Shown: piece after piece, positions 1 to 33,956 of the stretch
Layout: every line of letters starts with the position of its first letter
Numbering within the stretch: the first letter of the stretch is position 1
From: an uncultured Lentisphaeria bacterium
Lineage (GTDB): Bacteria > Fidelibacterota > UBA8477 > JABMPR01
Reading direction: 5' to 3'
DNA length: 33,956 nucleotides
NCBI GenBank assembly: GCA_964630195.1
Contig: CAZVSF010000005.1
Coordinates: 1 to 33,956, forward strand
Made by a program: the position numbers and the translations under genes
The notes under the pieces: generated by a model
What the model was told of the DNA's origin: nothing
Seen by the model: only the letters and a program-made list of their open reading frames with translations
Databases searched by the model: none

Positions 1-29
1 TATATAGCAACATGAAATCAAAATGACCG

Positions 30-76
30 CTGGATTTCTAATCCGTAGGTCACAGGTTCGAGCCCTGTCCGGAGTA
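30..76 (+). pseudogene. tRNA-Arg(UCU)-like 3' fragment (anticodon stem to discriminator base); not a complete tRNA gene
   Basis: T-arm acagg/ttcgagc/cctgt at 52-68. The 3' acceptor strand ccggagt plus discriminator a lies at 69-76. The anticodon stem-loop is ctgga-tttctaa-tccgt at 30-46, reading anticodon TCT. Positions 1-29 contain no D-arm and no 5' acceptor strand (actccgg is absent), so only the 3' ~47 nt of a tRNA are present. Confidence 0.5.
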
Positions 77-81
77 CAAAA

Positions 82-120
82 GCAAAGCGCCCCTGATTGG
101 GGCGTTTTGCTTTTGTTTTG
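82..120 (+). terminator. Rho-independent terminator following the tRNA-like fragment
   Basis: A 12-bp stem (gcaaagcgcccc / ggggcgttttgc) with a 5-nt loop, followed by ttttgttttg. Confidence 0.8.
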
Positions 121-166
121 GTAGCAGTGAGAACTGTGTTGAGCTTCGAGCCCGAACCCCTCCACC

Positions 167-276
167 GGCGATGGTGTGAACCTGTTTATTGACCCCAAAG
201 CCACATAGCTACAGAAGACCCCTTCATAAGCCCTGCCACGTCGTAGCTCGAAGAGCGAAGACTGGTCCGGAGTACA
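167..276 (+). repeat. Copy B of a degenerate direct repeat (ggcgatgg..aacctgt..[~70 nt]..gaagactggtccggagtaca)
   Basis: Shares ggcgatgg / aacctgt / gaagactggt / agtac blocks with 1785-1825. Its last 15 nt (gtccggagtacaaaa) repeat the acceptor end of the tRNA-like fragment at 67-81. Confidence 0.6.
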
Positions 277-306
277 AAAAGAGTCCCTTTTTGAGGGGCT
301 CTTTTT
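276..306 (+). terminator. Rho-independent terminator after repeat copy B
   Basis: Stem agagtccc / ggggctct (8 bp, one G-U pair), a 7-nt loop, then tttt. Confidence 0.7.
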
Positions 307-443
307 ACATTCTAAACCTCACATGTATAATTAATATCAGGTAGTATTTATATTCTTGCTTTTAATACATCAAATTGCATATTTTAGGATAGTTGGATAA
401 GTTAAAATAAGAGCGTGCGTTAATTTAGGATTAGTATTATTAA

Positions 444-1616
444 GTGAAAAGAGAACTCCAAGGACAGTACACAACAACATCGACGGTAGGTGAAAGCGTA
501 AAAGCTTTTATACCATCCCCATTACCACCAAATCCACCGATCAATTGGAATCCAGAACTGCGTAATAAATTCGACAATGCTCTGCTTGCTTTGGGACGGT
601 TGGATAGTGTCTCCAGGCTCCTCCCCGATACCTCCATATTTCTTTATATGTATGTTCGGAAGGAGGCTGTACTATCATCAATGATTGAAGGAACACAATC
701 ATCGCTCTCAGACCTTTTGTTGTATGAACTTGACCAGAAACCTGGAGTACCACTTGATGATGTGAAGGAGGTTAGTAATTATGTATCTGCGCTTAGTTAT
801 GGACTAGATAGACTCAAAGATGGATTTCCTCTTTCTCTGAGATTGATAAAAGAGATTCATAGTATGCTTCTATCCAATGCTCGCGGAGGTTACCAAACTC
901 CAGGAGAGTTTCGCCGTAGTCAAAACTGGATTGGTGGGACGCGACCAGGAAATGCGGCCTATGTTCCTCCTCCAGCAGAAAACGTTATGGCATGTATGGC
1001 TGAACTTGAACTATTTCTACATGACCAGGAAGAAACAACATCACCCCTACTAAAAGCTGCTTTGGTACATGTACAATTTGAAACAATTCACCCTTTTCTT
1101 GACGGAAATGGCCGTCTGGGCCGCTTATTGGTTACTCTTTTACTATGTTCACAATCAGTACTGGAGCAGCCCATGTTGTATTTGAGTTTATATTTTAAAA
1201 CACACCGTCAATATTATTATGAACTTCTTAATAATGTCCGTGTGCAAGGAGACTGGGAAGCCTGGTTAGCATTCTTTGCCGAGTCAGTCATCTCAACCTC
1301 AGAACAAGCTGTAGAAACCGCACAACGGTTATTAGAACTATCTCAACTTAGTCAAAAGAAAATATCTGGTCTTGGTCGAGCAGCTTCCACAACCCACATT
1401 GTGCACAGGGCATTGATGGAGCACCCATTAGCTACTTCAAATTGGTTGGTAGAAAAAACAGGTATCACTCCTGCTACTGTGAACAAAGCCCTCAAACATT
1501 TGGAAGACCTTGAAATCATACAAGAATTAACTACAATGAAAAGGAATCGGCTATTTAGCTACACAGCCTATATTGAAGTTTTAAATCAAGGGATCATACC
1601 ACAAAGTACAGTCTAA
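444..1616 (+). CDS. Fic family protein (class II, cis-inhibited AMPylase type) with Fic_N-like N-terminus and C-terminal winged-helix region
   Basis: Canonical Fic active-site motif HPFLDGNGRLGR (nt 1089-1124). Inhibitory-helix motif S-x-x-x-E-G (SSMIEG, nt 675-692) lies upstream in the same chain. 'FIPSPLPP' N-terminus is typical of the family. GTG start immediately follows an in-frame TAA. Confidence 0.9.
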   Translation: MKRELQGQYTTTSTVGESVKAFIPSPLPPNPPINWNPELRNKFDNALLALGRLDSVSRLLPDTSIFLYMYVRKEAVLSSMIEGTQSSLSDLLLYELDQKPGVPLDDVKEVSNYVSALSYGLDRLKDGFPLSLRLIKEIHSMLLSNARGGYQTPGEFRRSQNWIGGTRPGNAAYVPPPAENVMACMAELELFLHDQEETTSPLLKAALVHVQFETIHPFLDGNGRLGRLLVTLLLCSQSVLEQPMLYLSLYFKTHRQYYYELLNNVRVQGDWEAWLAFFAESVISTSEQAVETAQRLLELSQLSQKKISGLGRAASTTHIVHRALMEHPLATSNWLVEKTGITPATVNKALKHLEDLEIIQELTTMKRNRLFSYTAYIEVLNQGIIPQSTV

Positions 1617-1784
1617 ATCAGTAGGAAAACCAAGAATTCCAAAACATTTTTAAAATGGAGACTTTTTAGTGACCGATACCCATTAAAGCCTTTGAGCTTT
1701 GCTCTAAGAGCTATGCCCCAACAAGTATATAGCTTAAATGGCAACGGATTCTTGATCAGCAATGCTACAAGAAGACGGTTTCCT

Positions 1785-1825
1785 GGCGATGGCAGCACAA
1801 CCTGTGAAGACTGGTAGGGAGTACT
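1785..1825 (+). repeat. Copy C of the degenerate direct repeat (ggcgatgg..aacctgt-gaagactggtagggagtact)
   Basis: Collinear with copy B (167-276) but lacks its ~70-nt internal segment. The tRNA-end-like part is degenerate (agggagtact versus ccggagtaca). Confidence 0.55.
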
Positions 1826-1827
1826 GT

Positions 1828-1856
1828 AAAGAACCCCTAAGCGTGGGGTTTTTTTG
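1828..1856 (+). terminator. Rho-independent terminator after repeat copy C, downstream of fic
   Basis: Stem aacccc / ggggtt with loop taagcgt, followed by a run of T. Confidence 0.7.
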
Positions 1857-2006
1857 TTGCCCCTTTAAATACTACTGAGTACGGGTCGTTTGGTCTGAGA
1901 CATGCTGGTATAATGAACTGGACAACTGGAATCTGTCTCCTAACTTTATGCTAACATTGCCCTTATTTCAATACGACTAACAGTCTCTAACAGAAAGTGA
2001 AAAACT

Positions 2007-2516
2007 ATGGCCCCCTCTGATATCTTACCCACGATTGCAGAAATCTCAGTCGCCATTGTTGGCTTTGCTGGAATATTGTTCGCCCTGGGAAACCAGAGTG
2101 CAACTGCTAACGAAAAAATGAATATGTTCCGAATAAAGATCATGGTGGAGACAGGGCTGCTGACAACATTCCTTAGCCTGACACCTGTACTCTTCCTATC
2201 TATTCCAATCCTGGCGCCCTACACCTGGAGAATATCAAGTCTGATGTTAGCTGTGTTGATTCCCGTCTATACGCTACTGTCCTTTCATAGACAATTCAGA
2301 TTAGTTGGTAAGTACATCGAATCGGCATTGGACTATACGGTTATTCTCGTGCAATTACCCACCATAGTCCTTCTGTTGATGGTAGCTTTTGAGTGGGGGG
2401 ATGTACCACACTTTGGAAGCTATCTGTTTGGATTATTCTTCTGGCTGGGAATATCCATGCTCATGTTTGTTAGAATTATCCTGGATTCAGTTGATGTCTC
2501 TCAATCTGGAGAGTGA
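2007..2516 (+). CDS. Hypothetical integral membrane protein (about 5 predicted TM helices)
   Basis: 169-aa ORF with successive hydrophobic 20-aa stretches (IAEISVAIVGFAGILFAL, LLTTFLSLTPVLFLSIPIL, LMLAVLIPVYTLL, VILVQLPTIVLLLMVAF, LFGLFFWLGISMLMFV). No recognisable catalytic motif. Confidence 0.6.
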   Translation: MAPSDILPTIAEISVAIVGFAGILFALGNQSATANEKMNMFRIKIMVETGLLTTFLSLTPVLFLSIPILAPYTWRISSLMLAVLIPVYTLLSFHRQFRLVGKYIESALDYTVILVQLPTIVLLLMVAFEWGDVPHFGSYLFGLFFWLGISMLMFVRIILDSVDVSQSGE

Positions 2517-2777
2517 AGAGCTGCAAGGTTGGTTGAAGTCGCGCGAAAGTAATATCCTGTTTGTACATCAAAAGGATTGATCAGATCTAAGTTAACAGCT
2601 AGTTCCTGACATTGACCTTTCCTCCAGATAGTCGGCTGACGTCTCAGTGACGATGTTACCTTCAAGATTTTGTCGTCTACAATTCAGAGCACAAATAAGC
2701 CATCTCCTCAAAAAATTGGATTCACTTTAAGCACTTTGAGTGGAGGTAAGCCCGACTAAATTCCTCAGTGAGGTAAA

Positions 2778-3614
2778 ATGGAACACGAAGCAAAATATTT
2801 GACCTACAAGGGACGTATCGTCTTTGGTAAGCAAACCATGCCATCCATTGATCGTATGCCTAAGGAATACAGTGAGAATGAAGCCTGCTTTGTTTTTATA
2901 AATCGTGGTGAAGTTTCTGTCCGAGCGCCTGATAAATATATAGCTCTGAATCAACAATCTGGGGTTCTGGCCAAATGCCTGAACTACTACTTCGAAACAA
3001 AACAGAAGAACCGAGCTGTTGATGAGGACATTGAGGCAATCGCAGTCTTGTTGTACCCGGGGATTTTGGAACAGCTCTTCGAATTTGATCTGGCTGAATC
3101 TGTCCATTCAATCAATTATGATATCAAGCAGGTCGTGATCAATGAGTTGTTGGAAAATTTCAAGAGAAGTGTCAGTCTCCTCATCGATCATCCAGAGCTA
3201 GCGGATGAAAAAATCATTGAGGCGAAGCTGAAAGAATTTGTGCTGCTCATGACAAAATCGCAGGAAATTTCTGATCTACATGAATTTTTGTCCAATCTCT
3301 TTAGTCCAGTCAATATTTCCTTTAAAACAGTCATCAGTCAAAATCTCTATGCAAATCTGTCCCTGGATGAACTGGCGAGATTATGTCACATGAGCACCTC
3401 TTCTTTCAAAAGGAAATTCAGGGAAGTGTATGACGAACCCCCGAAAAAATATATCTCCAGAAAGAAGATAGAAAAAGCTGCCCAGCTTTTAAGATCACAG
3501 AAGCAAAGAATATTTGACATCGCCTATGATGTTGGATTTGAATCTGTGGCCACCTTCAACAGGAATTTTACAAATACCTACGGAAAGAGCCCATCTGAAT
3601 ACCGATTGAGCTAA
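2778..3614 (+). CDS. AraC/XylS family transcriptional regulator
   Basis: C-terminal double HTH of the AraC type (LSLDELARLCHMSTSSFKRKFREVY...IFDIAYDVGFESVATFNRNFTNTYGKSPSEYR). The N-terminal ~170 aa form a ligand-domain-like region. GAGG-type RBS lies before the ATG. Confidence 0.9.
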   Translation: MEHEAKYLTYKGRIVFGKQTMPSIDRMPKEYSENEACFVFINRGEVSVRAPDKYIALNQQSGVLAKCLNYYFETKQKNRAVDEDIEAIAVLLYPGILEQLFEFDLAESVHSINYDIKQVVINELLENFKRSVSLLIDHPELADEKIIEAKLKEFVLLMTKSQEISDLHEFLSNLFSPVNISFKTVISQNLYANLSLDELARLCHMSTSSFKRKFREVYDEPPKKYISRKKIEKAAQLLRSQKQRIFDIAYDVGFESVATFNRNFTNTYGKSPSEYRLS

Positions 3615-3702
3615 AATGAGAACATTTTGAGCTGGAGCGATTATTCAATCCATTCCTCATTTGCTAGATTAGGACAGCAATTAATGAGGAAAGGAATGAA
3701 AT

Positions 3703-4626
3703 ATGAATGAAACTATTTTAATCACAGGGGCTAATGCAGGTCTTGGGAAGGATGCTGCCAGACAGCTCGCACTATTAGATGAAACTAAAAAAATATATTT
3801 GGGTTGCAGAAATGAAACAAAGGCCCTGGCCGCAAAATCTGAACTGGAACAGGTAACGGGAAGATCCATCTTTGAGGTCATGATAGTGGATGTATCGAAG
3901 CCAGCATCAGTGCGCTCAGCCATCGCAAAATTAACCGAACCCATTGACGCATTAATTATGAATGCAGGTGGCATGGGTGGAAAAGCCCCGACTGAGTTAA
4001 CTCCAGATGGTGTTTCCAGTATCTTTGCTACTAATGTATTGGGACATGCCGTTATGGTTGACGCGTTGTTAAAGGCTGGGAAGCTGAAAAATGTTGCCAT
4101 GTATGCCAGTTCAGAAGGTGCCCGAGGTGTTAGGAAGATGGGAATGGCGCGACCCGAACTTAAATCAAATTCAGTCGATGAATTCGTTTCCATATTTAAT
4201 GGGAGTAATTTTGATGATAAGACTGACGGCATGGAGATTTATAGTTATGTCAAGTACGCTGCTACTTTATGGATGTCAGCCTTGGCCCGCAAACATCCAG
4301 ACGTGCGATTTATATCAATGAGCCCAGGGGCAACCAGCGGAACCCAGGTGATGAATGATTTGCCTACCATCCAAAAAATAATGTACAAGTATATTGGTTT
4401 CCCCATTTTGATGCCGTTGTTGGGAATGTCGCACAAGCTTGAGAAGGGCGCTCAGCGATATGTAAAGGCCATCAATGACAAATCATTGACCAGTGGGACC
4501 TTTTATGCAAGCGCAGAGAACAAACTGACTGGGTCCGTCATGGATCAGAGTAGCATTTTCCCTGATCTAAAAAATGAATCCTATCAAGAGAATGCCCTGG
4601 AGGCTATCAAGCGGTTTGCGGCTTAA
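3703..4626 (+). CDS. SDR family NAD(P)-dependent oxidoreductase
   Basis: N-terminal Rossmann motif TGANAGLG, an NAG motif (IMNAGGMG) and YxxxK (YSYVK). RBS aggaaagga lies upstream. Confidence 0.85.
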   Translation: MNETILITGANAGLGKDAARQLALLDETKKIYLGCRNETKALAAKSELEQVTGRSIFEVMIVDVSKPASVRSAIAKLTEPIDALIMNAGGMGGKAPTELTPDGVSSIFATNVLGHAVMVDALLKAGKLKNVAMYASSEGARGVRKMGMARPELKSNSVDEFVSIFNGSNFDDKTDGMEIYSYVKYAATLWMSALARKHPDVRFISMSPGATSGTQVMNDLPTIQKIMYKYIGFPILMPLLGMSHKLEKGAQRYVKAINDKSLTSGTFYASAENKLTGSVMDQSSIFPDLKNESYQENALEAIKRFAA

Positions 4627-4658
4627 ACCTCGAAAGAGGGTAAATATACAAGCGCGAA

Positions 4659-4689
4659 GAAAGCCCCTGACCAAGATCAGGGGCTTTTA
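4659..4689. terminator. Bidirectional Rho-independent terminator between convergent SDR genes
   Basis: An 11-bp stem aaagcccctga / tcaggggcttt flanked by an A-run on one side and a T-run on the other. Confidence 0.8.
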
Positions 4690-4716
4690 AATTTTATCTC
4701 TCAAAAGTGGGTCTGT

Positions 4717-5523
4717 TTAAGGTTCGTTTTTATCAATAGCACCTGAGACTTTACGGTGTAAAAATCCTTTAAAAAATGTATTTAGAAATGGGATCAAGCT
4801 TAATTTTTTAGGGATATAGATAGTCTTTTTGTCCTGCTCAATGGCCTGAATGATCTGGGCGACACAATCCTCAAGACTTACGGATTCATCAGTATGTTTC
4901 CGTGGGGATTGGACGGTACCTGATCCCTCGGGACCAAAAGCATTGTCTCTCAGGTTGGTCCCACGTATCCAGCTTAAAACAGCTTCAAGAATGGAGACGT
5001 CACCTCTGAGTTCCATATCAAGTGTTGCCAGAAACCCATGCAACGCATGCTTTGAGGCGACATAACCGGAGTGATTCGGGAAACCCATCAGGGCTTGTGC
5101 AGTTGAGCAACTCACGATCTTTCCACGGGACTGTTTGAGATGGGGGAGGGCTGCATGACAACAATTGACCGCCCCCAGGTAATTCACATCAACCAGATCT
5201 TTGAAAAACGAGATATCTTTGATGTCCTCAAATTTAGCCCACATGCTCACACCGGCATTCAGAACAAGTCCATCCACTTTTGAATAGCGCTCCAGGGTTT
5301 GCTGGACCAGGTTTTCACACGCTGACAGATCTGTGATATCGGTTTGAATTGCAACAGCGGAACCACCTGCGGTGGTGATGGCATTTGTCACACGTTCCAG
5401 CTCATCTATTCTGCGCGCTGCACATACAACCCTGGCACCTCTCTGGGCTAAAACCATGGACAGTTGTTCACCGATCCCAGATGAAGCCCCGGTCACGATA
5501 AAAACTTTTCCGTTTAAATTCAT
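4717..5523 (-). CDS. Classical SDR oxidoreductase, last gene of the lipid operon (candidate acyl/alkyl-DHAP reductase)
   Basis: TGASSGIG, NAG (LNAGVS) and a catalytic S...YxxxK (YVASK). GAGGAG RBS lies 8 nt before the ATG, which is 27 nt downstream of the AGPS-like stop. The functional assignment comes from operon context only. Confidence 0.85.
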   Translation of the reverse strand: MNLNGKVFIVTGASSGIGEQLSMVLAQRGARVVCAARRIDELERVTNAITTAGGSAVAIQTDITDLSACENLVQQTLERYSKVDGLVLNAGVSMWAKFEDIKDISFFKDLVDVNYLGAVNCCHAALPHLKQSRGKIVSCSTAQALMGFPNHSGYVASKHALHGFLATLDMELRGDVSILEAVLSWIRGTNLRDNAFGPEGSGTVQSPRKHTDESVSLEDCVAQIIQAIEQDKKTIYIPKKLSLIPFLNTFFKGFLHRKVSGAIDKNEP

Positions 5524-5550
5524 CCTGAGACTCCTCTAAAGAGCGAGGTG

Positions 5551-7320
5551 TTAATCAGAAAAAACGTTATTGCGGACACCAAAAATGTTCTTGGGGTCAT
5601 GCGAGGCTTTGATCTGCTTGATCAATTCAATACTTGTGGTTGAGATGGTACCTTTCATAAAATCCTTACGGAGCTTACCCACACCATGATGATGGGAGAT
5701 CGATCCACCGTTTTCCATGATGGCATCTCTCATGGCATGCTCCATCTCAGTGAAAATTTCAATGGGATTGCTGATGCCCTTCACATTGATGGCGAACATA
5801 AAATAGATACAAACCCCTGTATGGTAAATCTGCGGAACACGGTAGGATAGATATGGTTTCCCTGGGATGTTGTACTTTTTATGAAGCTCGGTCAGCTGTT
5901 TTTGAGCGGCTGCACATACCACATTGATCTTACTCCAGGGAACCGAGGTCTCCATGGTTTCACCAACGATATGGTACCTCGTCATGAAATCCCTGATATA
6001 GGCGATGGCAAAAGTCAGGTTGTAGCCCTTTTTGCCATTTTCGGACCCTCCGATGAGACCCTTATATTTTTTGGTCAATCGTTTGATCGTTTTTTGCTGG
6101 AAAGCCACTTCTTCCTTTGAGCCTTCTAATTTAAAGGAAGTCACAACCATCTTGTAAGGGTCAAACCCCTTCACATTTAGAACGAAAAACTTTTCAAGTT
6201 TCTTTGCCAGGACCTTCATCCCAGTCACTTTGGCATTCAAGGCCTGACCAAAACGGAATTGAGCATTATCCATGAGACGAGCGCTGGCTGGTACGGCTCC
6301 ACTTCTGGATAATTCATACATGAAGGCTACGGCAGTATCCCAATCATGGAAAAGTGCTGAATTGAAATCAGAGGCTTCAGGCAGTGTATAAACTTTTAAT
6401 GTGGCTTTGGTGATGATCCCAAAATTTCCTTCAGAACCAAGCAGAATGTTCTGAGGACTGACACCAATGGATGCCCGTGTCAGAGGCTCGATCTGTTCCA
6501 CCACACCCGTGGGCGTGATCATGGTTACATTTTCAACAATGTCTTCAATATTTCCGTAACGGTTTTTCTTCATTCCGCTGGCGTTTGTTGAGATCCACCC
6601 CCCCAGCGTTGACAATTCAATACTATCAGGTTCATGTCCAACGGTCAGACCTTGCGCTTCCAGGCGTTCTTCAAGCACACTTCCGGTAATACCTGCCTGG
6701 ACGACCACACGACGGTTTTCAACATCGATGGACTCAATGGCGTCCATACGGCGGGTATCTACAGCAACCACCATGCGATCTTCAACATCAGGGATCTGAA
6801 GGGCATTGCTGACGCTGGTTCCACCACCATAGGGGATCAGACATACATCGTGCTCGATGGCCAGTTCGATCAAACGTTTTGCTTCATCCTCTGATTCAAT
6901 GTAGAAGACCATGTCTGTGGCCCGGTCGATCTTTGCAAAGACCACTTTATAGACTTCATCAGTGGTCTGACCCTGACTATGAATGAGTCGCTCTTCGTCG
7001 CCAAAGGAATTGCGGTCTTCTGGGAATTCAGATTTGACCGATTCAACAAAGGCTTCATTAATCTTGGCGGCTTGTACAGGTTTATCTTCTGTTTCCGGTA
7101 GGACATCATTCACATCGATCTGCATATCCAACATCTCTTCAACATAAGGAATGAAGTCAGGCATTTCGATGCCACAAAGTTCATAGCGATCGCCGGTCAT
7201 ACTCACGGATCGGTCTTTATTCAGAAGAAATTCCGAATCGCGGAAGCCCCATTTGTAACCCCAGTTTTTATCATTAATTGCGTAAAATTTATCTTTGTTT
7301 GAACCCTTGTTATCGGTCAT
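5551..7320 (-). CDS. FAD-linked oxidase of the alkyl-dihydroxyacetonephosphate synthase (AGPS) type
   Basis: 589 aa. FAD_binding_4-type motif IPYGGGTSV. The C-terminal SHHHGVGKLRK (HHH codons at about nt 5686-5694) corresponds to the HHH loop characteristic of AGPS, not the GlcD/D-LDH relatives. An N-terminal extension of ~150 aa resembles AGPS. The start overlaps the upstream gene's stop (ATGACCGATAA). Confidence 0.85.
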   Translation of the reverse strand: MTDNKGSNKDKFYAINDKNWGYKWGFRDSEFLLNKDRSVSMTGDRYELCGIEMPDFIPYVEEMLDMQIDVNDVLPETEDKPVQAAKINEAFVESVKSEFPEDRNSFGDEERLIHSQGQTTDEVYKVVFAKIDRATDMVFYIESEDEAKRLIELAIEHDVCLIPYGGGTSVSNALQIPDVEDRMVVAVDTRRMDAIESIDVENRRVVVQAGITGSVLEERLEAQGLTVGHEPDSIELSTLGGWISTNASGMKKNRYGNIEDIVENVTMITPTGVVEQIEPLTRASIGVSPQNILLGSEGNFGIITKATLKVYTLPEASDFNSALFHDWDTAVAFMYELSRSGAVPASARLMDNAQFRFGQALNAKVTGMKVLAKKLEKFFVLNVKGFDPYKMVVTSFKLEGSKEEVAFQQKTIKRLTKKYKGLIGGSENGKKGYNLTFAIAYIRDFMTRYHIVGETMETSVPWSKINVVCAAAQKQLTELHKKYNIPGKPYLSYRVPQIYHTGVCIYFMFAINVKGISNPIEIFTEMEHAMRDAIMENGGSISHHHGVGKLRKDFMKGTISTTSIELIKQIKASHDPKNIFGVRNNVFSD

Positions 7321-8041
7321 AAAGTTCCAGTGCCTTTTTTGTAATAGCTGCTTCCAGTGCTGATGTCATTTTATTTGAGGCGGTGCTCAATTCATCTTCT
7401 CCTGGATTGTCAACGCCCAGGAAAGATTCCGGGTAAATCGGTTCAAGAATATAGACTTCAATGGCTGTGGGACGCATAAAAAATTTGCCCCTGGGCCAGG
7501 CTTTGTGTGAACCAAAAATAACTGCAGGTAAAATCGGGGCTTTCAGGTTTAATGAAAACCTTGCGGCACCCTTCTTAAAGGGCAAGATCTTGCCTGGTTC
7601 ACCACGCGTACCTTCAGGAAAAAAAATGAGGCTGCGCTGCTGGTATGCCATAAATGACTTGCATAGTTTTACTGTATCTTTGACGGGAAACTGGGTGACT
7701 CCATTTACTTTACGGTCAATAGGAATCAGGTTCATCACCGTATTGATCATCGTCCGTTTTGTCCAACTGTCAAACCAGTAGTCCTTGGCCGCCATCATGC
7801 CAAAATGATTAAAGCTCTTTTGTGCCGCTGCAGAAAGCAGGGCGACATCCATGTGACTATTGTGATTGCTGCAAAAAATGAACGATTCGTCTGGAATGTT
7901 TTCTCTGCCATGGACTTTCAGGGGGGTATAAAGGGTAAAGACCGTCTTACTGTAATAGTAGAATAAGATCTTCCAGATTTTATAGTAAAAGGGTTGTTTC
8001 CCGACCAGATAGCTGTATTTCGGATTGTCTAAAACATCCAT
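7310..8041 (-). CDS. Lysophospholipid/glycerol-phosphate-type acyltransferase (PlsC/GNPAT superfamily)
   Basis: Motif I NHNSHMDV (HX4D) and motif III FFPEGTRG. 243 aa. The start is 8 nt after the HMGR-like stop and the stop overlaps the AGPS-like start. Confidence 0.85.
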   Translation of the reverse strand: MDVLDNPKYSYLVGKQPFYYKIWKILFYYYSKTVFTLYTPLKVHGRENIPDESFIFCSNHNSHMDVALLSAAAQKSFNHFGMMAAKDYWFDSWTKRTMINTVMNLIPIDRKVNGVTQFPVKDTVKLCKSFMAYQQRSLIFFPEGTRGEPGKILPFKKGAARFSLNLKAPILPAVIFGSHKAWPRGKFFMRPTAIEVYILEPIYPESFLGVDNPGEDELSTASNKMTSALEAAITKKALELYDR

Positions 8042-8049
8042 GGGGCAGC

Positions 8050-9210
8050 CTATTTTCTGCCATATTTCATGTGGGCGTCTGTCCAGGTATGTGAGCCGAT
8101 GGCACAGATAAGCGATATCTCCAGTGCCAGGGTCGCGGCAGCAATAATTTCTGCCAGCTTCCTTGAGGCATGATCACCTTCAGCGCAACCCAACAACTCC
8201 AGGTTACGGTTCTGCATTTTCAGTCGTGTGCCGCCACCTATGGTCCCTACGGTGAGGGAGGGCAGGGTCAGTTTGAATTTGATGGCATCGTCCACCTTCT
8301 CCAGACCCAGATGAGCAATACTATTCTCAGCTGCACAGGCCGTATCCTGTCCAGTGGCGAGATAGATTGCTGTGAGTGCATTCGAAACGTGGAGTCCGTT
8401 ACCGTGCGTTCCAGCAAGGGATGATATCGTGGGGAAAAAGCTCCAGGAATCAAAAAGAATATCTGGATCCATTTTCAGGATGCGACGCATCACGCTGTTT
8501 TTTATGGTGGTTTCTGCTGAGACAGCATGTCCGCGACCTAAAAGCATATTTCTGGAAGAAGCCTTTTTATCACTGTTAAAGTTGGATTCCAGAAAATAAT
8601 TCTGATTGGTTTCTTTTTGAATGTATTCGCAGGCGATCTGGGCTGCCAGGGTGACCATATTTTGACCCGCTGCATTGCTGGTGTCCATGACCAGGTCCAG
8701 GACCACATAGTTTTGCATAGTGTATTGATCGATCCTCAACACCTTCCCATGTTTGGTGGTACTCTCTGCCACTGCTATGATCTTCTTTTCATTCTTCTTG
8801 ATCCACTGTTGAAATTCTGCACTCTCATTAATATCGCGTAGGATGAATACTGGAGCACGGGAGAGTTCCTGCCTGAAATGCCTGACGGTGGTGCCCCCGC
8901 TGATGGTGGAGGCATAAATCCCGCGATTCATGGAGGCTGCCAGCGTGCCCTCGAGAGTACAGAGTGGTACTAAAAAATCACCATTTGCATAGGTACCGTG
9001 AACCGTCATGGGTCCCACAACAGCCAGGGGGATTTTCATGGACCCGACATGCTGCTCAATGATCCCTTTTAGATCTTCAACATCATCTTCAAGTGTATCG
9101 TCAATTTCAACACCACTAAATTTTTTGACCCACTCCCTGCGAGCCTGGGAATCCTCTAAAGTGTAGCCGCGTGGAAGAGTGATGTTGCGCCCGTTATTTT
9201 GTTCAGACAT
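8050..9210 (-). CDS. Class I HMG-CoA reductase-like NAD(P)H oxidoreductase (soluble catalytic domain only)
   Basis: Collinear with my recollection of the human HMGR catalytic domain. TLEGTLAASMNRG aligns with TTEGCLVASTNRG, SDKK...GRG with TDKK...GRG, ATGQD with ACGQD, TVGTIGGGT with EIGTVGGGT, and DAHMKYGR with KSHMIHNR. The catalytic E, K, D and H all appear present. The DAMGMN motif is divergent (NAAGQN). Confidence 0.85.
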   Translation of the reverse strand: MSEQNNGRNITLPRGYTLEDSQARREWVKKFSGVEIDDTLEDDVEDLKGIIEQHVGSMKIPLAVVGPMTVHGTYANGDFLVPLCTLEGTLAASMNRGIYASTISGGTTVRHFRQELSRAPVFILRDINESAEFQQWIKKNEKKIIAVAESTTKHGKVLRIDQYTMQNYVVLDLVMDTSNAAGQNMVTLAAQIACEYIQKETNQNYFLESNFNSDKKASSRNMLLGRGHAVSAETTIKNSVMRRILKMDPDILFDSWSFFPTISSLAGTHGNGLHVSNALTAIYLATGQDTACAAENSIAHLGLEKVDDAIKFKLTLPSLTVGTIGGGTRLKMQNRNLELLGCAEGDHASRKLAEIIAAATLALEISLICAIGSHTWTDAHMKYGRK

Positions 9211-9529
9211 GGTTACCCCATTTATGTATTTTGAATATTAAAGTCTTATCCTGGTAGCGTATATATACTAAAAAAGATGATAAACACAATCACGAAATCA
9301 AATTCTTGAGACCACTTACACAAGGATATTCGGACAAAACAATTCTATAAATTATCCATCAATTTATCAATCCCAATGGAGAAATCCTTTAAATAATAAT
9401 TTCTCGAATAGGGGTCCCGGCGAAAACCGGTGTATCAACCAGCAGCATCACTTCCCATGCGTGATGGTCTTGAATATAAGCTAATGGTTCACACAGAATA
9501 TGAGCACAGAGGATAGTGGAGAACCCAGG

Positions 9530-10774
9530 TTAGTTTTGGTCGGAAGGACCAGAACCTGAAAGTTTGTTAAGTAGAGACCCGGCTTCATCTGGTACCGAAT
9601 TGATCAAACGCTTTACAAACCAGATGAATACACCTGTCAGGAGTAAATTGATCACCAGACTTAATGCTGCCACGGTCATCATGGATCCGCCTATCCCGTA
9701 ACCCAGTGCCAGTACCAGAATACCAGCTCCAACTTCACCGCGGGGCCACATACCGATGGCAAGTGCCAACCTTTCTTTCCAATGGGCTTCCTGACGATAT
9801 ACAAAAGCTGGAAACATTTTACCCAGATTGGATATTATTGTGATCATAATGACGTGAAAGACGATCATACCTGTACTTAGCTGGGGACCAGCAGATTCGA
9901 CAGAAGTACCAAAGACAGCCGGCATATTCAGTCCCACCAGGAAGATGAAAGCAGCAGAGATGATACTGGATGCTTTTTGCTCCGACTCAGTTTCAGGTCC
10001 TTCCAGATGTCCTTCCCGAGCATCATCGACATGAGGGTTGGTGCCTTCAGGTTGTTTCATGATCGTACCCAAAACAAAGGCGGGGAGCAGAATCTCAATA
10101 TGGATGGGGACCTGTTTGTCAATAAATTTGCTGGCCAGGTATACGACTTCTGAAACACTGACAATGAGGACGGCATAGGACATCACCCAGGGCCAGGTGA
10201 CTGGAATTGACCATTTGTGTAGAAATATATAAGCCAGTACTACGAGAGCTAGCATGAGTACTACTACCACACCCATCTGCCAGGCTGCTCCCACCATGAG
10301 GATACTCAGGGGGATCATAAGCAGCACAGTGTCCAGATCATCAAAAATGGCCAGAACTCTTGCTTTACGGAAGACCCAGGTGGCGGATAGCCCTGCGGCT
10401 GCCAACATGGAAAAAAGAACACCAGCCGAAGTCGGGGCTGCAAATCTTGAAATGACCAGAGCCTCCTTCCAATTGTCTCCAGTGAGACTGCCTGACGGAA
10501 CCAGGAAAAAAATAAAGTATAGTGTGACAAAAACCCAGGGGAAGGCTGCAGCGGTCATAGCGACCACATAATCCCAACCATAACTGCGCAGTCTGGTCTT
10601 GTCCAACTCAAATTCATAACCAACGTGGATCATGATAAAGGCGAGTCCAATGAGTGTGAGCACCGAAATCACTTCGGCAAGTTGGGCATAGCTGTTCCCG
10701 ATGAGACCAGGAAGGATTTGCGATCCTGCAAGACCAATGACCAATAAGATCGAAAACATGACTACTTTTTTCAT
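9530..10774 (-). CDS. Cation:proton antiporter (CPA/Na+-H+ exchanger family membrane protein)
   Basis: 414 aa and highly hydrophobic, with about 11-12 TM segments. N-terminal MKKVVMFSILLVIGLAG...EFELDK and general architecture are typical of Na_H_Exchanger family proteins. A central hydrophilic loop is present. The family call is from composition and architecture, not a diagnostic motif. Confidence 0.7.
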   Translation of the reverse strand: MKKVVMFSILLVIGLAGSQILPGLIGNSYAQLAEVISVLTLIGLAFIMIHVGYEFELDKTRLRSYGWDYVVAMTAAAFPWVFVTLYFIFFLVPSGSLTGDNWKEALVISRFAAPTSAGVLFSMLAAAGLSATWVFRKARVLAIFDDLDTVLLMIPLSILMVGAAWQMGVVVVLMLALVVLAYIFLHKWSIPVTWPWVMSYAVLIVSVSEVVYLASKFIDKQVPIHIEILLPAFVLGTIMKQPEGTNPHVDDAREGHLEGPETESEQKASSIISAAFIFLVGLNMPAVFGTSVESAGPQLSTGMIVFHVIMITIISNLGKMFPAFVYRQEAHWKERLALAIGMWPRGEVGAGILVLALGYGIGGSMMTVAALSLVINLLLTGVFIWFVKRLINSVPDEAGSLLNKLSGSGPSDQN

Positions 10775-11194
10775 TTAAATATATCCTTCATCAGATTATT
10801 TCCTTTTTCCACCCTTCACTATAACGCGCAAAACGCTCGTTTACAATTTATTTCTTTTCCCCGGTTTGATCTTTGACGCTATGCTCCATAGATCATGATA
10901 ATTTTCTACATTTGAATGCAAGAGCCAGATAAATTAATGTGCATTCCCACGAGGACAAACTTATCCCATAGGCAATTGATGGGTAGGAAATAATCCGTCA
11001 AACAAGGATTGGATTCAAAGCCTGGTTGATGGCCGTTACGCTGGAGGAGTTTTTGAGCAAATGGGCTGGATCCCACGACCAGAGCCAAGCACTGTCAAAC
11101 CCAGAACTATTTTTCAGCAGGCTGCTCTTATGAAATGTATTGATGGATTTTGATTGATCGATATATTATTTCATATTTTCCATGTGAGCGTTTT

Positions 11195-11569
11195 ATGATA
11201 AAAACATCCTTTGATAAACAGACCGGTATACTCGATTCAACATTTGAATCCGATGTGAGTATAGAAGAAATTATTGACTATATCCGTCAGACCAGGCTGA
11301 ATAAAAGTTATCCCCGATCGCTCAAGATTTTAACCGATGCGACACTGGCCAGGATGGACTTTTCTCCAGCAAACCTCACGACGATCGTTTTCGAAAACAA
11401 CAAGTCACTTGAGCAATACTCCTCTATAACGGACGCCATCGTGTTGCATGGCCGCCGGGAGACAGCTCTGTCACTTTTGTATCAGGAGCTTGCCAATCAC
11501 CCCAAATACCGATTCGAAGTATTCTCCAACAGGGAATCAGCGCTGCAGTGGTTAAGGAGTATTGCTTGA
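11195..11569 (+). CDS. Small hypothetical protein, possibly STAS/SpoIIAA-like fold
   Basis: The ATG at 11195 (MIKTSFDKQTG...) is preferred over the TTG at 11150 in the ORF track. 124 aa. The C-terminal '...FEVFSNRESALQWL' resembles the ends of STAS-like domains. The fold assignment is weak. Confidence 0.5.
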   Translation: MIKTSFDKQTGILDSTFESDVSIEEIIDYIRQTRLNKSYPRSLKILTDATLARMDFSPANLTTIVFENNKSLEQYSSITDAIVLHGRRETALSLLYQELANHPKYRFEVFSNRESALQWLRSIA

Positions 11570-11576
11570 AATCCCA

Positions 11577-11600
11577 GGATTATCAAAGTAGATAATCCTA
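11577..11600 (+). terminator. Perfect 9-bp hairpin just after the small ORF (weak terminator candidate)
   Basis: aggattatc-aaagta-gataatcct lies 8 nt after the stop codon. The downstream sequence is A/T-rich but there is no clean U-tract. Confidence 0.35.
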
Positions 11601-11856
11601 TATTTAATCATGAATAAAAACTATAAACAAGGGACGTATATGTTTATATTCCTGCCATAAAGTGGAATTATTATAGGGGGATTGAATAAAAGTTGAAGAA
11701 CACATATCTTTTCAATTGTCCCATTATCCGGAGCCAACAAATGATTTCTCTGAGATGTGCTCAAATCAGTGTTCTTTTTAAAGTGGTCCAAACCTCTCAA
11801 ACCTGCACACACCACTCCCTTGCCATAAAATTACCGTTTCATTTCAAACTCAAATA

Positions 11857-14133
11857 GTGATATTAACCCCAACAATGACCTCCAACTCGAAAACCAATCT
11901 CTTCAACAAACAGGATCTTTCCATCTATCGGGCGATCCTTGATCAATCTGCTGAGGGGTTCTCTCTATTGGATTCTTCAGGTAGTTTTATAGGTGTGAAT
12001 CAATCTTTTTGCACACTTGCGGGGTACTCAGAATCTGAATTACTCGAGATGAAAATTAAGGATCTGGTTCCACCAAACCAACCACTCAAATTATTTCCAA
12101 AGCTTTTAGAAGGGGGCAGTGGTGAAATTCGCATCGAAATTCTGAGAAAAGATGGCAATCGACTGCATGCTGTGGTCAGGGGCAGTTCCATCACCTATAA
12201 TGATAAAGCCTACTTTATGGGTATTGTCAGTGACATCAGTGCCCAGTATGAAGCAGAACGTTTACTGCAGATCAGTGAAACAAAATATCGATTCCTCTTT
12301 GATGCAGCACCGGAACCCATCGTCATACACGATGGTGAGAAAATTCTCGATCTTAACCAGGCTGCCGTAGATGCCCTCTCTCTTCCCGATAAAAATGAGG
12401 CGATCGGAATTCATCCTTTTGGACTATTGCATCCTGAAGATAGAGCCCTGGCGAATCAAAGACTGGTGGAGCTTGAAAAAAACAAGGGTCAGCGTCTGCC
12501 TACTGAAGAATTTCGAATTGTACTACCAGACAATGAGGAACGCACCGTCCTGGCCTCTCCGACTGCCATTGAATTTAATGGCCGACAAGCTTTCATGGTG
12601 AACTACCATGATATTACTGAGCGTAAGAAGACGCTGGAGGCCCTGAGGAGGAGTGAGCAAAATTACCGCAATGTGGTCCAGGATCAGAGTGAATACATCA
12701 TACGCTATCTTCCAGATGGATCGATCACATTTGTAAATGACAGTTTTTGTCGGGCTTTTGGCACCAGTCTGGAAGAAGCCACCAGCAAGAATGTGACCCA
12801 GGGAAATCTGGAGAGCGAAATCATCAGGATCAAAAAGAAAATTGAAGCGCTTACACCAGAAAATCCTATCGTTTCCGATGAGCATATAACCATTTCCATC
12901 GATGGTGAAGAGGTTTGGCATCACTGGTCAGACCGGGGCATCTTTGACGAAGAGGGGCGTCTCAAGGAAATTCAAGCCGTTGGTCGTGATATTACCACGC
13001 GCAAGCGCATTGAAGAATCATTGCATGCCAGTTCCACCCAGCTTGAGGAAGCCCAAAGATTGGCCAATATTGGATCCTACATTCTGGACATAAACAATGA
13101 TAGTTGGACCGGGGCTGACATCCTCTATGAAATGTTTGGAATTGATGATACAGCTGAACTTAACGTGGCTGCATGGTCGGCGATAGTCCATCCAGACGAG
13201 CGGGATAAAATGACTGCCTATTTTGCATCTCGGGTAGCCAACAGACATAAATTTTTTGATAAAGAATACCGCATTGTGAATAAGAAGGATCTAGGCGTTC
13301 GCTGGGTCCACGGTCTTGGGGAATTCACCTTTGATGAGGAGGGGAACCCTCTCAAAATGATCGGAGTCATCCAGGATATCACCGAGCGCAAGCAAGCCCA
13401 GGAGCAACGTGAGCAAGCCCTTCTGGATGCTCAGACCGCTAATCGGGTAAAAGATCAATTTATCTCCAACATCTCTCATGAGATCAGAACACCCCTGAAC
13501 AGTATTCTGGGATTTTCTGACATTTTAAATACACGCTATAACCATGTAGTTAATCCTGATGATGCCAAGATCTTTGGGTTTATCAATCATGCCAGCCAGC
13601 GCCTGATGCGAACCGTTGATTCAATATTGAATCTCTCTCAGCTGGAGGCAGGGACCATTAAAACTTATCTGCACCAAATTGACCTTGTGAGCATCGCAAA
13701 AACGGTGATTGAAGATTCTCAACAAATTGCAGAGGAAAAAGGTCTCGACCTTGCGCTGAAAACCAAATTTGATCAAGCCATGGTATATGCGGATGAATAT
13801 TGTATGCAGCAGGTCATCACAAATTTGATGGAAAATGCAATCAAATTCACAGTGCAGGGTTGTGTCGAAATTGAAATTGATCGGCAAGGATCACAATTTG
13901 TTCTTTCCGTGATCGACTCGGGTATCGGAATTTCAGAAGATTACCTTAAAAGAATTTATAAGCCCTATTCTCAGGAGAGTGAAGGGTTTACAAAAAATTT
14001 CCAGGGCATCGGTCTGGGCATGGCCCTGACCAAGCGATATGCCGACTTGAATAATGTGGAAATCAAGCTGAAGAGCAGAGCTGGAGATGGTACAACCTTC
14101 ACCCTGATCTTTCCAGAAGGTGAGGGGAATTAA
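11857..14133 (+). CDS. Multi-PAS sensor histidine kinase (module 1, type-A kinase)
   Basis: Four PAS-like units separated by D-I-T-E/T-R-K linkers ([26 protein letters not shown]). H-box [16 protein letters not shown], N-box [10 protein letters not shown], G1 DSGIGI and G2 GIGLGMAL are present. No TM segment, so the protein is cytoplasmic. The start could be the GTG at 11857 or the ATG at 11875. Confidence 0.9.
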   Translation: [758 protein letters not shown]

Positions 14134-14134
14134 A

Positions 14135-14518
14135 GTGCCTGATAGCAGCAGGAGAATATTGATTGTTGAGGATGATCTCTCATCACAGCAATACTACCGA
14201 TTCATATTTGAAAAAAAATATGAGTTTAACATTGTGTCCACCATTGCCCTTGCAAAAAAGGCACTGGAAGAACACACTTATGGAATAGCCCTGGTAGATT
14301 TTTCACTCTCCGCAGGTGAGAATGGTCTGGATCTCATTAGATTCATTGCTTCTGAGTATGGCGGACACCCACTAGCTATTGCGCTTACGGCCCATGCATT
14401 TCCCCATAACAAAGAGGACGCATTGAAAGCTGGTGCTGTAGAATTTCTGACCAAACCCATCATGAGTCGTGATTTGCTGGCCACAGTTGAGAAGTATCTG
14501 GGAGATAGTTCCCAATAA
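14135..14518 (+). CDS. Single-domain response regulator (receiver only; module 1)
   Basis: ILIVEDD acidic pocket, phospho-acceptor D in ALVDFSL, T in ALTAH and K in LTKP. The GTG at 14135 lies directly after the kinase's TAA and has a GGTGAGGGG RBS. It is preferred over 14120 by analogy with the paralog at 27422. Confidence 0.85.
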   Translation: MPDSSRRILIVEDDLSSQQYYRFIFEKKYEFNIVSTIALAKKALEEHTYGIALVDFSLSAGENGLDLIRFIASEYGGHPLAIALTAHAFPHNKEDALKAGAVEFLTKPIMSRDLLATVEKYLGDSSQ

Positions 14519-14867
14519 TATTCAACTAAATTGCCTTGTAAAAGAATGCCTGTACACTGCTCCGGTTGATAAATTTTCAATAATAATATCCAGATTTAAC
14601 CCTTTCCAAGGGACAGCTAACTTGACCTCATGGAGAAGTAATAAAAATATTACAGAACGATTTAACTGTCATATATAAGTTACGCCCCTGAACATCACTT
14701 CACAAAATAATAAATCATAAATACAATATTATCATATAGATATAACTTTCATCATTAATGGCACATCATTTGACGTTATGATACGATAAGAATCAGATGG
14801 GTTCAACATCACCAACACCCCTATTGTTTTCTGTTACGATGATACCAATGAGGAAGGATTCTGCCAG

Positions 14868-16328
14868 ATGAAAAAAGTTATAAAACCCAATAGAGATGCC
14901 CTGGAATTTCTTCCGGGTGCCTTGATCGAAATTGACATTTCGCAAGAGACATTGACATATATGAACCAACTGGCCCAGAATCTATTCGGGATTCATCCAG
15001 AGCAGATTGAGGCTGGGTTGCCCATGCTCGATATTTTTCTGAATGAAGCAGAATATAGCAGGGCTAAAGAATTGGCCGCGTCCTTTGCTCTGGAAAGCTA
15101 CTCCAGCAATACTCCATATATTCGTCACAAAGAACAAAATTTACAAGATTTTTGGTTTAAAAAGGCAGATGGGACAAGTTTTTTTGGTGCGACTCAGGGG
15201 TCCTTTGTGCTGGATGATAACCAAGTTCCTGTCGGGATGATTCTTTATATCCGCGATCTCACCGAGCAGAAAAATACTGAAAGAGCGCTCCAGGAAAGTG
15301 AAGAGCAATATAGAACCCTGGTTGAATACTCCAGTGATTTAATTTTTCTCATCAATGAATCAGAAGAAGTGTTGTCTGTGAATAAAGCTGCGGCGAAATC
15401 GATTGGTCGAGACCCGCAAGAAATACAAGGTCAAAAAATTAGCTCTCTTTTTTCACCCAAGATCGCCAATATATACAGCGCCAGTCTGCATAAGGTCTTT
15501 CTTACAGGTGAAGCAGCCAGTTACGAATCAACCTTGATGAGCAGGAACAAAAAGATATGGATCGATACGATGTTGCAGCCTATAAAGCATGCCGATGGTA
15601 AGGTATCGGCCGTGCTTGGTGTGAGCAGGGATATTACAGCTCGGAAAGAGGCTGAGATCAAGATCGAGGAATCAGATCGTTTGCGTGAACTCCTCCTGGA
15701 TGTGGTAACCCATGACCTCAAAACCCCGGCCAGTGTTATCTATGGCTTGTCTGATATGGCACGTGAATATTTACCGGAGGATGAGGTCATAGAGAGTATC
15801 TATTTAAGCAGTGAGCGCTTAATTGGTGTTCTCGAAAATACATCAGTTCTAAGCAGAGCGGTTTTTGGTGAAGAGATCCCAAAAACTGAACTATCCCTGA
15901 AAGAGATGATCCAGAACATAGGAACTGAATTTGCCTCTCAACTGGACAATGCTGGGATGGTTCTGGAGATGCGGGTGCCAGAGCAGATTGTGATCAAAGC
16001 CAACCCCCTGGTCGGCGAAGTATTTAAAAATTATATCAGCAATGCAATTAAGTACGGCAAAGATGGAAAAAAAATTGTCGTGGAAGCACTGGAAGAGAAT
16101 AAGTCGGTGATTGTGGGTGTAAAAGATTTTGGAAGAACCATTCCCGTGGAGAAGCGCAAGCTTATATTCGAACGTGGGTCACAGCTTGCCAAATCCAAAA
16201 AACAAGGTCGTGGTCTGGCTATTGTCAAACGTATTGCCAGGGCACATGGGGCTGATGTTGGAATTGAAGCCAACAATCCACAGGGAAATATATTCTACCT
16301 GCGCCTGAATCAGGATCAAACAGGTTAG
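14868..16328 (+). CDS. PAS sensor histidine kinase (module 1, type-B kinase)
   Basis: Two or three PAS units (RDLTEQK and SRDITARK linkers). H-box VTHDLKTPASVI, N-box NYISNAIKYG, G1 VKDFG and G2 GRGLAIVKR are present. RBS gaggaagg lies upstream. Confidence 0.9.
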   Translation: MKKVIKPNRDALEFLPGALIEIDISQETLTYMNQLAQNLFGIHPEQIEAGLPMLDIFLNEAEYSRAKELAASFALESYSSNTPYIRHKEQNLQDFWFKKADGTSFFGATQGSFVLDDNQVPVGMILYIRDLTEQKNTERALQESEEQYRTLVEYSSDLIFLINESEEVLSVNKAAAKSIGRDPQEIQGQKISSLFSPKIANIYSASLHKVFLTGEAASYESTLMSRNKKIWIDTMLQPIKHADGKVSAVLGVSRDITARKEAEIKIEESDRLRELLLDVVTHDLKTPASVIYGLSDMAREYLPEDEVIESIYLSSERLIGVLENTSVLSRAVFGEEIPKTELSLKEMIQNIGTEFASQLDNAGMVLEMRVPEQIVIKANPLVGEVFKNYISNAIKYGKDGKKIVVEALEENKSVIVGVKDFGRTIPVEKRKLIFERGSQLAKSKKQGRGLAIVKRIARAHGADVGIEANNPQGNIFYLRLNQDQTG

Positions 16329-16357
16329 AGAACGAATCAGTATCGGAAGGTTATAAG

Positions 16358-17086
16358 ATGCCAGAGCCAATCAATGTTCTTGTGGTGGAAGATGATCCTC
16401 AAATGGTCAAATATGTTGGGTTTAAACTGAATTCACTTGGCTACCATGTTGCTGGAGAAGCAGCTACCGAATCCAGCGCTGTTGAACAGGCCAGGAATCT
16501 CCGCCCTGATCTCATTCTTATGGATATTATGCTTGAGGACAGTGGGGATGGCATTGATGCGGCTAACAAGATTCTATCTTTTTATGATGTGCCCATTGTG
16601 TACTTGACTGCTCATGAAGATGAAGTCATGTTTCAGCGGGCTAAAAGCACTAGGCCCTTCGGGTACCTGGTCAAACCATTTAACGATCGTGATCTCGATC
16701 TGGTCATCGATAGTGCCACATACAGACAAAGGCAGAACGCGAAGCTGGCCCGTTCTCTGGAAGATGCACGCAACATCATCAACAGCTCATTTGTGCTGAT
16801 CATAACTTTGAATGCCGATGATATAATTATTGAGTTTAATCCTGCAGCCGAGTGGGAGCTGGGCTACACACATGGAGAGGTGTTGGGAAAACACATCTCC
16901 AACTTTTTAGCGAAGCCAGCCGACCTTGAAGTGATCAAAAAAACACTATCCGGGGGTAAGGCCAGAAGTCAGCTGGAACTAGAGTTCCGCCATAAAAATG
17001 GAACAAAAATCGGTTGTTTACTGTCCCTTTCTCCGCTAAAAAACTCCCATGAAGATCTCAGTGGTATCCTCATGATTTCAAACTAA
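16358..17086 (+). CDS. Response regulator with C-terminal PAS domain (REC-PAS; module 1)
   Basis: VLVVEDD, LILMDIML, VYLTAH and LVKP receiver signature, followed by a ~105-aa PAS fold (IITLNADDIIIEFNPAAEWELGY...). No DNA-binding or enzymatic output domain. Confidence 0.9.
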   Translation: MPEPINVLVVEDDPQMVKYVGFKLNSLGYHVAGEAATESSAVEQARNLRPDLILMDIMLEDSGDGIDAANKILSFYDVPIVYLTAHEDEVMFQRAKSTRPFGYLVKPFNDRDLDLVIDSATYRQRQNAKLARSLEDARNIINSSFVLIITLNADDIIIEFNPAAEWELGYTHGEVLGKHISNFLAKPADLEVIKKTLSGGKARSQLELEFRHKNGTKIGCLLSLSPLKNSHEDLSGILMISN

Positions 17087-17108
17087 AGCCGGATCAACCC
17101 TCCCGGAA

Positions 17109-18803
17109 TTATTTTAGCAGGAGAATTTCCTGCTCACTACTGATTTTCCCTGCCACCATGCGGCAAATATAGACACCTGAGGGCATAACCTTACCATCCT
17201 TGTCTCTACCATCCCAATCCTGACGGTAGCTACCAGGCTGGAAATCCTTATTGAGAAGCTCGATGATTTTCTGACCCTTCACATTGTAGATGGCCAGCGA
17301 AACCCGGGTATTTTCTGGTACATCAAATTTTATTTGGGTGGCAGGATTGAACGGGTTTGGCATATTGGGAGCCACGTGGAAATTCTTGGGGAATGAATGC
17401 GTATTCCCATCTGTTCCTACCAATTCACAGGCTGAGTAGACATCCATGGGCAGATCCTGTTCAATACTTAACTCGGCAAGGTCTATCTCCGATATTTCCA
17501 TGGAAATGGTACCTCTATAAACGTCACAAAATCGTGATTCAAATTCAGCAGGTGCTATTTCAGGTACAAAATCTGACATATAGCAGTCACTCATTCCTGA
17601 GGGATCAATATTTATCACCCAGATATCGGCCCCGCTTTCTCCATGCCCTTCGATCTTACCTGTGGCAAACAGGGATCCATCTTCATTTTCATGCAGGGTA
17701 TAAATATCGTTTGTCTGTGTGCCACCATAGGCTTGACTCCATAATAGTTCGCCTCCCTGACTAAATTTTGTAAGCAGGGATCCACGATCACCACTTTCTG
17801 GATCGGTGATAAGACCATAGACAAGAATTCCGTTATCAATTGTTCTGGTGATCGCACGGCCAAAATCATAGCCGGTACCTCCGATCGTTTTAGCCCAATC
17901 CAATTCTCCCATCGCATCAAATTTGATAAGGAATTCATCATAGTCGCCGGCACCCATTGAATGGGTAGCTCCGGTCATAAAAATTTCCCCACTTTCAGTA
18001 ATGAGTGCTGCATCCGAGTTGGTAAGAAGCTCATAATCGCTGCCGCCAAAGCTCTTATTCCAGAGGATATCTCCATTCACATTGAGCTTGATCAAATATC
18101 CATCCGTGGCACCGTACAGATCTTCCCAACTATTTGTGTATGCAAAAACGATGTAATCACCTCCAGGCGTTTCCTTGATAGAATAGGTCACATCGGTTAC
18201 AGGACCACCCAGGACCCGAGACCAGATCACATCACCATATTTTGTTACCTTTAACACAATGATGTCCAGCAAACCCTTGCTGCCGCTACGGGTGGACCCA
18301 TAGATAAGGAACTGGCCATCTAATGTGGGTGTTATGCCCATGATACGATCTTCAACGAGACCACCATAGGTTTTAAAACTGGTCACTTCACCCTGGGGAC
18401 TGATCCGTGAGAAAAACAGGTCAATATCGCCCTTGCCAAAACTTCGTGTGCGCCCAGTGAGGATAAAGCTCCCATCTGCCAGGGTCAAAACGCCAGTTGC
18501 CATATCATCACTACTACCCCCAAAAGCCAGTGACCAGCTCATGTTTCCTGCTGTATCTGCCTCAAAGACCAGGATGTCCTGGCCTCCGGCGCCGTAAGAG
18601 GTGGTATTCCCTGCAAAGACATACCCGTTTGAAGATTGAGCAATGTGTCCAACCAGATCATCGCCTTGACCACCTATGATCATTTGGGCTGTATTGATCT
18701 GGGATAAAACTGATGTAGAGCACAGAGTAAGACTCAAAACGAGTGCAAAAATTTCTAAAAAATGACCATGAACAGGTTTTAGTGCAGACACGATGACCCC
18801 CAT
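17109..18803 (-). CDS. Secreted repeat (beta-propeller-like) protein with C-terminal T9SS/FlgD-Ig-type sorting domain
   Basis: N-terminal hydrophobic signal-like segment. About eight ~50-aa repeats follow the pattern GG.g.D....i..t.DGg.i..G.T.S.G.G..D.l..K....G...W. The C-terminal ~80 aa read PNPFNPATQIKFDVPENTRVSLAIYNVKGQKI...GVYICRM...ILLLK. Confidence 0.85.
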   Translation of the reverse strand: MGVIVSALKPVHGHFLEIFALVLSLTLCSTSVLSQINTAQMIIGGQGDDLVGHIAQSSNGYVFAGNTTSYGAGGQDILVFEADTAGNMSWSLAFGGSSDDMATGVLTLADGSFILTGRTRSFGKGDIDLFFSRISPQGEVTSFKTYGGLVEDRIMGITPTLDGQFLIYGSTRSGSKGLLDIIVLKVTKYGDVIWSRVLGGPVTDVTYSIKETPGGDYIVFAYTNSWEDLYGATDGYLIKLNVNGDILWNKSFGGSDYELLTNSDAALITESGEIFMTGATHSMGAGDYDEFLIKFDAMGELDWAKTIGGTGYDFGRAITRTIDNGILVYGLITDPESGDRGSLLTKFSQGGELLWSQAYGGTQTNDIYTLHENEDGSLFATGKIEGHGESGADIWVINIDPSGMSDCYMSDFVPEIAPAEFESRFCDVYRGTISMEISEIDLAELSIEQDLPMDVYSACELVGTDGNTHSFPKNFHVAPNMPNPFNPATQIKFDVPENTRVSLAIYNVKGQKIIELLNKDFQPGSYRQDWDGRDKDGKVMPSGVYICRMVAGKISSEQEILLLK

Positions 18804-19247
18804 TTTTGATTTGCGATTTGCAGGGTAAATCTAGCTGTGTATCGCGAAGAGACAAAAAAGTAAGTTTTGCGAACCAGGTATCTTTTGTTGGGTCATTTGT
18901 AATCAGAATGTGGCTGAATAATGAGATTGGCTGTAGGGAAAATTGGGTCACCATCAGGATGTAATTCAGAGGAGGACCTTCATGTTTTTCTGAAGAAAAC
19001 GAAGGATTTTTTCATTTTAATTTCTTAGAATTGGATTCAGACCGATGATTCTCTAAATTCTGATAATAACAGGGTTTGGATGCCGAACCGCGGACACTTA
19101 TCTTCCTGCAAATCCGTATCATCGCATTAAAAACGTTTATTCAAAAAGTGCTTTATCGTGGGGACGAATGATATATGGAAAAAACAGCTGATCAAATAGT
19201 GCTGAAGAGCAGAATAATCTATTGGATGACGACATTCGCAGGGTGTA

Positions 19248-20093
19248 ATGAGTAGTGTTGACGTTCAAGAGATCGATCTCATCCTGGGCCATCTCCAGGA
19301 GCAGACCGGATTGGATTTCTTTGGAAATTATTCTTCCATGATCGGCAGGCGTCTTCGAATCCGCATGTCAAAAACCGGGCAGCAATCATATCAGGACTAC
19401 TCGGTCTATCTTCAGCAAAATAATGATGAATTGGCAGAACTTCTTGATTCGCTTACCATAAGTGTGACCAGCTTTTATAGAGATCCATTTACATTTGAGT
19501 TTATTTATGAACATGTATTACCTCATATTTTTGAGGAAAAAGGAAAATCCCGAGATGCGACCTTGCGGATCTGGTGTGCCGGTTGTTCCACCGGTGAGGA
19601 AGCCTATTCCATGGCTATCCTGCTCAAAGAAATGAAGGAAAAACATCCGGATTCAAAGATCGCTCCGTCGATTTTTGCAACAGATATTGATCAACATGCT
19701 CTAGAAGCAGCACAAGCGGGTCGATATAACTTGAAAAGTGTGTGGAATGTGAAGCAGGGGCAAGTCAGCAAATATTTCAAGGTGCATGGCGAGAGCTTTG
19801 AGATAAACACTGAGATAAAGAAATTGGTGGAGTTTTCAACCTTTGATATGCTCAGCGATCTGACACTGGCGCCACCAGACAGTATATTTGGTGGGTTTGA
19901 TATTGTGCTCTGCCGGAATCTATTGATCTATTTTACAGCTGAATATCAGGTCAAGATCATGACCAAACTCTACGAATCTTTGAATCTTAATGGTGTATTG
20001 ATCCTGGGTAAAACAGAGAGACCTCTGGATCCGTACAAACTCAAATTTGTAGAAGAAAACTCACGTGCACGAATCTATAGAAAAGTCGTCTAG
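19248..20093 (+). CDS. cheR: CheR-type protein-glutamate O-methyltransferase
   Basis: CheR_N-like helix region and TSFYRDPFTFE (TxFFRD motif). SAM-binding RIWCAGCSTGEEAYSMAILL, plus FDIVLCRNLLIYF. 281 aa, the typical CheR length. Confidence 0.9.
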   Translation: MSSVDVQEIDLILGHLQEQTGLDFFGNYSSMIGRRLRIRMSKTGQQSYQDYSVYLQQNNDELAELLDSLTISVTSFYRDPFTFEFIYEHVLPHIFEEKGKSRDATLRIWCAGCSTGEEAYSMAILLKEMKEKHPDSKIAPSIFATDIDQHALEAAQAGRYNLKSVWNVKQGQVSKYFKVHGESFEINTEIKKLVEFSTFDMLSDLTLAPPDSIFGGFDIVLCRNLLIYFTAEYQVKIMTKLYESLNLNGVLILGKTERPLDPYKLKFVEENSRARIYRKVV

Positions 20094-20257
20094 GCATATT
20101 AACCGGTATTAATATATGATACTATTAGTATACCCGGTCCTTGTAGAAATTGCGAAATTTATTCTTATTCGCCGACGAACTGAAAGCTTGTATATTGTAA
20201 TAATCCCCGCACCAGGACGCGGTGTGTTACATTTTATCCAGTATCGAGGAGTCATCC

Positions 20258-22069
20258 ATGGTTGATACACAAAAAACAAAAGCAGACCTTGCCAAAGAGA
20301 ACATCTCTTTAAAAGAACGAATCTTAACGCTTGAGGCGGCCCTGGGTAAAATGCCAGAGGGCGAGCATATTGGCAAAGATGATTTGAGCTATCAGAAGTT
20401 TCTTAATAGTCTCAACGCAGGTGTTGTTGTTCACACTCAGGATACGGCTATTATTTATGCCAATCCTACGGCCTGTCAGTTGCTGGGACTCTCAGAAAAA
20501 AACATGGAGGGAAAGCTGGCGTCTGATCCTGCCTGGAAGTTTTTTAATGAAGATAAAACAGACATGGCCCTGGAAGATTATCCTGTGAATCGTATACTTT
20601 CAACAAATAGTAATTTGAAGAACATGCATATGGCAGTGAAACCACCCCTGGTAGATGATTTAGTATGGCTATTGGTGAATGGCTATTCAGTGAAAGATGC
20701 CCAGGGTGAGATCGATCAGGTTGTGATCAATTTCATTGATATTTCGGAGCGTAAGCAATTGGATGAAGAGATGGCCAGGAGTGAAAATAAATTCAGAACC
20801 GTTGTTGATACGAGCCCCTTTCCCATTACTGTGGCGGACAAGGACGATCAAAATATTTTCTTCTGGAGCACAAGTGCTCAAAAATTATTTGGCCACAACC
20901 CCAAAACGACTGAGGAATGGTACCAGCTGGCCTACCCGGATCCTGAATATCGGCGGGAGGTCATTGAACGCTGGAAACCCTTCCTGGAAAAGGCACAGGA
21001 TTCAACAGCTGCAGTAAACACCGGCGAGTACAACATCACCTGTAAGGATGGAACGGTTAAAATATGCGAATTGTTTGCACAATTTATCGACGAAAGTCTC
21101 ATTGTTACACTACATGATGTCACAAAGCGTAAGCGAGCAGAAGCAAAACTAGCCCAAAATCAGATTTTACTCACACAATCCCAGTCTGCTGGCAAATTGG
21201 GTGGTTTTTCCTTTGATGTAAACACCTTGGAACAAACCTGGACGAAGGAGACCTTTAATATTTTGGAAATCGAGAGCGATGACGATGCTCCCAAAGTACC
21301 TGAAGGCATCAACTTTATCGCCCCTGAATACCAGGCTATGGCGAATGAAGCAATTCAGAAGGCTATTGAAGAAGGAAAGGAGTATGACCAGGAGTGGGAG
21401 GTTATTACAGCCAAGAAGAATCGCAAGTGGGTCCGGTCGATTGGCAAACCAGTTTTTGAGGAAAGGGTCGTCACCAATATCACTGGGTCACTACAGGATA
21501 TCACTGAGGTCAAGCTCGCTCAGTCGGCTCTGGCCGAGAGTGAGCAAAAGTTTCGGGCACTTTATGATAATGCCCCTCTCTCTTTTCAATCGCTTGACGA
21601 GGAAGGCTGTTTTTTGGATATCAACCCTGCCTGGTTATCCACGTTGGGTTATGAAAAAGAAGCCGTTCTGGGTACATATTTTGGAGATTTCCTTCACCCC
21701 GAATGGAAACCACATTTTGAAGAGAATTTTCCTGCATTCAAAAAGCGCGGTTATGTGAGTGATGTTCATTTCAAGATCCGACATCAGGACGGTCACTATC
21801 TTGACATCAGTTTCGAAGGTTGTATCGGTTATCATCCTGATGGGTCGTTTAAACAAACCTATTGTGTTTTTCAGGACATCACCTTGCGTATGGAGGCTGA
21901 AGAAACCTTGAAATCAAACCAGAAAAAACTGGAACACCTTGTTGCCGAGAGGACTAAAGATCTGGAAATAAAAAACAGGGAATTAGCTCAGGCAATGCGG
22001 GTCTTTGTAGGCAGGGAGACCAAGATCCTTGAATTGCAGAAAAAGATTGATGCCTTAAAGGGAATATAG
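20258..22069 (+). CDS. Multi-PAS protein without kinase domain, ending in a coiled coil
   Basis: Four PAS-like units (FIDISERKQ, HDVTKRKRAE, LQDITEVK and FQDITLRME linkers). No H-box or ATPase motifs. The C-terminus reads ERTKDLEIKNRELAQAMRVFVGRETKILELQKKIDALKG. The ATG at 20258, with a GAGGAG RBS 6 nt upstream, is preferred over the GTG at 20222. Confidence 0.85.
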   Translation: MVDTQKTKADLAKENISLKERILTLEAALGKMPEGEHIGKDDLSYQKFLNSLNAGVVVHTQDTAIIYANPTACQLLGLSEKNMEGKLASDPAWKFFNEDKTDMALEDYPVNRILSTNSNLKNMHMAVKPPLVDDLVWLLVNGYSVKDAQGEIDQVVINFIDISERKQLDEEMARSENKFRTVVDTSPFPITVADKDDQNIFFWSTSAQKLFGHNPKTTEEWYQLAYPDPEYRREVIERWKPFLEKAQDSTAAVNTGEYNITCKDGTVKICELFAQFIDESLIVTLHDVTKRKRAEAKLAQNQILLTQSQSAGKLGGFSFDVNTLEQTWTKETFNILEIESDDDAPKVPEGINFIAPEYQAMANEAIQKAIEEGKEYDQEWEVITAKKNRKWVRSIGKPVFEERVVTNITGSLQDITEVKLAQSALAESEQKFRALYDNAPLSFQSLDEEGCFLDINPAWLSTLGYEKEAVLGTYFGDFLHPEWKPHFEENFPAFKKRGYVSDVHFKIRHQDGHYLDISFEGCIGYHPDGSFKQTYCVFQDITLRMEAEETLKSNQKKLEHLVAERTKDLEIKNRELAQAMRVFVGRETKILELQKKIDALKGI

Positions 22070-22134
22070 CAGGAAGAAGTTGACACAGCACCGAGAACAA
22101 AAAAGTGAGATGTAAATAGAGTGGAGATCAGAAC

Positions 22135-25100
22135 GTGAAGTATAAAGACACCTTCAAAAGTTTAAGTGCCAGGATCCTCTTTTGGTTCCTGATCATCGCC
22201 CTCATGCCTCTCATGATTTCTCTTGTCGTGACCTATAGTCAGCGTCAAGCGGCCATTGAGGCACAAACCTTTAATAAACTGATTGCCATTCGCGACCTGA
22301 AGGTGAAACAGGTCCAGAGTTGGCTGGATGAGCGTGAAGGTGATCTGGGGACCATTACGCAGGAAAGCGAATTTGCCGATCTGGAGCTGGGGATTAATCA
22401 AAATCCCAACCCACAGATGAGTTACGGGAAATTGTCCAGTGTCAGGCAAGTTCTTATGAATTATTTGGAGAATTATTCAGCCTACAATGAGATATTTATC
22501 CTGCACCCCAGGACTGGAAAAATACTCCTTTCGACCAAGACCTATCGAGAGGGTGTGGATCGATCAAAGGCACTCTATTTTATTGATGCCCTTGAATCCG
22601 GTGAACTGGTGACTGGCGACATCACCTATTCGGAGAGCCTGGGAGGACCCACCATGATCTACTCAGTCCCCATCTTTTGTACAGCTCATGATGGTTTGCA
22701 CATCACTGCCATATTAGCTGCACGTATAGATCTCCAGAGGTCGTTATATCCATTGTTATTAGACCGGGTAGGACTGGGTGAAACAGGAGAGACCCTGATC
22801 ATCAACCATGATATTGTGGCCTTAAATGAATTGAGGTGGTACGAACATGCACCACTCAATCTTCAAATCCATGCGAAACCAGCTGAACTTGCCGCCCATG
22901 GCAAAACAGGCATTACCACTACCGATGATTATCGCGGCGAGCCTGTCCTGGCAGCCTATACACATATTGGGCATGTGGATTGGGGTTTTGTCTGCAAGCA
23001 GGATCTTTATGAATTAAATCGCCCCATCCGGGAAATGCTGGCAAATTTTCTAGCCATCTTTTTTATTTCGACCGTAGTGGTCATTATTGCCGCCACCTTT
23101 CTCGCCAAGTCATTATCAAAACCTATCGTACAAATGGCTGATTTATCGACAGAGATAACCGCTGGGGATTTCTCAAAAAGGATGGAGACCGACTCAGCCG
23201 ACGAAATAGGCGACCTGTCGCGGGCGATCAACAATATGGCTGAATCCATTCAAAACCGGGTCGTAGTTCAAAACGGTGTGTTGAATCTTGCCGATACCAT
23301 TATTTCCCCGGGATCTATAAAGGAATTCTGCTCCGAGCTTCTGGTTGAATTAATGGAGGTAACCGGAGCCAACATGAGTGCTTTCTATATTCTAGACGAA
23401 TCAACGTCAAAATATGAGCATTTCAGCTCCATCGGTGGTAATCCGGGCATGATGAGACCCTTTAGCTCGACCCACCCAGAAGGTGAATTTGGTCTGGCCA
23501 TATCTCAGAAGAAGATCATCCATATCAATGATATTCCTCAGGATACGCGATTCATATTTAAGACGACTGCAGGGGAGATCATTCCTAACGACATCATCAC
23601 CATCCCCATTATTGTTGAGCATTTACCGGTAGCTCTTGTATCTTTGGCATATATCCACAAGTTTAGTAAGACTTCATTTGATATCCTTGAGCAAACCTGG
23701 CTTAGCATTAATATCAGCTATTCCAATTTACTGGCCAATCAACGCACACAGGTGTTGGCTGAGAACCTGTCGAAGATCAATCAGGAATTGGCGGCTCAAG
23801 CTGAAGAACTTCAACAGCAAACCGAAGAACTAGAGGCTTCCTCTTTTCAGCTGCAGGAGCAGAATGTCGAGCTGAATGCACAACGAAAAAACGTGGAAGA
23901 GGCTAATCGCCTGAAGAGTGAATTTTTATCAAATATGAGTCATGAGCTAAGGACCCCACTCAATTCGGTCCTGGCCCTCTCCAATGTATTATTGGATGAT
24001 ACCAGAGATCGGCTGACAGAAGAGGAAACAAATTATCTGGAGATCATTCTACGCAATGCCCGCCAGCTTTTAAAGCTGATCAATGATATCCTTGATCTGT
24101 CAAAAATAGAAGCAGGTCAAATGGATGTTGTGCTCACCTCTTTTTCCCCTGCCAGCACAGTCAATGATATTGTTGAGAGTATGACTCCACTGGCGGGTGA
24201 AAAAGAAAATTCACTTTCCATCAAGATATCTGAGGATGTGGGAGAAATTACCAGTGATCAACAATTGGTCCATGGCATCATTCAGAATCTGGTTGCCAAT
24301 GCGGTGAAGTTCACCCAGGCGGGGACAATCACAGTAGCTGTTGAGCAGGAGAATGGTGAATTTACCATATCAGTCACTGATACGGGTATTGGCATCTCCG
24401 AATCAGCCCTGCCTTACATTTTTGACGAATTCAGACAGGGAGATGGTAGCACAAGTCGAGAGTATGAAGGTACCGGTCTGGGATTGACAATTTCCAACAA
24501 ATACGCCCAAGTGCTTGGAGGTGAGCTGACCGCCCAAAGCGAACTGGGAAAAGGCAGTGTTTTTACACTGCGACTACCGAGCAAAATAGAAAAAATTGAG
24601 AATCCACCTGCGAATCAAAACCCGGTAGCTCCAGGGAGGATATCCAGGAAGAAAATCCTGGGTAAGGATCAGATCAGGTTATTGATCGTGGAAGACCAGG
24701 AACCTGCCATCATTCAATTAAGATCTATTTTGGAGCCCCTGGGCTATACCATCGATGTGGCAAATAATGGCGAAGATGCATTGGAGTACCTGACTCAGCA
24801 ATTGCCAGATGGGATTATTCTTGATTTAATGCTGCCTGGTGTGGACGGCTTTGAAGTACTCAGGCGTGTGCGACAGAGTGATGCATCGGTCCACGTTCCT
24901 ATCTTGATCTTGAGCTCAAAGAGCTTGACTGGCGATGAACGCAGAATGTTGCTACACAACAATATCCAGGAATTGATCAGAAAAGGCGATGTAAACAAGA
25001 CCGTTTTGATTGAGAAAATAGGCACGATGCTTAACCTGGAATCTGCAGATTCTGGTGCTCCCAAAAGTGAGCCATCTGCAAAACAGGAAAAAGCTGATCC

Positions 25101-25476
25101 TGATCCCAAAAAGCAAGCTACCATACTTATTATGGAAGACAATCTGGATAGCCTCACCGCTCTCCGGGCTGTCCTCAAGGATCGGTACAATATCATTGAA
25201 GCCATGGATGGCGAAAAGGGGTGGGAATTGTTTCAGAAAAAAACGCCTGACCTGGTGCTACTGGATATGATGTTACCCAAAGTTGATGGTTACGAAATAG
25301 CCCGCCGAGCAAAAGCTGATGAGCAGCTTAAATCCATTCCAATCATCGGAATTTCTGGCAAAGCGCTCAGAGAACAGCAGGAAGAAATCCTGGCGGCAGG
25401 ATGTGATGAAAGCTTGTCCAAGCCCTTTGAGGTTGAAGTGCTGAGAACAAAAATTTCAGATTGGCTGAGTGATTGA
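22135..25476 (+). CDS. Hybrid sensor histidine kinase: TM-Cache-like periplasmic domain-TM-HAMP-GAF-coiled coil-HisKA-HATPase-REC-REC
   Basis: TM1 is ILFWFLIIALMPLMISLVVTY. A ~280-aa extracytoplasmic domain follows, then TM2 FLAIFFISTVVVIIAATFLA. HAMP is marked by PIVQMADLSTEITAGDFSKR...IGDLSRAINNM, followed by a GAF-like block. H-box SHELRTPLNSVLA, N-box NLVANAVKFT, G1 DTGIGI and G2 GTGLGL are present. The two receivers are LLIVEDQ...LDLMLPGVDG and ILIMEDN...LDMMLPKVDG. GTG start with a GGAGA RBS. Confidence 0.9.
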   Translation: MKYKDTFKSLSARILFWFLIIALMPLMISLVVTYSQRQAAIEAQTFNKLIAIRDLKVKQVQSWLDEREGDLGTITQESEFADLELGINQNPNPQMSYGKLSSVRQVLMNYLENYSAYNEIFILHPRTGKILLSTKTYREGVDRSKALYFIDALESGELVTGDITYSESLGGPTMIYSVPIFCTAHDGLHITAILAARIDLQRSLYPLLLDRVGLGETGETLIINHDIVALNELRWYEHAPLNLQIHAKPAELAAHGKTGITTTDDYRGEPVLAAYTHIGHVDWGFVCKQDLYELNRPIREMLANFLAIFFISTVVVIIAATFLAKSLSKPIVQMADLSTEITAGDFSKRMETDSADEIGDLSRAINNMAESIQNRVVVQNGVLNLADTIISPGSIKEFCSELLVELMEVTGANMSAFYILDESTSKYEHFSSIGGNPGMMRPFSSTHPEGEFGLAISQKKIIHINDIPQDTRFIFKTTAGEIIPNDIITIPIIVEHLPVALVSLAYIHKFSKTSFDILEQTWLSINISYSNLLANQRTQVLAENLSKINQELAAQAEELQQQTEELEASSFQLQEQNVELNAQRKNVEEANRLKSEFLSNMSHELRTPLNSVLALSNVLLDDTRDRLTEEETNYLEIILRNARQLLKLINDILDLSKIEAGQMDVVLTSFSPASTVNDIVESMTPLAGEKENSLSIKISEDVGEITSDQQLVHGIIQNLVANAVKFTQAGTITVAVEQENGEFTISVTDTGIGISESALPYIFDEFRQGDGSTSREYEGTGLGLTISNKYAQVLGGELTAQSELGKGSVFTLRLPSKIEKIENPPANQNPVAPGRISRKKILGKDQIRLLIVEDQEPAIIQLRSILEPLGYTIDVANNGEDALEYLTQQLPDGIILDLMLPGVDGFEVLRRVRQSDASVHVPILILSSKSLTGDERRMLLHNNIQELIRKGDVNKTVLIEKIGTMLNLESADSGAPKSEPSAKQEKADPDPKKQATILIMEDNLDSLTALRAVLKDRYNIIEAMDGEKGWELFQKKTPDLVLLDMMLPKVDGYEIARRAKADEQLKSIPIIGISGKALREQQEEILAAGCDESLSKPFEVEVLRTKISDWLSD

Positions 25477-25509
25477 TCAAGGGATTCACTAAACTGGCAA
25501 AGGATACTT

Positions 25510-27429
25510 ATGGTTAAAATTTTAGTTGTTGATGATAAACCGGATAATCTGGTGGTTGTCAAAGCCATATGCAGAAAACATATGCCCGAAATAGAAGTAA
25601 TTGCTGCCGGCTCTGGACGTGAGGGTATCGATCTCACCAAGTCTGAGCAGCCTGATACGGTTTTACTGGATATCATCATGCCTGGACTAGATGGTTTTGA
25701 AGTGTGCCAGATCCTAAAGTCAGATCCTCAAACCAGCCATATTCCAATTATTTTACTTACGGCTATCATGACCGACAGTAAAGCGCGTGTCAAAGGTCTT
25801 GAACTCGGGGCAGATGCCTTTGTGAATAAGCCCATCAACGAAGATGAACTGATAGCCCAGATCAAGGTCATGCTGCGTATCAAAACGGCTGAAGATCTTT
25901 TACGTCAGGAAAAAGAATTGGTCGAGGACCAGTTACAGGGTAGCGAAACCCGCTACAGGGATCTGTTCAGCAACATGGCTGAGGGATTTGCCCTGTGCGA
26001 AATCATACTTGACCAAAAAGGGAAACCCTATGATTACCGACATCTCACGGTGAACGATGCCTATACGAAACAGACCGGCATTCCCACGCAAGCGGTCCTG
26101 GGCAAGACAGTGAGAGAGTTATTCCCAGATGTCGAGGATGTATGGATAGAGAACTATGGTGAAGTAGCCCTGACTGGTAAAGCGAAAAGTTTTGTAAGTT
26201 ACAACCACAATACAGACAAATATTTTGATGTCCGGTCATTTTCGCCTTCCAAGGGAATTTTTGCACTGCTGGTCCAGGATATTACTCAAGCCCACCTGGA
26301 TAGTGTGGAATTGCGCAGGAGTGATGAATTCAATAAATCCATTACCAGGACGGCACCCTATGCCATTATATCCACGGACGATGAAGGGCAGGTGCTCAGC
26401 TGGAATAAGGCAGCTGAGGCTTTGTTTGGTTTCGAGGAAAAGGAGATGTTGGGAAAAACCCTGGAATCAATCGTTCCTGTCCAGTATCTAAAGAGTCATA
26501 TTGCGGGTTTAAAACGGTTGAAAGATGGCGGAGCTCCTAAGCTATTAGGCAAAACTGTCGAAATATCCGCGCTCAGAAAAAGAAAAGAAGAATTTCCAAT
26601 TGAGCTGGGAATTTCCAGCTGGTCCAATGATGACAAACGTTTCTACACAGCCATAATTCGTGATATTTCAGACCGAAAAAGAATTGAATCAGAGCTTCAG
26701 AAAGCGGTGGAAGTTGCGGAACATGCCAATGAAGTCAAGGATCAATTCATTGCCAATATCTCCCATGAGATCCGGACACCTCTGAATAGCTTATTGGGCT
26801 TCACTGATCTGGTTAAACAAAAGTATGGATCAAAAGTAGAGGATCTCGACAGACAGATCTTCGGATATATTTCCAACTCCAGTAATCGACTCCTGGCAAC
26901 AGTGGATGCCATCCTGAATATCTCCCAGTTAAGTACGGGTAGTATTGTGGTTCACCCCAAGAAAAATGACCTTTGTACACTCGCCCGACTGGTGGTTGAA
27001 GATCTAAGACCTATGGCTGTGAATAAGGGGCTTGAAGTGCAGATGGACATCCCCAAGGAGGCATTGATCTCCTTGATTGATGATCAGAGTGTTTACCAGG
27101 CTTTGCACAACGTCGTCGAAAATTCCCTTAAATTTACCAGAGAGGGTGAAGTTGGAATACACTTGAAACAAAAGGATGGATTCGTAGAGCTATCCGTAAG
27201 AGATACTGGGGTCGGAATATCAGAGGAGTACCAGAAGCGTATGTTTCAACCCTATACTCAAGAGAGCGAGGGCTTCACCAAAGATTATCAGGGAATTGGT
27301 TTGGGTTTGGCCCTGGCGAAGCGATTCCTGGAGCTGAATGATGTAGCAATTGAAGTGGAAAGCGAGAAGGGTGTTGGCACGACCTTCAAACTTATATTTA
27401 AGGTGTATGAGGAGCACAACAATGACTGA
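25510..27429 (+). CDS. REC-PAS-PAS histidine kinase (module 2, type-A kinase)
   Basis: N-terminal receiver ([27 protein letters not shown], VNKP) and two PAS units. H-box [16 protein letters not shown], N-box [10 protein letters not shown], G1 DTGVGI and G2 GIGLGLAL are present. The kinase core is clearly paralogous to that of 11857-14133. Confidence 0.9.
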   Translation: [639 protein letters not shown]

Positions 27430-27796
27430 TAAAAATCCAAAAATTTTGATAATCGAGGATGATCTATCCTCGCAACAATATTATACAATTATCTTCGCCG
27501 GGCAATACGAGATCATGATCGCCTCAGATGTGGCTGAGGCTAAAGCAATGCTGAAGGAGCACGAATACGAGGTTGCCATTGTAGATATTTCATTACCTGG
27601 TGATGAAAATGGTCTGGATCTGATCGAGTATCTTTGTCTGGAATATCCCGGAAAACCAGTTCCCATTGCCCTGACTGGGCATGCATTCCCCAAAAATCGT
27701 GAGGATGCTCTGGCAGCTGGTGCAGTTGAATTCTTCACCAAACCCATCATGAGTAAGGTATTGCTGGATACCATGGCAAAGTACATCGCGATATAA
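27422..27796 (+). CDS. Single-domain response regulator (receiver only; module 2)
   Basis: MTDKNPKILIIEDDLSSQQYY..., roughly 55-65% identical by eye to 14135-14518. The ATG at 27422 overlaps the upstream kinase's stop (AATGACTGA). The ORF-track start at 27350 lies inside the kinase gene and is rejected. Confidence 0.85.
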   Translation: MTDKNPKILIIEDDLSSQQYYTIIFAGQYEIMIASDVAEAKAMLKEHEYEVAIVDISLPGDENGLDLIEYLCLEYPGKPVPIALTGHAFPKNREDALAAGAVEFFTKPIMSKVLLDTMAKYIAI

Positions 27797-27824
27797 ATTC
27801 ATGCTTGGGGGATAAAGGATTTAA

Positions 27825-30446
27825 ATGAGGATGGAGAACAAGTTGAAGCTTAAGACATCATTGGGTGACCATAAAATTGCCACCATTGCACTGCTGCTCG
27901 GGTCTATCGCCGTATTTGGAAGCCTGCTCATCGGCTGGAATGTGCTTAAGATAACATCATCGGAAATTGAACATCAGATCTATCACTACTACAATACCAA
28001 GGCGATGTCGCTGGCACTGCTTTCACCTGCAGATGAAGCCCTTTCCGATTCTGAACTCCTGGCAGAAATAAACAGGAAGTGGCAGTCCTCATTTGAAAGA
28101 CCCCGTGATGAATATATTTGTATTGTGGATACATCATCGAATTTACTATTACATAGCGCTGACCCAGGAACTGTGGGCTCTTTCGTCGGCGAAAATTTGC
28201 TGGTCAGTACACTTGATGAAAGTTACGCTACATTAGGTGAGTTGGTTCGTGGTTCTGATCAATACATTGGCGATTATATCTCCAGTATAGGCGAGGACCA
28301 GATCGCTGCTTTTACCCCCATTGGGCATAAAGGCTGGATGTTGGGTGTTCATCGTTCAAAAGAATTGGTTGAGCAAGAGATCAGGGATTCTCTGCGTACT
28401 GAATTTTGGGGTATACTGATCGTTTGCCTGTTGATCATTCCCCTGTCATTGGGTCTCCTTTATCTGGCGATCCATCGATCAAATATGCGGAACAGAGAGA
28501 TGTTTGAAGCCCTGTCCAGGGAGGAAGCGCTCCTGACTGCCTTGATGGAAGGCAGTCCCGACCATATCTATTTCAAGGATCTGAAAAGTCGCTTTATCAA
28601 AACGAATAAAGCGCAATCGACATTTTTAAATTTAAATCATCCAGATGAAGCAGTGGGTAAGACTGATTTTGATTTTTTCCCTGACAAACATGCTCAAGCT
28701 GCCTTTGATGATGAACAACGGATCATCAGAACAGGACAGGCACAGATAGGCGATGAAGAACACCATGTGAAAAATGGTGCGGATCTCTGGATTTCGGCTA
28801 CCAAGCTACCGCTAAAAGATGGTAATGGGGAGATATTCGGCACGGTGGGAATTTCCCGGGATATCTCAGAACTTGCGCTGGCCAGGGAAGAGTTCAGGAA
28901 GCAAAGTAAGTTTCTTGAAGAAGTCATTGAATCCCTTCAACATCCTTTCATGGTCATCGACGTCAATGACTATTCGATTAAACTGGCCAACTCAGCCGCA
29001 AAGAGCAAATCATTCCATAGTACGACAACGTGTTATGCGCTAAGCCATGGCCGCGAACTACCATGCGAATCGGAGGAACACCCCTGCCCTTTGGTGATGA
29101 GCAGAGACACCAAGAAACCATCTGTGGTTGAACATATTCATCTGGATAAAGACGGAAATCCCAAAAATTTTGAGGTCCATAGTTACCCTATTTTTAATGA
29201 ACATGGAGAAGTTGTCCAGGTTATTGAATATTCCCTGGATATTAGCAAGCGTAAAAGTGCTGAAGAGAAACTTCAAAGAGAGTATGCTTTACAGAAAGTG
29301 CTCTATAAAATCGCCAGAGCCGGGCAGTCTGCAGATACACTTGAAGATCTGTGCCGAGGTATGCACGTCTCACTTGGAGGCATCCTGGACACCAGCAATT
29401 TCTTTATTGCCGTCGTTGACGATGAGCACAGCAAGTTGTCATTTCCATTTTTTATTGATGAATTTGATGGTCATCCCGGAAGCGTTGATTTTGGGAAGGG
29501 TCTTACGGAATATGTGATCAGGACTGGAAAATCTTTGATGGTCAATGGCAATGAAATGGACAAAATGGACCAGAGCGGAGACATAGAGCTCAAGGGGACA
29601 CCTTCAAAAATCTGGTTGGGTACACCCCTAAAAGCCGGCAGTCGTCTCCTGGGGGCCATCGTGGTTCAGAATTATTCGGATGAAACTCATTTCGATAAAT
29701 CCCATCTGAACCTGCTTGATTTTGTTTCCTCTCAGATCACCTCATCCGTCATTGCCAAGCAGGCGGACGATAAGCTGGCGGTCTCCGAGCGACTGAAAGA
29801 ATTATTGCTGGATATCATTACCCATGATCTGAGGAATCCCATTGCCAGCATTTACAATTTTTCAGAGCTGGCCTCATCGATGTTAGGAGATAATGAAATC
29901 ATCGAGCATATCCATATTGGTAGTACGAAACTCCTGAAAGTCCTGGACAATACAACCCTGTTGAGCCAGGCGGTATTTGGAGAATCCATACCTCTCGAAT
30001 CAATAAACCTTTGTGAGATGATACAAGGGACCATGGATGAGAGCGCCGAACAGGCAAGTAAGGCAGAAATGTCCATTGAGATTGACTGCCCTTCTGATCT
30101 AACTGTCCGGGCAAATCCCATTTTAGCCGAAATCTTTAAAAATTATATAAGCAATGCCATTAAATATGCAGCTAGCGGAAAAAAGATCATGGTTCGTGTG
30201 ATCATTGAGGATGGTGTGATCATCCGTGTAGAAGATTTTGGGAAGGCTATTCCAGAGGACCAACGGAGTATTGTTTTTGATCGGAATATTCAACTGGCAA
30301 AAGAGAAAAAGGTGGGACGGGGACTTGGTTTGGCAATTGTAAAAAAAATCGCTCAGGTGCACAACGCTCGCGTATGGGTGGAGCCAAACACACCCAGGGG
30401 CAATCGTTTTTGCATACATTTGCCAGACGAGTTATTAAAGAGCTGA
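27825..30446 (+). CDS. Membrane sensor histidine kinase: TM-periplasmic (Cache-like) domain-TM-PAS-Cys/His-rich PAS-GAF-HisKA-HATPase (module 2, type-B kinase)
   Basis: TM1 is IATIALLLGSIAVFGSLLIGW and TM2 is FWGILIVCLLIIPLSLGLLYLAI. PAS (SRDISELA linker), then a second PAS-like unit containing CYALSHGRELPCESEEHPCP, then a GAF-like block. H-box ITHDLRNPIASI, N-box NYISNAIKYA and G2 GRGLGLAIVKK are present. The kinase core is paralogous to that of 14868-16328. Confidence 0.9.
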   Translation: MRMENKLKLKTSLGDHKIATIALLLGSIAVFGSLLIGWNVLKITSSEIEHQIYHYYNTKAMSLALLSPADEALSDSELLAEINRKWQSSFERPRDEYICIVDTSSNLLLHSADPGTVGSFVGENLLVSTLDESYATLGELVRGSDQYIGDYISSIGEDQIAAFTPIGHKGWMLGVHRSKELVEQEIRDSLRTEFWGILIVCLLIIPLSLGLLYLAIHRSNMRNREMFEALSREEALLTALMEGSPDHIYFKDLKSRFIKTNKAQSTFLNLNHPDEAVGKTDFDFFPDKHAQAAFDDEQRIIRTGQAQIGDEEHHVKNGADLWISATKLPLKDGNGEIFGTVGISRDISELALAREEFRKQSKFLEEVIESLQHPFMVIDVNDYSIKLANSAAKSKSFHSTTTCYALSHGRELPCESEEHPCPLVMSRDTKKPSVVEHIHLDKDGNPKNFEVHSYPIFNEHGEVVQVIEYSLDISKRKSAEEKLQREYALQKVLYKIARAGQSADTLEDLCRGMHVSLGGILDTSNFFIAVVDDEHSKLSFPFFIDEFDGHPGSVDFGKGLTEYVIRTGKSLMVNGNEMDKMDQSGDIELKGTPSKIWLGTPLKAGSRLLGAIVVQNYSDETHFDKSHLNLLDFVSSQITSSVIAKQADDKLAVSERLKELLLDIITHDLRNPIASIYNFSELASSMLGDNEIIEHIHIGSTKLLKVLDNTTLLSQAVFGESIPLESINLCEMIQGTMDESAEQASKAEMSIEIDCPSDLTVRANPILAEIFKNYISNAIKYAASGKKIMVRVIIEDGVIIRVEDFGKAIPEDQRSIVFDRNIQLAKEKKVGRGLGLAIVKKIAQVHNARVWVEPNTPRGNRFCIHLPDELLKS

Positions 30447-30521
30447 TCAAAGACCAACTCCCACCTGTTATAGTTGACAGTATCTTGATGGATAGGCCTC
30501 AAAAGATCGAGGATAAAGGAA

Positions 30522-32714
30522 ATGTTCCTATTGCCGCAACACCACATTATAAGAAAAGAACAGGCTGAAGTCCTGGCTCTCTGCACGGGCACGATCTATT
30601 GGTCGCTTATCATAGTGCTACTCCTCTCAACACCTGGAGCTGTGCCTGGGAAAACCTTTGAGTCGAATCAGACATCCCTGAAGGGTGTGGATAAGTTTAT
30701 CTCCCATCTGGATCAATTAAAAAGATTTCGGTTTAAAACGGACTCAGTTTTGGTTGAGAGCACTCTGGATTCCTTGAGTAATGCGGTGGCGCAGGATCAA
30801 CTCCGATTGGCACAGGTGCATTATTATCAAGGTATATTTTACAACGTTCATAGAAACAGGGTGCGTTCCAGAGATTTTCAGAAACAGGCACTTCAACTCG
30901 CCCAGCATTTGAAAAATGATGAGCTCATTGCCAGGGTCTTAATTGAATTTGGCAAGCTAGAATCTGCAGAGGGAAATAACGCAGGTGCCATCGAGTACTA
31001 TTTATCAGCCATCGACTATGCCACAAGAACTGGAGATCATCGGGATGCGGCTGTCAGCTATTCATTATTGGGGAATATCTACCGGATCATGGGCGAATAC
31101 GATGACGCCATCAATTATATTACCAAGGCTGAGTCACATTATGCTGAAGAAGGGTACAGCGAAGGACAAGCCTGGGTCCAGTATTCACTGGCAAATATAT
31201 ATAAAGACCTGGACCTACTCGATGAAGCACTAGATTATTTCAATAAAAGTTTAGCCGTTTATGCCGATCAAGTCAGCCAGCCCGGGGACAGTCTTGGGGT
31301 TGCAATTTGTCTTGATCAGATTGGGGAAATTTACTTTGGCCAAGAAAAGTTTGAGGTCGCCCGAAAATTTGTGATGCGATCATATATTATCCACACTGAG
31401 ATGAACAATATTCATGGAATCGTTATCACCCTGAAAAATCTGGGTAAAATTGAATATGAATTGAAGAATTATGCACGATCTCTCCAGTATTTGACCCGCG
31501 CAATAAATTCGAAAATTGACTCAAAGGATGTTCTCGTGTCATCCCAGATATATGAATACATGGGCCGCTCCCTCTTTGAGATGGGTCAGCCTCAAGCCGG
31601 GATTGATACTGTAAAAGTGGGGCTGAACCTGGCTACTGATGCTCAACAGAGAAAAATGGAAAATCGTCTCTATGGCGTATTGGCAGAAATGTATCGTAAA
31701 GAGGGTGATCTGGTAAGTGCTTACGAATATTTATCTCAACAGGTGGCCTCTACCAAAGCCCTGGCTGATAGACTGGCTGAATTGAAAATCAGCGGGATGA
31801 AAAATTTTCATGAACGAGAAGAGCGACGCATACAGATAAATACCCTGAATTTCGAGAATCAGTTGATCAAAATGAAGCTGGATGAGCAAAGACGATCTCA
31901 ACTCTATCTGGCCTTGGTGCTCATCATGATATTGGTGGTCTCATTTGTTCTAATTTTTTTGTATTTATCGAAACGCAAGGCATTGCAACTGGTGGATGCA
32001 CAACGTAAGGAGCTTGAAGACCTGGTTGCCACTAAAAATAAATTTTTCTCCATTATCTCACATGATCTCAGATCACCAGTGGGTAGCACGATGCAATTGT
32101 TGGCAACGGCCATAGATGTTTTTCCATCACTGTCACGGGAAAAGGTCCTGGAATTGTTAACAACCATGAGTGAAGCAAGCAGCAACACCTTCAGGCTCCT
32201 GGAAAATCTGTTGATCTGGTCACGCATTCAAACAGGCACAATGCAGGTATATATAGATCGGTTGGATTTGCCGGAGCATATAGAACCAGTGCTTTCAATG
32301 CACAAGGATCAGGCTATTGGAAAAGGTTTGTCCTTGAGAAATGAGATCAAGGAGCAAATTTTTGTAAATGCAGATTCCGATATGTTCTCCGGGATTATGA
32401 GGAATTTAATCTCAAACGCCATAAAATATACACCTCGAGGCGGTGAAATTGTTATCTCAGCAACCCAATCCGAATCCGAAGTGGTCGTGAAAATAGCCGA
32501 TACTGGTATTGGTATCCCCCCAGATCAATATGAAAATATTTTTACGCTGGGAAACACCTTCAAACGCAAGGGTACCAGCGGAGAATCCAGTAGTGGTCTG
32601 GGATTAATCCTGGTAAAAGAATTTGTAGATAAACTTGGCGGTGAAATCAATGTAGAGAGTGAGATAAATAAAGGAACCTGTTTTTCTGTCTCCTTAAAGA
32701 GAGCAGAAATCTGA
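30522..32714 (+). CDS. TPR-repeat sensor histidine kinase with a single internal TM segment
   Basis: An N-terminal hydrophobic segment is followed by ~400 aa of TPR-like repeats (A..YY..AI.YA...GD...A, LG.IY...G.YD.A..Y). Then come a coiled coil, the TM LYLALVLIMILVVSFVLIFLYL, H-box SHDLRSPVGS, N-box NLISNAIKYT, G1 DTGIGI and G2 GLGLILV. The start codon is uncertain because the RBS spacing is poor. Confidence 0.85.
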   Translation: MFLLPQHHIIRKEQAEVLALCTGTIYWSLIIVLLLSTPGAVPGKTFESNQTSLKGVDKFISHLDQLKRFRFKTDSVLVESTLDSLSNAVAQDQLRLAQVHYYQGIFYNVHRNRVRSRDFQKQALQLAQHLKNDELIARVLIEFGKLESAEGNNAGAIEYYLSAIDYATRTGDHRDAAVSYSLLGNIYRIMGEYDDAINYITKAESHYAEEGYSEGQAWVQYSLANIYKDLDLLDEALDYFNKSLAVYADQVSQPGDSLGVAICLDQIGEIYFGQEKFEVARKFVMRSYIIHTEMNNIHGIVITLKNLGKIEYELKNYARSLQYLTRAINSKIDSKDVLVSSQIYEYMGRSLFEMGQPQAGIDTVKVGLNLATDAQQRKMENRLYGVLAEMYRKEGDLVSAYEYLSQQVASTKALADRLAELKISGMKNFHEREERRIQINTLNFENQLIKMKLDEQRRSQLYLALVLIMILVVSFVLIFLYLSKRKALQLVDAQRKELEDLVATKNKFFSIISHDLRSPVGSTMQLLATAIDVFPSLSREKVLELLTTMSEASSNTFRLLENLLIWSRIQTGTMQVYIDRLDLPEHIEPVLSMHKDQAIGKGLSLRNEIKEQIFVNADSDMFSGIMRNLISNAIKYTPRGGEIVISATQSESEVVVKIADTGIGIPPDQYENIFTLGNTFKRKGTSGESSSGLGLILVKEFVDKLGGEINVESEINKGTCFSVSLKRAEI

Positions 32715-32793
32715 GTGTACACCCTGAACTCAAATAATTTTTAGTTTAGCCCTGCTTTACATTTCTTTAACTAAATTAGAATCAACTTGTTGG

Positions 32794-33552
32794 CTAATGT
32801 GAGATCATCAGAATGCCATTGGGGTTATTCTGGGAATCTCGAAGAATCGAGAGTGACAACATGCAGGCCATATGTTGACCATCCTTTAGAATGAATTCAA
32901 TCTCCATCTGGGTTCTTCGCCCCCGTGCGATATTGGTTTTTATGAGGGGGAGGTCATCTGGATTAACTAAATAGTCTAAAATATACTGGCCAAAGACTTC
33001 CTCGTGGTCATAACCAAGTACCCATTGCGCAGCCTGATTGAACTCGACGATATTATCCTCTTTATTGAGGGTAATGATCATGACAAAAGCACTATCAATA
33101 ATGCTGCGGGCATTTTCCAATTCCTGGACGAGCTCTCGCTTTTTCTCCTGCCGATACGTGGCTGTTTCAATCACCAGGTTCAGATCACGATCATTGAAGG
33201 GTTTTAACAGGTACCCAAATGGTTTGGTGATCTTGGCGCGTTGAAAGAGTTCATCATCTTCATGCGCTGTGAGATAGACAATGGGTATATCTGTAAAGGA
33301 GTGGATCTTTTGGGCGGCGATGATACCATCATCATCATTGTCCAAAATAATATCCATTAATATCAAGTCAGGTTTGAGTTCCTTGGCGAGTTGAATGGCC
33401 CCTGACTCGTTGCTCGCCTGTCCAGCGACTCTGTAGCCTAAATAGCCCAATTTAAAAGTGATAAATTTGGCCATTTGAGGATCATCTTCAACAATGAGAA
33501 CTCGTGTTGGACGATCTTCATCTACCATCAGAGCTTTGGTCCGCATTGACAT
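32794..33552 (-). CDS. Response regulator with C-terminal PAS domain (REC-PAS; module 2, inverted orientation)
   Basis: VLIVEDDPQMAKF..., LILMDIIL, VYLTAHED and LLKPFNDRDL, followed by a PAS fold. It aligns end to end with 16358-17086 (over 50% identity by eye). Confidence 0.9.
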   Translation of the reverse strand: MSMRTKALMVDEDRPTRVLIVEDDPQMAKFITFKLGYLGYRVAGQASNESGAIQLAKELKPDLILMDIILDNDDDGIIAAQKIHSFTDIPIVYLTAHEDDELFQRAKITKPFGYLLKPFNDRDLNLVIETATYRQEKKRELVQELENARSIIDSAFVMIITLNKEDNIVEFNQAAQWVLGYDHEEVFGQYILDYLVNPDDLPLIKTNIARGRRTQMEIEFILKDGQHMACMLSLSILRDSQNNPNGILMISH

Positions 33553-33956
33553 GAGTAAATTCCAATAATTATTGATTTTTCAGGTAGAATATAATACATG
33601 CTTTGTTGTATACAATCGAGCCTTTGCCTCAGAGGAAGATTTCAGGTCTTTGGGGAGGAAGCACCGCACAAATGGTAAGCTCAATAATGGTGGTGCAGTT
33701 ATTAAAAATGTCTCATTTTTACAGGGGCGACAGTTTTGATCCCTTCTTTCAATCCCAGCGAGCGCTTAACGCACATTTATGAGACTCACTTGGGCTTTAA
33801 GGGTTATGGGATGCAATTACTTAGCGAGGATCCCCACTGAATAGAGGACCATTTCCACCATATAATGGGGGAGTCCCCTACAAAAAGATGATCCTTATAT
33901 CGTACTTTTCACCTGTCACTAACAAGAAGACAGGGAGAGCATCATGAAAACTTTAA

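Follow-up and report, generated by a model that had tools for sequence, protein, structure and literature searches.

On the minus strand of the window, by which we mean the entire 33,956-nt stretch of DNA that was analysed, ORF calling places four tightly packed genes between positions 9210 and 4717, transcribed in the order reductase, acyltransferase, AGPS and SDR. They encode a predicted fatty acyl-CoA reductase of the FcrA type (class-I HMGR-like; 8050–9210, 386 aa), a PlsC/AGPAT-type acyltransferase (AT; 7310–8041, 243 aa), an alkyl-dihydroxyacetone-phosphate synthase (AGPS; 5551–7320, 589 aa) and a classical SDR (4717–5523, 268 aa). The reductase and AT genes are separated by 8 nt (TAGgctgccccATG), the AT and AGPS genes overlap by 11 nt (a junction of -11 nt, reading ATGACCGATAA), and 27 nt lie between AGPS and the SDR, whose start codon is preceded by AGGAG. 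A first-pass annotation had described the same three junctions and the same four product families; the ORF calls and junction sequences agree with the former, and for the latter the HMM search that it had proposed returned Pfam domains that, together with the motifs, match all four proteins. The operon contains neither an acyl-CoA synthetase gene nor a desaturase gene.

Downstream, the operon and a convergent gene (3703–4626) have in common a G+C-rich hairpin terminator at 4659–4688, to which no strand is assigned and whose 12-pair stem includes 6 G-C pairs. The hairpin had been described as a strong bidirectional terminator at 4659–4689; its existence was borne out, but the terminator scan calls it, with its T-run, on the plus strand only. 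By eye, TTTCTTCG follows the G+C core on the minus strand, so bidirectional function is plausible. The upstream intergenic region (9211–9529, minus strand) is 319 nt long rather than the 320 nt first given, and matches no Rfam family. It holds a candidate sigma-70-like promoter at 9370–9342 (TTGATA-17-TAGAAT, 10/12 matches), although the total of such sites is no higher than in shuffled sequences, and alignment with the closest relative (L001) reveals conservation of the proximal ~100 nt, with a block around TATATATACGC.

The host of the operon is a member of the Marinimicrobia (SAR406), an uncultured lineage of the FCB group. FcrA–AT–AGPS–SDR blocks of identical order and strand, with tight or overlapping junctions, occur in 24 complete species-representative Marinimicrobia loci, and on a 342-kb contig whose genes were called independently the block reappears, its junctions measuring 8, -8 and 25 nt, which upholds the earlier expectation of a neighbourhood conserved in relatives. 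These four families are the only ones shared when 28 Marinimicrobia-type sources are compared; no other neighbouring family is common to more than six loci. Since the four genes recur in 24 loci and no further family does so in more than six, the block is not a product of chance.

The HMGR-like reductase and its displacement by classical FAR

The 386-aa protein matches Pfam HMG-CoA_red (PF00368, 2.5e-98) over residues 22–385, its best PDB match is an archaeal class-I HMGR (6HR7, 2.1e-72), and alignment reveals that the catalytic tetrad E559, K691, D767 and H866 (human HMGR numbering) is kept, as it is in all AGPS-linked Marinimicrobia homologues. The strength of the Pfam match, the intact tetrad and the public annotation of the protein as a hydroxymethylglutaryl-CoA reductase are what would be expected of a genuine HMGR of the mevalonate pathway, serving for example isoprenoid or archaeal-type lipids in the FCB group and adjoining AGPS only incidentally. 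We give this reading hardly any credence, because the protein differs from human HMGR at S684 (Glu), at L862 (Trp, within TWTDAH) and at the HMG-carboxylate-binding K735 (Phe), and scores under the cut-off of each of the two NCBIfam equivalog models for HMGR (269 vs 442 bits and 36 vs 260 bits). Nor does its setting favour the mevalonate pathway: no gene of that pathway lies in the 34-kb window, and none is conserved near the operon. In a neighbour-joining tree of 181 sequences, which had no class-II outgroup and in which a Lad-bearing homologue (L046) stood in as proxy for the characterised FcrA (N. pharaonis, P. breve), all HMGRs of the S/K/L type (human, Arabidopsis, Methanothermococcus) come together in a single split (44/50 bootstraps) and the 386-aa protein lies outside it, apart from these canonical enzymes. 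The proxy, from a member of the Chloroflexota (Anaerolineae), is ~39% identical to our protein.

The same substitutions characterise FcrA, a fatty acyl-CoA reductase derived from class-I HMGR that was found through wax-ester synthesis (Grossi et al. 2025, ISME J; PMC11948995). [quoted passage not shown] We take the 'Lys795' printed in that paper to be Lys735 because of its offset from N. pharaonis Gly411. An enzyme of this type is further expected to be insensitive to statins, to group in a monophyletic FcrA clade apart from canonical HMGR and to come from a genome without the rest of the mevalonate pathway. Published FcrA and the 386-aa protein thus have in common the HMG-CoA_red fold, the E/K/D/H tetrad, an acidic residue at 684, a residue other than Lys at 735 and a bulky aromatic one at 862. 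Among the locus homologues position 862 is Trp or Phe in 24/24 compared, position 684 is E or D, and position 735 is F, Y, L, M, V, I or Q. The window protein differs in consisting of the core only, whereas some FcrA carry an N-terminal Lad domain or an ACP domain, and in having NAAGQN instead of the DAMGMN motif. On these sequence grounds we propose that it is an FcrA-type reductase and not an enzyme of the mevalonate pathway, and that it would supply long-chain fatty alcohol.

The strongest evidence for such a role is that FcrA is displaced non-orthologously by FAR. In one related genome (locus L050) a classical FAR (NAD_binding_4 8e-65, plus Sterile) occupies the FcrA slot and overlaps the start of the AT gene, while a sister locus (L052), whose AGPS is 70% identical, has FcrA in that slot; this exchange speaks against a genuine HMG-CoA reductase. 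In two further genomes (L010 and L013) a 1,407-aa fusion of FAR, AMP-binding, ACP and AT domains (FAR–ACS–ACP–AT) lies directly upstream of AGPS–SDR and replaces both FcrA and AT. The FcrA substitutions, the FAR in the same slot and the FAR-containing fusions together support the initial view of the operon as an ether-lipid cassette in which an HMGR-like protein takes the FAR role. The accompanying description of that protein as an unexpected enzyme family has been overtaken: the 2025 paper on FcrA showed it to reduce fatty acyl-CoA, and its authors already proposed that, alongside PlsC-like and AGPS genes, FcrA takes part in making ether lipids (PMC11948995).

The alkyl-DHAP synthase and its partner enzymes

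The 589-aa protein is, judged by its sequence, a true AGPS (EC 2.5.1.26). It comprises FAD_binding_4 (2.4e-34) and FAD-oxidase_C (2.6e-35) domains, carries the HHHGVGKLR motif and is 39% identical to guinea-pig AGPS, which phmmer matches against PDB at 2.4e-139 over query residues 23–584 (4BBY), followed by Dictyostelium AGPS (2UUU, 5.5e-78). As the first pass had anticipated, the protein is an AGPS rather than a GlcD or D-LDH, which are ruled out: the best non-AGPS match, of the LctD/D-LDH type, reaches 2.4e-24 and covers the FAD domain only, against 2.4e-139 for AGPS over the full length, N-terminal domain included. In an alignment that includes guinea-pig AGPS, the invariant residues T238, R348, Y506 and H543-545 correspond to guinea-pig T309, R419, Y578 and H615-617. 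Arg419, Tyr578 and the His615-617 loop are active-site residues of AGPS, considered here together with Thr309; the PDB matches include the AGPS mutant entries 4BCA (Y578F) and 4BC7 (R419H), and the Tyr578 position shows up as the single Y/F difference between two PDB alignments. AGPS homologues in Marinisomatota have been surveyed previously.

The 243-aa AT (Pfam Acyltransferase PF01553, 2.4e-23) displays the HX4D (H-NSHM-D), IPIDR, FPEGTR and PILPAV blocks, of which HX4D and FPEGTR define the superfamily only. From its context we read this PlsC/AGPAT-type enzyme as one that probably acylates DHAP. It might instead be a dedicated sn-2 acyltransferase for 1-alkyl-G3P (or lyso-PA) in an otherwise identical pathway, with acyl-DHAP coming from an enzyme encoded elsewhere: among solved structures the nearest to it is that of Thermotoga PlsC (5KYM, 1.7e-16), which is a 1-acyl-G3P acyltransferase, and its NCBIfam matches are of the AGPAT type, all of them under cut-off. 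We regard this reassignment as unlikely. Outside FAR–AT fusions, bacteria are not known to have a candidate DHAP acyltransferase, and the reassignment sits poorly with the translational overlap of AT and AGPS in most loci; AT lies immediately upstream of AGPS in 28/28 Marinimicrobia-type sources. The nearest relatives of the AT outside Marinimicrobia among the fetched loci adjoin AGPS (L039, 109 bits; L035, 108 bits; the L013 fusion, 99 bits); for a second AT in L045, which is unlinked, the score is 60 bits. A further argument against an sn-2 enzyme is that the AT and the AT domain found in FAR–AT-type fusions can take each other's place; one such fusion adjoins the AGPS gene in M. xanthus, and another, Tetrahymena FARAT, reportedly unites FAR and GNPAT in a single bifunctional protein (PMC13012113). 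DHAP acylation remains our preferred role for the AT.

The 268-aa SDR matches adh_short (Pfam, 8.7e-46) and NCBIfam PRK06181 (241 bits, over the 215-bit cut-off), and its translation contains TGASSGIG and YVASK, the latter being the catalytic Tyr-x3-Lys motif; an Arg-Arg pair past strand β2 (VVCAARR) suggests that it uses NADP(H). In the PDB it hits clavaldehyde dehydrogenase, FabG and 11β-HSD1, all of them generic matches, and the family searches assign it to no specific function. A homologue of 39–79% identity is the next gene after AGPS in the Marinimicrobia loci, as well as in L010 and L013, and again in 15 loci whose labels read Acidobacteriota, Chloroflexota-lineage (Caldilineaceae/Chloroflexia) or Planctomycetota (Thermoguttaceae), so that the AGPS–SDR pairing extends to at least three further phyla, in loci without FcrA nearby. 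From this adjacency across phyla we propose that the SDR is an NADPH-dependent acyl/alkyl-DHAP reductase (EC 1.1.1.101), the activity of DHRS7B/PexRAP and Ayr1.

A predicted ether-lipid cassette in Marinimicrobia

Taken together, we consider it likely that the operon is a self-contained cassette that makes 1-O-alkyl-sn-glycerol-3-phosphate, from which plasmanyl (alkyl-acyl) ether phospholipids derive, by the animal-type AGPS route. The FcrA-type reductase would convert long-chain acyl-CoA to fatty alcohol at the expense of 2 NADPH; the chemistry of HMGR is likewise a four-electron reduction of a thioester to an alcohol. The PlsC-type AT would convert DHAP to 1-acyl-DHAP, whose acyl group AGPS, a flavoenzyme with no net use of O2, would exchange for the alcohol to yield 1-O-alkyl-DHAP, and the SDR would then reduce the ketone of this product with NADPH to 1-O-alkyl-G3P. 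Housekeeping enzymes would afterwards add an sn-2 acyl chain and a head group. As a desaturase is absent, we expect the ethers to be of the alkyl and not of the vinyl kind. In this scheme the final lipid, and the substrates on which FcrA, AT and SDR would act, are those that we infer for the operon.

A product destined for elsewhere than the membrane (free fatty alcohols, storage lipids of the wax type, or an alkylglycerol that acts as a signal), or the salvage or degradation of exogenous ether lipids, in place of bulk ether phospholipids for the membrane, could be argued from the discovery of FcrA in wax-ester synthesis and from the life of Marinimicrobia on particulate organic matter. Such outcomes seem to us quite improbable, given that WS/DGAT genes are not among the families conserved with the block, that AGPS and a ketoreductase specifically give alkyl-G3P, the entry point to phospholipids, and that the reductases of the operon appear to be of the NADPH-type biosynthetic kind.

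The animal peroxisomal ether-lipid pathway employs FAR1/2, GNPAT, AGPS and DHRS7B/PexRAP. The four activities predicted here are the same and the AGPS enzymes are homologous, with 39% identity and the catalytic residues kept, but the predicted FAR of the window is not a homologue of FAR1/2, the AT resembles the small PlsC type rather than GNPAT, the genes are arranged as an operon and a PEDS1 desaturase was not observed. Myxococcus xanthus follows the same pathway logic in its AGPS operon MXAN_1676-1675-1674, which brings FAR and acyltransferase functions and a reductase-type gene dependent on NAD(P) together with AGPS (Lorenzen et al. 2014; PMC13012113); there a classical NAD_binding_4 FAR is fused to the AT (PMC13012113), whereas the window has a separate, HMGR-derived putative FAR, a standalone AT and a classical SDR. 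With the multidomain enzymes of the ElbD type (elb cluster) the window shares the placing of FAR and AT functions beside AGPS–SDR, an arrangement also present in L010, L013, L062 and L066; it differs from them in lacking an AMP-binding module, an ACP module and an NAD_binding_4 reductase. Published FcrA genes are linked to wax esters, lie nine genes from AGPS (P. breve) or stand beside a PlsC-like gene only (Coxiella) (PMC11948995), in contrast to the window gene, which is coupled translationally to AT–AGPS–SDR. We found no paper describing a tight FcrA–AT–AGPS–SDR operon; with FcrA already characterised and AGPS homologues of Marinisomatota already surveyed, the novelty claimed earlier was nevertheless overstated. 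Because the HMGR-like reductase type was described in 2025, the operon represents known parts newly arranged and not a new pathway.

Where the ocean is dark and poor in oxygen, Marinimicrobia (SAR406) rank with the most abundant bacteria. We put forward tentatively, as something short of probable, that they may routinely build 1-O-alkyl ether phospholipids by means of the O2-independent FcrA–AT–AGPS–SDR operon and that much of the non-isoprenoid alkylglycerol ethers known from sea water and sediments may therefore come from them, as a major source that has gone unrecognised. If this is true, a primary role of FcrA in bacteria would be to provide the alcohol for ether lipids rather than for wax esters.

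Layout and surroundings of the operon

Four consecutive open reading frames on the minus strand, recovered by ORF calling as the first-pass annotation had described them, make up the operon. They encode a homologue of HMG-CoA reductase (HMGR) of the fatty acyl-CoA reductase type FcrA (9210-8050, 386 aa; Pfam HMG-CoA_red, 2.5e-98), a PlsC-type acyltransferase (AT; 8041-7310, 243 aa; Acyltransferase, 2.4e-23), a flavoenzyme identified below as alkyl-dihydroxyacetone-phosphate synthase (AGPS; 7320-5551, 589 aa; FAD_binding_4, 2.4e-34, and FAD-oxidase_C, 2.6e-35) and an SDR (5523-4717, 268 aa; adh_short, 8.7e-46), so that each product matches the Pfam family expected for it. The junctions are also as first described: 8 nt between FcrA and AT (TAGgctgccccATG), an 11-nt overlap of AT and AGPS (ATGACCGATAA) and 27 nt between AGPS and SDR, where AGGAG precedes the SDR start codon.

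The operon is preceded by a spacer of 319 nt and followed, 28 nt 3' of the SDR stop codon, by a G+C-rich hairpin of 12 pairs (4659-4688) that it shares with the convergent gene. This hairpin is the sole convincing element from the promoter and terminator scans, in which site counts did not exceed those in shuffled sequences, and Rfam gave no matches at E≤0.1 to a regulatory RNA in or 5' of the operon. Compared with the closest relative, locus L001, about 100 nt 5' of the operon start codon (9211-9320) are well conserved, centring on TATATATACGC...GGGTAA, and the distal part of the spacer is not; the conserved stretch may act as a promoter or as part of a 5' UTR.

The closest database proteins are 85-92% identical and belong to MAGs, most of them of marine metagenomic origin, that carry the labels Candidatus Marinimicrobia, Neomarinimicrobiota or FCB group. 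Outside the operon the window encodes a Fic/DOC-family protein with a Fic_N domain (444-1616), an AraC-family regulator (2778-3614) and a second, divergent SDR (3703-4626), both of which converge on the operon terminator, a cation/proton-antiporter-like protein, and PAS sensor kinases with response regulators; no isoprenoid or other lipid genes were found there. Some 20 kb (11857-33552) are an unusually dense run of mostly signalling genes, including at least eight PAS, GAF or TPR sensor histidine kinases, response regulators and a CheR methyltransferase (19248-20093).

Identity of the flavoenzyme and the reductase

In a phmmer search against all PDB sequences, guinea-pig AGPS matches residues 23-584 of the 589-aa protein at 2.4e-139 and the Dictyostelium enzyme follows at 5.5e-78, whereas the best non-AGPS match, a lactate-dehydrogenase subunit, reaches 2.4e-24 over the FAD domain only. 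The 589-aa protein is 39% identical to guinea-pig AGPS, and T238, R348, Y506 and H543-H545, which correspond to guinea-pig Thr309, Arg419, Tyr578 and the His615-617 loop, are invariant in an alignment that includes the guinea-pig enzyme. By these matches the flavoenzyme is assigned as AGPS. The PDB searches rule out GlcD or D-lactate dehydrogenase, among which the protein did not fall; such a placement had been named as the result that would overturn the AGPS claim.

FcrA denotes a clade of class-I HMGR homologues that convert acyl-CoA of C14 and longer to fatty alcohol with NADPH, do not reduce HMG-CoA and are not inhibited by simvastatin (Grossi et al., ISME J 2025, PMC11948995). Diagnostic for the clade are the retention of Glu559, Lys691, Asp767 and His866, a bulky residue in place of Leu862, and the replacement of Ser684 (Glu in N. 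pharaonis) and of the HMG-binding lysine (PMC11948995). The latter is printed as 'Lys795' (PMC11948995); the residue offset in N. pharaonis (Glu360 for Ser684, Lys367 for Lys691, and Gly411) shows that Lys735 is meant. Aligned with human HMGR, the window protein retains all four catalytic residues and has Glu, Phe and Trp at positions 684, 735 and 862, respectively; in each of the 24 homologues linked to AGPS in other genomes, position 684 is E or D, 735 is not Lys and 862 is W or F. Its scores against the two NCBIfam HMGR equivalog models also fall far short of the cut-offs. In a neighbour-joining tree of 181 homologues, a set without the characterised FcrA sequences, the canonical HMGRs with the S/K/L pattern, including those of human, Arabidopsis and Methanothermococcus, form one split in 44 of 50 bootstraps, and the window protein lies on the opposite side. 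Judged by its sequence, the protein belongs to the fatty acyl-CoA reductases of the FcrA type, and a canonical HMGR of the mevalonate pathway is ruled out by the signature residues, the NCBIfam scores below threshold, the position in the tree and the displacement by a classical fatty acyl-CoA reductase (FAR) described below. Public records annotate these genes as hydroxymethylglutaryl-CoA reductase, a label that could lead to FCB-group bacteria being wrongly credited with a mevalonate pathway; the operon corrects this annotation.

The active site of HMGR lies at the oligomer interface. Where HMGRs have DAMGMN, the window protein reads NAAGQN (approximately residues 178-183), and this change of Asp to Asn is found in all Marinimicrobia AGPS-linked homologues except that of locus L052, which has Glu. 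The window protein is without the optional N-terminal Lad domain; an Anaerolineae homologue (L046) has the domain and retains the Asp.

Conservation of the operon and exchanges in the reductase slot

A scan with AGPS-conserved peptides across one genome per GTDB species yielded 566 stretches confirmed to encode AGPS, and the analysis went on with the best 80 of them. Among these 80, 24 are complete Marinimicrobia-type loci with the order FcrA–AT–AGPS–SDR on one strand and junctions mostly of 0-12 nt or overlapping, bearing out the conservation of gene order in relatives; two more (L003 and L015) show AT–AGPS–SDR with the upstream part cut off by the contig end. On a 342-kb JGI contig, independent gene calls recover this quartet of Pfam types, spaced by 8, -8 and 25 nt. 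When all ORFs of the 27 Marinimicrobia-type loci and the window were clustered (28 sources), AT, AGPS and SDR occurred in 28/28 and FcrA in 25/28, and the next commonest family in 6/28; no desaturase, head-group enzyme, acyl-CoA synthetase or wax synthase emerged as a conserved partner. The Na+/H+-exchanger-like gene, AraC regulator and second SDR that flank the window's operon are not conserved with the block in these sources, and the latter two are left out of the operon on this account. The operon is genuine and its conservation strong, and as only its four families are shared it constitutes a discrete module in variable surroundings.

The remaining loci include 51 from other phyla. In 15 of these, labelled Acidobacteriota, Chloroflexota-lineage (Caldilineaceae/Chloroflexia) or Planctomycetota (Thermoguttaceae), an SDR homologue of 39-45% identity lies directly 3' of AGPS with no FcrA nearby, which links the SDR with AGPS and not with the reductase. 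The protein is a classical SDR (TGASSGIG, YVASK), and the Arg-Arg after β2 suggests a preference for NADP(H). A search for a specific functional family assigned none; the pairing with AGPS fits a putative role in the alkyl-DHAP ketoreductase step.

The strongest functional evidence comes from exchanges in the slot 5' of AT. In L050 (Neomarinimicrobiota TS1B10-1), the one complete locus of the 27 Marinimicrobia-type loci that has no FcrA, this slot is occupied by a 563-aa classical FAR (L050:5100-6791, plus strand; NAD_binding_4, 8e-65, and Sterile) that is not an HMGR homologue and overlaps the AT start codon, the rest of the operon following at L050:6778-10223. In the sister locus L052, with 70% identity in AGPS, the slot holds FcrA; going by the domain content, this is a non-orthologous gene displacement within one operon. 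In two further loci (L010:2417-6637 and L013:5753-9976) a 1,407-aa FAR–Sterile–AMP-binding–ACP–AT fusion stands directly 5' of AGPS–SDR in place of both FcrA and AT, with a domain content like that of ElbD. In M. xanthus a FAR–AT fusion adjoins the AGPS gene, and Tetrahymena FARAT is reported to have been shown experimentally to be a bifunctional FAR–GNPAT fusion (PMC13012113). The swaps between FcrA, FAR and the FAR fusion amount to a genetic complementation experiment run by evolution, and the displacements argue that the alcohol comes from FcrA and the acyl-DHAP from AT. The main internal uncertainty of the reading lies here, since AT might instead act at sn-2 rather than on DHAP. L013 is labelled Poribacteria, yet its AGPS is 61% identical to that of the window.

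Two further observations concern the history of the genes. FcrA (73-82% identity) groups the window, L001 and L002 with L030, L044 and L045, whereas AGPS places the same three nearer to L004/L005/L008 (65-67%) than to L030, L044 and L045 (55-57%). This incongruence, from comparison of window 5551-7320 and 8050-9210 with L030, L044, L045, L060, L043 and L049, suggests that AGPS has recombined or been replaced within the operon, or else that its lineage has evolved at a strongly accelerated rate. In two Chloroflexota-lineage genomes an FcrA homologue lies 1.5-3 kb 5' of AGPS without AT or SDR: L046:3605-5149, with a Pfam HMG-CoA_red_N (Lad) domain, and L029:6856-8399 (labelled Chloroflexota), apparently split into two ORFs. 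This loose linkage resembles that in Ca. Promineifilum breve, where the AGPS gene is nine genes from fcrA (PMC11948995).

Proposed pathway and significance

In the proposed pathway FcrA would reduce acyl-CoA to fatty alcohol, AT would acylate DHAP from an acyl donor to acyl-DHAP, AGPS would exchange the acyl chain for the alcohol to give alkyl-DHAP and fatty acid, and the SDR would reduce alkyl-DHAP with NADPH to 1-O-alkyl-G3P. None of the four steps would require O2; the flavin of AGPS cycles with zero net O2 consumed. In the 28 clustered sources no desaturase of the PEDS1/CarF type accompanies the block, and saturated alkyl ethers would consequently be expected rather than plasmalogens. We regard this pathway reading as a whole as probable. 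That the operon is an ether-lipid cassette, as the first-pass annotation proposed, is very probably right given the AGPS identity, the FcrA signatures, the conserved operon and the slot swaps.

The earlier description of the reductase as an unexpected enzyme family is out of date, as FcrA has been published as a FAR and a contribution of some FcrA to ether-lipid synthesis already suggested, from loose co-occurrence only; in Coxiella, a PlsC-like gene adjoins fcrA (PMC11948995). The operon is on these grounds a variant of a known pathway, and its novelty is the non-orthologous replacement of FAR within a bacterial AGPS cluster, not a new kind of system. The supplement text of Grossi et al. mentions neither Marinimicrobia nor AGPS, and a survey without gene-context analysis reported Agps homologues in 49 of 134 Black Sea Marinisomatota MAGs (PMC11868695). 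Our literature search found no description of the FcrA–AT–AGPS–SDR operon, in keeping with the view that the gene combination was uncharacterised, no follow-up work on FcrA and no link between SAR406 and alkylglycerol ethers. The operon provides the clearest genomic evidence we have found in support of FcrA acting in ether-lipid synthesis, and at 4.5 kb the cassette is compact enough for expression in E. coli. It would give an abundant uncultured ocean phylum a complete O2-independent route to ether lipids and predicts their presence there, a capacity that bears on how alkylglycerol ether biomarkers are read.

Follow-up and report, generated by a model that had tools for sequence, protein, structure and literature searches.

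A probable FcrA-type reductase with the HMG-CoA reductase fold heads a conserved operon predicted to encode a dihydroxyacetone-phosphate route to alkyl glycerolipids

Fatty alcohols can be produced by FcrA, an HMG-CoA reductase (HMGR)-related fatty acyl-CoA reductase that was characterised in 2025 (Grossi et al., ISME J; PMC11948995). The purified enzyme of Ca. Promineifilum breve (Pb-FcrA) reduces acyl-CoA of C14 and longer with NADPH; it shows no activity on HMG-CoA and is insensitive to simvastatin (PMC11948995). FcrA proteins form a monophyletic clade apart from the characterised HMGRs, have an elongated, hydrophobic substrate pocket and are discriminated from HMGRs by three published exchanges, i.e. 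the replacement of Ser684 (Glu in Np-FcrA of Natronomonas pharaonis), of the HMG-binding Lys by a generally small residue and of Leu862 by a bulky one (PMC11948995). The synthesis of wax-ester precursors, as in Natronomonas, is the sole role shown experimentally, and about one quarter of the bacteria bearing WS/DGAT carry FcrA; some FcrA have been proposed to supply alcohol to alkylglycerone-phosphate (alkyl-DHAP) synthase, AGPS (PMC11948995). In Myxococcus xanthus, ether lipids are made via the DHAP route by the operon MXAN_1676-MXAN_1675-MXAN_1674, which encodes AGPS, a FAR::GNPAT fusion and an NAD-dependent epimerase-type protein (Lorenzen 2014; PMC13012113). The FcrA family and its link to ether lipids are hence already published; the gene described here is a predicted core-only member, located in an AGPS operon.

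A class-I HMGR homologue as first gene of an operon

The window, i.e. the whole stretch of DNA that was analysed (33,956 nt, 34 kb), harbors an open reading frame on the minus strand at 8050-9210, which starts with ATG and encodes a protein of 386 aa. Residues 22-385 of this protein match positions 3-368 of the 368 positions of the Pfam model PF00368 (HMG-CoA_red) with E=2.5e-98, which is far beyond chance. The protein represents the core domain only, lacking Lad, ACP or AMP-binding extensions. The gene and its surroundings comprise the following features.

9211..9529, minus strand: 319-nt AT-rich intergenic region upstream of fcrA, presumed promoter region, with a sigma-70-like match at 9370-9342
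8050..9210, minus strand: fcrA-type gene, predicted class-I-HMGR-fold thioester reductase, 386 aa (PF00368, residues, profile test, neighbor-joining tree)
7310..8041, minus strand: PlsC/GPAT-family acyltransferase, 243 aa (PF01553, E=2.4e-23)
5551..7320, minus strand: AGPS, 589 aa (phmmer, PF01565 and PF02913)
4717..5523, minus strand: classical short-chain dehydrogenase/reductase (SDR), 268 aa (PF00106, E=8.7e-46)
4659..4688, no strand assigned: 12-bp GC-rich hairpin flanked by A/T runs (GAAAGCCCCTGA...TCAGGGGCTTTT, 12 pairs), between convergent SDR genes

The fcrA-type gene opens a tight cluster of four genes on the minus strand, with a gap of 8 nt to the acyltransferase gene, an overlap of 11 nt between the latter and the AGPS gene and a gap of 27 nt between the AGPS and SDR genes. 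The hairpin at 4659-4688 probably acts as a bidirectional terminator at the end of the operon. It was the only individually convincing site in a promoter and terminator scan, in which site counts were no higher than in shuffled sequences; since terminator-like sites in the region do not exceed this shuffled expectation, we use the hairpin as supporting evidence only. The sigma-70-like match upstream of fcrA (10/12) is likewise no better than those in shuffles, and the consensus applied may not be that of this phylum. Neither an Rfam family nor a tRNA was found when the window was scanned, including, for Rfam, the region 9211-9529.

Catalytic residues were mapped by alignment to the solved class-I HMGRs 6HR7 (M. 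thermolithotrophicus) and 8ECG/7ULI (A. thaliana), and a second time in a MAFFT alignment of 151 mostly FcrA-type sequences. The catalytic Glu, Lys, Asp and His columns are occupied by E87 (TLEGTLAAS), K215 (SDKK), D289 (ATGQD) and H380 (DAHM), and the equivalents of R590, D690 and K692 are retained as R118, D214 and K216, with R118 located in SRAP at the TRAP column. Across the surveyed loci, the equivalents of catalytic Glu559, Lys691, Asp767 and His866 are intact wherever the column is present, three loci having a gap or an X at one of them. In a Foldseek search, the AF2 monomer model, computed from a 29-sequence alignment, returned 6HR8 and 6HR7 as top matches with a probability of 1.00. 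The model has a mean pLDDT of 69.5, with values below 50 in the active-site loops, and superposes on HMGR structures with a TM of about 0.5 and an rmsd of about 15 Å; it confirms the fold and is too coarse for conclusions on the shape of the pocket, which in the HMGR fold sits at the dimer interface. The solved structure nearest to the 386-aa protein is the genuine HMGR 6HR7 (37-39% identity).

These results agree with an earlier interpretation of this DNA from its letters only (the sequence-only reading), which had described the protein as collinear with the class-I HMGR catalytic domain, had named the same four catalytic residues and had placed the gene as the first cistron of a lipid operon. 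The observation of a divergent class-I HMGR homologue at 8050-9210 is confirmed.

Separation from canonical HMG-CoA reductases

The full-length class-I fold, the intact catalytic tetrad, the presence of R118, D214 and K216 and the identity to 6HR7 would all be compatible with a genuine, divergent HMGR that makes mevalonate, in which case the lipid neighbors would be incidental or reflect co-regulation with membrane synthesis. However, the protein reaches only 269.5 bits against TIGR00533, the NCBIfam equivalog of canonical HMGR, and thus stays 172 bits below the cut-off of 441.8. The alignment to solved HMGRs furthermore shows that both ligands of the HMG carboxylate, which are invariant across the canonical set, are lost, S684 corresponding to E208 and K735 to F259, and that L862 corresponds to W376, which lies within WTDAH, four residues ahead of the catalytic His. 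Here, the published "Lys795" is taken to be Lys735, based on the residue spacing and on the numbering of 1DQ9.

At the S684 position an acidic residue (E/D) is present in 29/29 family members and in all 84 loci, as well as in 106 of the 139 non-canonical representatives, and at the L862 position F or W is found in all loci but one among those in which the column is present. Lys occurs at the K735 position in just one of the 139 non-canonical homologues; the orthologues have mainly Gly (29), Phe (28) or Tyr (8) instead, and about half of those from Marinimicrobia carry Gly at position 259, as do other FcrA. The combination of S684, K735, L862 and DAMGMN was found in 11 canonical sequences but not in any of the 139 remaining ones. 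Five of the six landmark spacings are the same as in the published numbering of N. pharaonis FcrA (E-7-K, K-74-D, G/F-30-D, D-91-H and W-4-H), and the distance from the catalytic Glu to the Lys is 128 residues in the 386-aa protein versus 131 in N. pharaonis FcrA. F259, with its spacing of 30 to the Asp, matches Np G411, so that the Lys is gone, but its replacement is bulky.

Two motifs that the sequence-only reading had emphasised carry less information than assumed. It had correctly noted that the GDAMGMN column reads SNAAGQN (residues 178-184) and the EG(A/C)LVAS column EGTLAAS. We reject the divergence from DAMGMN as a peculiarity of this gene, since it extends throughout the non-canonical clade: the motif found most often in non-canonical, FcrA-type homologues is xxA(A/S)GQN (GDAAGQN in 52 and GDASGQN in 22 of 151 sequences), and only the exchange of D for N at its second position is specific to the subfamily. 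The retained Arg, which had been taken to leave a genuine HMGR possible, is indeed present as R118. As an argument for HMG binding it was rejected: an R590 equivalent occurs in 121 of the 151 mostly non-canonical sequences and therefore does not discriminate HMGRs from FcrA-type proteins, and with S684 and K735 both lost the caveat is weakened.

In a neighbor-joining tree, which is distance-based and does not involve maximum likelihood, 12 canonical HMGRs, including two crystallised ones, group without the family of the window protein (bootstrap 97/100), which places the latter apart from canonical class-I HMGRs. A profile test points in the same direction. Scored with an FcrA-type HMM built from non-canonical sequences excluding the window family, the 386-aa protein obtains 440.6 bits compared to 342.1 bits with the canonical HMM (+98.5), while the genuine HMGR 6HR7, used as a control, favors the canonical HMM by 98 bits. 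With the profile of the Lad-type subgroup, to which the characterised enzymes belong, it scores 330.7 bits, which is below the 342.1 bits for canonical HMGR, and its family shares at most 47% identity with anything outside it, so that it represents a distinct, divergent branch. Among the homologues that share its side of the tree, fusions to AMP-binding acyl-activating, ACP and thioesterase-like domains occur, as do proteins with a PF25653 N-terminal domain. The comparison with FcrA is based on the published residues and on non-canonical homologues.

The genomic context also speaks against mevalonate synthesis. In agreement with the sequence-only reading, Pfam and NCBIfam scans revealed no mevalonate-pathway family among the other major ORFs of the window, nor were such genes found among those called in six further loci (L001-L004, L073, L077), whereas the linkage to AGPS is strictly conserved (see below). 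Moreover, the characterised FcrA with the same substitutions is inactive on HMG-CoA (PMC11948995). Taken together, we regard a genuine HMGR as extremely improbable. Judged by its sequence, the 386-aa protein is not a canonical HMGR, and we predict that, within the class-I HMGR superfamily, it belongs to the FcrA branch as a protein consisting of the core domain only, with a substrate assigned by analogy. The Phe at the K735 position and the Asn in place of the Asp of the NADPH motif could alter chain-length or cofactor behavior.

Probes for the MEP pathway (E. coli IspH, IspG, IspF, IspD and Dxr) matched in the window and the 84 loci (about 1.2 Mb) only for IspF, in a Planctomycetales locus, which says nothing on Marinimicrobia. 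In the searched collection, homologues are annotated as "hydroxymethylglutaryl-CoA reductase" where they are named at all; for these genes, the label would wrongly imply mevalonate metabolism in Marinimicrobia.

A conserved cassette and its proposed pathway

The AGPS encoded at 5551-7320 aligns in phmmer with guinea-pig AGPS 4BBY over residues 23-584/95-656 (E=2.4e-139) and with the Dictyostelium enzyme 2UUU (E=5.5e-78), and it keeps the catalytic Tyr578 (CIYF), the His615-617 HHH loop (SHHHGVG) and Arg419 (PASARLMDN); at the level of the protein sequence it is a genuine AGPS. The acyltransferase has T. maritima PlsC 5KYM as its best solved relative (E=1.7e-16), and all four GPAT/PlsC motifs (I-IV) are found in its translation, i.e. 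NHNSHMD (HX4D), LIPIDR, FFPEGTR and PILPAVI. It is a putative DHAP acyltransferase, analogous to GNPAT, that would make 1-acyl-DHAP; alternatively, it might be an sn-2 acyltransferase with 1-alkyl-G3P as acceptor. The SDR scores 241 bits against NF004825 (cut-off 215) and contains complete TGxxxGxG, NAG and YxxxK motifs (TGASSGIG, NAG, YVASK) as well as Arg-Arg after strand 2. From its conserved position alone, we infer that it reduces acyl- or alkyl-DHAP, giving 1-O-alkyl-sn-glycerol-3-phosphate.

The conservation of the cassette was surveyed in 80 species-representative loci of homologues, 8 of which lie on contigs that are too short, leaving 72 informative ones. The order fcrA>acyltransferase>AGPS>SDR, on one strand and within 5 kb, was found in 60 of these 72, mainly from Marinimicrobia (SAR406), with the SDR as the final gene of the cassette; in Marinimicrobia-type loci the acyltransferase gene always lies between fcrA and AGPS. 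Six additional loci have fcrA adjoining AGPS without the full cassette, so that the two genes are linked in 66/72. The flanks of the cassette are unrelated between loci, and in Spirochaetota and Fibrobacteria, too, fcrA adjoins AGPS, at identities down to 47-52%. We conclude that the four genes co-occur as a conserved unit and that the fcrA-AGPS linkage is conserved across phyla.

Our main reading, to which we assign a probability of roughly 0.78, is that the FcrA-type reductase heads an operon for a complete DHAP route to 1-O-alkyl glycerolipids. The FcrA-type enzyme would use the Glu/Lys/Asp/His chemistry of HMGR, in a pocket without the HMG carboxylate ligands, for an NADPH-dependent four-electron reduction of a long-chain acyl thioester, most likely acyl-CoA, to a fatty alcohol. 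The PlsC-type acyltransferase would form 1-acyl-DHAP from DHAP and an acyl donor, AGPS would swap the acyl group for the alcohol to yield 1-O-alkyl-DHAP, and the SDR would reduce the ketone to 1-O-alkyl-G3P, which could then enter ordinary phospholipid synthesis. The substrates given for the reductase, the acyltransferase and the SDR are those we infer, as is the lipid product. The sequence-only reading had already suggested that an HMGR fold was recruited as an acyl-CoA-to-alcohol reductase for AGPS, an idea that gains support from the FcrA substitutions, the tree and the conserved AGPS linkage.

As AGPS requires a fatty alcohol and the cassette encodes no further fatty acyl reductase, the gene content argues against a Natronomonas-like reductase whose product would mostly end up in wax esters or remain free instead of reaching AGPS. 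Such a use would correspond to the one role of FcrA that has been demonstrated by experiment, i.e. wax-ester precursor synthesis, and to its occurrence in about a quarter of WS/DGAT bacteria (PMC11948995). However, no wax-ester-type match was obtained among the other major window ORFs (Pfam, NCBIfam) or among the genes flanking the cassette in L001-L004, and fcrA and the genes for AGPS and its partners form one translationally packed unit, an arrangement kept in 66/72 informative loci, which makes this explanation very unlikely.

Somewhat less remote, albeit still unlikely, is a thioester reductase that feeds AGPS from acyl-ACP or from a branched, hydroxylated or shorter chain and would thereby give rise to unusual ether-linked alkyl groups. 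The fusion of relatives to ACP and acyl-AMP ligase domains suggests carrier-bound substrates in part of the family, and the pocket of the window subfamily may differ, since F258, F259 and W376 are aromatic where other FcrA have small residues and an Asn replaces the Asp of the dinucleotide motif. On the other hand, the 386-aa protein itself is devoid of carrier and ligase domains, the Gly at position 259 in about half of the Marinimicrobia orthologues resembles other FcrA, and the sequence identifies no alternative substrate. A long-chain acyl-CoA reductase supplying AGPS remains our preferred reading.

In the dark and oxygen-poor ocean, Marinimicrobia (SAR406/Marinisomatota) rank with the most abundant bacteria. 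We would give even odds to the wider proposal that, across much of this phylum, 1-O-alkyl ether phospholipids are made via an oxygen-independent, eukaryote-like DHAP operon in which an HMGR-fold reductase displaces FAR. The locus marks this abundant, uncultured marine phylum as one that probably makes alkyl ether lipids, which serve as geochemical biomarkers; if the proposal is true, these bacteria would be a major unrecognised source of non-isoprenoid alkylglycerol lipids in sea water and sediments. The proposal would also mean that FAR-based surveys of the bacterial ether-lipid capacity systematically miss FcrA-based pathways; a FAR-based search published in 2026 reported the full aerobic ether-lipid pathway in only six phyla. 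With all four predicted steps to 1-O-alkyl-G3P in one operon, conserved in 60 species-level genomes, we found no more compact genomic evidence than this locus for the published hypothesis that FcrA supplies AGPS, and a four-gene cassette is well suited to heterologous tests.

Comparison with known systems

The 386-aa protein has the class-I HMGR fold and the Glu/Lys/Asp/His residues in common with FcrA of Ca. Promineifilum breve (Pb-FcrA, CUS01882.1) and N. pharaonis, shares with them the exchange of Ser684 for an acidic residue, the loss of Lys735 and the exchange of Leu862 for a bulky aromatic residue, and lies, like them, outside the canonical HMGR clade. In contrast to the characterised FcrA it lacks the N-terminal Lad domain (PF25653), and its identity to Lad-type members is about 40%. 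It also differs in the Phe at the Lys735 position, where characterised FcrA have a small residue, and in xNAAGQN instead of GDAAGQN. Known fcrA genes adjoin WS/DGAT or lie nine genes away from AGPS, whereas fcrA in the window is part of a compact AGPS operon.

With canonical class-I HMGRs (EC 1.1.1.34; human 1DQ9, 6HR7, 8ECG), the protein shares the fold, length, collinearity and catalytic tetrad, the R590/D690/K692 equivalents and the C-terminal helix with the catalytic His. It is distinguished from them by the absence of S684 and K735, by Trp for L862, by NAAGQN for DAMGMN, by a score below the TIGR00533 cut-off and by a context without mevalonate-pathway genes.

The M. xanthus operon resembles the cassette in combining AGPS, an acyltransferase, a fatty acyl reductase and an NAD(P) oxidoreductase for DHAP-route ether lipids. 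Its gene order is different, and its acyltransferase and reductase, the latter an SDR-type FAR, form a single fusion protein, in contrast to the separate HMGR-fold enzyme of the window, which represents a non-orthologous replacement. The PEDS1/CarF desaturase was not seen in the window, and therefore alkyl rather than alkenyl ethers are the expected products.

The mammalian peroxisomal pathway (FAR1/GNPAT/AGPS/DHRS7B, the latter also termed PexRAP) comprises the same four chemical steps as proposed for the cassette, and its AGPS is strongly homologous to that of the window (E=2.4e-139), with identical catalytic residues. In the window, FAR1 is substituted by an unrelated fold and GNPAT by a small PlsC-type acyltransferase, and the genes are clustered in one operon. 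The cassette would thus follow the same logic as the peroxisomal enzymes and MXAN_1676-1674, the HMGR fold taking the place of the SDR-type FAR in an otherwise conserved pathway, which would make it a clean example of non-orthologous displacement.

Fold and class of the HMG-CoA reductase homologue

The HMG-CoA reductase (HMGR) family PF00368 of Pfam matches the product of the following gene, here called the window protein, from end to end (E = 2.5e-98).

8050-9210, minus strand: fcrA-type gene, 386-aa product

The nearest solved structures are class-I HMGRs, with the Methanothermococcus thermolithotrophicus enzyme as the best match (6HR7, E = 2.1e-72), ahead of Arabidopsis HMG1 and then human HMGR; matches to class-II HMGRs are weak (E about 1e-8 at best). 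Using an AlphaFold2 model (mean pLDDT 69.5), Foldseek retrieved the same class-I structures with a probability of 1.00. Residue-by-residue alignments bore out all sequence statements of the sequence-only reading. In alignments to solved HMGRs and in an alignment of 151 sequences, the catalytic Glu, Lys, Asp and His columns are occupied by the residues it had named, i.e. E87 (TLEGTLAAS), K215 (SDKK), D289 (ATGQD) and H380 (DAHM); GDAMGMN is changed to SNAAGQN, EG(A/C)LVAS to EGTLAAS, and the Arg of the TRAP columns is retained (SRAP).

Judged from its sequence, the window protein is not a canonical HMGR. It scores 269.5 bits against TIGR00533, the NCBI equivalog for NADPH-dependent HMGR, which has a curated cut-off of 441.8. 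For a broader comparison we used the 150 best-matching 50%-identity cluster representatives drawn from 1.84 billion proteins, together with six closer relatives, the window protein and two crystallised HMGRs; 151 members of this set matched the domain over nearly its full length and went into the alignment. The combination Ser684/Lys735/Leu862 (human numbering) occurs in only 11 of them, all with an AMGMN core and nine with the full DAMGMN. In a neighbour-joining tree these 11 and one Ser/Arg/Leu sequence make up one canonical group of twelve, which a 64-taxon subset sets apart from all others in 97 of 100 bootstrap replicates. Among the 139 non-canonical sequences, Lys is found once at the Lys735 column, the Leu862 column is aromatic in 134 and the Ser684 column holds Glu or Asp in 106; in the window protein the Ser684, Lys735 and Leu862 columns hold E208, F259 and W376, respectively. 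Since an xxA(A/S)GQN motif predominates in the non-canonical sequences, we rejected the divergence from DAMGMN as a peculiarity of this gene and regard it as a common signature of the clade, the sole subfamily-specific change in the motif being Asp to Asn at its second position (SNAAGQN). A tree-free classification, in which the window's own family was left out of the non-canonical HMM (132 sequences), gave the window protein 440.6 bits on this HMM and 342.1 bits on the canonical one (12 sequences), whereas the genuine HMGR 6HR7, as the reverse case, reached 580.0 bits on the canonical and 481.8 on the non-canonical HMM.

Fatty acyl-CoA reductases named FcrA have been described, which make up a large monophyletic group of "class-I HMGRs" from bacteria and haloarchaea (Grossi et al., ISME J 2025, PMC11948995). 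The purified enzyme of Ca. Promineifilum breve (Pb-FcrA) converts acyl-CoAs of C14 and longer to alcohols in an NADPH-dependent manner; it shows no activity on HMG-CoA and is insensitive to simvastatin (PMC11948995). FcrA retains the catalytic tetrad and carries, in Natronomonas pharaonis numbering, Glu360 for Ser684, Gly411 for the HMG-binding Lys (printed as Lys795) and Trp528 for Leu862, four residues ahead of the catalytic His532 (PMC11948995). Compared with this residue description, the window protein has all three changes, and five of six landmark spacings (E-7-K, K-74-D, F/G-30-D, D-91-H, W-4-H) equal the N. pharaonis numbering; the sixth, from the catalytic Glu to Lys, is 128 versus 131. 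The printed Lys795 we take to be Lys735, from the residue spacing and the numbering of 1DQ9. The assignment of the window protein as FcrA-type, based on sequence signatures and the published biochemistry of a homologue, is strongly supported. Some FcrA-side relatives are fused to acyl-AMP ligase, ACP or thioesterase-like domains and others carry an N-terminal PF25653 (Lad) domain, in agreement with the accessory domains and the fatty-acyl substrate reported for FcrA (PMC11948995).

Sequence comparison places the window family on a separate, divergent branch. Identity to the best representatives outside the family is 44-47%, and the window protein scores no higher on the profile of the Lad-type subgroup, where the assayed FcrA enzymes fall by domain architecture, than on the canonical HMGR profile. 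The Lys735-equivalent is Gly in 29, Phe in 28 and Tyr in 8 Marinimicrobia orthologues (Phe in the window protein) and mostly Gly, Ala or Ser across the FcrA clade at large. Our literature search found no description of this core-only subfamily.

Gene content and conservation of the operon

7310-8041, minus strand: PlsC-type acyltransferase with all four GPAT/PlsC motifs
5551-7320, minus strand: AGPS, FAD protein of 589 aa
4717-5523, minus strand: complete classical SDR
3703-4626, plus strand: second SDR, convergent with 4717-5523
4659-4688, between the convergent SDR genes: GC-rich perfect 12-bp hairpin between runs of A and T
444-1616: Fic/DOC protein with C-terminal winged-helix domain
17109-18803: 564-aa protein with type IX secretion (T9SS) C-terminal sorting domain
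19248-20093: CheR-type methyltransferase, adjoining a 615-aa PAS-only protein

An AT-rich spacer of 319 nt lies 5' of fcrA, which is separated by 8 nt from the acyltransferase gene; the AGPS gene overlaps the latter by 11 nt and is followed by the SDR gene after 27 nt. The 5551-7320 product, which matches guinea-pig AGPS over nearly its whole length (E = 2.4e-139) and keeps the catalytic Tyr578, the His615-617 loop and Arg419, is unambiguously assigned as an alkylglycerone-phosphate synthase. In the PDB search it scored 468 bits against mammalian AGPS and 266 bits against the Dictyostelium enzyme, a contrast that bears on whether eukaryotic ether-lipid genes came from bacteria, as has been proposed. 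The hairpin looks like a bidirectional terminator shared by both SDR genes.

As the sequence-only reading had stated, mevalonate-pathway neighbours are missing: Pfam and NCBIfam scans matched no such family among the other major ORFs of the window. These also include an AraC regulator and a Na+/H+ exchanger-like protein, and the T9SS sorting domain fits an organism of the FCB group such as Marinimicrobia. An unusually dense signalling block of at least ten genes (11857-33552), including PAS histidine kinases, two-receiver hybrid kinases, receiver-PAS proteins and response regulators as well as the CheR-type methyltransferase and its PAS-only neighbour, is absent from the orthologous loci of related genomes, save for domain-level matches of 23-36% in two loci (L076, L084).

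Among database proteins, the nearest (63-87% identity) carry the label Candidatus Marinimicrobia. Scanning one genome for each GTDB species gave 80 loci, by far the most of them titled as MAGs or single-cell genomes of Ca. (Neo)Marinimicrobia, with remoter relatives (47-53% identity) in Spirochaetota, Fibrobacteria and Planctomycetota; since the peptide NAAGQNMV served as seed, the motif uniformity among these loci is partly by construction. Searching them with the window's proteins (tblastn) revealed the order fcrA, acyltransferase, AGPS, SDR on one strand within 5 kb in 60 of the 80, while eight were too short to judge. In six loci, five of them from Spirochaetota, fcrA lies immediately beside AGPS, and six, all from Planctomycetota, have no AGPS within 8 kb. 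The same search found no close positional counterpart of the window's other genes in any locus, the sole matches being domain-level (23-36% identity) in three distant loci, and a 68%-identical orthologue looked up independently has the same four genes among unrelated neighbours. Because the cassette recurs while its flanking genes differ, we conclude that the four genes are inherited as a unit amid changing surroundings.

Variants in other lineages

Four Spirochaetota loci (L071, L073, L078, L083; 8001 to about 10900) contain a two-gene unit, fcrA then AGPS; the acyltransferase and ketoreductase steps must rely on genes located elsewhere or on non-dedicated enzymes. In L073, the only one of these loci in which the neighbours were scanned, a methionine sulfoxide reductase and an ABC transporter were found, which have no relation to the cassette's surroundings in the window.

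Anammox bacteria contain ladderane alcohols. A stand-alone FcrA-type gene, flanked by glutamine synthetase and an AsmA-like gene, is present in a Ca. Kuenenia stuttgartiensis MAG (L077, 8001-9122), and further ones in the Planctomycetota loci L072, L076, L081, L082 and L084; the Planctomycetota proteins share 47-53% identity with the window protein and show E, non-Lys and F or I at the discriminating positions. Since anammox bacteria are reported as alkyl ether makers (PMC11868695), this gene could encode their alcohol-forming reductase.

In three homologous proteins (P0145, P0151, P0211) the FcrA-type domain is fused to an APH/EcKL-family kinase domain, in P0151 also to an AMP-binding and an ACP domain. 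As the 1-O-alkylglycerol kinase, a recent paper reports the APH-type kinase domain of ACAD10 (PMC13596139), and the fusions may link alcohol formation to ether-lipid phosphorylation. Fusion to a PilZ domain was found in P0157 (Pfam) and, by the source's own protein name, in P0147 from Chlamydiota. Because PilZ domains usually bind c-di-GMP, some lineages may place the synthesis of fatty alcohols under the control of a second messenger.

Proposed pathway and comparison with known systems

In the proposed pathway, FcrA would reduce a long-chain acyl thioester to a fatty alcohol, the PlsC-type acyltransferase would yield 1-acyl-DHAP, AGPS would exchange its acyl group for the alcohol, and the SDR would reduce the ketone to 1-O-alkyl-sn-glycerol-3-phosphate. 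By the established mechanism of AGPS, oxygen is not required at any of the four steps. Because the window has no PEDS1/CarF-like gene, alkyl and not alkenyl ethers are the expected product.

The FcrA family, its mechanism and the idea that FcrA can feed AGPS are already published; PMC11948995 names a PlsC-like gene next to fcrA in Coxiella and AGPS nine genes from Pb-fcrA. Of 134 Marinisomatota MAGs from the Black Sea, 49 are reported to have Agps homologues (PMC11868695), and a survey of plasmalogen genes in bacteria, published in 2026, relied on eukaryotic FAR queries, with no mention of HMGR or FcrA (PMC13012113). Neither the compact four-gene operon nor its phylum-wide conservation is described in the literature we searched. 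The locus gives strong genomic support to the published hypothesis and points to SAR406 as a likely ether-lipid producer.

The analysis demonstrates the identity of AGPS and the conservation of the operon. For the acyltransferase and the SDR, we infer substrates from gene context and from analogy with two known systems, the mammalian FAR1/GNPAT/AGPS/DHRS7B pathway and the Myxococcus operon MXAN_1676-1675-1674, in which the acyltransferase forms a fusion with an SDR-type FAR (PMC13012113).

What the first reader, a model, noticed from the sequence alone, without database searches (positions are those of the whole stretch)
11857..33552. Anciently duplicated four-gene signalling cassette (PAS-HK / receiver-only RR / HK / REC-PAS)
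Seen in the sequence: there are four pairs of paralogues in the same relative order.
- The kinase cores of 11857-14133 and 25510-27429 match ([28 protein letters not shown]... versus [28 protein letters not shown]..., down to ...[18 protein letters not shown] versus [18 protein letters not shown]).
- The receiver-only RRs at 14135-14518 and 27422-27796 match (ILIVEDDLSSQQYY... versus ILIIEDDLSSQQYY..., and TKPIMS in both).
- The kinase cores of 14868-16328 and 27825-30446 match (RLRELLLDVVTHDLKTPASVIY versus RLKELLLDIITHDLRNPIASIY; EVFKNYISNAIKYG versus EIFKNYISNAIKYA).
- The REC-PAS proteins 16358-17086 and 32794-33552 align over their full length.
- Sensor regions differ. Module 1 kinases are cytoplasmic multi-PAS proteins. 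In module 2 the type-A kinase has gained an N-terminal receiver, and the type-B kinase has gained TM, periplasmic and GAF domains.

Inference: a conserved two-kinase/two-regulator core circuit has been duplicated and rewired to new inputs. A two-kinase/two-receiver unit ending in a REC-PAS protein does not, as far as I know, match a named pathway.
Basis: seen in the sequence. Interest (0 to 1): 0.65.

Follow-up and report, generated by a model that had tools for sequence, protein, structure and literature searches.

The report
Two old paralogous kinase–receiver–kinase gene sets
An uncultured marine bacterium (Marinimicrobia) carries two old copies of a lineage-specific kinase–receiver–kinase gene set, each with a REC-PAS regulator nearby; the similarity is real, but it is ordinary two-component gene-family growth and not one four-gene block copied at once.

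Summary
The four paralogue pairs are real. Kinase core A1/A2 is 47% identical, receiver R1/R2 59%, kinase core B1/B2 49% and REC-PAS P1/P2 59%. Each pair is the reciprocal best hit within the window.

P2 lies on the minus strand, and an unrelated TPR kinase gene separates it from B2.

Related Marinimicrobia contigs show that the conserved unit is the three-gene set A-R-B, not four genes. It comes in two old types.
- Type 1 has a soluble multi-PAS A, then R, then a roughly 300-nt spacer with a conserved sigma-54-like motif, then a 484-aa B. It occurs in 7 lineages, and P follows B in only 2 of them.
- Type 2 has a REC-PAS A and a membrane-bound PAS-GAF B. It sits inside a larger cluster: CheR, hybrid kinase, A, R, B, a variable gene, convergent P, then a lipoprotein gene.

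A1 and A2 are each closer to kinases in other lineages (54-56%) than to each other, so the split is old. The type-2 sensor domains are shared across type-2 lineages, so "gained" is unsupported.

The likely mechanism, inferred only, is two kinase-receiver pairs (A to R, B to P). No curated family or characterised system matches. Interest is low to moderate.

The parts
11198..11569 (+). Small gene of about 123 aa directly upstream of A1. It gives weak SpoIIAA-like/DUF7793 matches. The longest ORF starts at TTG 11150; the conserved start is MIKTSFD at 11198.
   Evidence: It is conserved upstream of type-1 A genes in L180, L182 and L092, at 59-62% identity. Pfam matches are DUF7793 (E 7.5e-4) and, for the L182 homologue only, SpoIIAA-like (E 0.011), all below cut-off. 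A single-sequence AF2 model was unusable, with pLDDT 39.
11857..14133 (+). A1: soluble histidine kinase with several PAS domains, then HisKA and HATPase_c (758 aa). The H-box His is residue 541.
   Evidence: Pfam. No transmembrane segment is predicted. It belongs to the type-1 A clade, with 100% bootstrap.
14135..14518 (+). R1: stand-alone receiver (127 aa) that abuts the A1 stop codon.
   Evidence: Pfam Response_reg, E 1.5e-15. The acidic pair, the phospho-acceptor Asp, Thr and Lys are visible in the sequence. Its alpha-1 segment DDLSSQQYY is shared with all R proteins.
14519..14867 (+). R1-B1 spacer (349 nt). It holds a sigma-54-like -24/-12 element, TGGCACATCATTTGA, at 14759-14773, and two conserved upstream blocks at 14638-14654 and 14665-14685. 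It is a probable internal regulated promoter for B1-P1.
   Evidence: The element TGGCAYRTMANTTGA lies 72-95 nt before the B start in all 7 type-1 lineages, while the rest of the spacer is poorly conserved. It occurs once in the window, and that alone is not significant: 0.52 matches are expected by chance. No Rfam family matches.
14868..16328 (+). B1: soluble PAS histidine kinase (486 aa) with a divergent HisKA domain. The H-box His is residue 282. Its G2 box lacks two residues, reading GRGLAIV at 16206-16226.
   Evidence: Pfam. The type-1 B clade has 100% bootstrap. The two-residue gap is unique among the 17 B cores aligned.
16358..17086 (+). P1: REC-PAS response regulator (242 aa), 29 nt after B1.
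   Evidence: Pfam. The AF2 model has pLDDT 91 and shows a REC domain, a 34-residue helix and a PAS domain. P1 groups with the L088 P1 at 75% bootstrap.
19248..20093 (+). CheR-type methyltransferase. It is the first gene of the extended type-2 cluster.
   Evidence: Pfam CheR, E 8e-48. A CheR gene abuts the hybrid kinase gene in L174 and L175.
20222..22069 (+). PAS-only protein (615 aa) between CheR and the hybrid kinase.
   Evidence: Pfam. It is absent from L174, so it is a variable member of the cluster.
22135..25476 (+). Hybrid histidine kinase (HAMP, GAF, HisKA, HATPase_c, REC, REC), 33 nt upstream of A2.
   Evidence: Pfam. Orthologues lie directly upstream of type-2 A in L006/7 (43-47% identity) and, by position and domain content, in L171-173 and L174.
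25510..27429 (+). A2: histidine kinase with REC, PAS, HisKA and HATPase_c domains (639 aa). The H-box His is residue 419.
   Evidence: Pfam. Its N-terminal REC is 54-70% identical to the REC of A in L171, L174, L006 and L002.
27422..27796 (+). R2: stand-alone receiver (124 aa) that overlaps the end of A2 by 8 nt.
   Evidence: Pfam; coordinates; alpha-1 motif.
27825..30446 (+). B2: membrane-bound histidine kinase (873 aa). It has a transmembrane segment, a periplasmic region, a second transmembrane segment, a PAS domain, a Cys/His-rich PAS-like region (nt 28890-29309), a GAF domain and the kinase core.
   Evidence: Pfam. The WIN2+L171+L174+L006 B clade has 100% bootstrap.
30522..32714 (+). TPR histidine kinase (730 aa). 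It is not an A or B paralogue and occupies the variable slot between B2 and P2.
   Evidence: Pfam. It is 26-27% identical to the A and B cores. A TPR kinase gene sits in the same slot in L171-173.
32794..33552 (-). P2: REC-PAS response regulator (252 aa), on the minus strand and convergent with the type-2 operon.
   Evidence: The same convergent position is seen in L002-L007 and L171-L175.
33945..33956 (+). First four codons (MKTL) of a gene cut off by the window end. It is probably the 131-aa lipoprotein gene that lies divergent from P in all type-2 loci.
   Evidence: The window ends ...ATGAAAACTTTAA. The homologues start MKTL or MKNF and carry a lipobox Cys.

Best explanation
The window comes from an uncultured Marinimicrobia (Neomarinimicrobiota) bacterium. 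It carries both old paralogous types of a lineage-specific three-gene signalling set.

The set has three genes.
- A is a kinase whose transmitter resembles those of hybrid kinases.
- R is a CheY-like receiver that abuts or overlaps the end of A.
- B is a second kinase with a divergent HisKA domain.

The two types differ in sensors and context.
- Type 1 is soluble and senses through PAS domains. It is split into two transcription units by a conserved sigma-54-like promoter region in front of B.
- Type 2 has an A with an N-terminal receiver, which probably places it under the adjacent hybrid kinase. Its B is membrane-bound, with periplasmic, Cys/His-rich PAS-like and GAF sensor regions. It is embedded in a larger conserved cluster: CheR, hybrid kinase, A, R, B, a variable gene, convergent REC-PAS, a lipoprotein gene, and a receiver.

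The A-R-B split predates the divergence of the sampled Marinimicrobia lineages. The REC-PAS gene was duplicated separately, and probably later. The extra copy was placed behind type-1 B in one sub-lineage, and that produced the four-gene look of module 1.

Inferred mechanism: each module works as two kinase-receiver pairs.
- A phosphorylates R.
- B phosphorylates the receiver gene that follows it: P1 in module 1, R' in other genomes, and probably P2 in module 2.
- P acts through protein-protein contacts of its PAS domain after a phosphorylation-driven change in a helical-linker dimer.

The A-R interface is almost unchanged between the two types, so the two A kinases may feed a common R pool. 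The B kinases have diverged at the positions that usually set partner choice, so they are probably insulated from each other.

What is shown: paralogy, synteny, domain content and the conserved motifs. What is inferred: every phosphotransfer step and the output.
For: Paralogy: pairwise identities and reciprocal best hits.

Taxon: homologues are named Candidatus Marinimicrobia or Neomarinimicrobiota.

Type-1 sets with the same layout occur in WIN/L001, L088/89, L092, L176/177, L178/179, L180/181 and L182.

Type-2 clusters occur in L002-L007 and L171-L175.

Clade support:
- Type 1: A 100%, R 85%, B 100%, concatenated 100%.
- Type-2 core: B 100%, concatenated 92%.
- WIN1+WIN2 as sisters: 0% in A, B and concatenated; 5% in R.

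A1-A2 identity (47%) is lower than either against L002, L004 or L096 (54-56%).

Both types probably coexist in a second lineage.
- The type-1 locus L176 and the type-2 locus L002 come from the same sample.
- Their B proteins both list a longest contig of 107,918 bp.

Further linkage: L088 carries a P2-like gene 3.3 kb after P1, and L092 carries the TPR kinase gene 5 kb before type-1 A.

A-R coupling:
- The genes overlap or abut in most loci examined.
- A's best NCBIfam matches are hybrid-kinase transmitters (HrmK, TorS, LuxQ, BarA).
- R's best matches are the receiver ends of HrmK and TorS.

Interface residues:
- A helix 1 ([16 protein letters not shown]) and R alpha-1 (DDLSSQQYY) are nearly invariant.
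- B helix-1 positions +7, +8, +11, +12 and +15 read S,V,G,L,M in type 1 and A/G,S/M/L,N,F,L in type 2.
- P alpha-1 reads KY[VI]G in P1 and KFI[TS] in P2.

P1 model: REC, 34-residue helix and PAS, pLDDT 91.

Spacer motif: conserved in 7 lineages.
Against: - No phosphotransfer has been measured, so partner assignment rests on gene order and interface residues only.
- Five of the seven type-1 lineages have no P after B, so B1's general partner cannot be P1. It may be R, or the 120-124-aa receiver found downstream in L176, L178 and L182.
- In the window and in L171, B2 has no receiver gene directly after it.
- The deep nodes of all trees are unresolved. The trees are neighbour-joining only.
- The A2 core does not group with its positional orthologues (1% bootstrap). 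R2 groups loosely with the type-1 R proteins (51%).
- P1's position in the P tree has only 47-51% support, so a P that was present in the ancestral type-1 set and later lost is not excluded.
- The -12 part of the promoter-like motif reads TTGA, not the canonical TTGC. No enhancer-binding activator is encoded in the window.
- That the two B proteins sharing a 107,918-bp longest contig lie on one and the same contig is inferred from the matching length. It was not read directly.
Confidence: 0.55

Rival explanations
1. One four-gene cassette (A, R, B, P) was duplicated as a block in an ancestor, and module 2 was then rewired by gaining REC, TM, periplasmic and GAF domains.
For: There are four paralogue pairs in the same positional order. 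The R and P pairs have the same identity, 59%. A second lineage, L088, shows the co-directional A-R-B-P order.
Against: - P2 is convergent and separated from B2 by a TPR kinase gene.
- P is absent after B in 5 of 7 type-1 lineages.
- P is convergent in every type-2 locus.
- The P genes of L002 and L004 branch outside the P1+P2 group (weak support). Meanwhile a type-1 B orthologue 60% identical to B1 over its full length is found in the L002 sample. So the A-R-B split looks older than the P split.
- The type-2 sensor domains are shared across the type-2 lineages.
Confidence: 0.15
2. The genes encode a co-linear four-step phosphorelay. A autophosphorylates and passes the phosphoryl group to R. 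R passes it to the DHp histidine of B, which serves as the second histidine station as well as a sensor. B then passes it to the receiver that follows (P or R'). The gene order His-Asp-His-Asp would mirror the flow.
For: - The gene order is A-R-B-receiver in both types.
- R most resembles the receiver of hybrid kinases, which normally passes phosphate on to a histidine.
- No Hpt domain was found in any window protein scanned.
- All B cores shown have D-x-G-x-[T/A] instead of D-x-G-x-G in the G1 box.
- There is a precedent: the receiver protein RedD phosphorylates the kinase-like RedE in RedCDEF (PMC2755868).
Against: - B keeps conserved N, F and G2 boxes, as expected for an ATP-using kinase.
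- Many B-type kinases stand alone, without A or R, in related contigs.
- The type-1 spacer with its own promoter-like element separates B from A-R in transcription.
Confidence: 0.12
3. A and B both act on the single receiver R, one mainly as kinase and the other mainly as phosphatase, in the manner of DivJ-DivK-PleC. The REC-PAS protein would be a separate, loosely linked regulator.
For: R is the only receiver present in every A-R-B set, and it sits between the two kinase genes. R alpha-1 is invariant in both types.
Against: - The helix-1 residues of A and B differ completely.
- B's residues differ between the two types while R's interface does not. That is not expected if B also docks on R.
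- In four type-2 loci (L002, L004, L006, L174) B is followed closely by its own receiver R', and in three of them the genes abut or overlap.
Confidence: 0.13
4. Module 1 is not a duplicate made in this lineage. It is a copy acquired by transfer from another Marinimicrobia lineage and inserted next to the resident type-2 cluster.
For: A1 and A2 are less alike (47%) than either is to kinases of other lineages. The neighbourhood of type-1 sets differs between lineages.
Against: - G+C content is even across both modules, at 0.42-0.46.
- Type-1 sets are widespread, and their tree roughly tracks the lineages.
- Type-1 sets are repeatedly found near type-2 components: P2 in L088, and the TPR kinase in L092 and L176.
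- An old duplication followed by vertical descent explains the same identities.
Confidence: 0.05

Closest known systems
RedCDEF 'four-component' system of Myxococcus xanthus (PMC2755868)
   Same: It comprises four two-component proteins that work together: a kinase, a receiver protein, a second kinase-type protein and a single-domain receiver. None has a DNA-binding output.
   Different: RedD has two receiver domains, and RedE cannot autophosphorylate. Here R has one receiver domain, and B keeps its N, F and G2 boxes and its own sensors. No specific sequence relationship was found. Function is untested here.
Hybrid-kinase phosphorelays (TorS, ArcB, BarA, LuxQ, HrmK)
   Same: The A transmitter core and R give their best NCBIfam matches to the transmitter and receiver parts of these proteins. 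A plus R therefore looks like a hybrid kinase split into two genes.
   Different: All scores are far below the family cut-offs, for example 211 bits against 725 for HrmK. The receiver is a separate protein. No Hpt domain or Hpt gene was seen in the window.
DivJ-DivK-PleC (two kinases around one single-domain receiver)
   Same: A single-domain receiver without an output domain is flanked by two kinases.
   Different: There is no specific homology: DivJ scores 118-129 bits against a cut-off of 1000. The genes here are clustered. Opposing kinase and phosphatase roles are untested.
REC-PAS response regulators as catalogued in archaea (Galperin et al. 2018, PMC5847659)
   Same: P1 and P2 have the REC-PAS architecture with no recognisable output domain. 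That paper proposes dimerisation and protein-protein interaction as the output.
   Different: The P family here is bacterial and, at 40% identity or more, was seen only on uncultured-bacterial contigs, the named ones being Marinimicrobia. It is tied to a fixed gene neighbourhood. No conserved Cys or His suggests a cofactor.
Duplicated and insulated two-component pairs (PMC9208753)
   Same: These are paralogous kinase-receiver sets within one genome. The B kinases differ at the usual specificity positions, as expected after insulation.
   Different: The A-R interface shows almost no divergence between the paralogues. That is not the usual outcome and suggests shared rather than insulated signalling.

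Membership tests
Class I (HisKA/HATPase_c) sensor histidine kinases | An H-box with the phospho-accepting His in a HisKA/DHp domain | tested here: met
   A1 and A2 read SHEIRTPLN, with HisKA E values of 3e-15 and 9e-15. B1 and B2 read THDL[KR]xP, with HisKA E values of only 1e-4 (sequences).
Class I (HisKA/HATPase_c) sensor histidine kinases | A catalytic domain with N, G1, F and G2 boxes | tested here: inconclusive
   HATPase_c is significant in all four kinases (E 1.6e-15 to 6e-22). However, the B cores shown have D-x-G-x-[T/A] in G1, and B1 of the window lacks two residues of G2, reading GRGLAIV where the others read GRGLGLAIV. Activity was not tested.
CheY-like receiver domains | An acidic pair, the phospho-acceptor Asp, a conserved Thr/Ser and a conserved Lys | tested here: met
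   R1 and R2 show EDD, VD[FI]SL, ALT[AG]H and TKP in the sequence. In P, the Asp pair, D56, T84 and K106 are invariant or nearly so across 30 homologues. Pfam Response_reg gives E 1.5e-15 to 1.6e-22.
REC-PAS response regulators (architecture class) | A receiver followed by one or more PAS domains and no further output domain | tested here: met
   Pfam finds REC plus PAS only. The AF2 model shows a REC domain, a long helix and a PAS domain, with the protein ending at the last PAS strand.
PhyR family anti-anti-sigma response regulators | A sigma-like N-terminal domain plus a C-terminal receiver, scoring above the NCBIfam cut-off | tested here: not met
   Only the receiver matches (85 and 80 bits against a cut-off of 240). 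There is no sigma-like domain, and the receiver is N-terminal.
Hybrid-kinase phosphorelay (TorS/ArcB/BarA type) | Transmitter, receiver and Hpt in one pathway, scoring above the family cut-off | tested here: not met
   The best scores are 158-211 bits against cut-offs of 676-1200. No Hpt domain was found in any protein scanned.
RedCDEF four-component system | A dual-receiver RedD and a kinase-like RedE that cannot autophosphorylate | tested here: not met
   R has a single receiver domain. B keeps its N, F and G2 boxes. Autophosphorylation itself cannot be tested here.
Sigma-54 dependent promoter (for the R1-B1 spacer element) | A -24 GG and a -12 GC element with fixed spacing (TGGCAC-N5-TTGCW), plus rpoN and an enhancer-binding protein in the genome | tested here: inconclusive
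   The GG element and the spacing are met, but the -12 element reads TTGA in all 7 lineages. No activator is encoded in the window. The presence of rpoN cannot be checked without the genome.
Any curated NCBIfam protein family (equivalog or subfamily) | A whole-protein score at or above the curated cut-off | tested here: not met
   None of the eight proteins reaches a cut-off, apart from the generic PAS 'sensory_box' domain model.

The most novel reading that the evidence does not exclude
The A-R-B set would be a Marinimicrobia-specific signalling unit in which gene order mirrors phosphate flow. Kinase A would phosphorylate receiver R, R would pass the phosphate to the histidine of sensor kinase B, and B would pass it to the terminal REC-PAS or REC protein. 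B would then be both a sensor and a relay station. The two old copies would share one A-R interface, so several inputs (cytoplasmic PAS, periplasmic, Cys/His-rich PAS-like, and a CheR-linked hybrid kinase) would be integrated into a common pool.
Probability: 0.12. Interest if true: 0.55.

Novelty: new member of a known kind. Interest (0 to 1): 0.3.

Why it matters
If the reading is right, a widespread but uncultured marine phylum has kept two versions of a kinase-receiver-kinase unit side by side for a long time. One interface (A-R) is frozen and the other (B) has diverged. That is a natural test case for how duplicated signalling sets become insulated or stay coupled, and a starting point for working out what Marinimicrobia sense. 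It is not a new kind of system. Every protein is an ordinary two-component part, and clusters of paralogous kinases are common in bacteria.

Tried and rejected
1. Genome-collection scan with the P alignment. No close relative came back (best 36% identity), so there is no species-level census.

2. Metagenome scan with the B-core alignment.

3. Tree building.
- Biopython bootstrapping first timed out.
- Its support values after rerooting were wrong.
- I recomputed split supports myself.
- Only neighbour-joining on corrected p-distances was possible. The deep nodes stayed unresolved.

4. Rfam scan of the window: no match. The R1-B1 spacer is therefore not a known RNA element.

5. The sigma-54-like pattern occurs once in the window, and 41 of 100 shuffles also give at least one match. 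The case rests on conservation across 7 lineages, not on the count.

6. Structure search with the P1 model: only per-domain matches, and no solved full-length REC-PAS relative.

7. The small gene upstream of A1.
- A profile search of the PDB found nothing.
- The single-sequence AF2 model had pLDDT 39 and was not used.
- The tool does not accept homologues from loci, so an alignment-based model could not be run.

8. Gene conversion between R1 and R2. I considered it because R2 groups loosely with type-1 R proteins (51%). It is not supported: R1-R2 identity is 59%, similar to R2 against L108 or L092 (63%).

9. Chance resemblance within large families. I rejected it on reciprocal best hits, specific clades and conserved synteny.

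Full report
**What is in the window**

The plus strand carries these genes:
- A1 (11857-14133): a soluble kinase with several PAS domains.
- R1 (14135-14518): a stand-alone receiver.
- A 349-nt spacer.
- B1 (14868-16328): a soluble PAS kinase.
- P1 (16358-17086): a REC-PAS protein.

Next comes a gene on the minus strand for a protein with a secretion-sorting tail (17109-18803). The plus strand then continues:
- CheR (19248-20093).
- A PAS-only protein (20222-22069).
- A hybrid kinase (22135-25476).
- A2 (25510-27429): REC, PAS, then the kinase core.
- R2 (27422-27796).
- B2 (27825-30446): a membrane-bound kinase with PAS and GAF domains.
- A TPR kinase (30522-32714).

P2 (32794-33552) lies on the minus strand. 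G+C content is even across the region, at 0.42-0.46.

**Checking the observation**

All-against-all BLASTP gives the following:

| Pair | Identity | Aligned length | E-value |
|---|---|---|---|
| A1/A2 | 47% | 250 aa | 2e-73 |
| R1/R2 | 59% | 128 aa | 1e-52 |
| B1/B2 | 49% | 234 aa | 7e-67 |
| P1/P2 | 59% | 239 aa | 9e-105 |

Each pair is a reciprocal best hit. The other two kinases in the window match A and B at only 26-32%. The domain descriptions hold.

Module 2 is therefore not a contiguous, co-directional four-gene unit.

**Where it comes from**

- A 99.5% identical contig from JGI sample 3300002231 covers 11886-26783.
- Close homologues of P, B1 and B2 are labelled Candidatus Marinimicrobia or Neomarinimicrobiota.
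- At 40% identity or more, the P family was seen only on uncultured-bacterial contigs, and the named ones are Marinimicrobia.

**Type 2 is part of a larger conserved cluster**

Positional orthologues of module 2 occur in several lineages.
- L171-173: hybrid kinase, A (REC plus several PAS domains), R, B, TPR kinase, convergent P, a 131-aa lipoprotein gene, and a receiver.
- L174/175 and L006/7: CheR, hybrid kinase, A, R, B, R' (a 127-aa receiver that overlaps B), a Tll0287-type kinase, convergent P, the lipoprotein gene, and a receiver.
- L002-L005: A, R, B, R', convergent P, the lipoprotein gene, and a receiver.

The window ends with ATGAAAACTTTAA, which encodes MKTL. That matches the start of the lipoprotein gene. 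In type 2, P is always convergent, and the slot between B and P is variable.

**Type 1 is a widespread three-gene set**

Full-length B1 orthologues (484-492 aa, 57-70% identical) are common. Their contexts share one layout:
- a small gene of about 123 aa;
- A with several PAS domains and no receiver (753-882 aa);
- R (123-130 aa);
- a 277-359-nt spacer;
- B (484-492 aa).

This layout is seen in L176/177, L178/179, L180/181 and L182, and also in L088/89 and L092. A REC-PAS gene follows B only in the window and in L088. The four-gene order of module 1 is therefore a feature of one sub-lineage.

**Trees**

I used neighbour-joining with my own split bootstraps.
- The type-1 clade is strongly supported: A 100%, R 85%, B 100%, concatenated 100%.
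- The type-2 core (WIN2, L171, L174, L006) is supported for B (100%) and for the concatenation (92%). It is not supported for A (1%), where the A2 core floats.
- WIN1 and WIN2 are sisters in 0% of replicates for A, B and the concatenation, and 5% for R.
- A1 and A2 are 47% identical, but each is 54-56% identical to the A kinases of L002, L004 and L096.

The split is therefore at least as old as the divergence of these lineages.

A type-1 locus (L176) and a type-2 locus (L002) come from one sample. Their B proteins both list a longest contig of 107,918 bp. Both types therefore probably coexist in that distant lineage as well, although I did not read that contig.

In the P tree, P1 of the window and of L088 group together at 75%. 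They sit beside the 252-aa P2 clade at 51%, with the P genes of L002 and L004 outside. This is weak, but together with gene content it favours a separate and later P duplication.

B-type cores form a large family. Many members stand alone, or pair with an A-type kinase without an R.

**Direction of domain change**

The N-terminal receiver of A2 is homologous (54-70% identity) in WIN2, L171, L174, L006 and L002. The transmembrane, periplasmic, PAS, Cys/His-rich PAS-like and GAF regions of B2 are homologous (45-68%) across largely the same loci. These domains are old within type 2. 'Gained in module 2' is not supported. Loss or replacement in type 1 is at least as likely.

**Anatomy that bears on mechanism**

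- A and R abut or overlap in most loci examined. A's core best matches hybrid-kinase transmitters, and R best matches hybrid-kinase receivers. All scores are below the family cut-offs. A plus R thus looks like a split hybrid kinase.
- A's helix 1 after the histidine and R's alpha-1 (DDLSSQQYY) are almost invariant across both types and all lineages. The two A kinases in this cell could therefore both use both R proteins.
- B's helix-1 positions differ between types at all five usual specificity sites and are conserved within each type. P alpha-1 shows a smaller parallel change, KY[VI]G against KFI[TS].
- In type 2, B is closely followed by R' where R' exists. In module 1, P1 sits in that slot.
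- The P1 model (pLDDT 91) shows a receiver, a continuous 34-residue helix and a PAS domain. This suits a helical-linker dimer. Only single domains match solved structures.
- REC-PAS proteins without an output domain are a recognised class, thought to act through dimerisation and partner binding (PMC5847659).

**The spacer**

The spacer between R and B of type 1 contains an element that is nearly invariant across 7 lineages. It reads TGGCAYRTMANTTGA and lies 72-95 nt before B. Two further conserved blocks lie upstream of it. It matches the sigma-54 -24/-12 pattern except for an A at the last -12 position. B1 (and P1) is thus probably a separately regulated transcription unit. In type 2 the R-B gap is only 28 nt.

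**Comparison with known systems**

None of the eight proteins reaches an NCBIfam cut-off. The nearest functional analogues are:
- RedCDEF, which has two kinase-type and two receiver proteins (PMC2755868);
- split hybrid-kinase relays;
- DivJ-DivK-PleC.

None passes a membership test. The work on insulation of duplicated pairs (PMC9208753) is relevant because here one interface diverged and the other did not.

**Verdict**

The paralogy is real and the split is old. The unit that duplicated is A-R-B, not A-R-B-P, and type 2 is embedded in a larger conserved cluster. The mechanism is inferred, not shown. This is lineage-specific expansion of ordinary two-component parts. It is of some interest for signalling evolution in an uncultured phylum, but it is not a new kind of system.

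Noticed in passing
window 28890-29309 (B2 residues 356-495): This PAS-like region has three invariant Cys and several invariant His (TCY..sH....PC....HPCP...VEHxH...EVHS). They are conserved in six type-2 B orthologues and absent from B1. It is a candidate metal, Fe-S or redox sensing site.
   Followed up: partly
window 16206-16226 (B1 residues 447-453): The G2 box of B1 reads GRGLAIV, two residues shorter than the GxGLGL form in all 16 other B cores aligned. The B1 protein encoded on the 99.5% sister contig is identical. It may weaken ATP-lid function.
   Followed up: partly
window 19248-25476: A CheR methyltransferase gene lies upstream of a HAMP-GAF hybrid kinase with two receivers. No chemoreceptor is in sight. 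In L174 the CheR gene abuts the hybrid kinase gene directly. This hints that the kinase, and not a chemoreceptor, is the methylation target.
   Followed up: partly
window 11198-11569: A small gene of about 123 aa with weak SpoIIAA-like/DUF7793 similarity is conserved directly upstream of type-1 A genes in four lineages. It may belong to the type-1 unit.
   Followed up: partly
L001 1-710 (window 11886-12595): In the 99.5% identical sister contig, A1 is called as two ORFs. A cluster of differences lies at window 12472-12476. This is either a strain-level disruption of A1 or an assembly error.
   Followed up: partly
window 33553-33956: A roughly 390-nt intergenic region lies between P2 and the start (33945) of a gene that probably encodes the conserved 131-aa lipoprotein. 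The two genes are divergent in every type-2 locus, so the lipoprotein may be functionally tied to P.
   Followed up: partly
window 5551-9210, minus strand: A 589-aa FAD-linked oxidase, a 243-aa acyltransferase and HMG-CoA reductase lie in a row. The first two recall the alkyl-DHAP synthase plus acyltransferase pairs of ether-lipid synthesis. This comparison is from memory and was not tested.
   Followed up: no
L171, L172, L173 (start of each contig): Three independent assemblies of an abundant relative all break just upstream of the hybrid kinase gene. This suggests a repeat or a strain-variable segment there. In the window, module 1 lies further upstream of that point.
   Followed up: no
L006 7018-8508, L174 13031-14572: A kinase with a Tll0287-like sensor domain and a B-type core (44% identical to B1) fills the slot between R' and P. 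So a third B-type paralogue sits in some type-2 clusters.
   Followed up: partly
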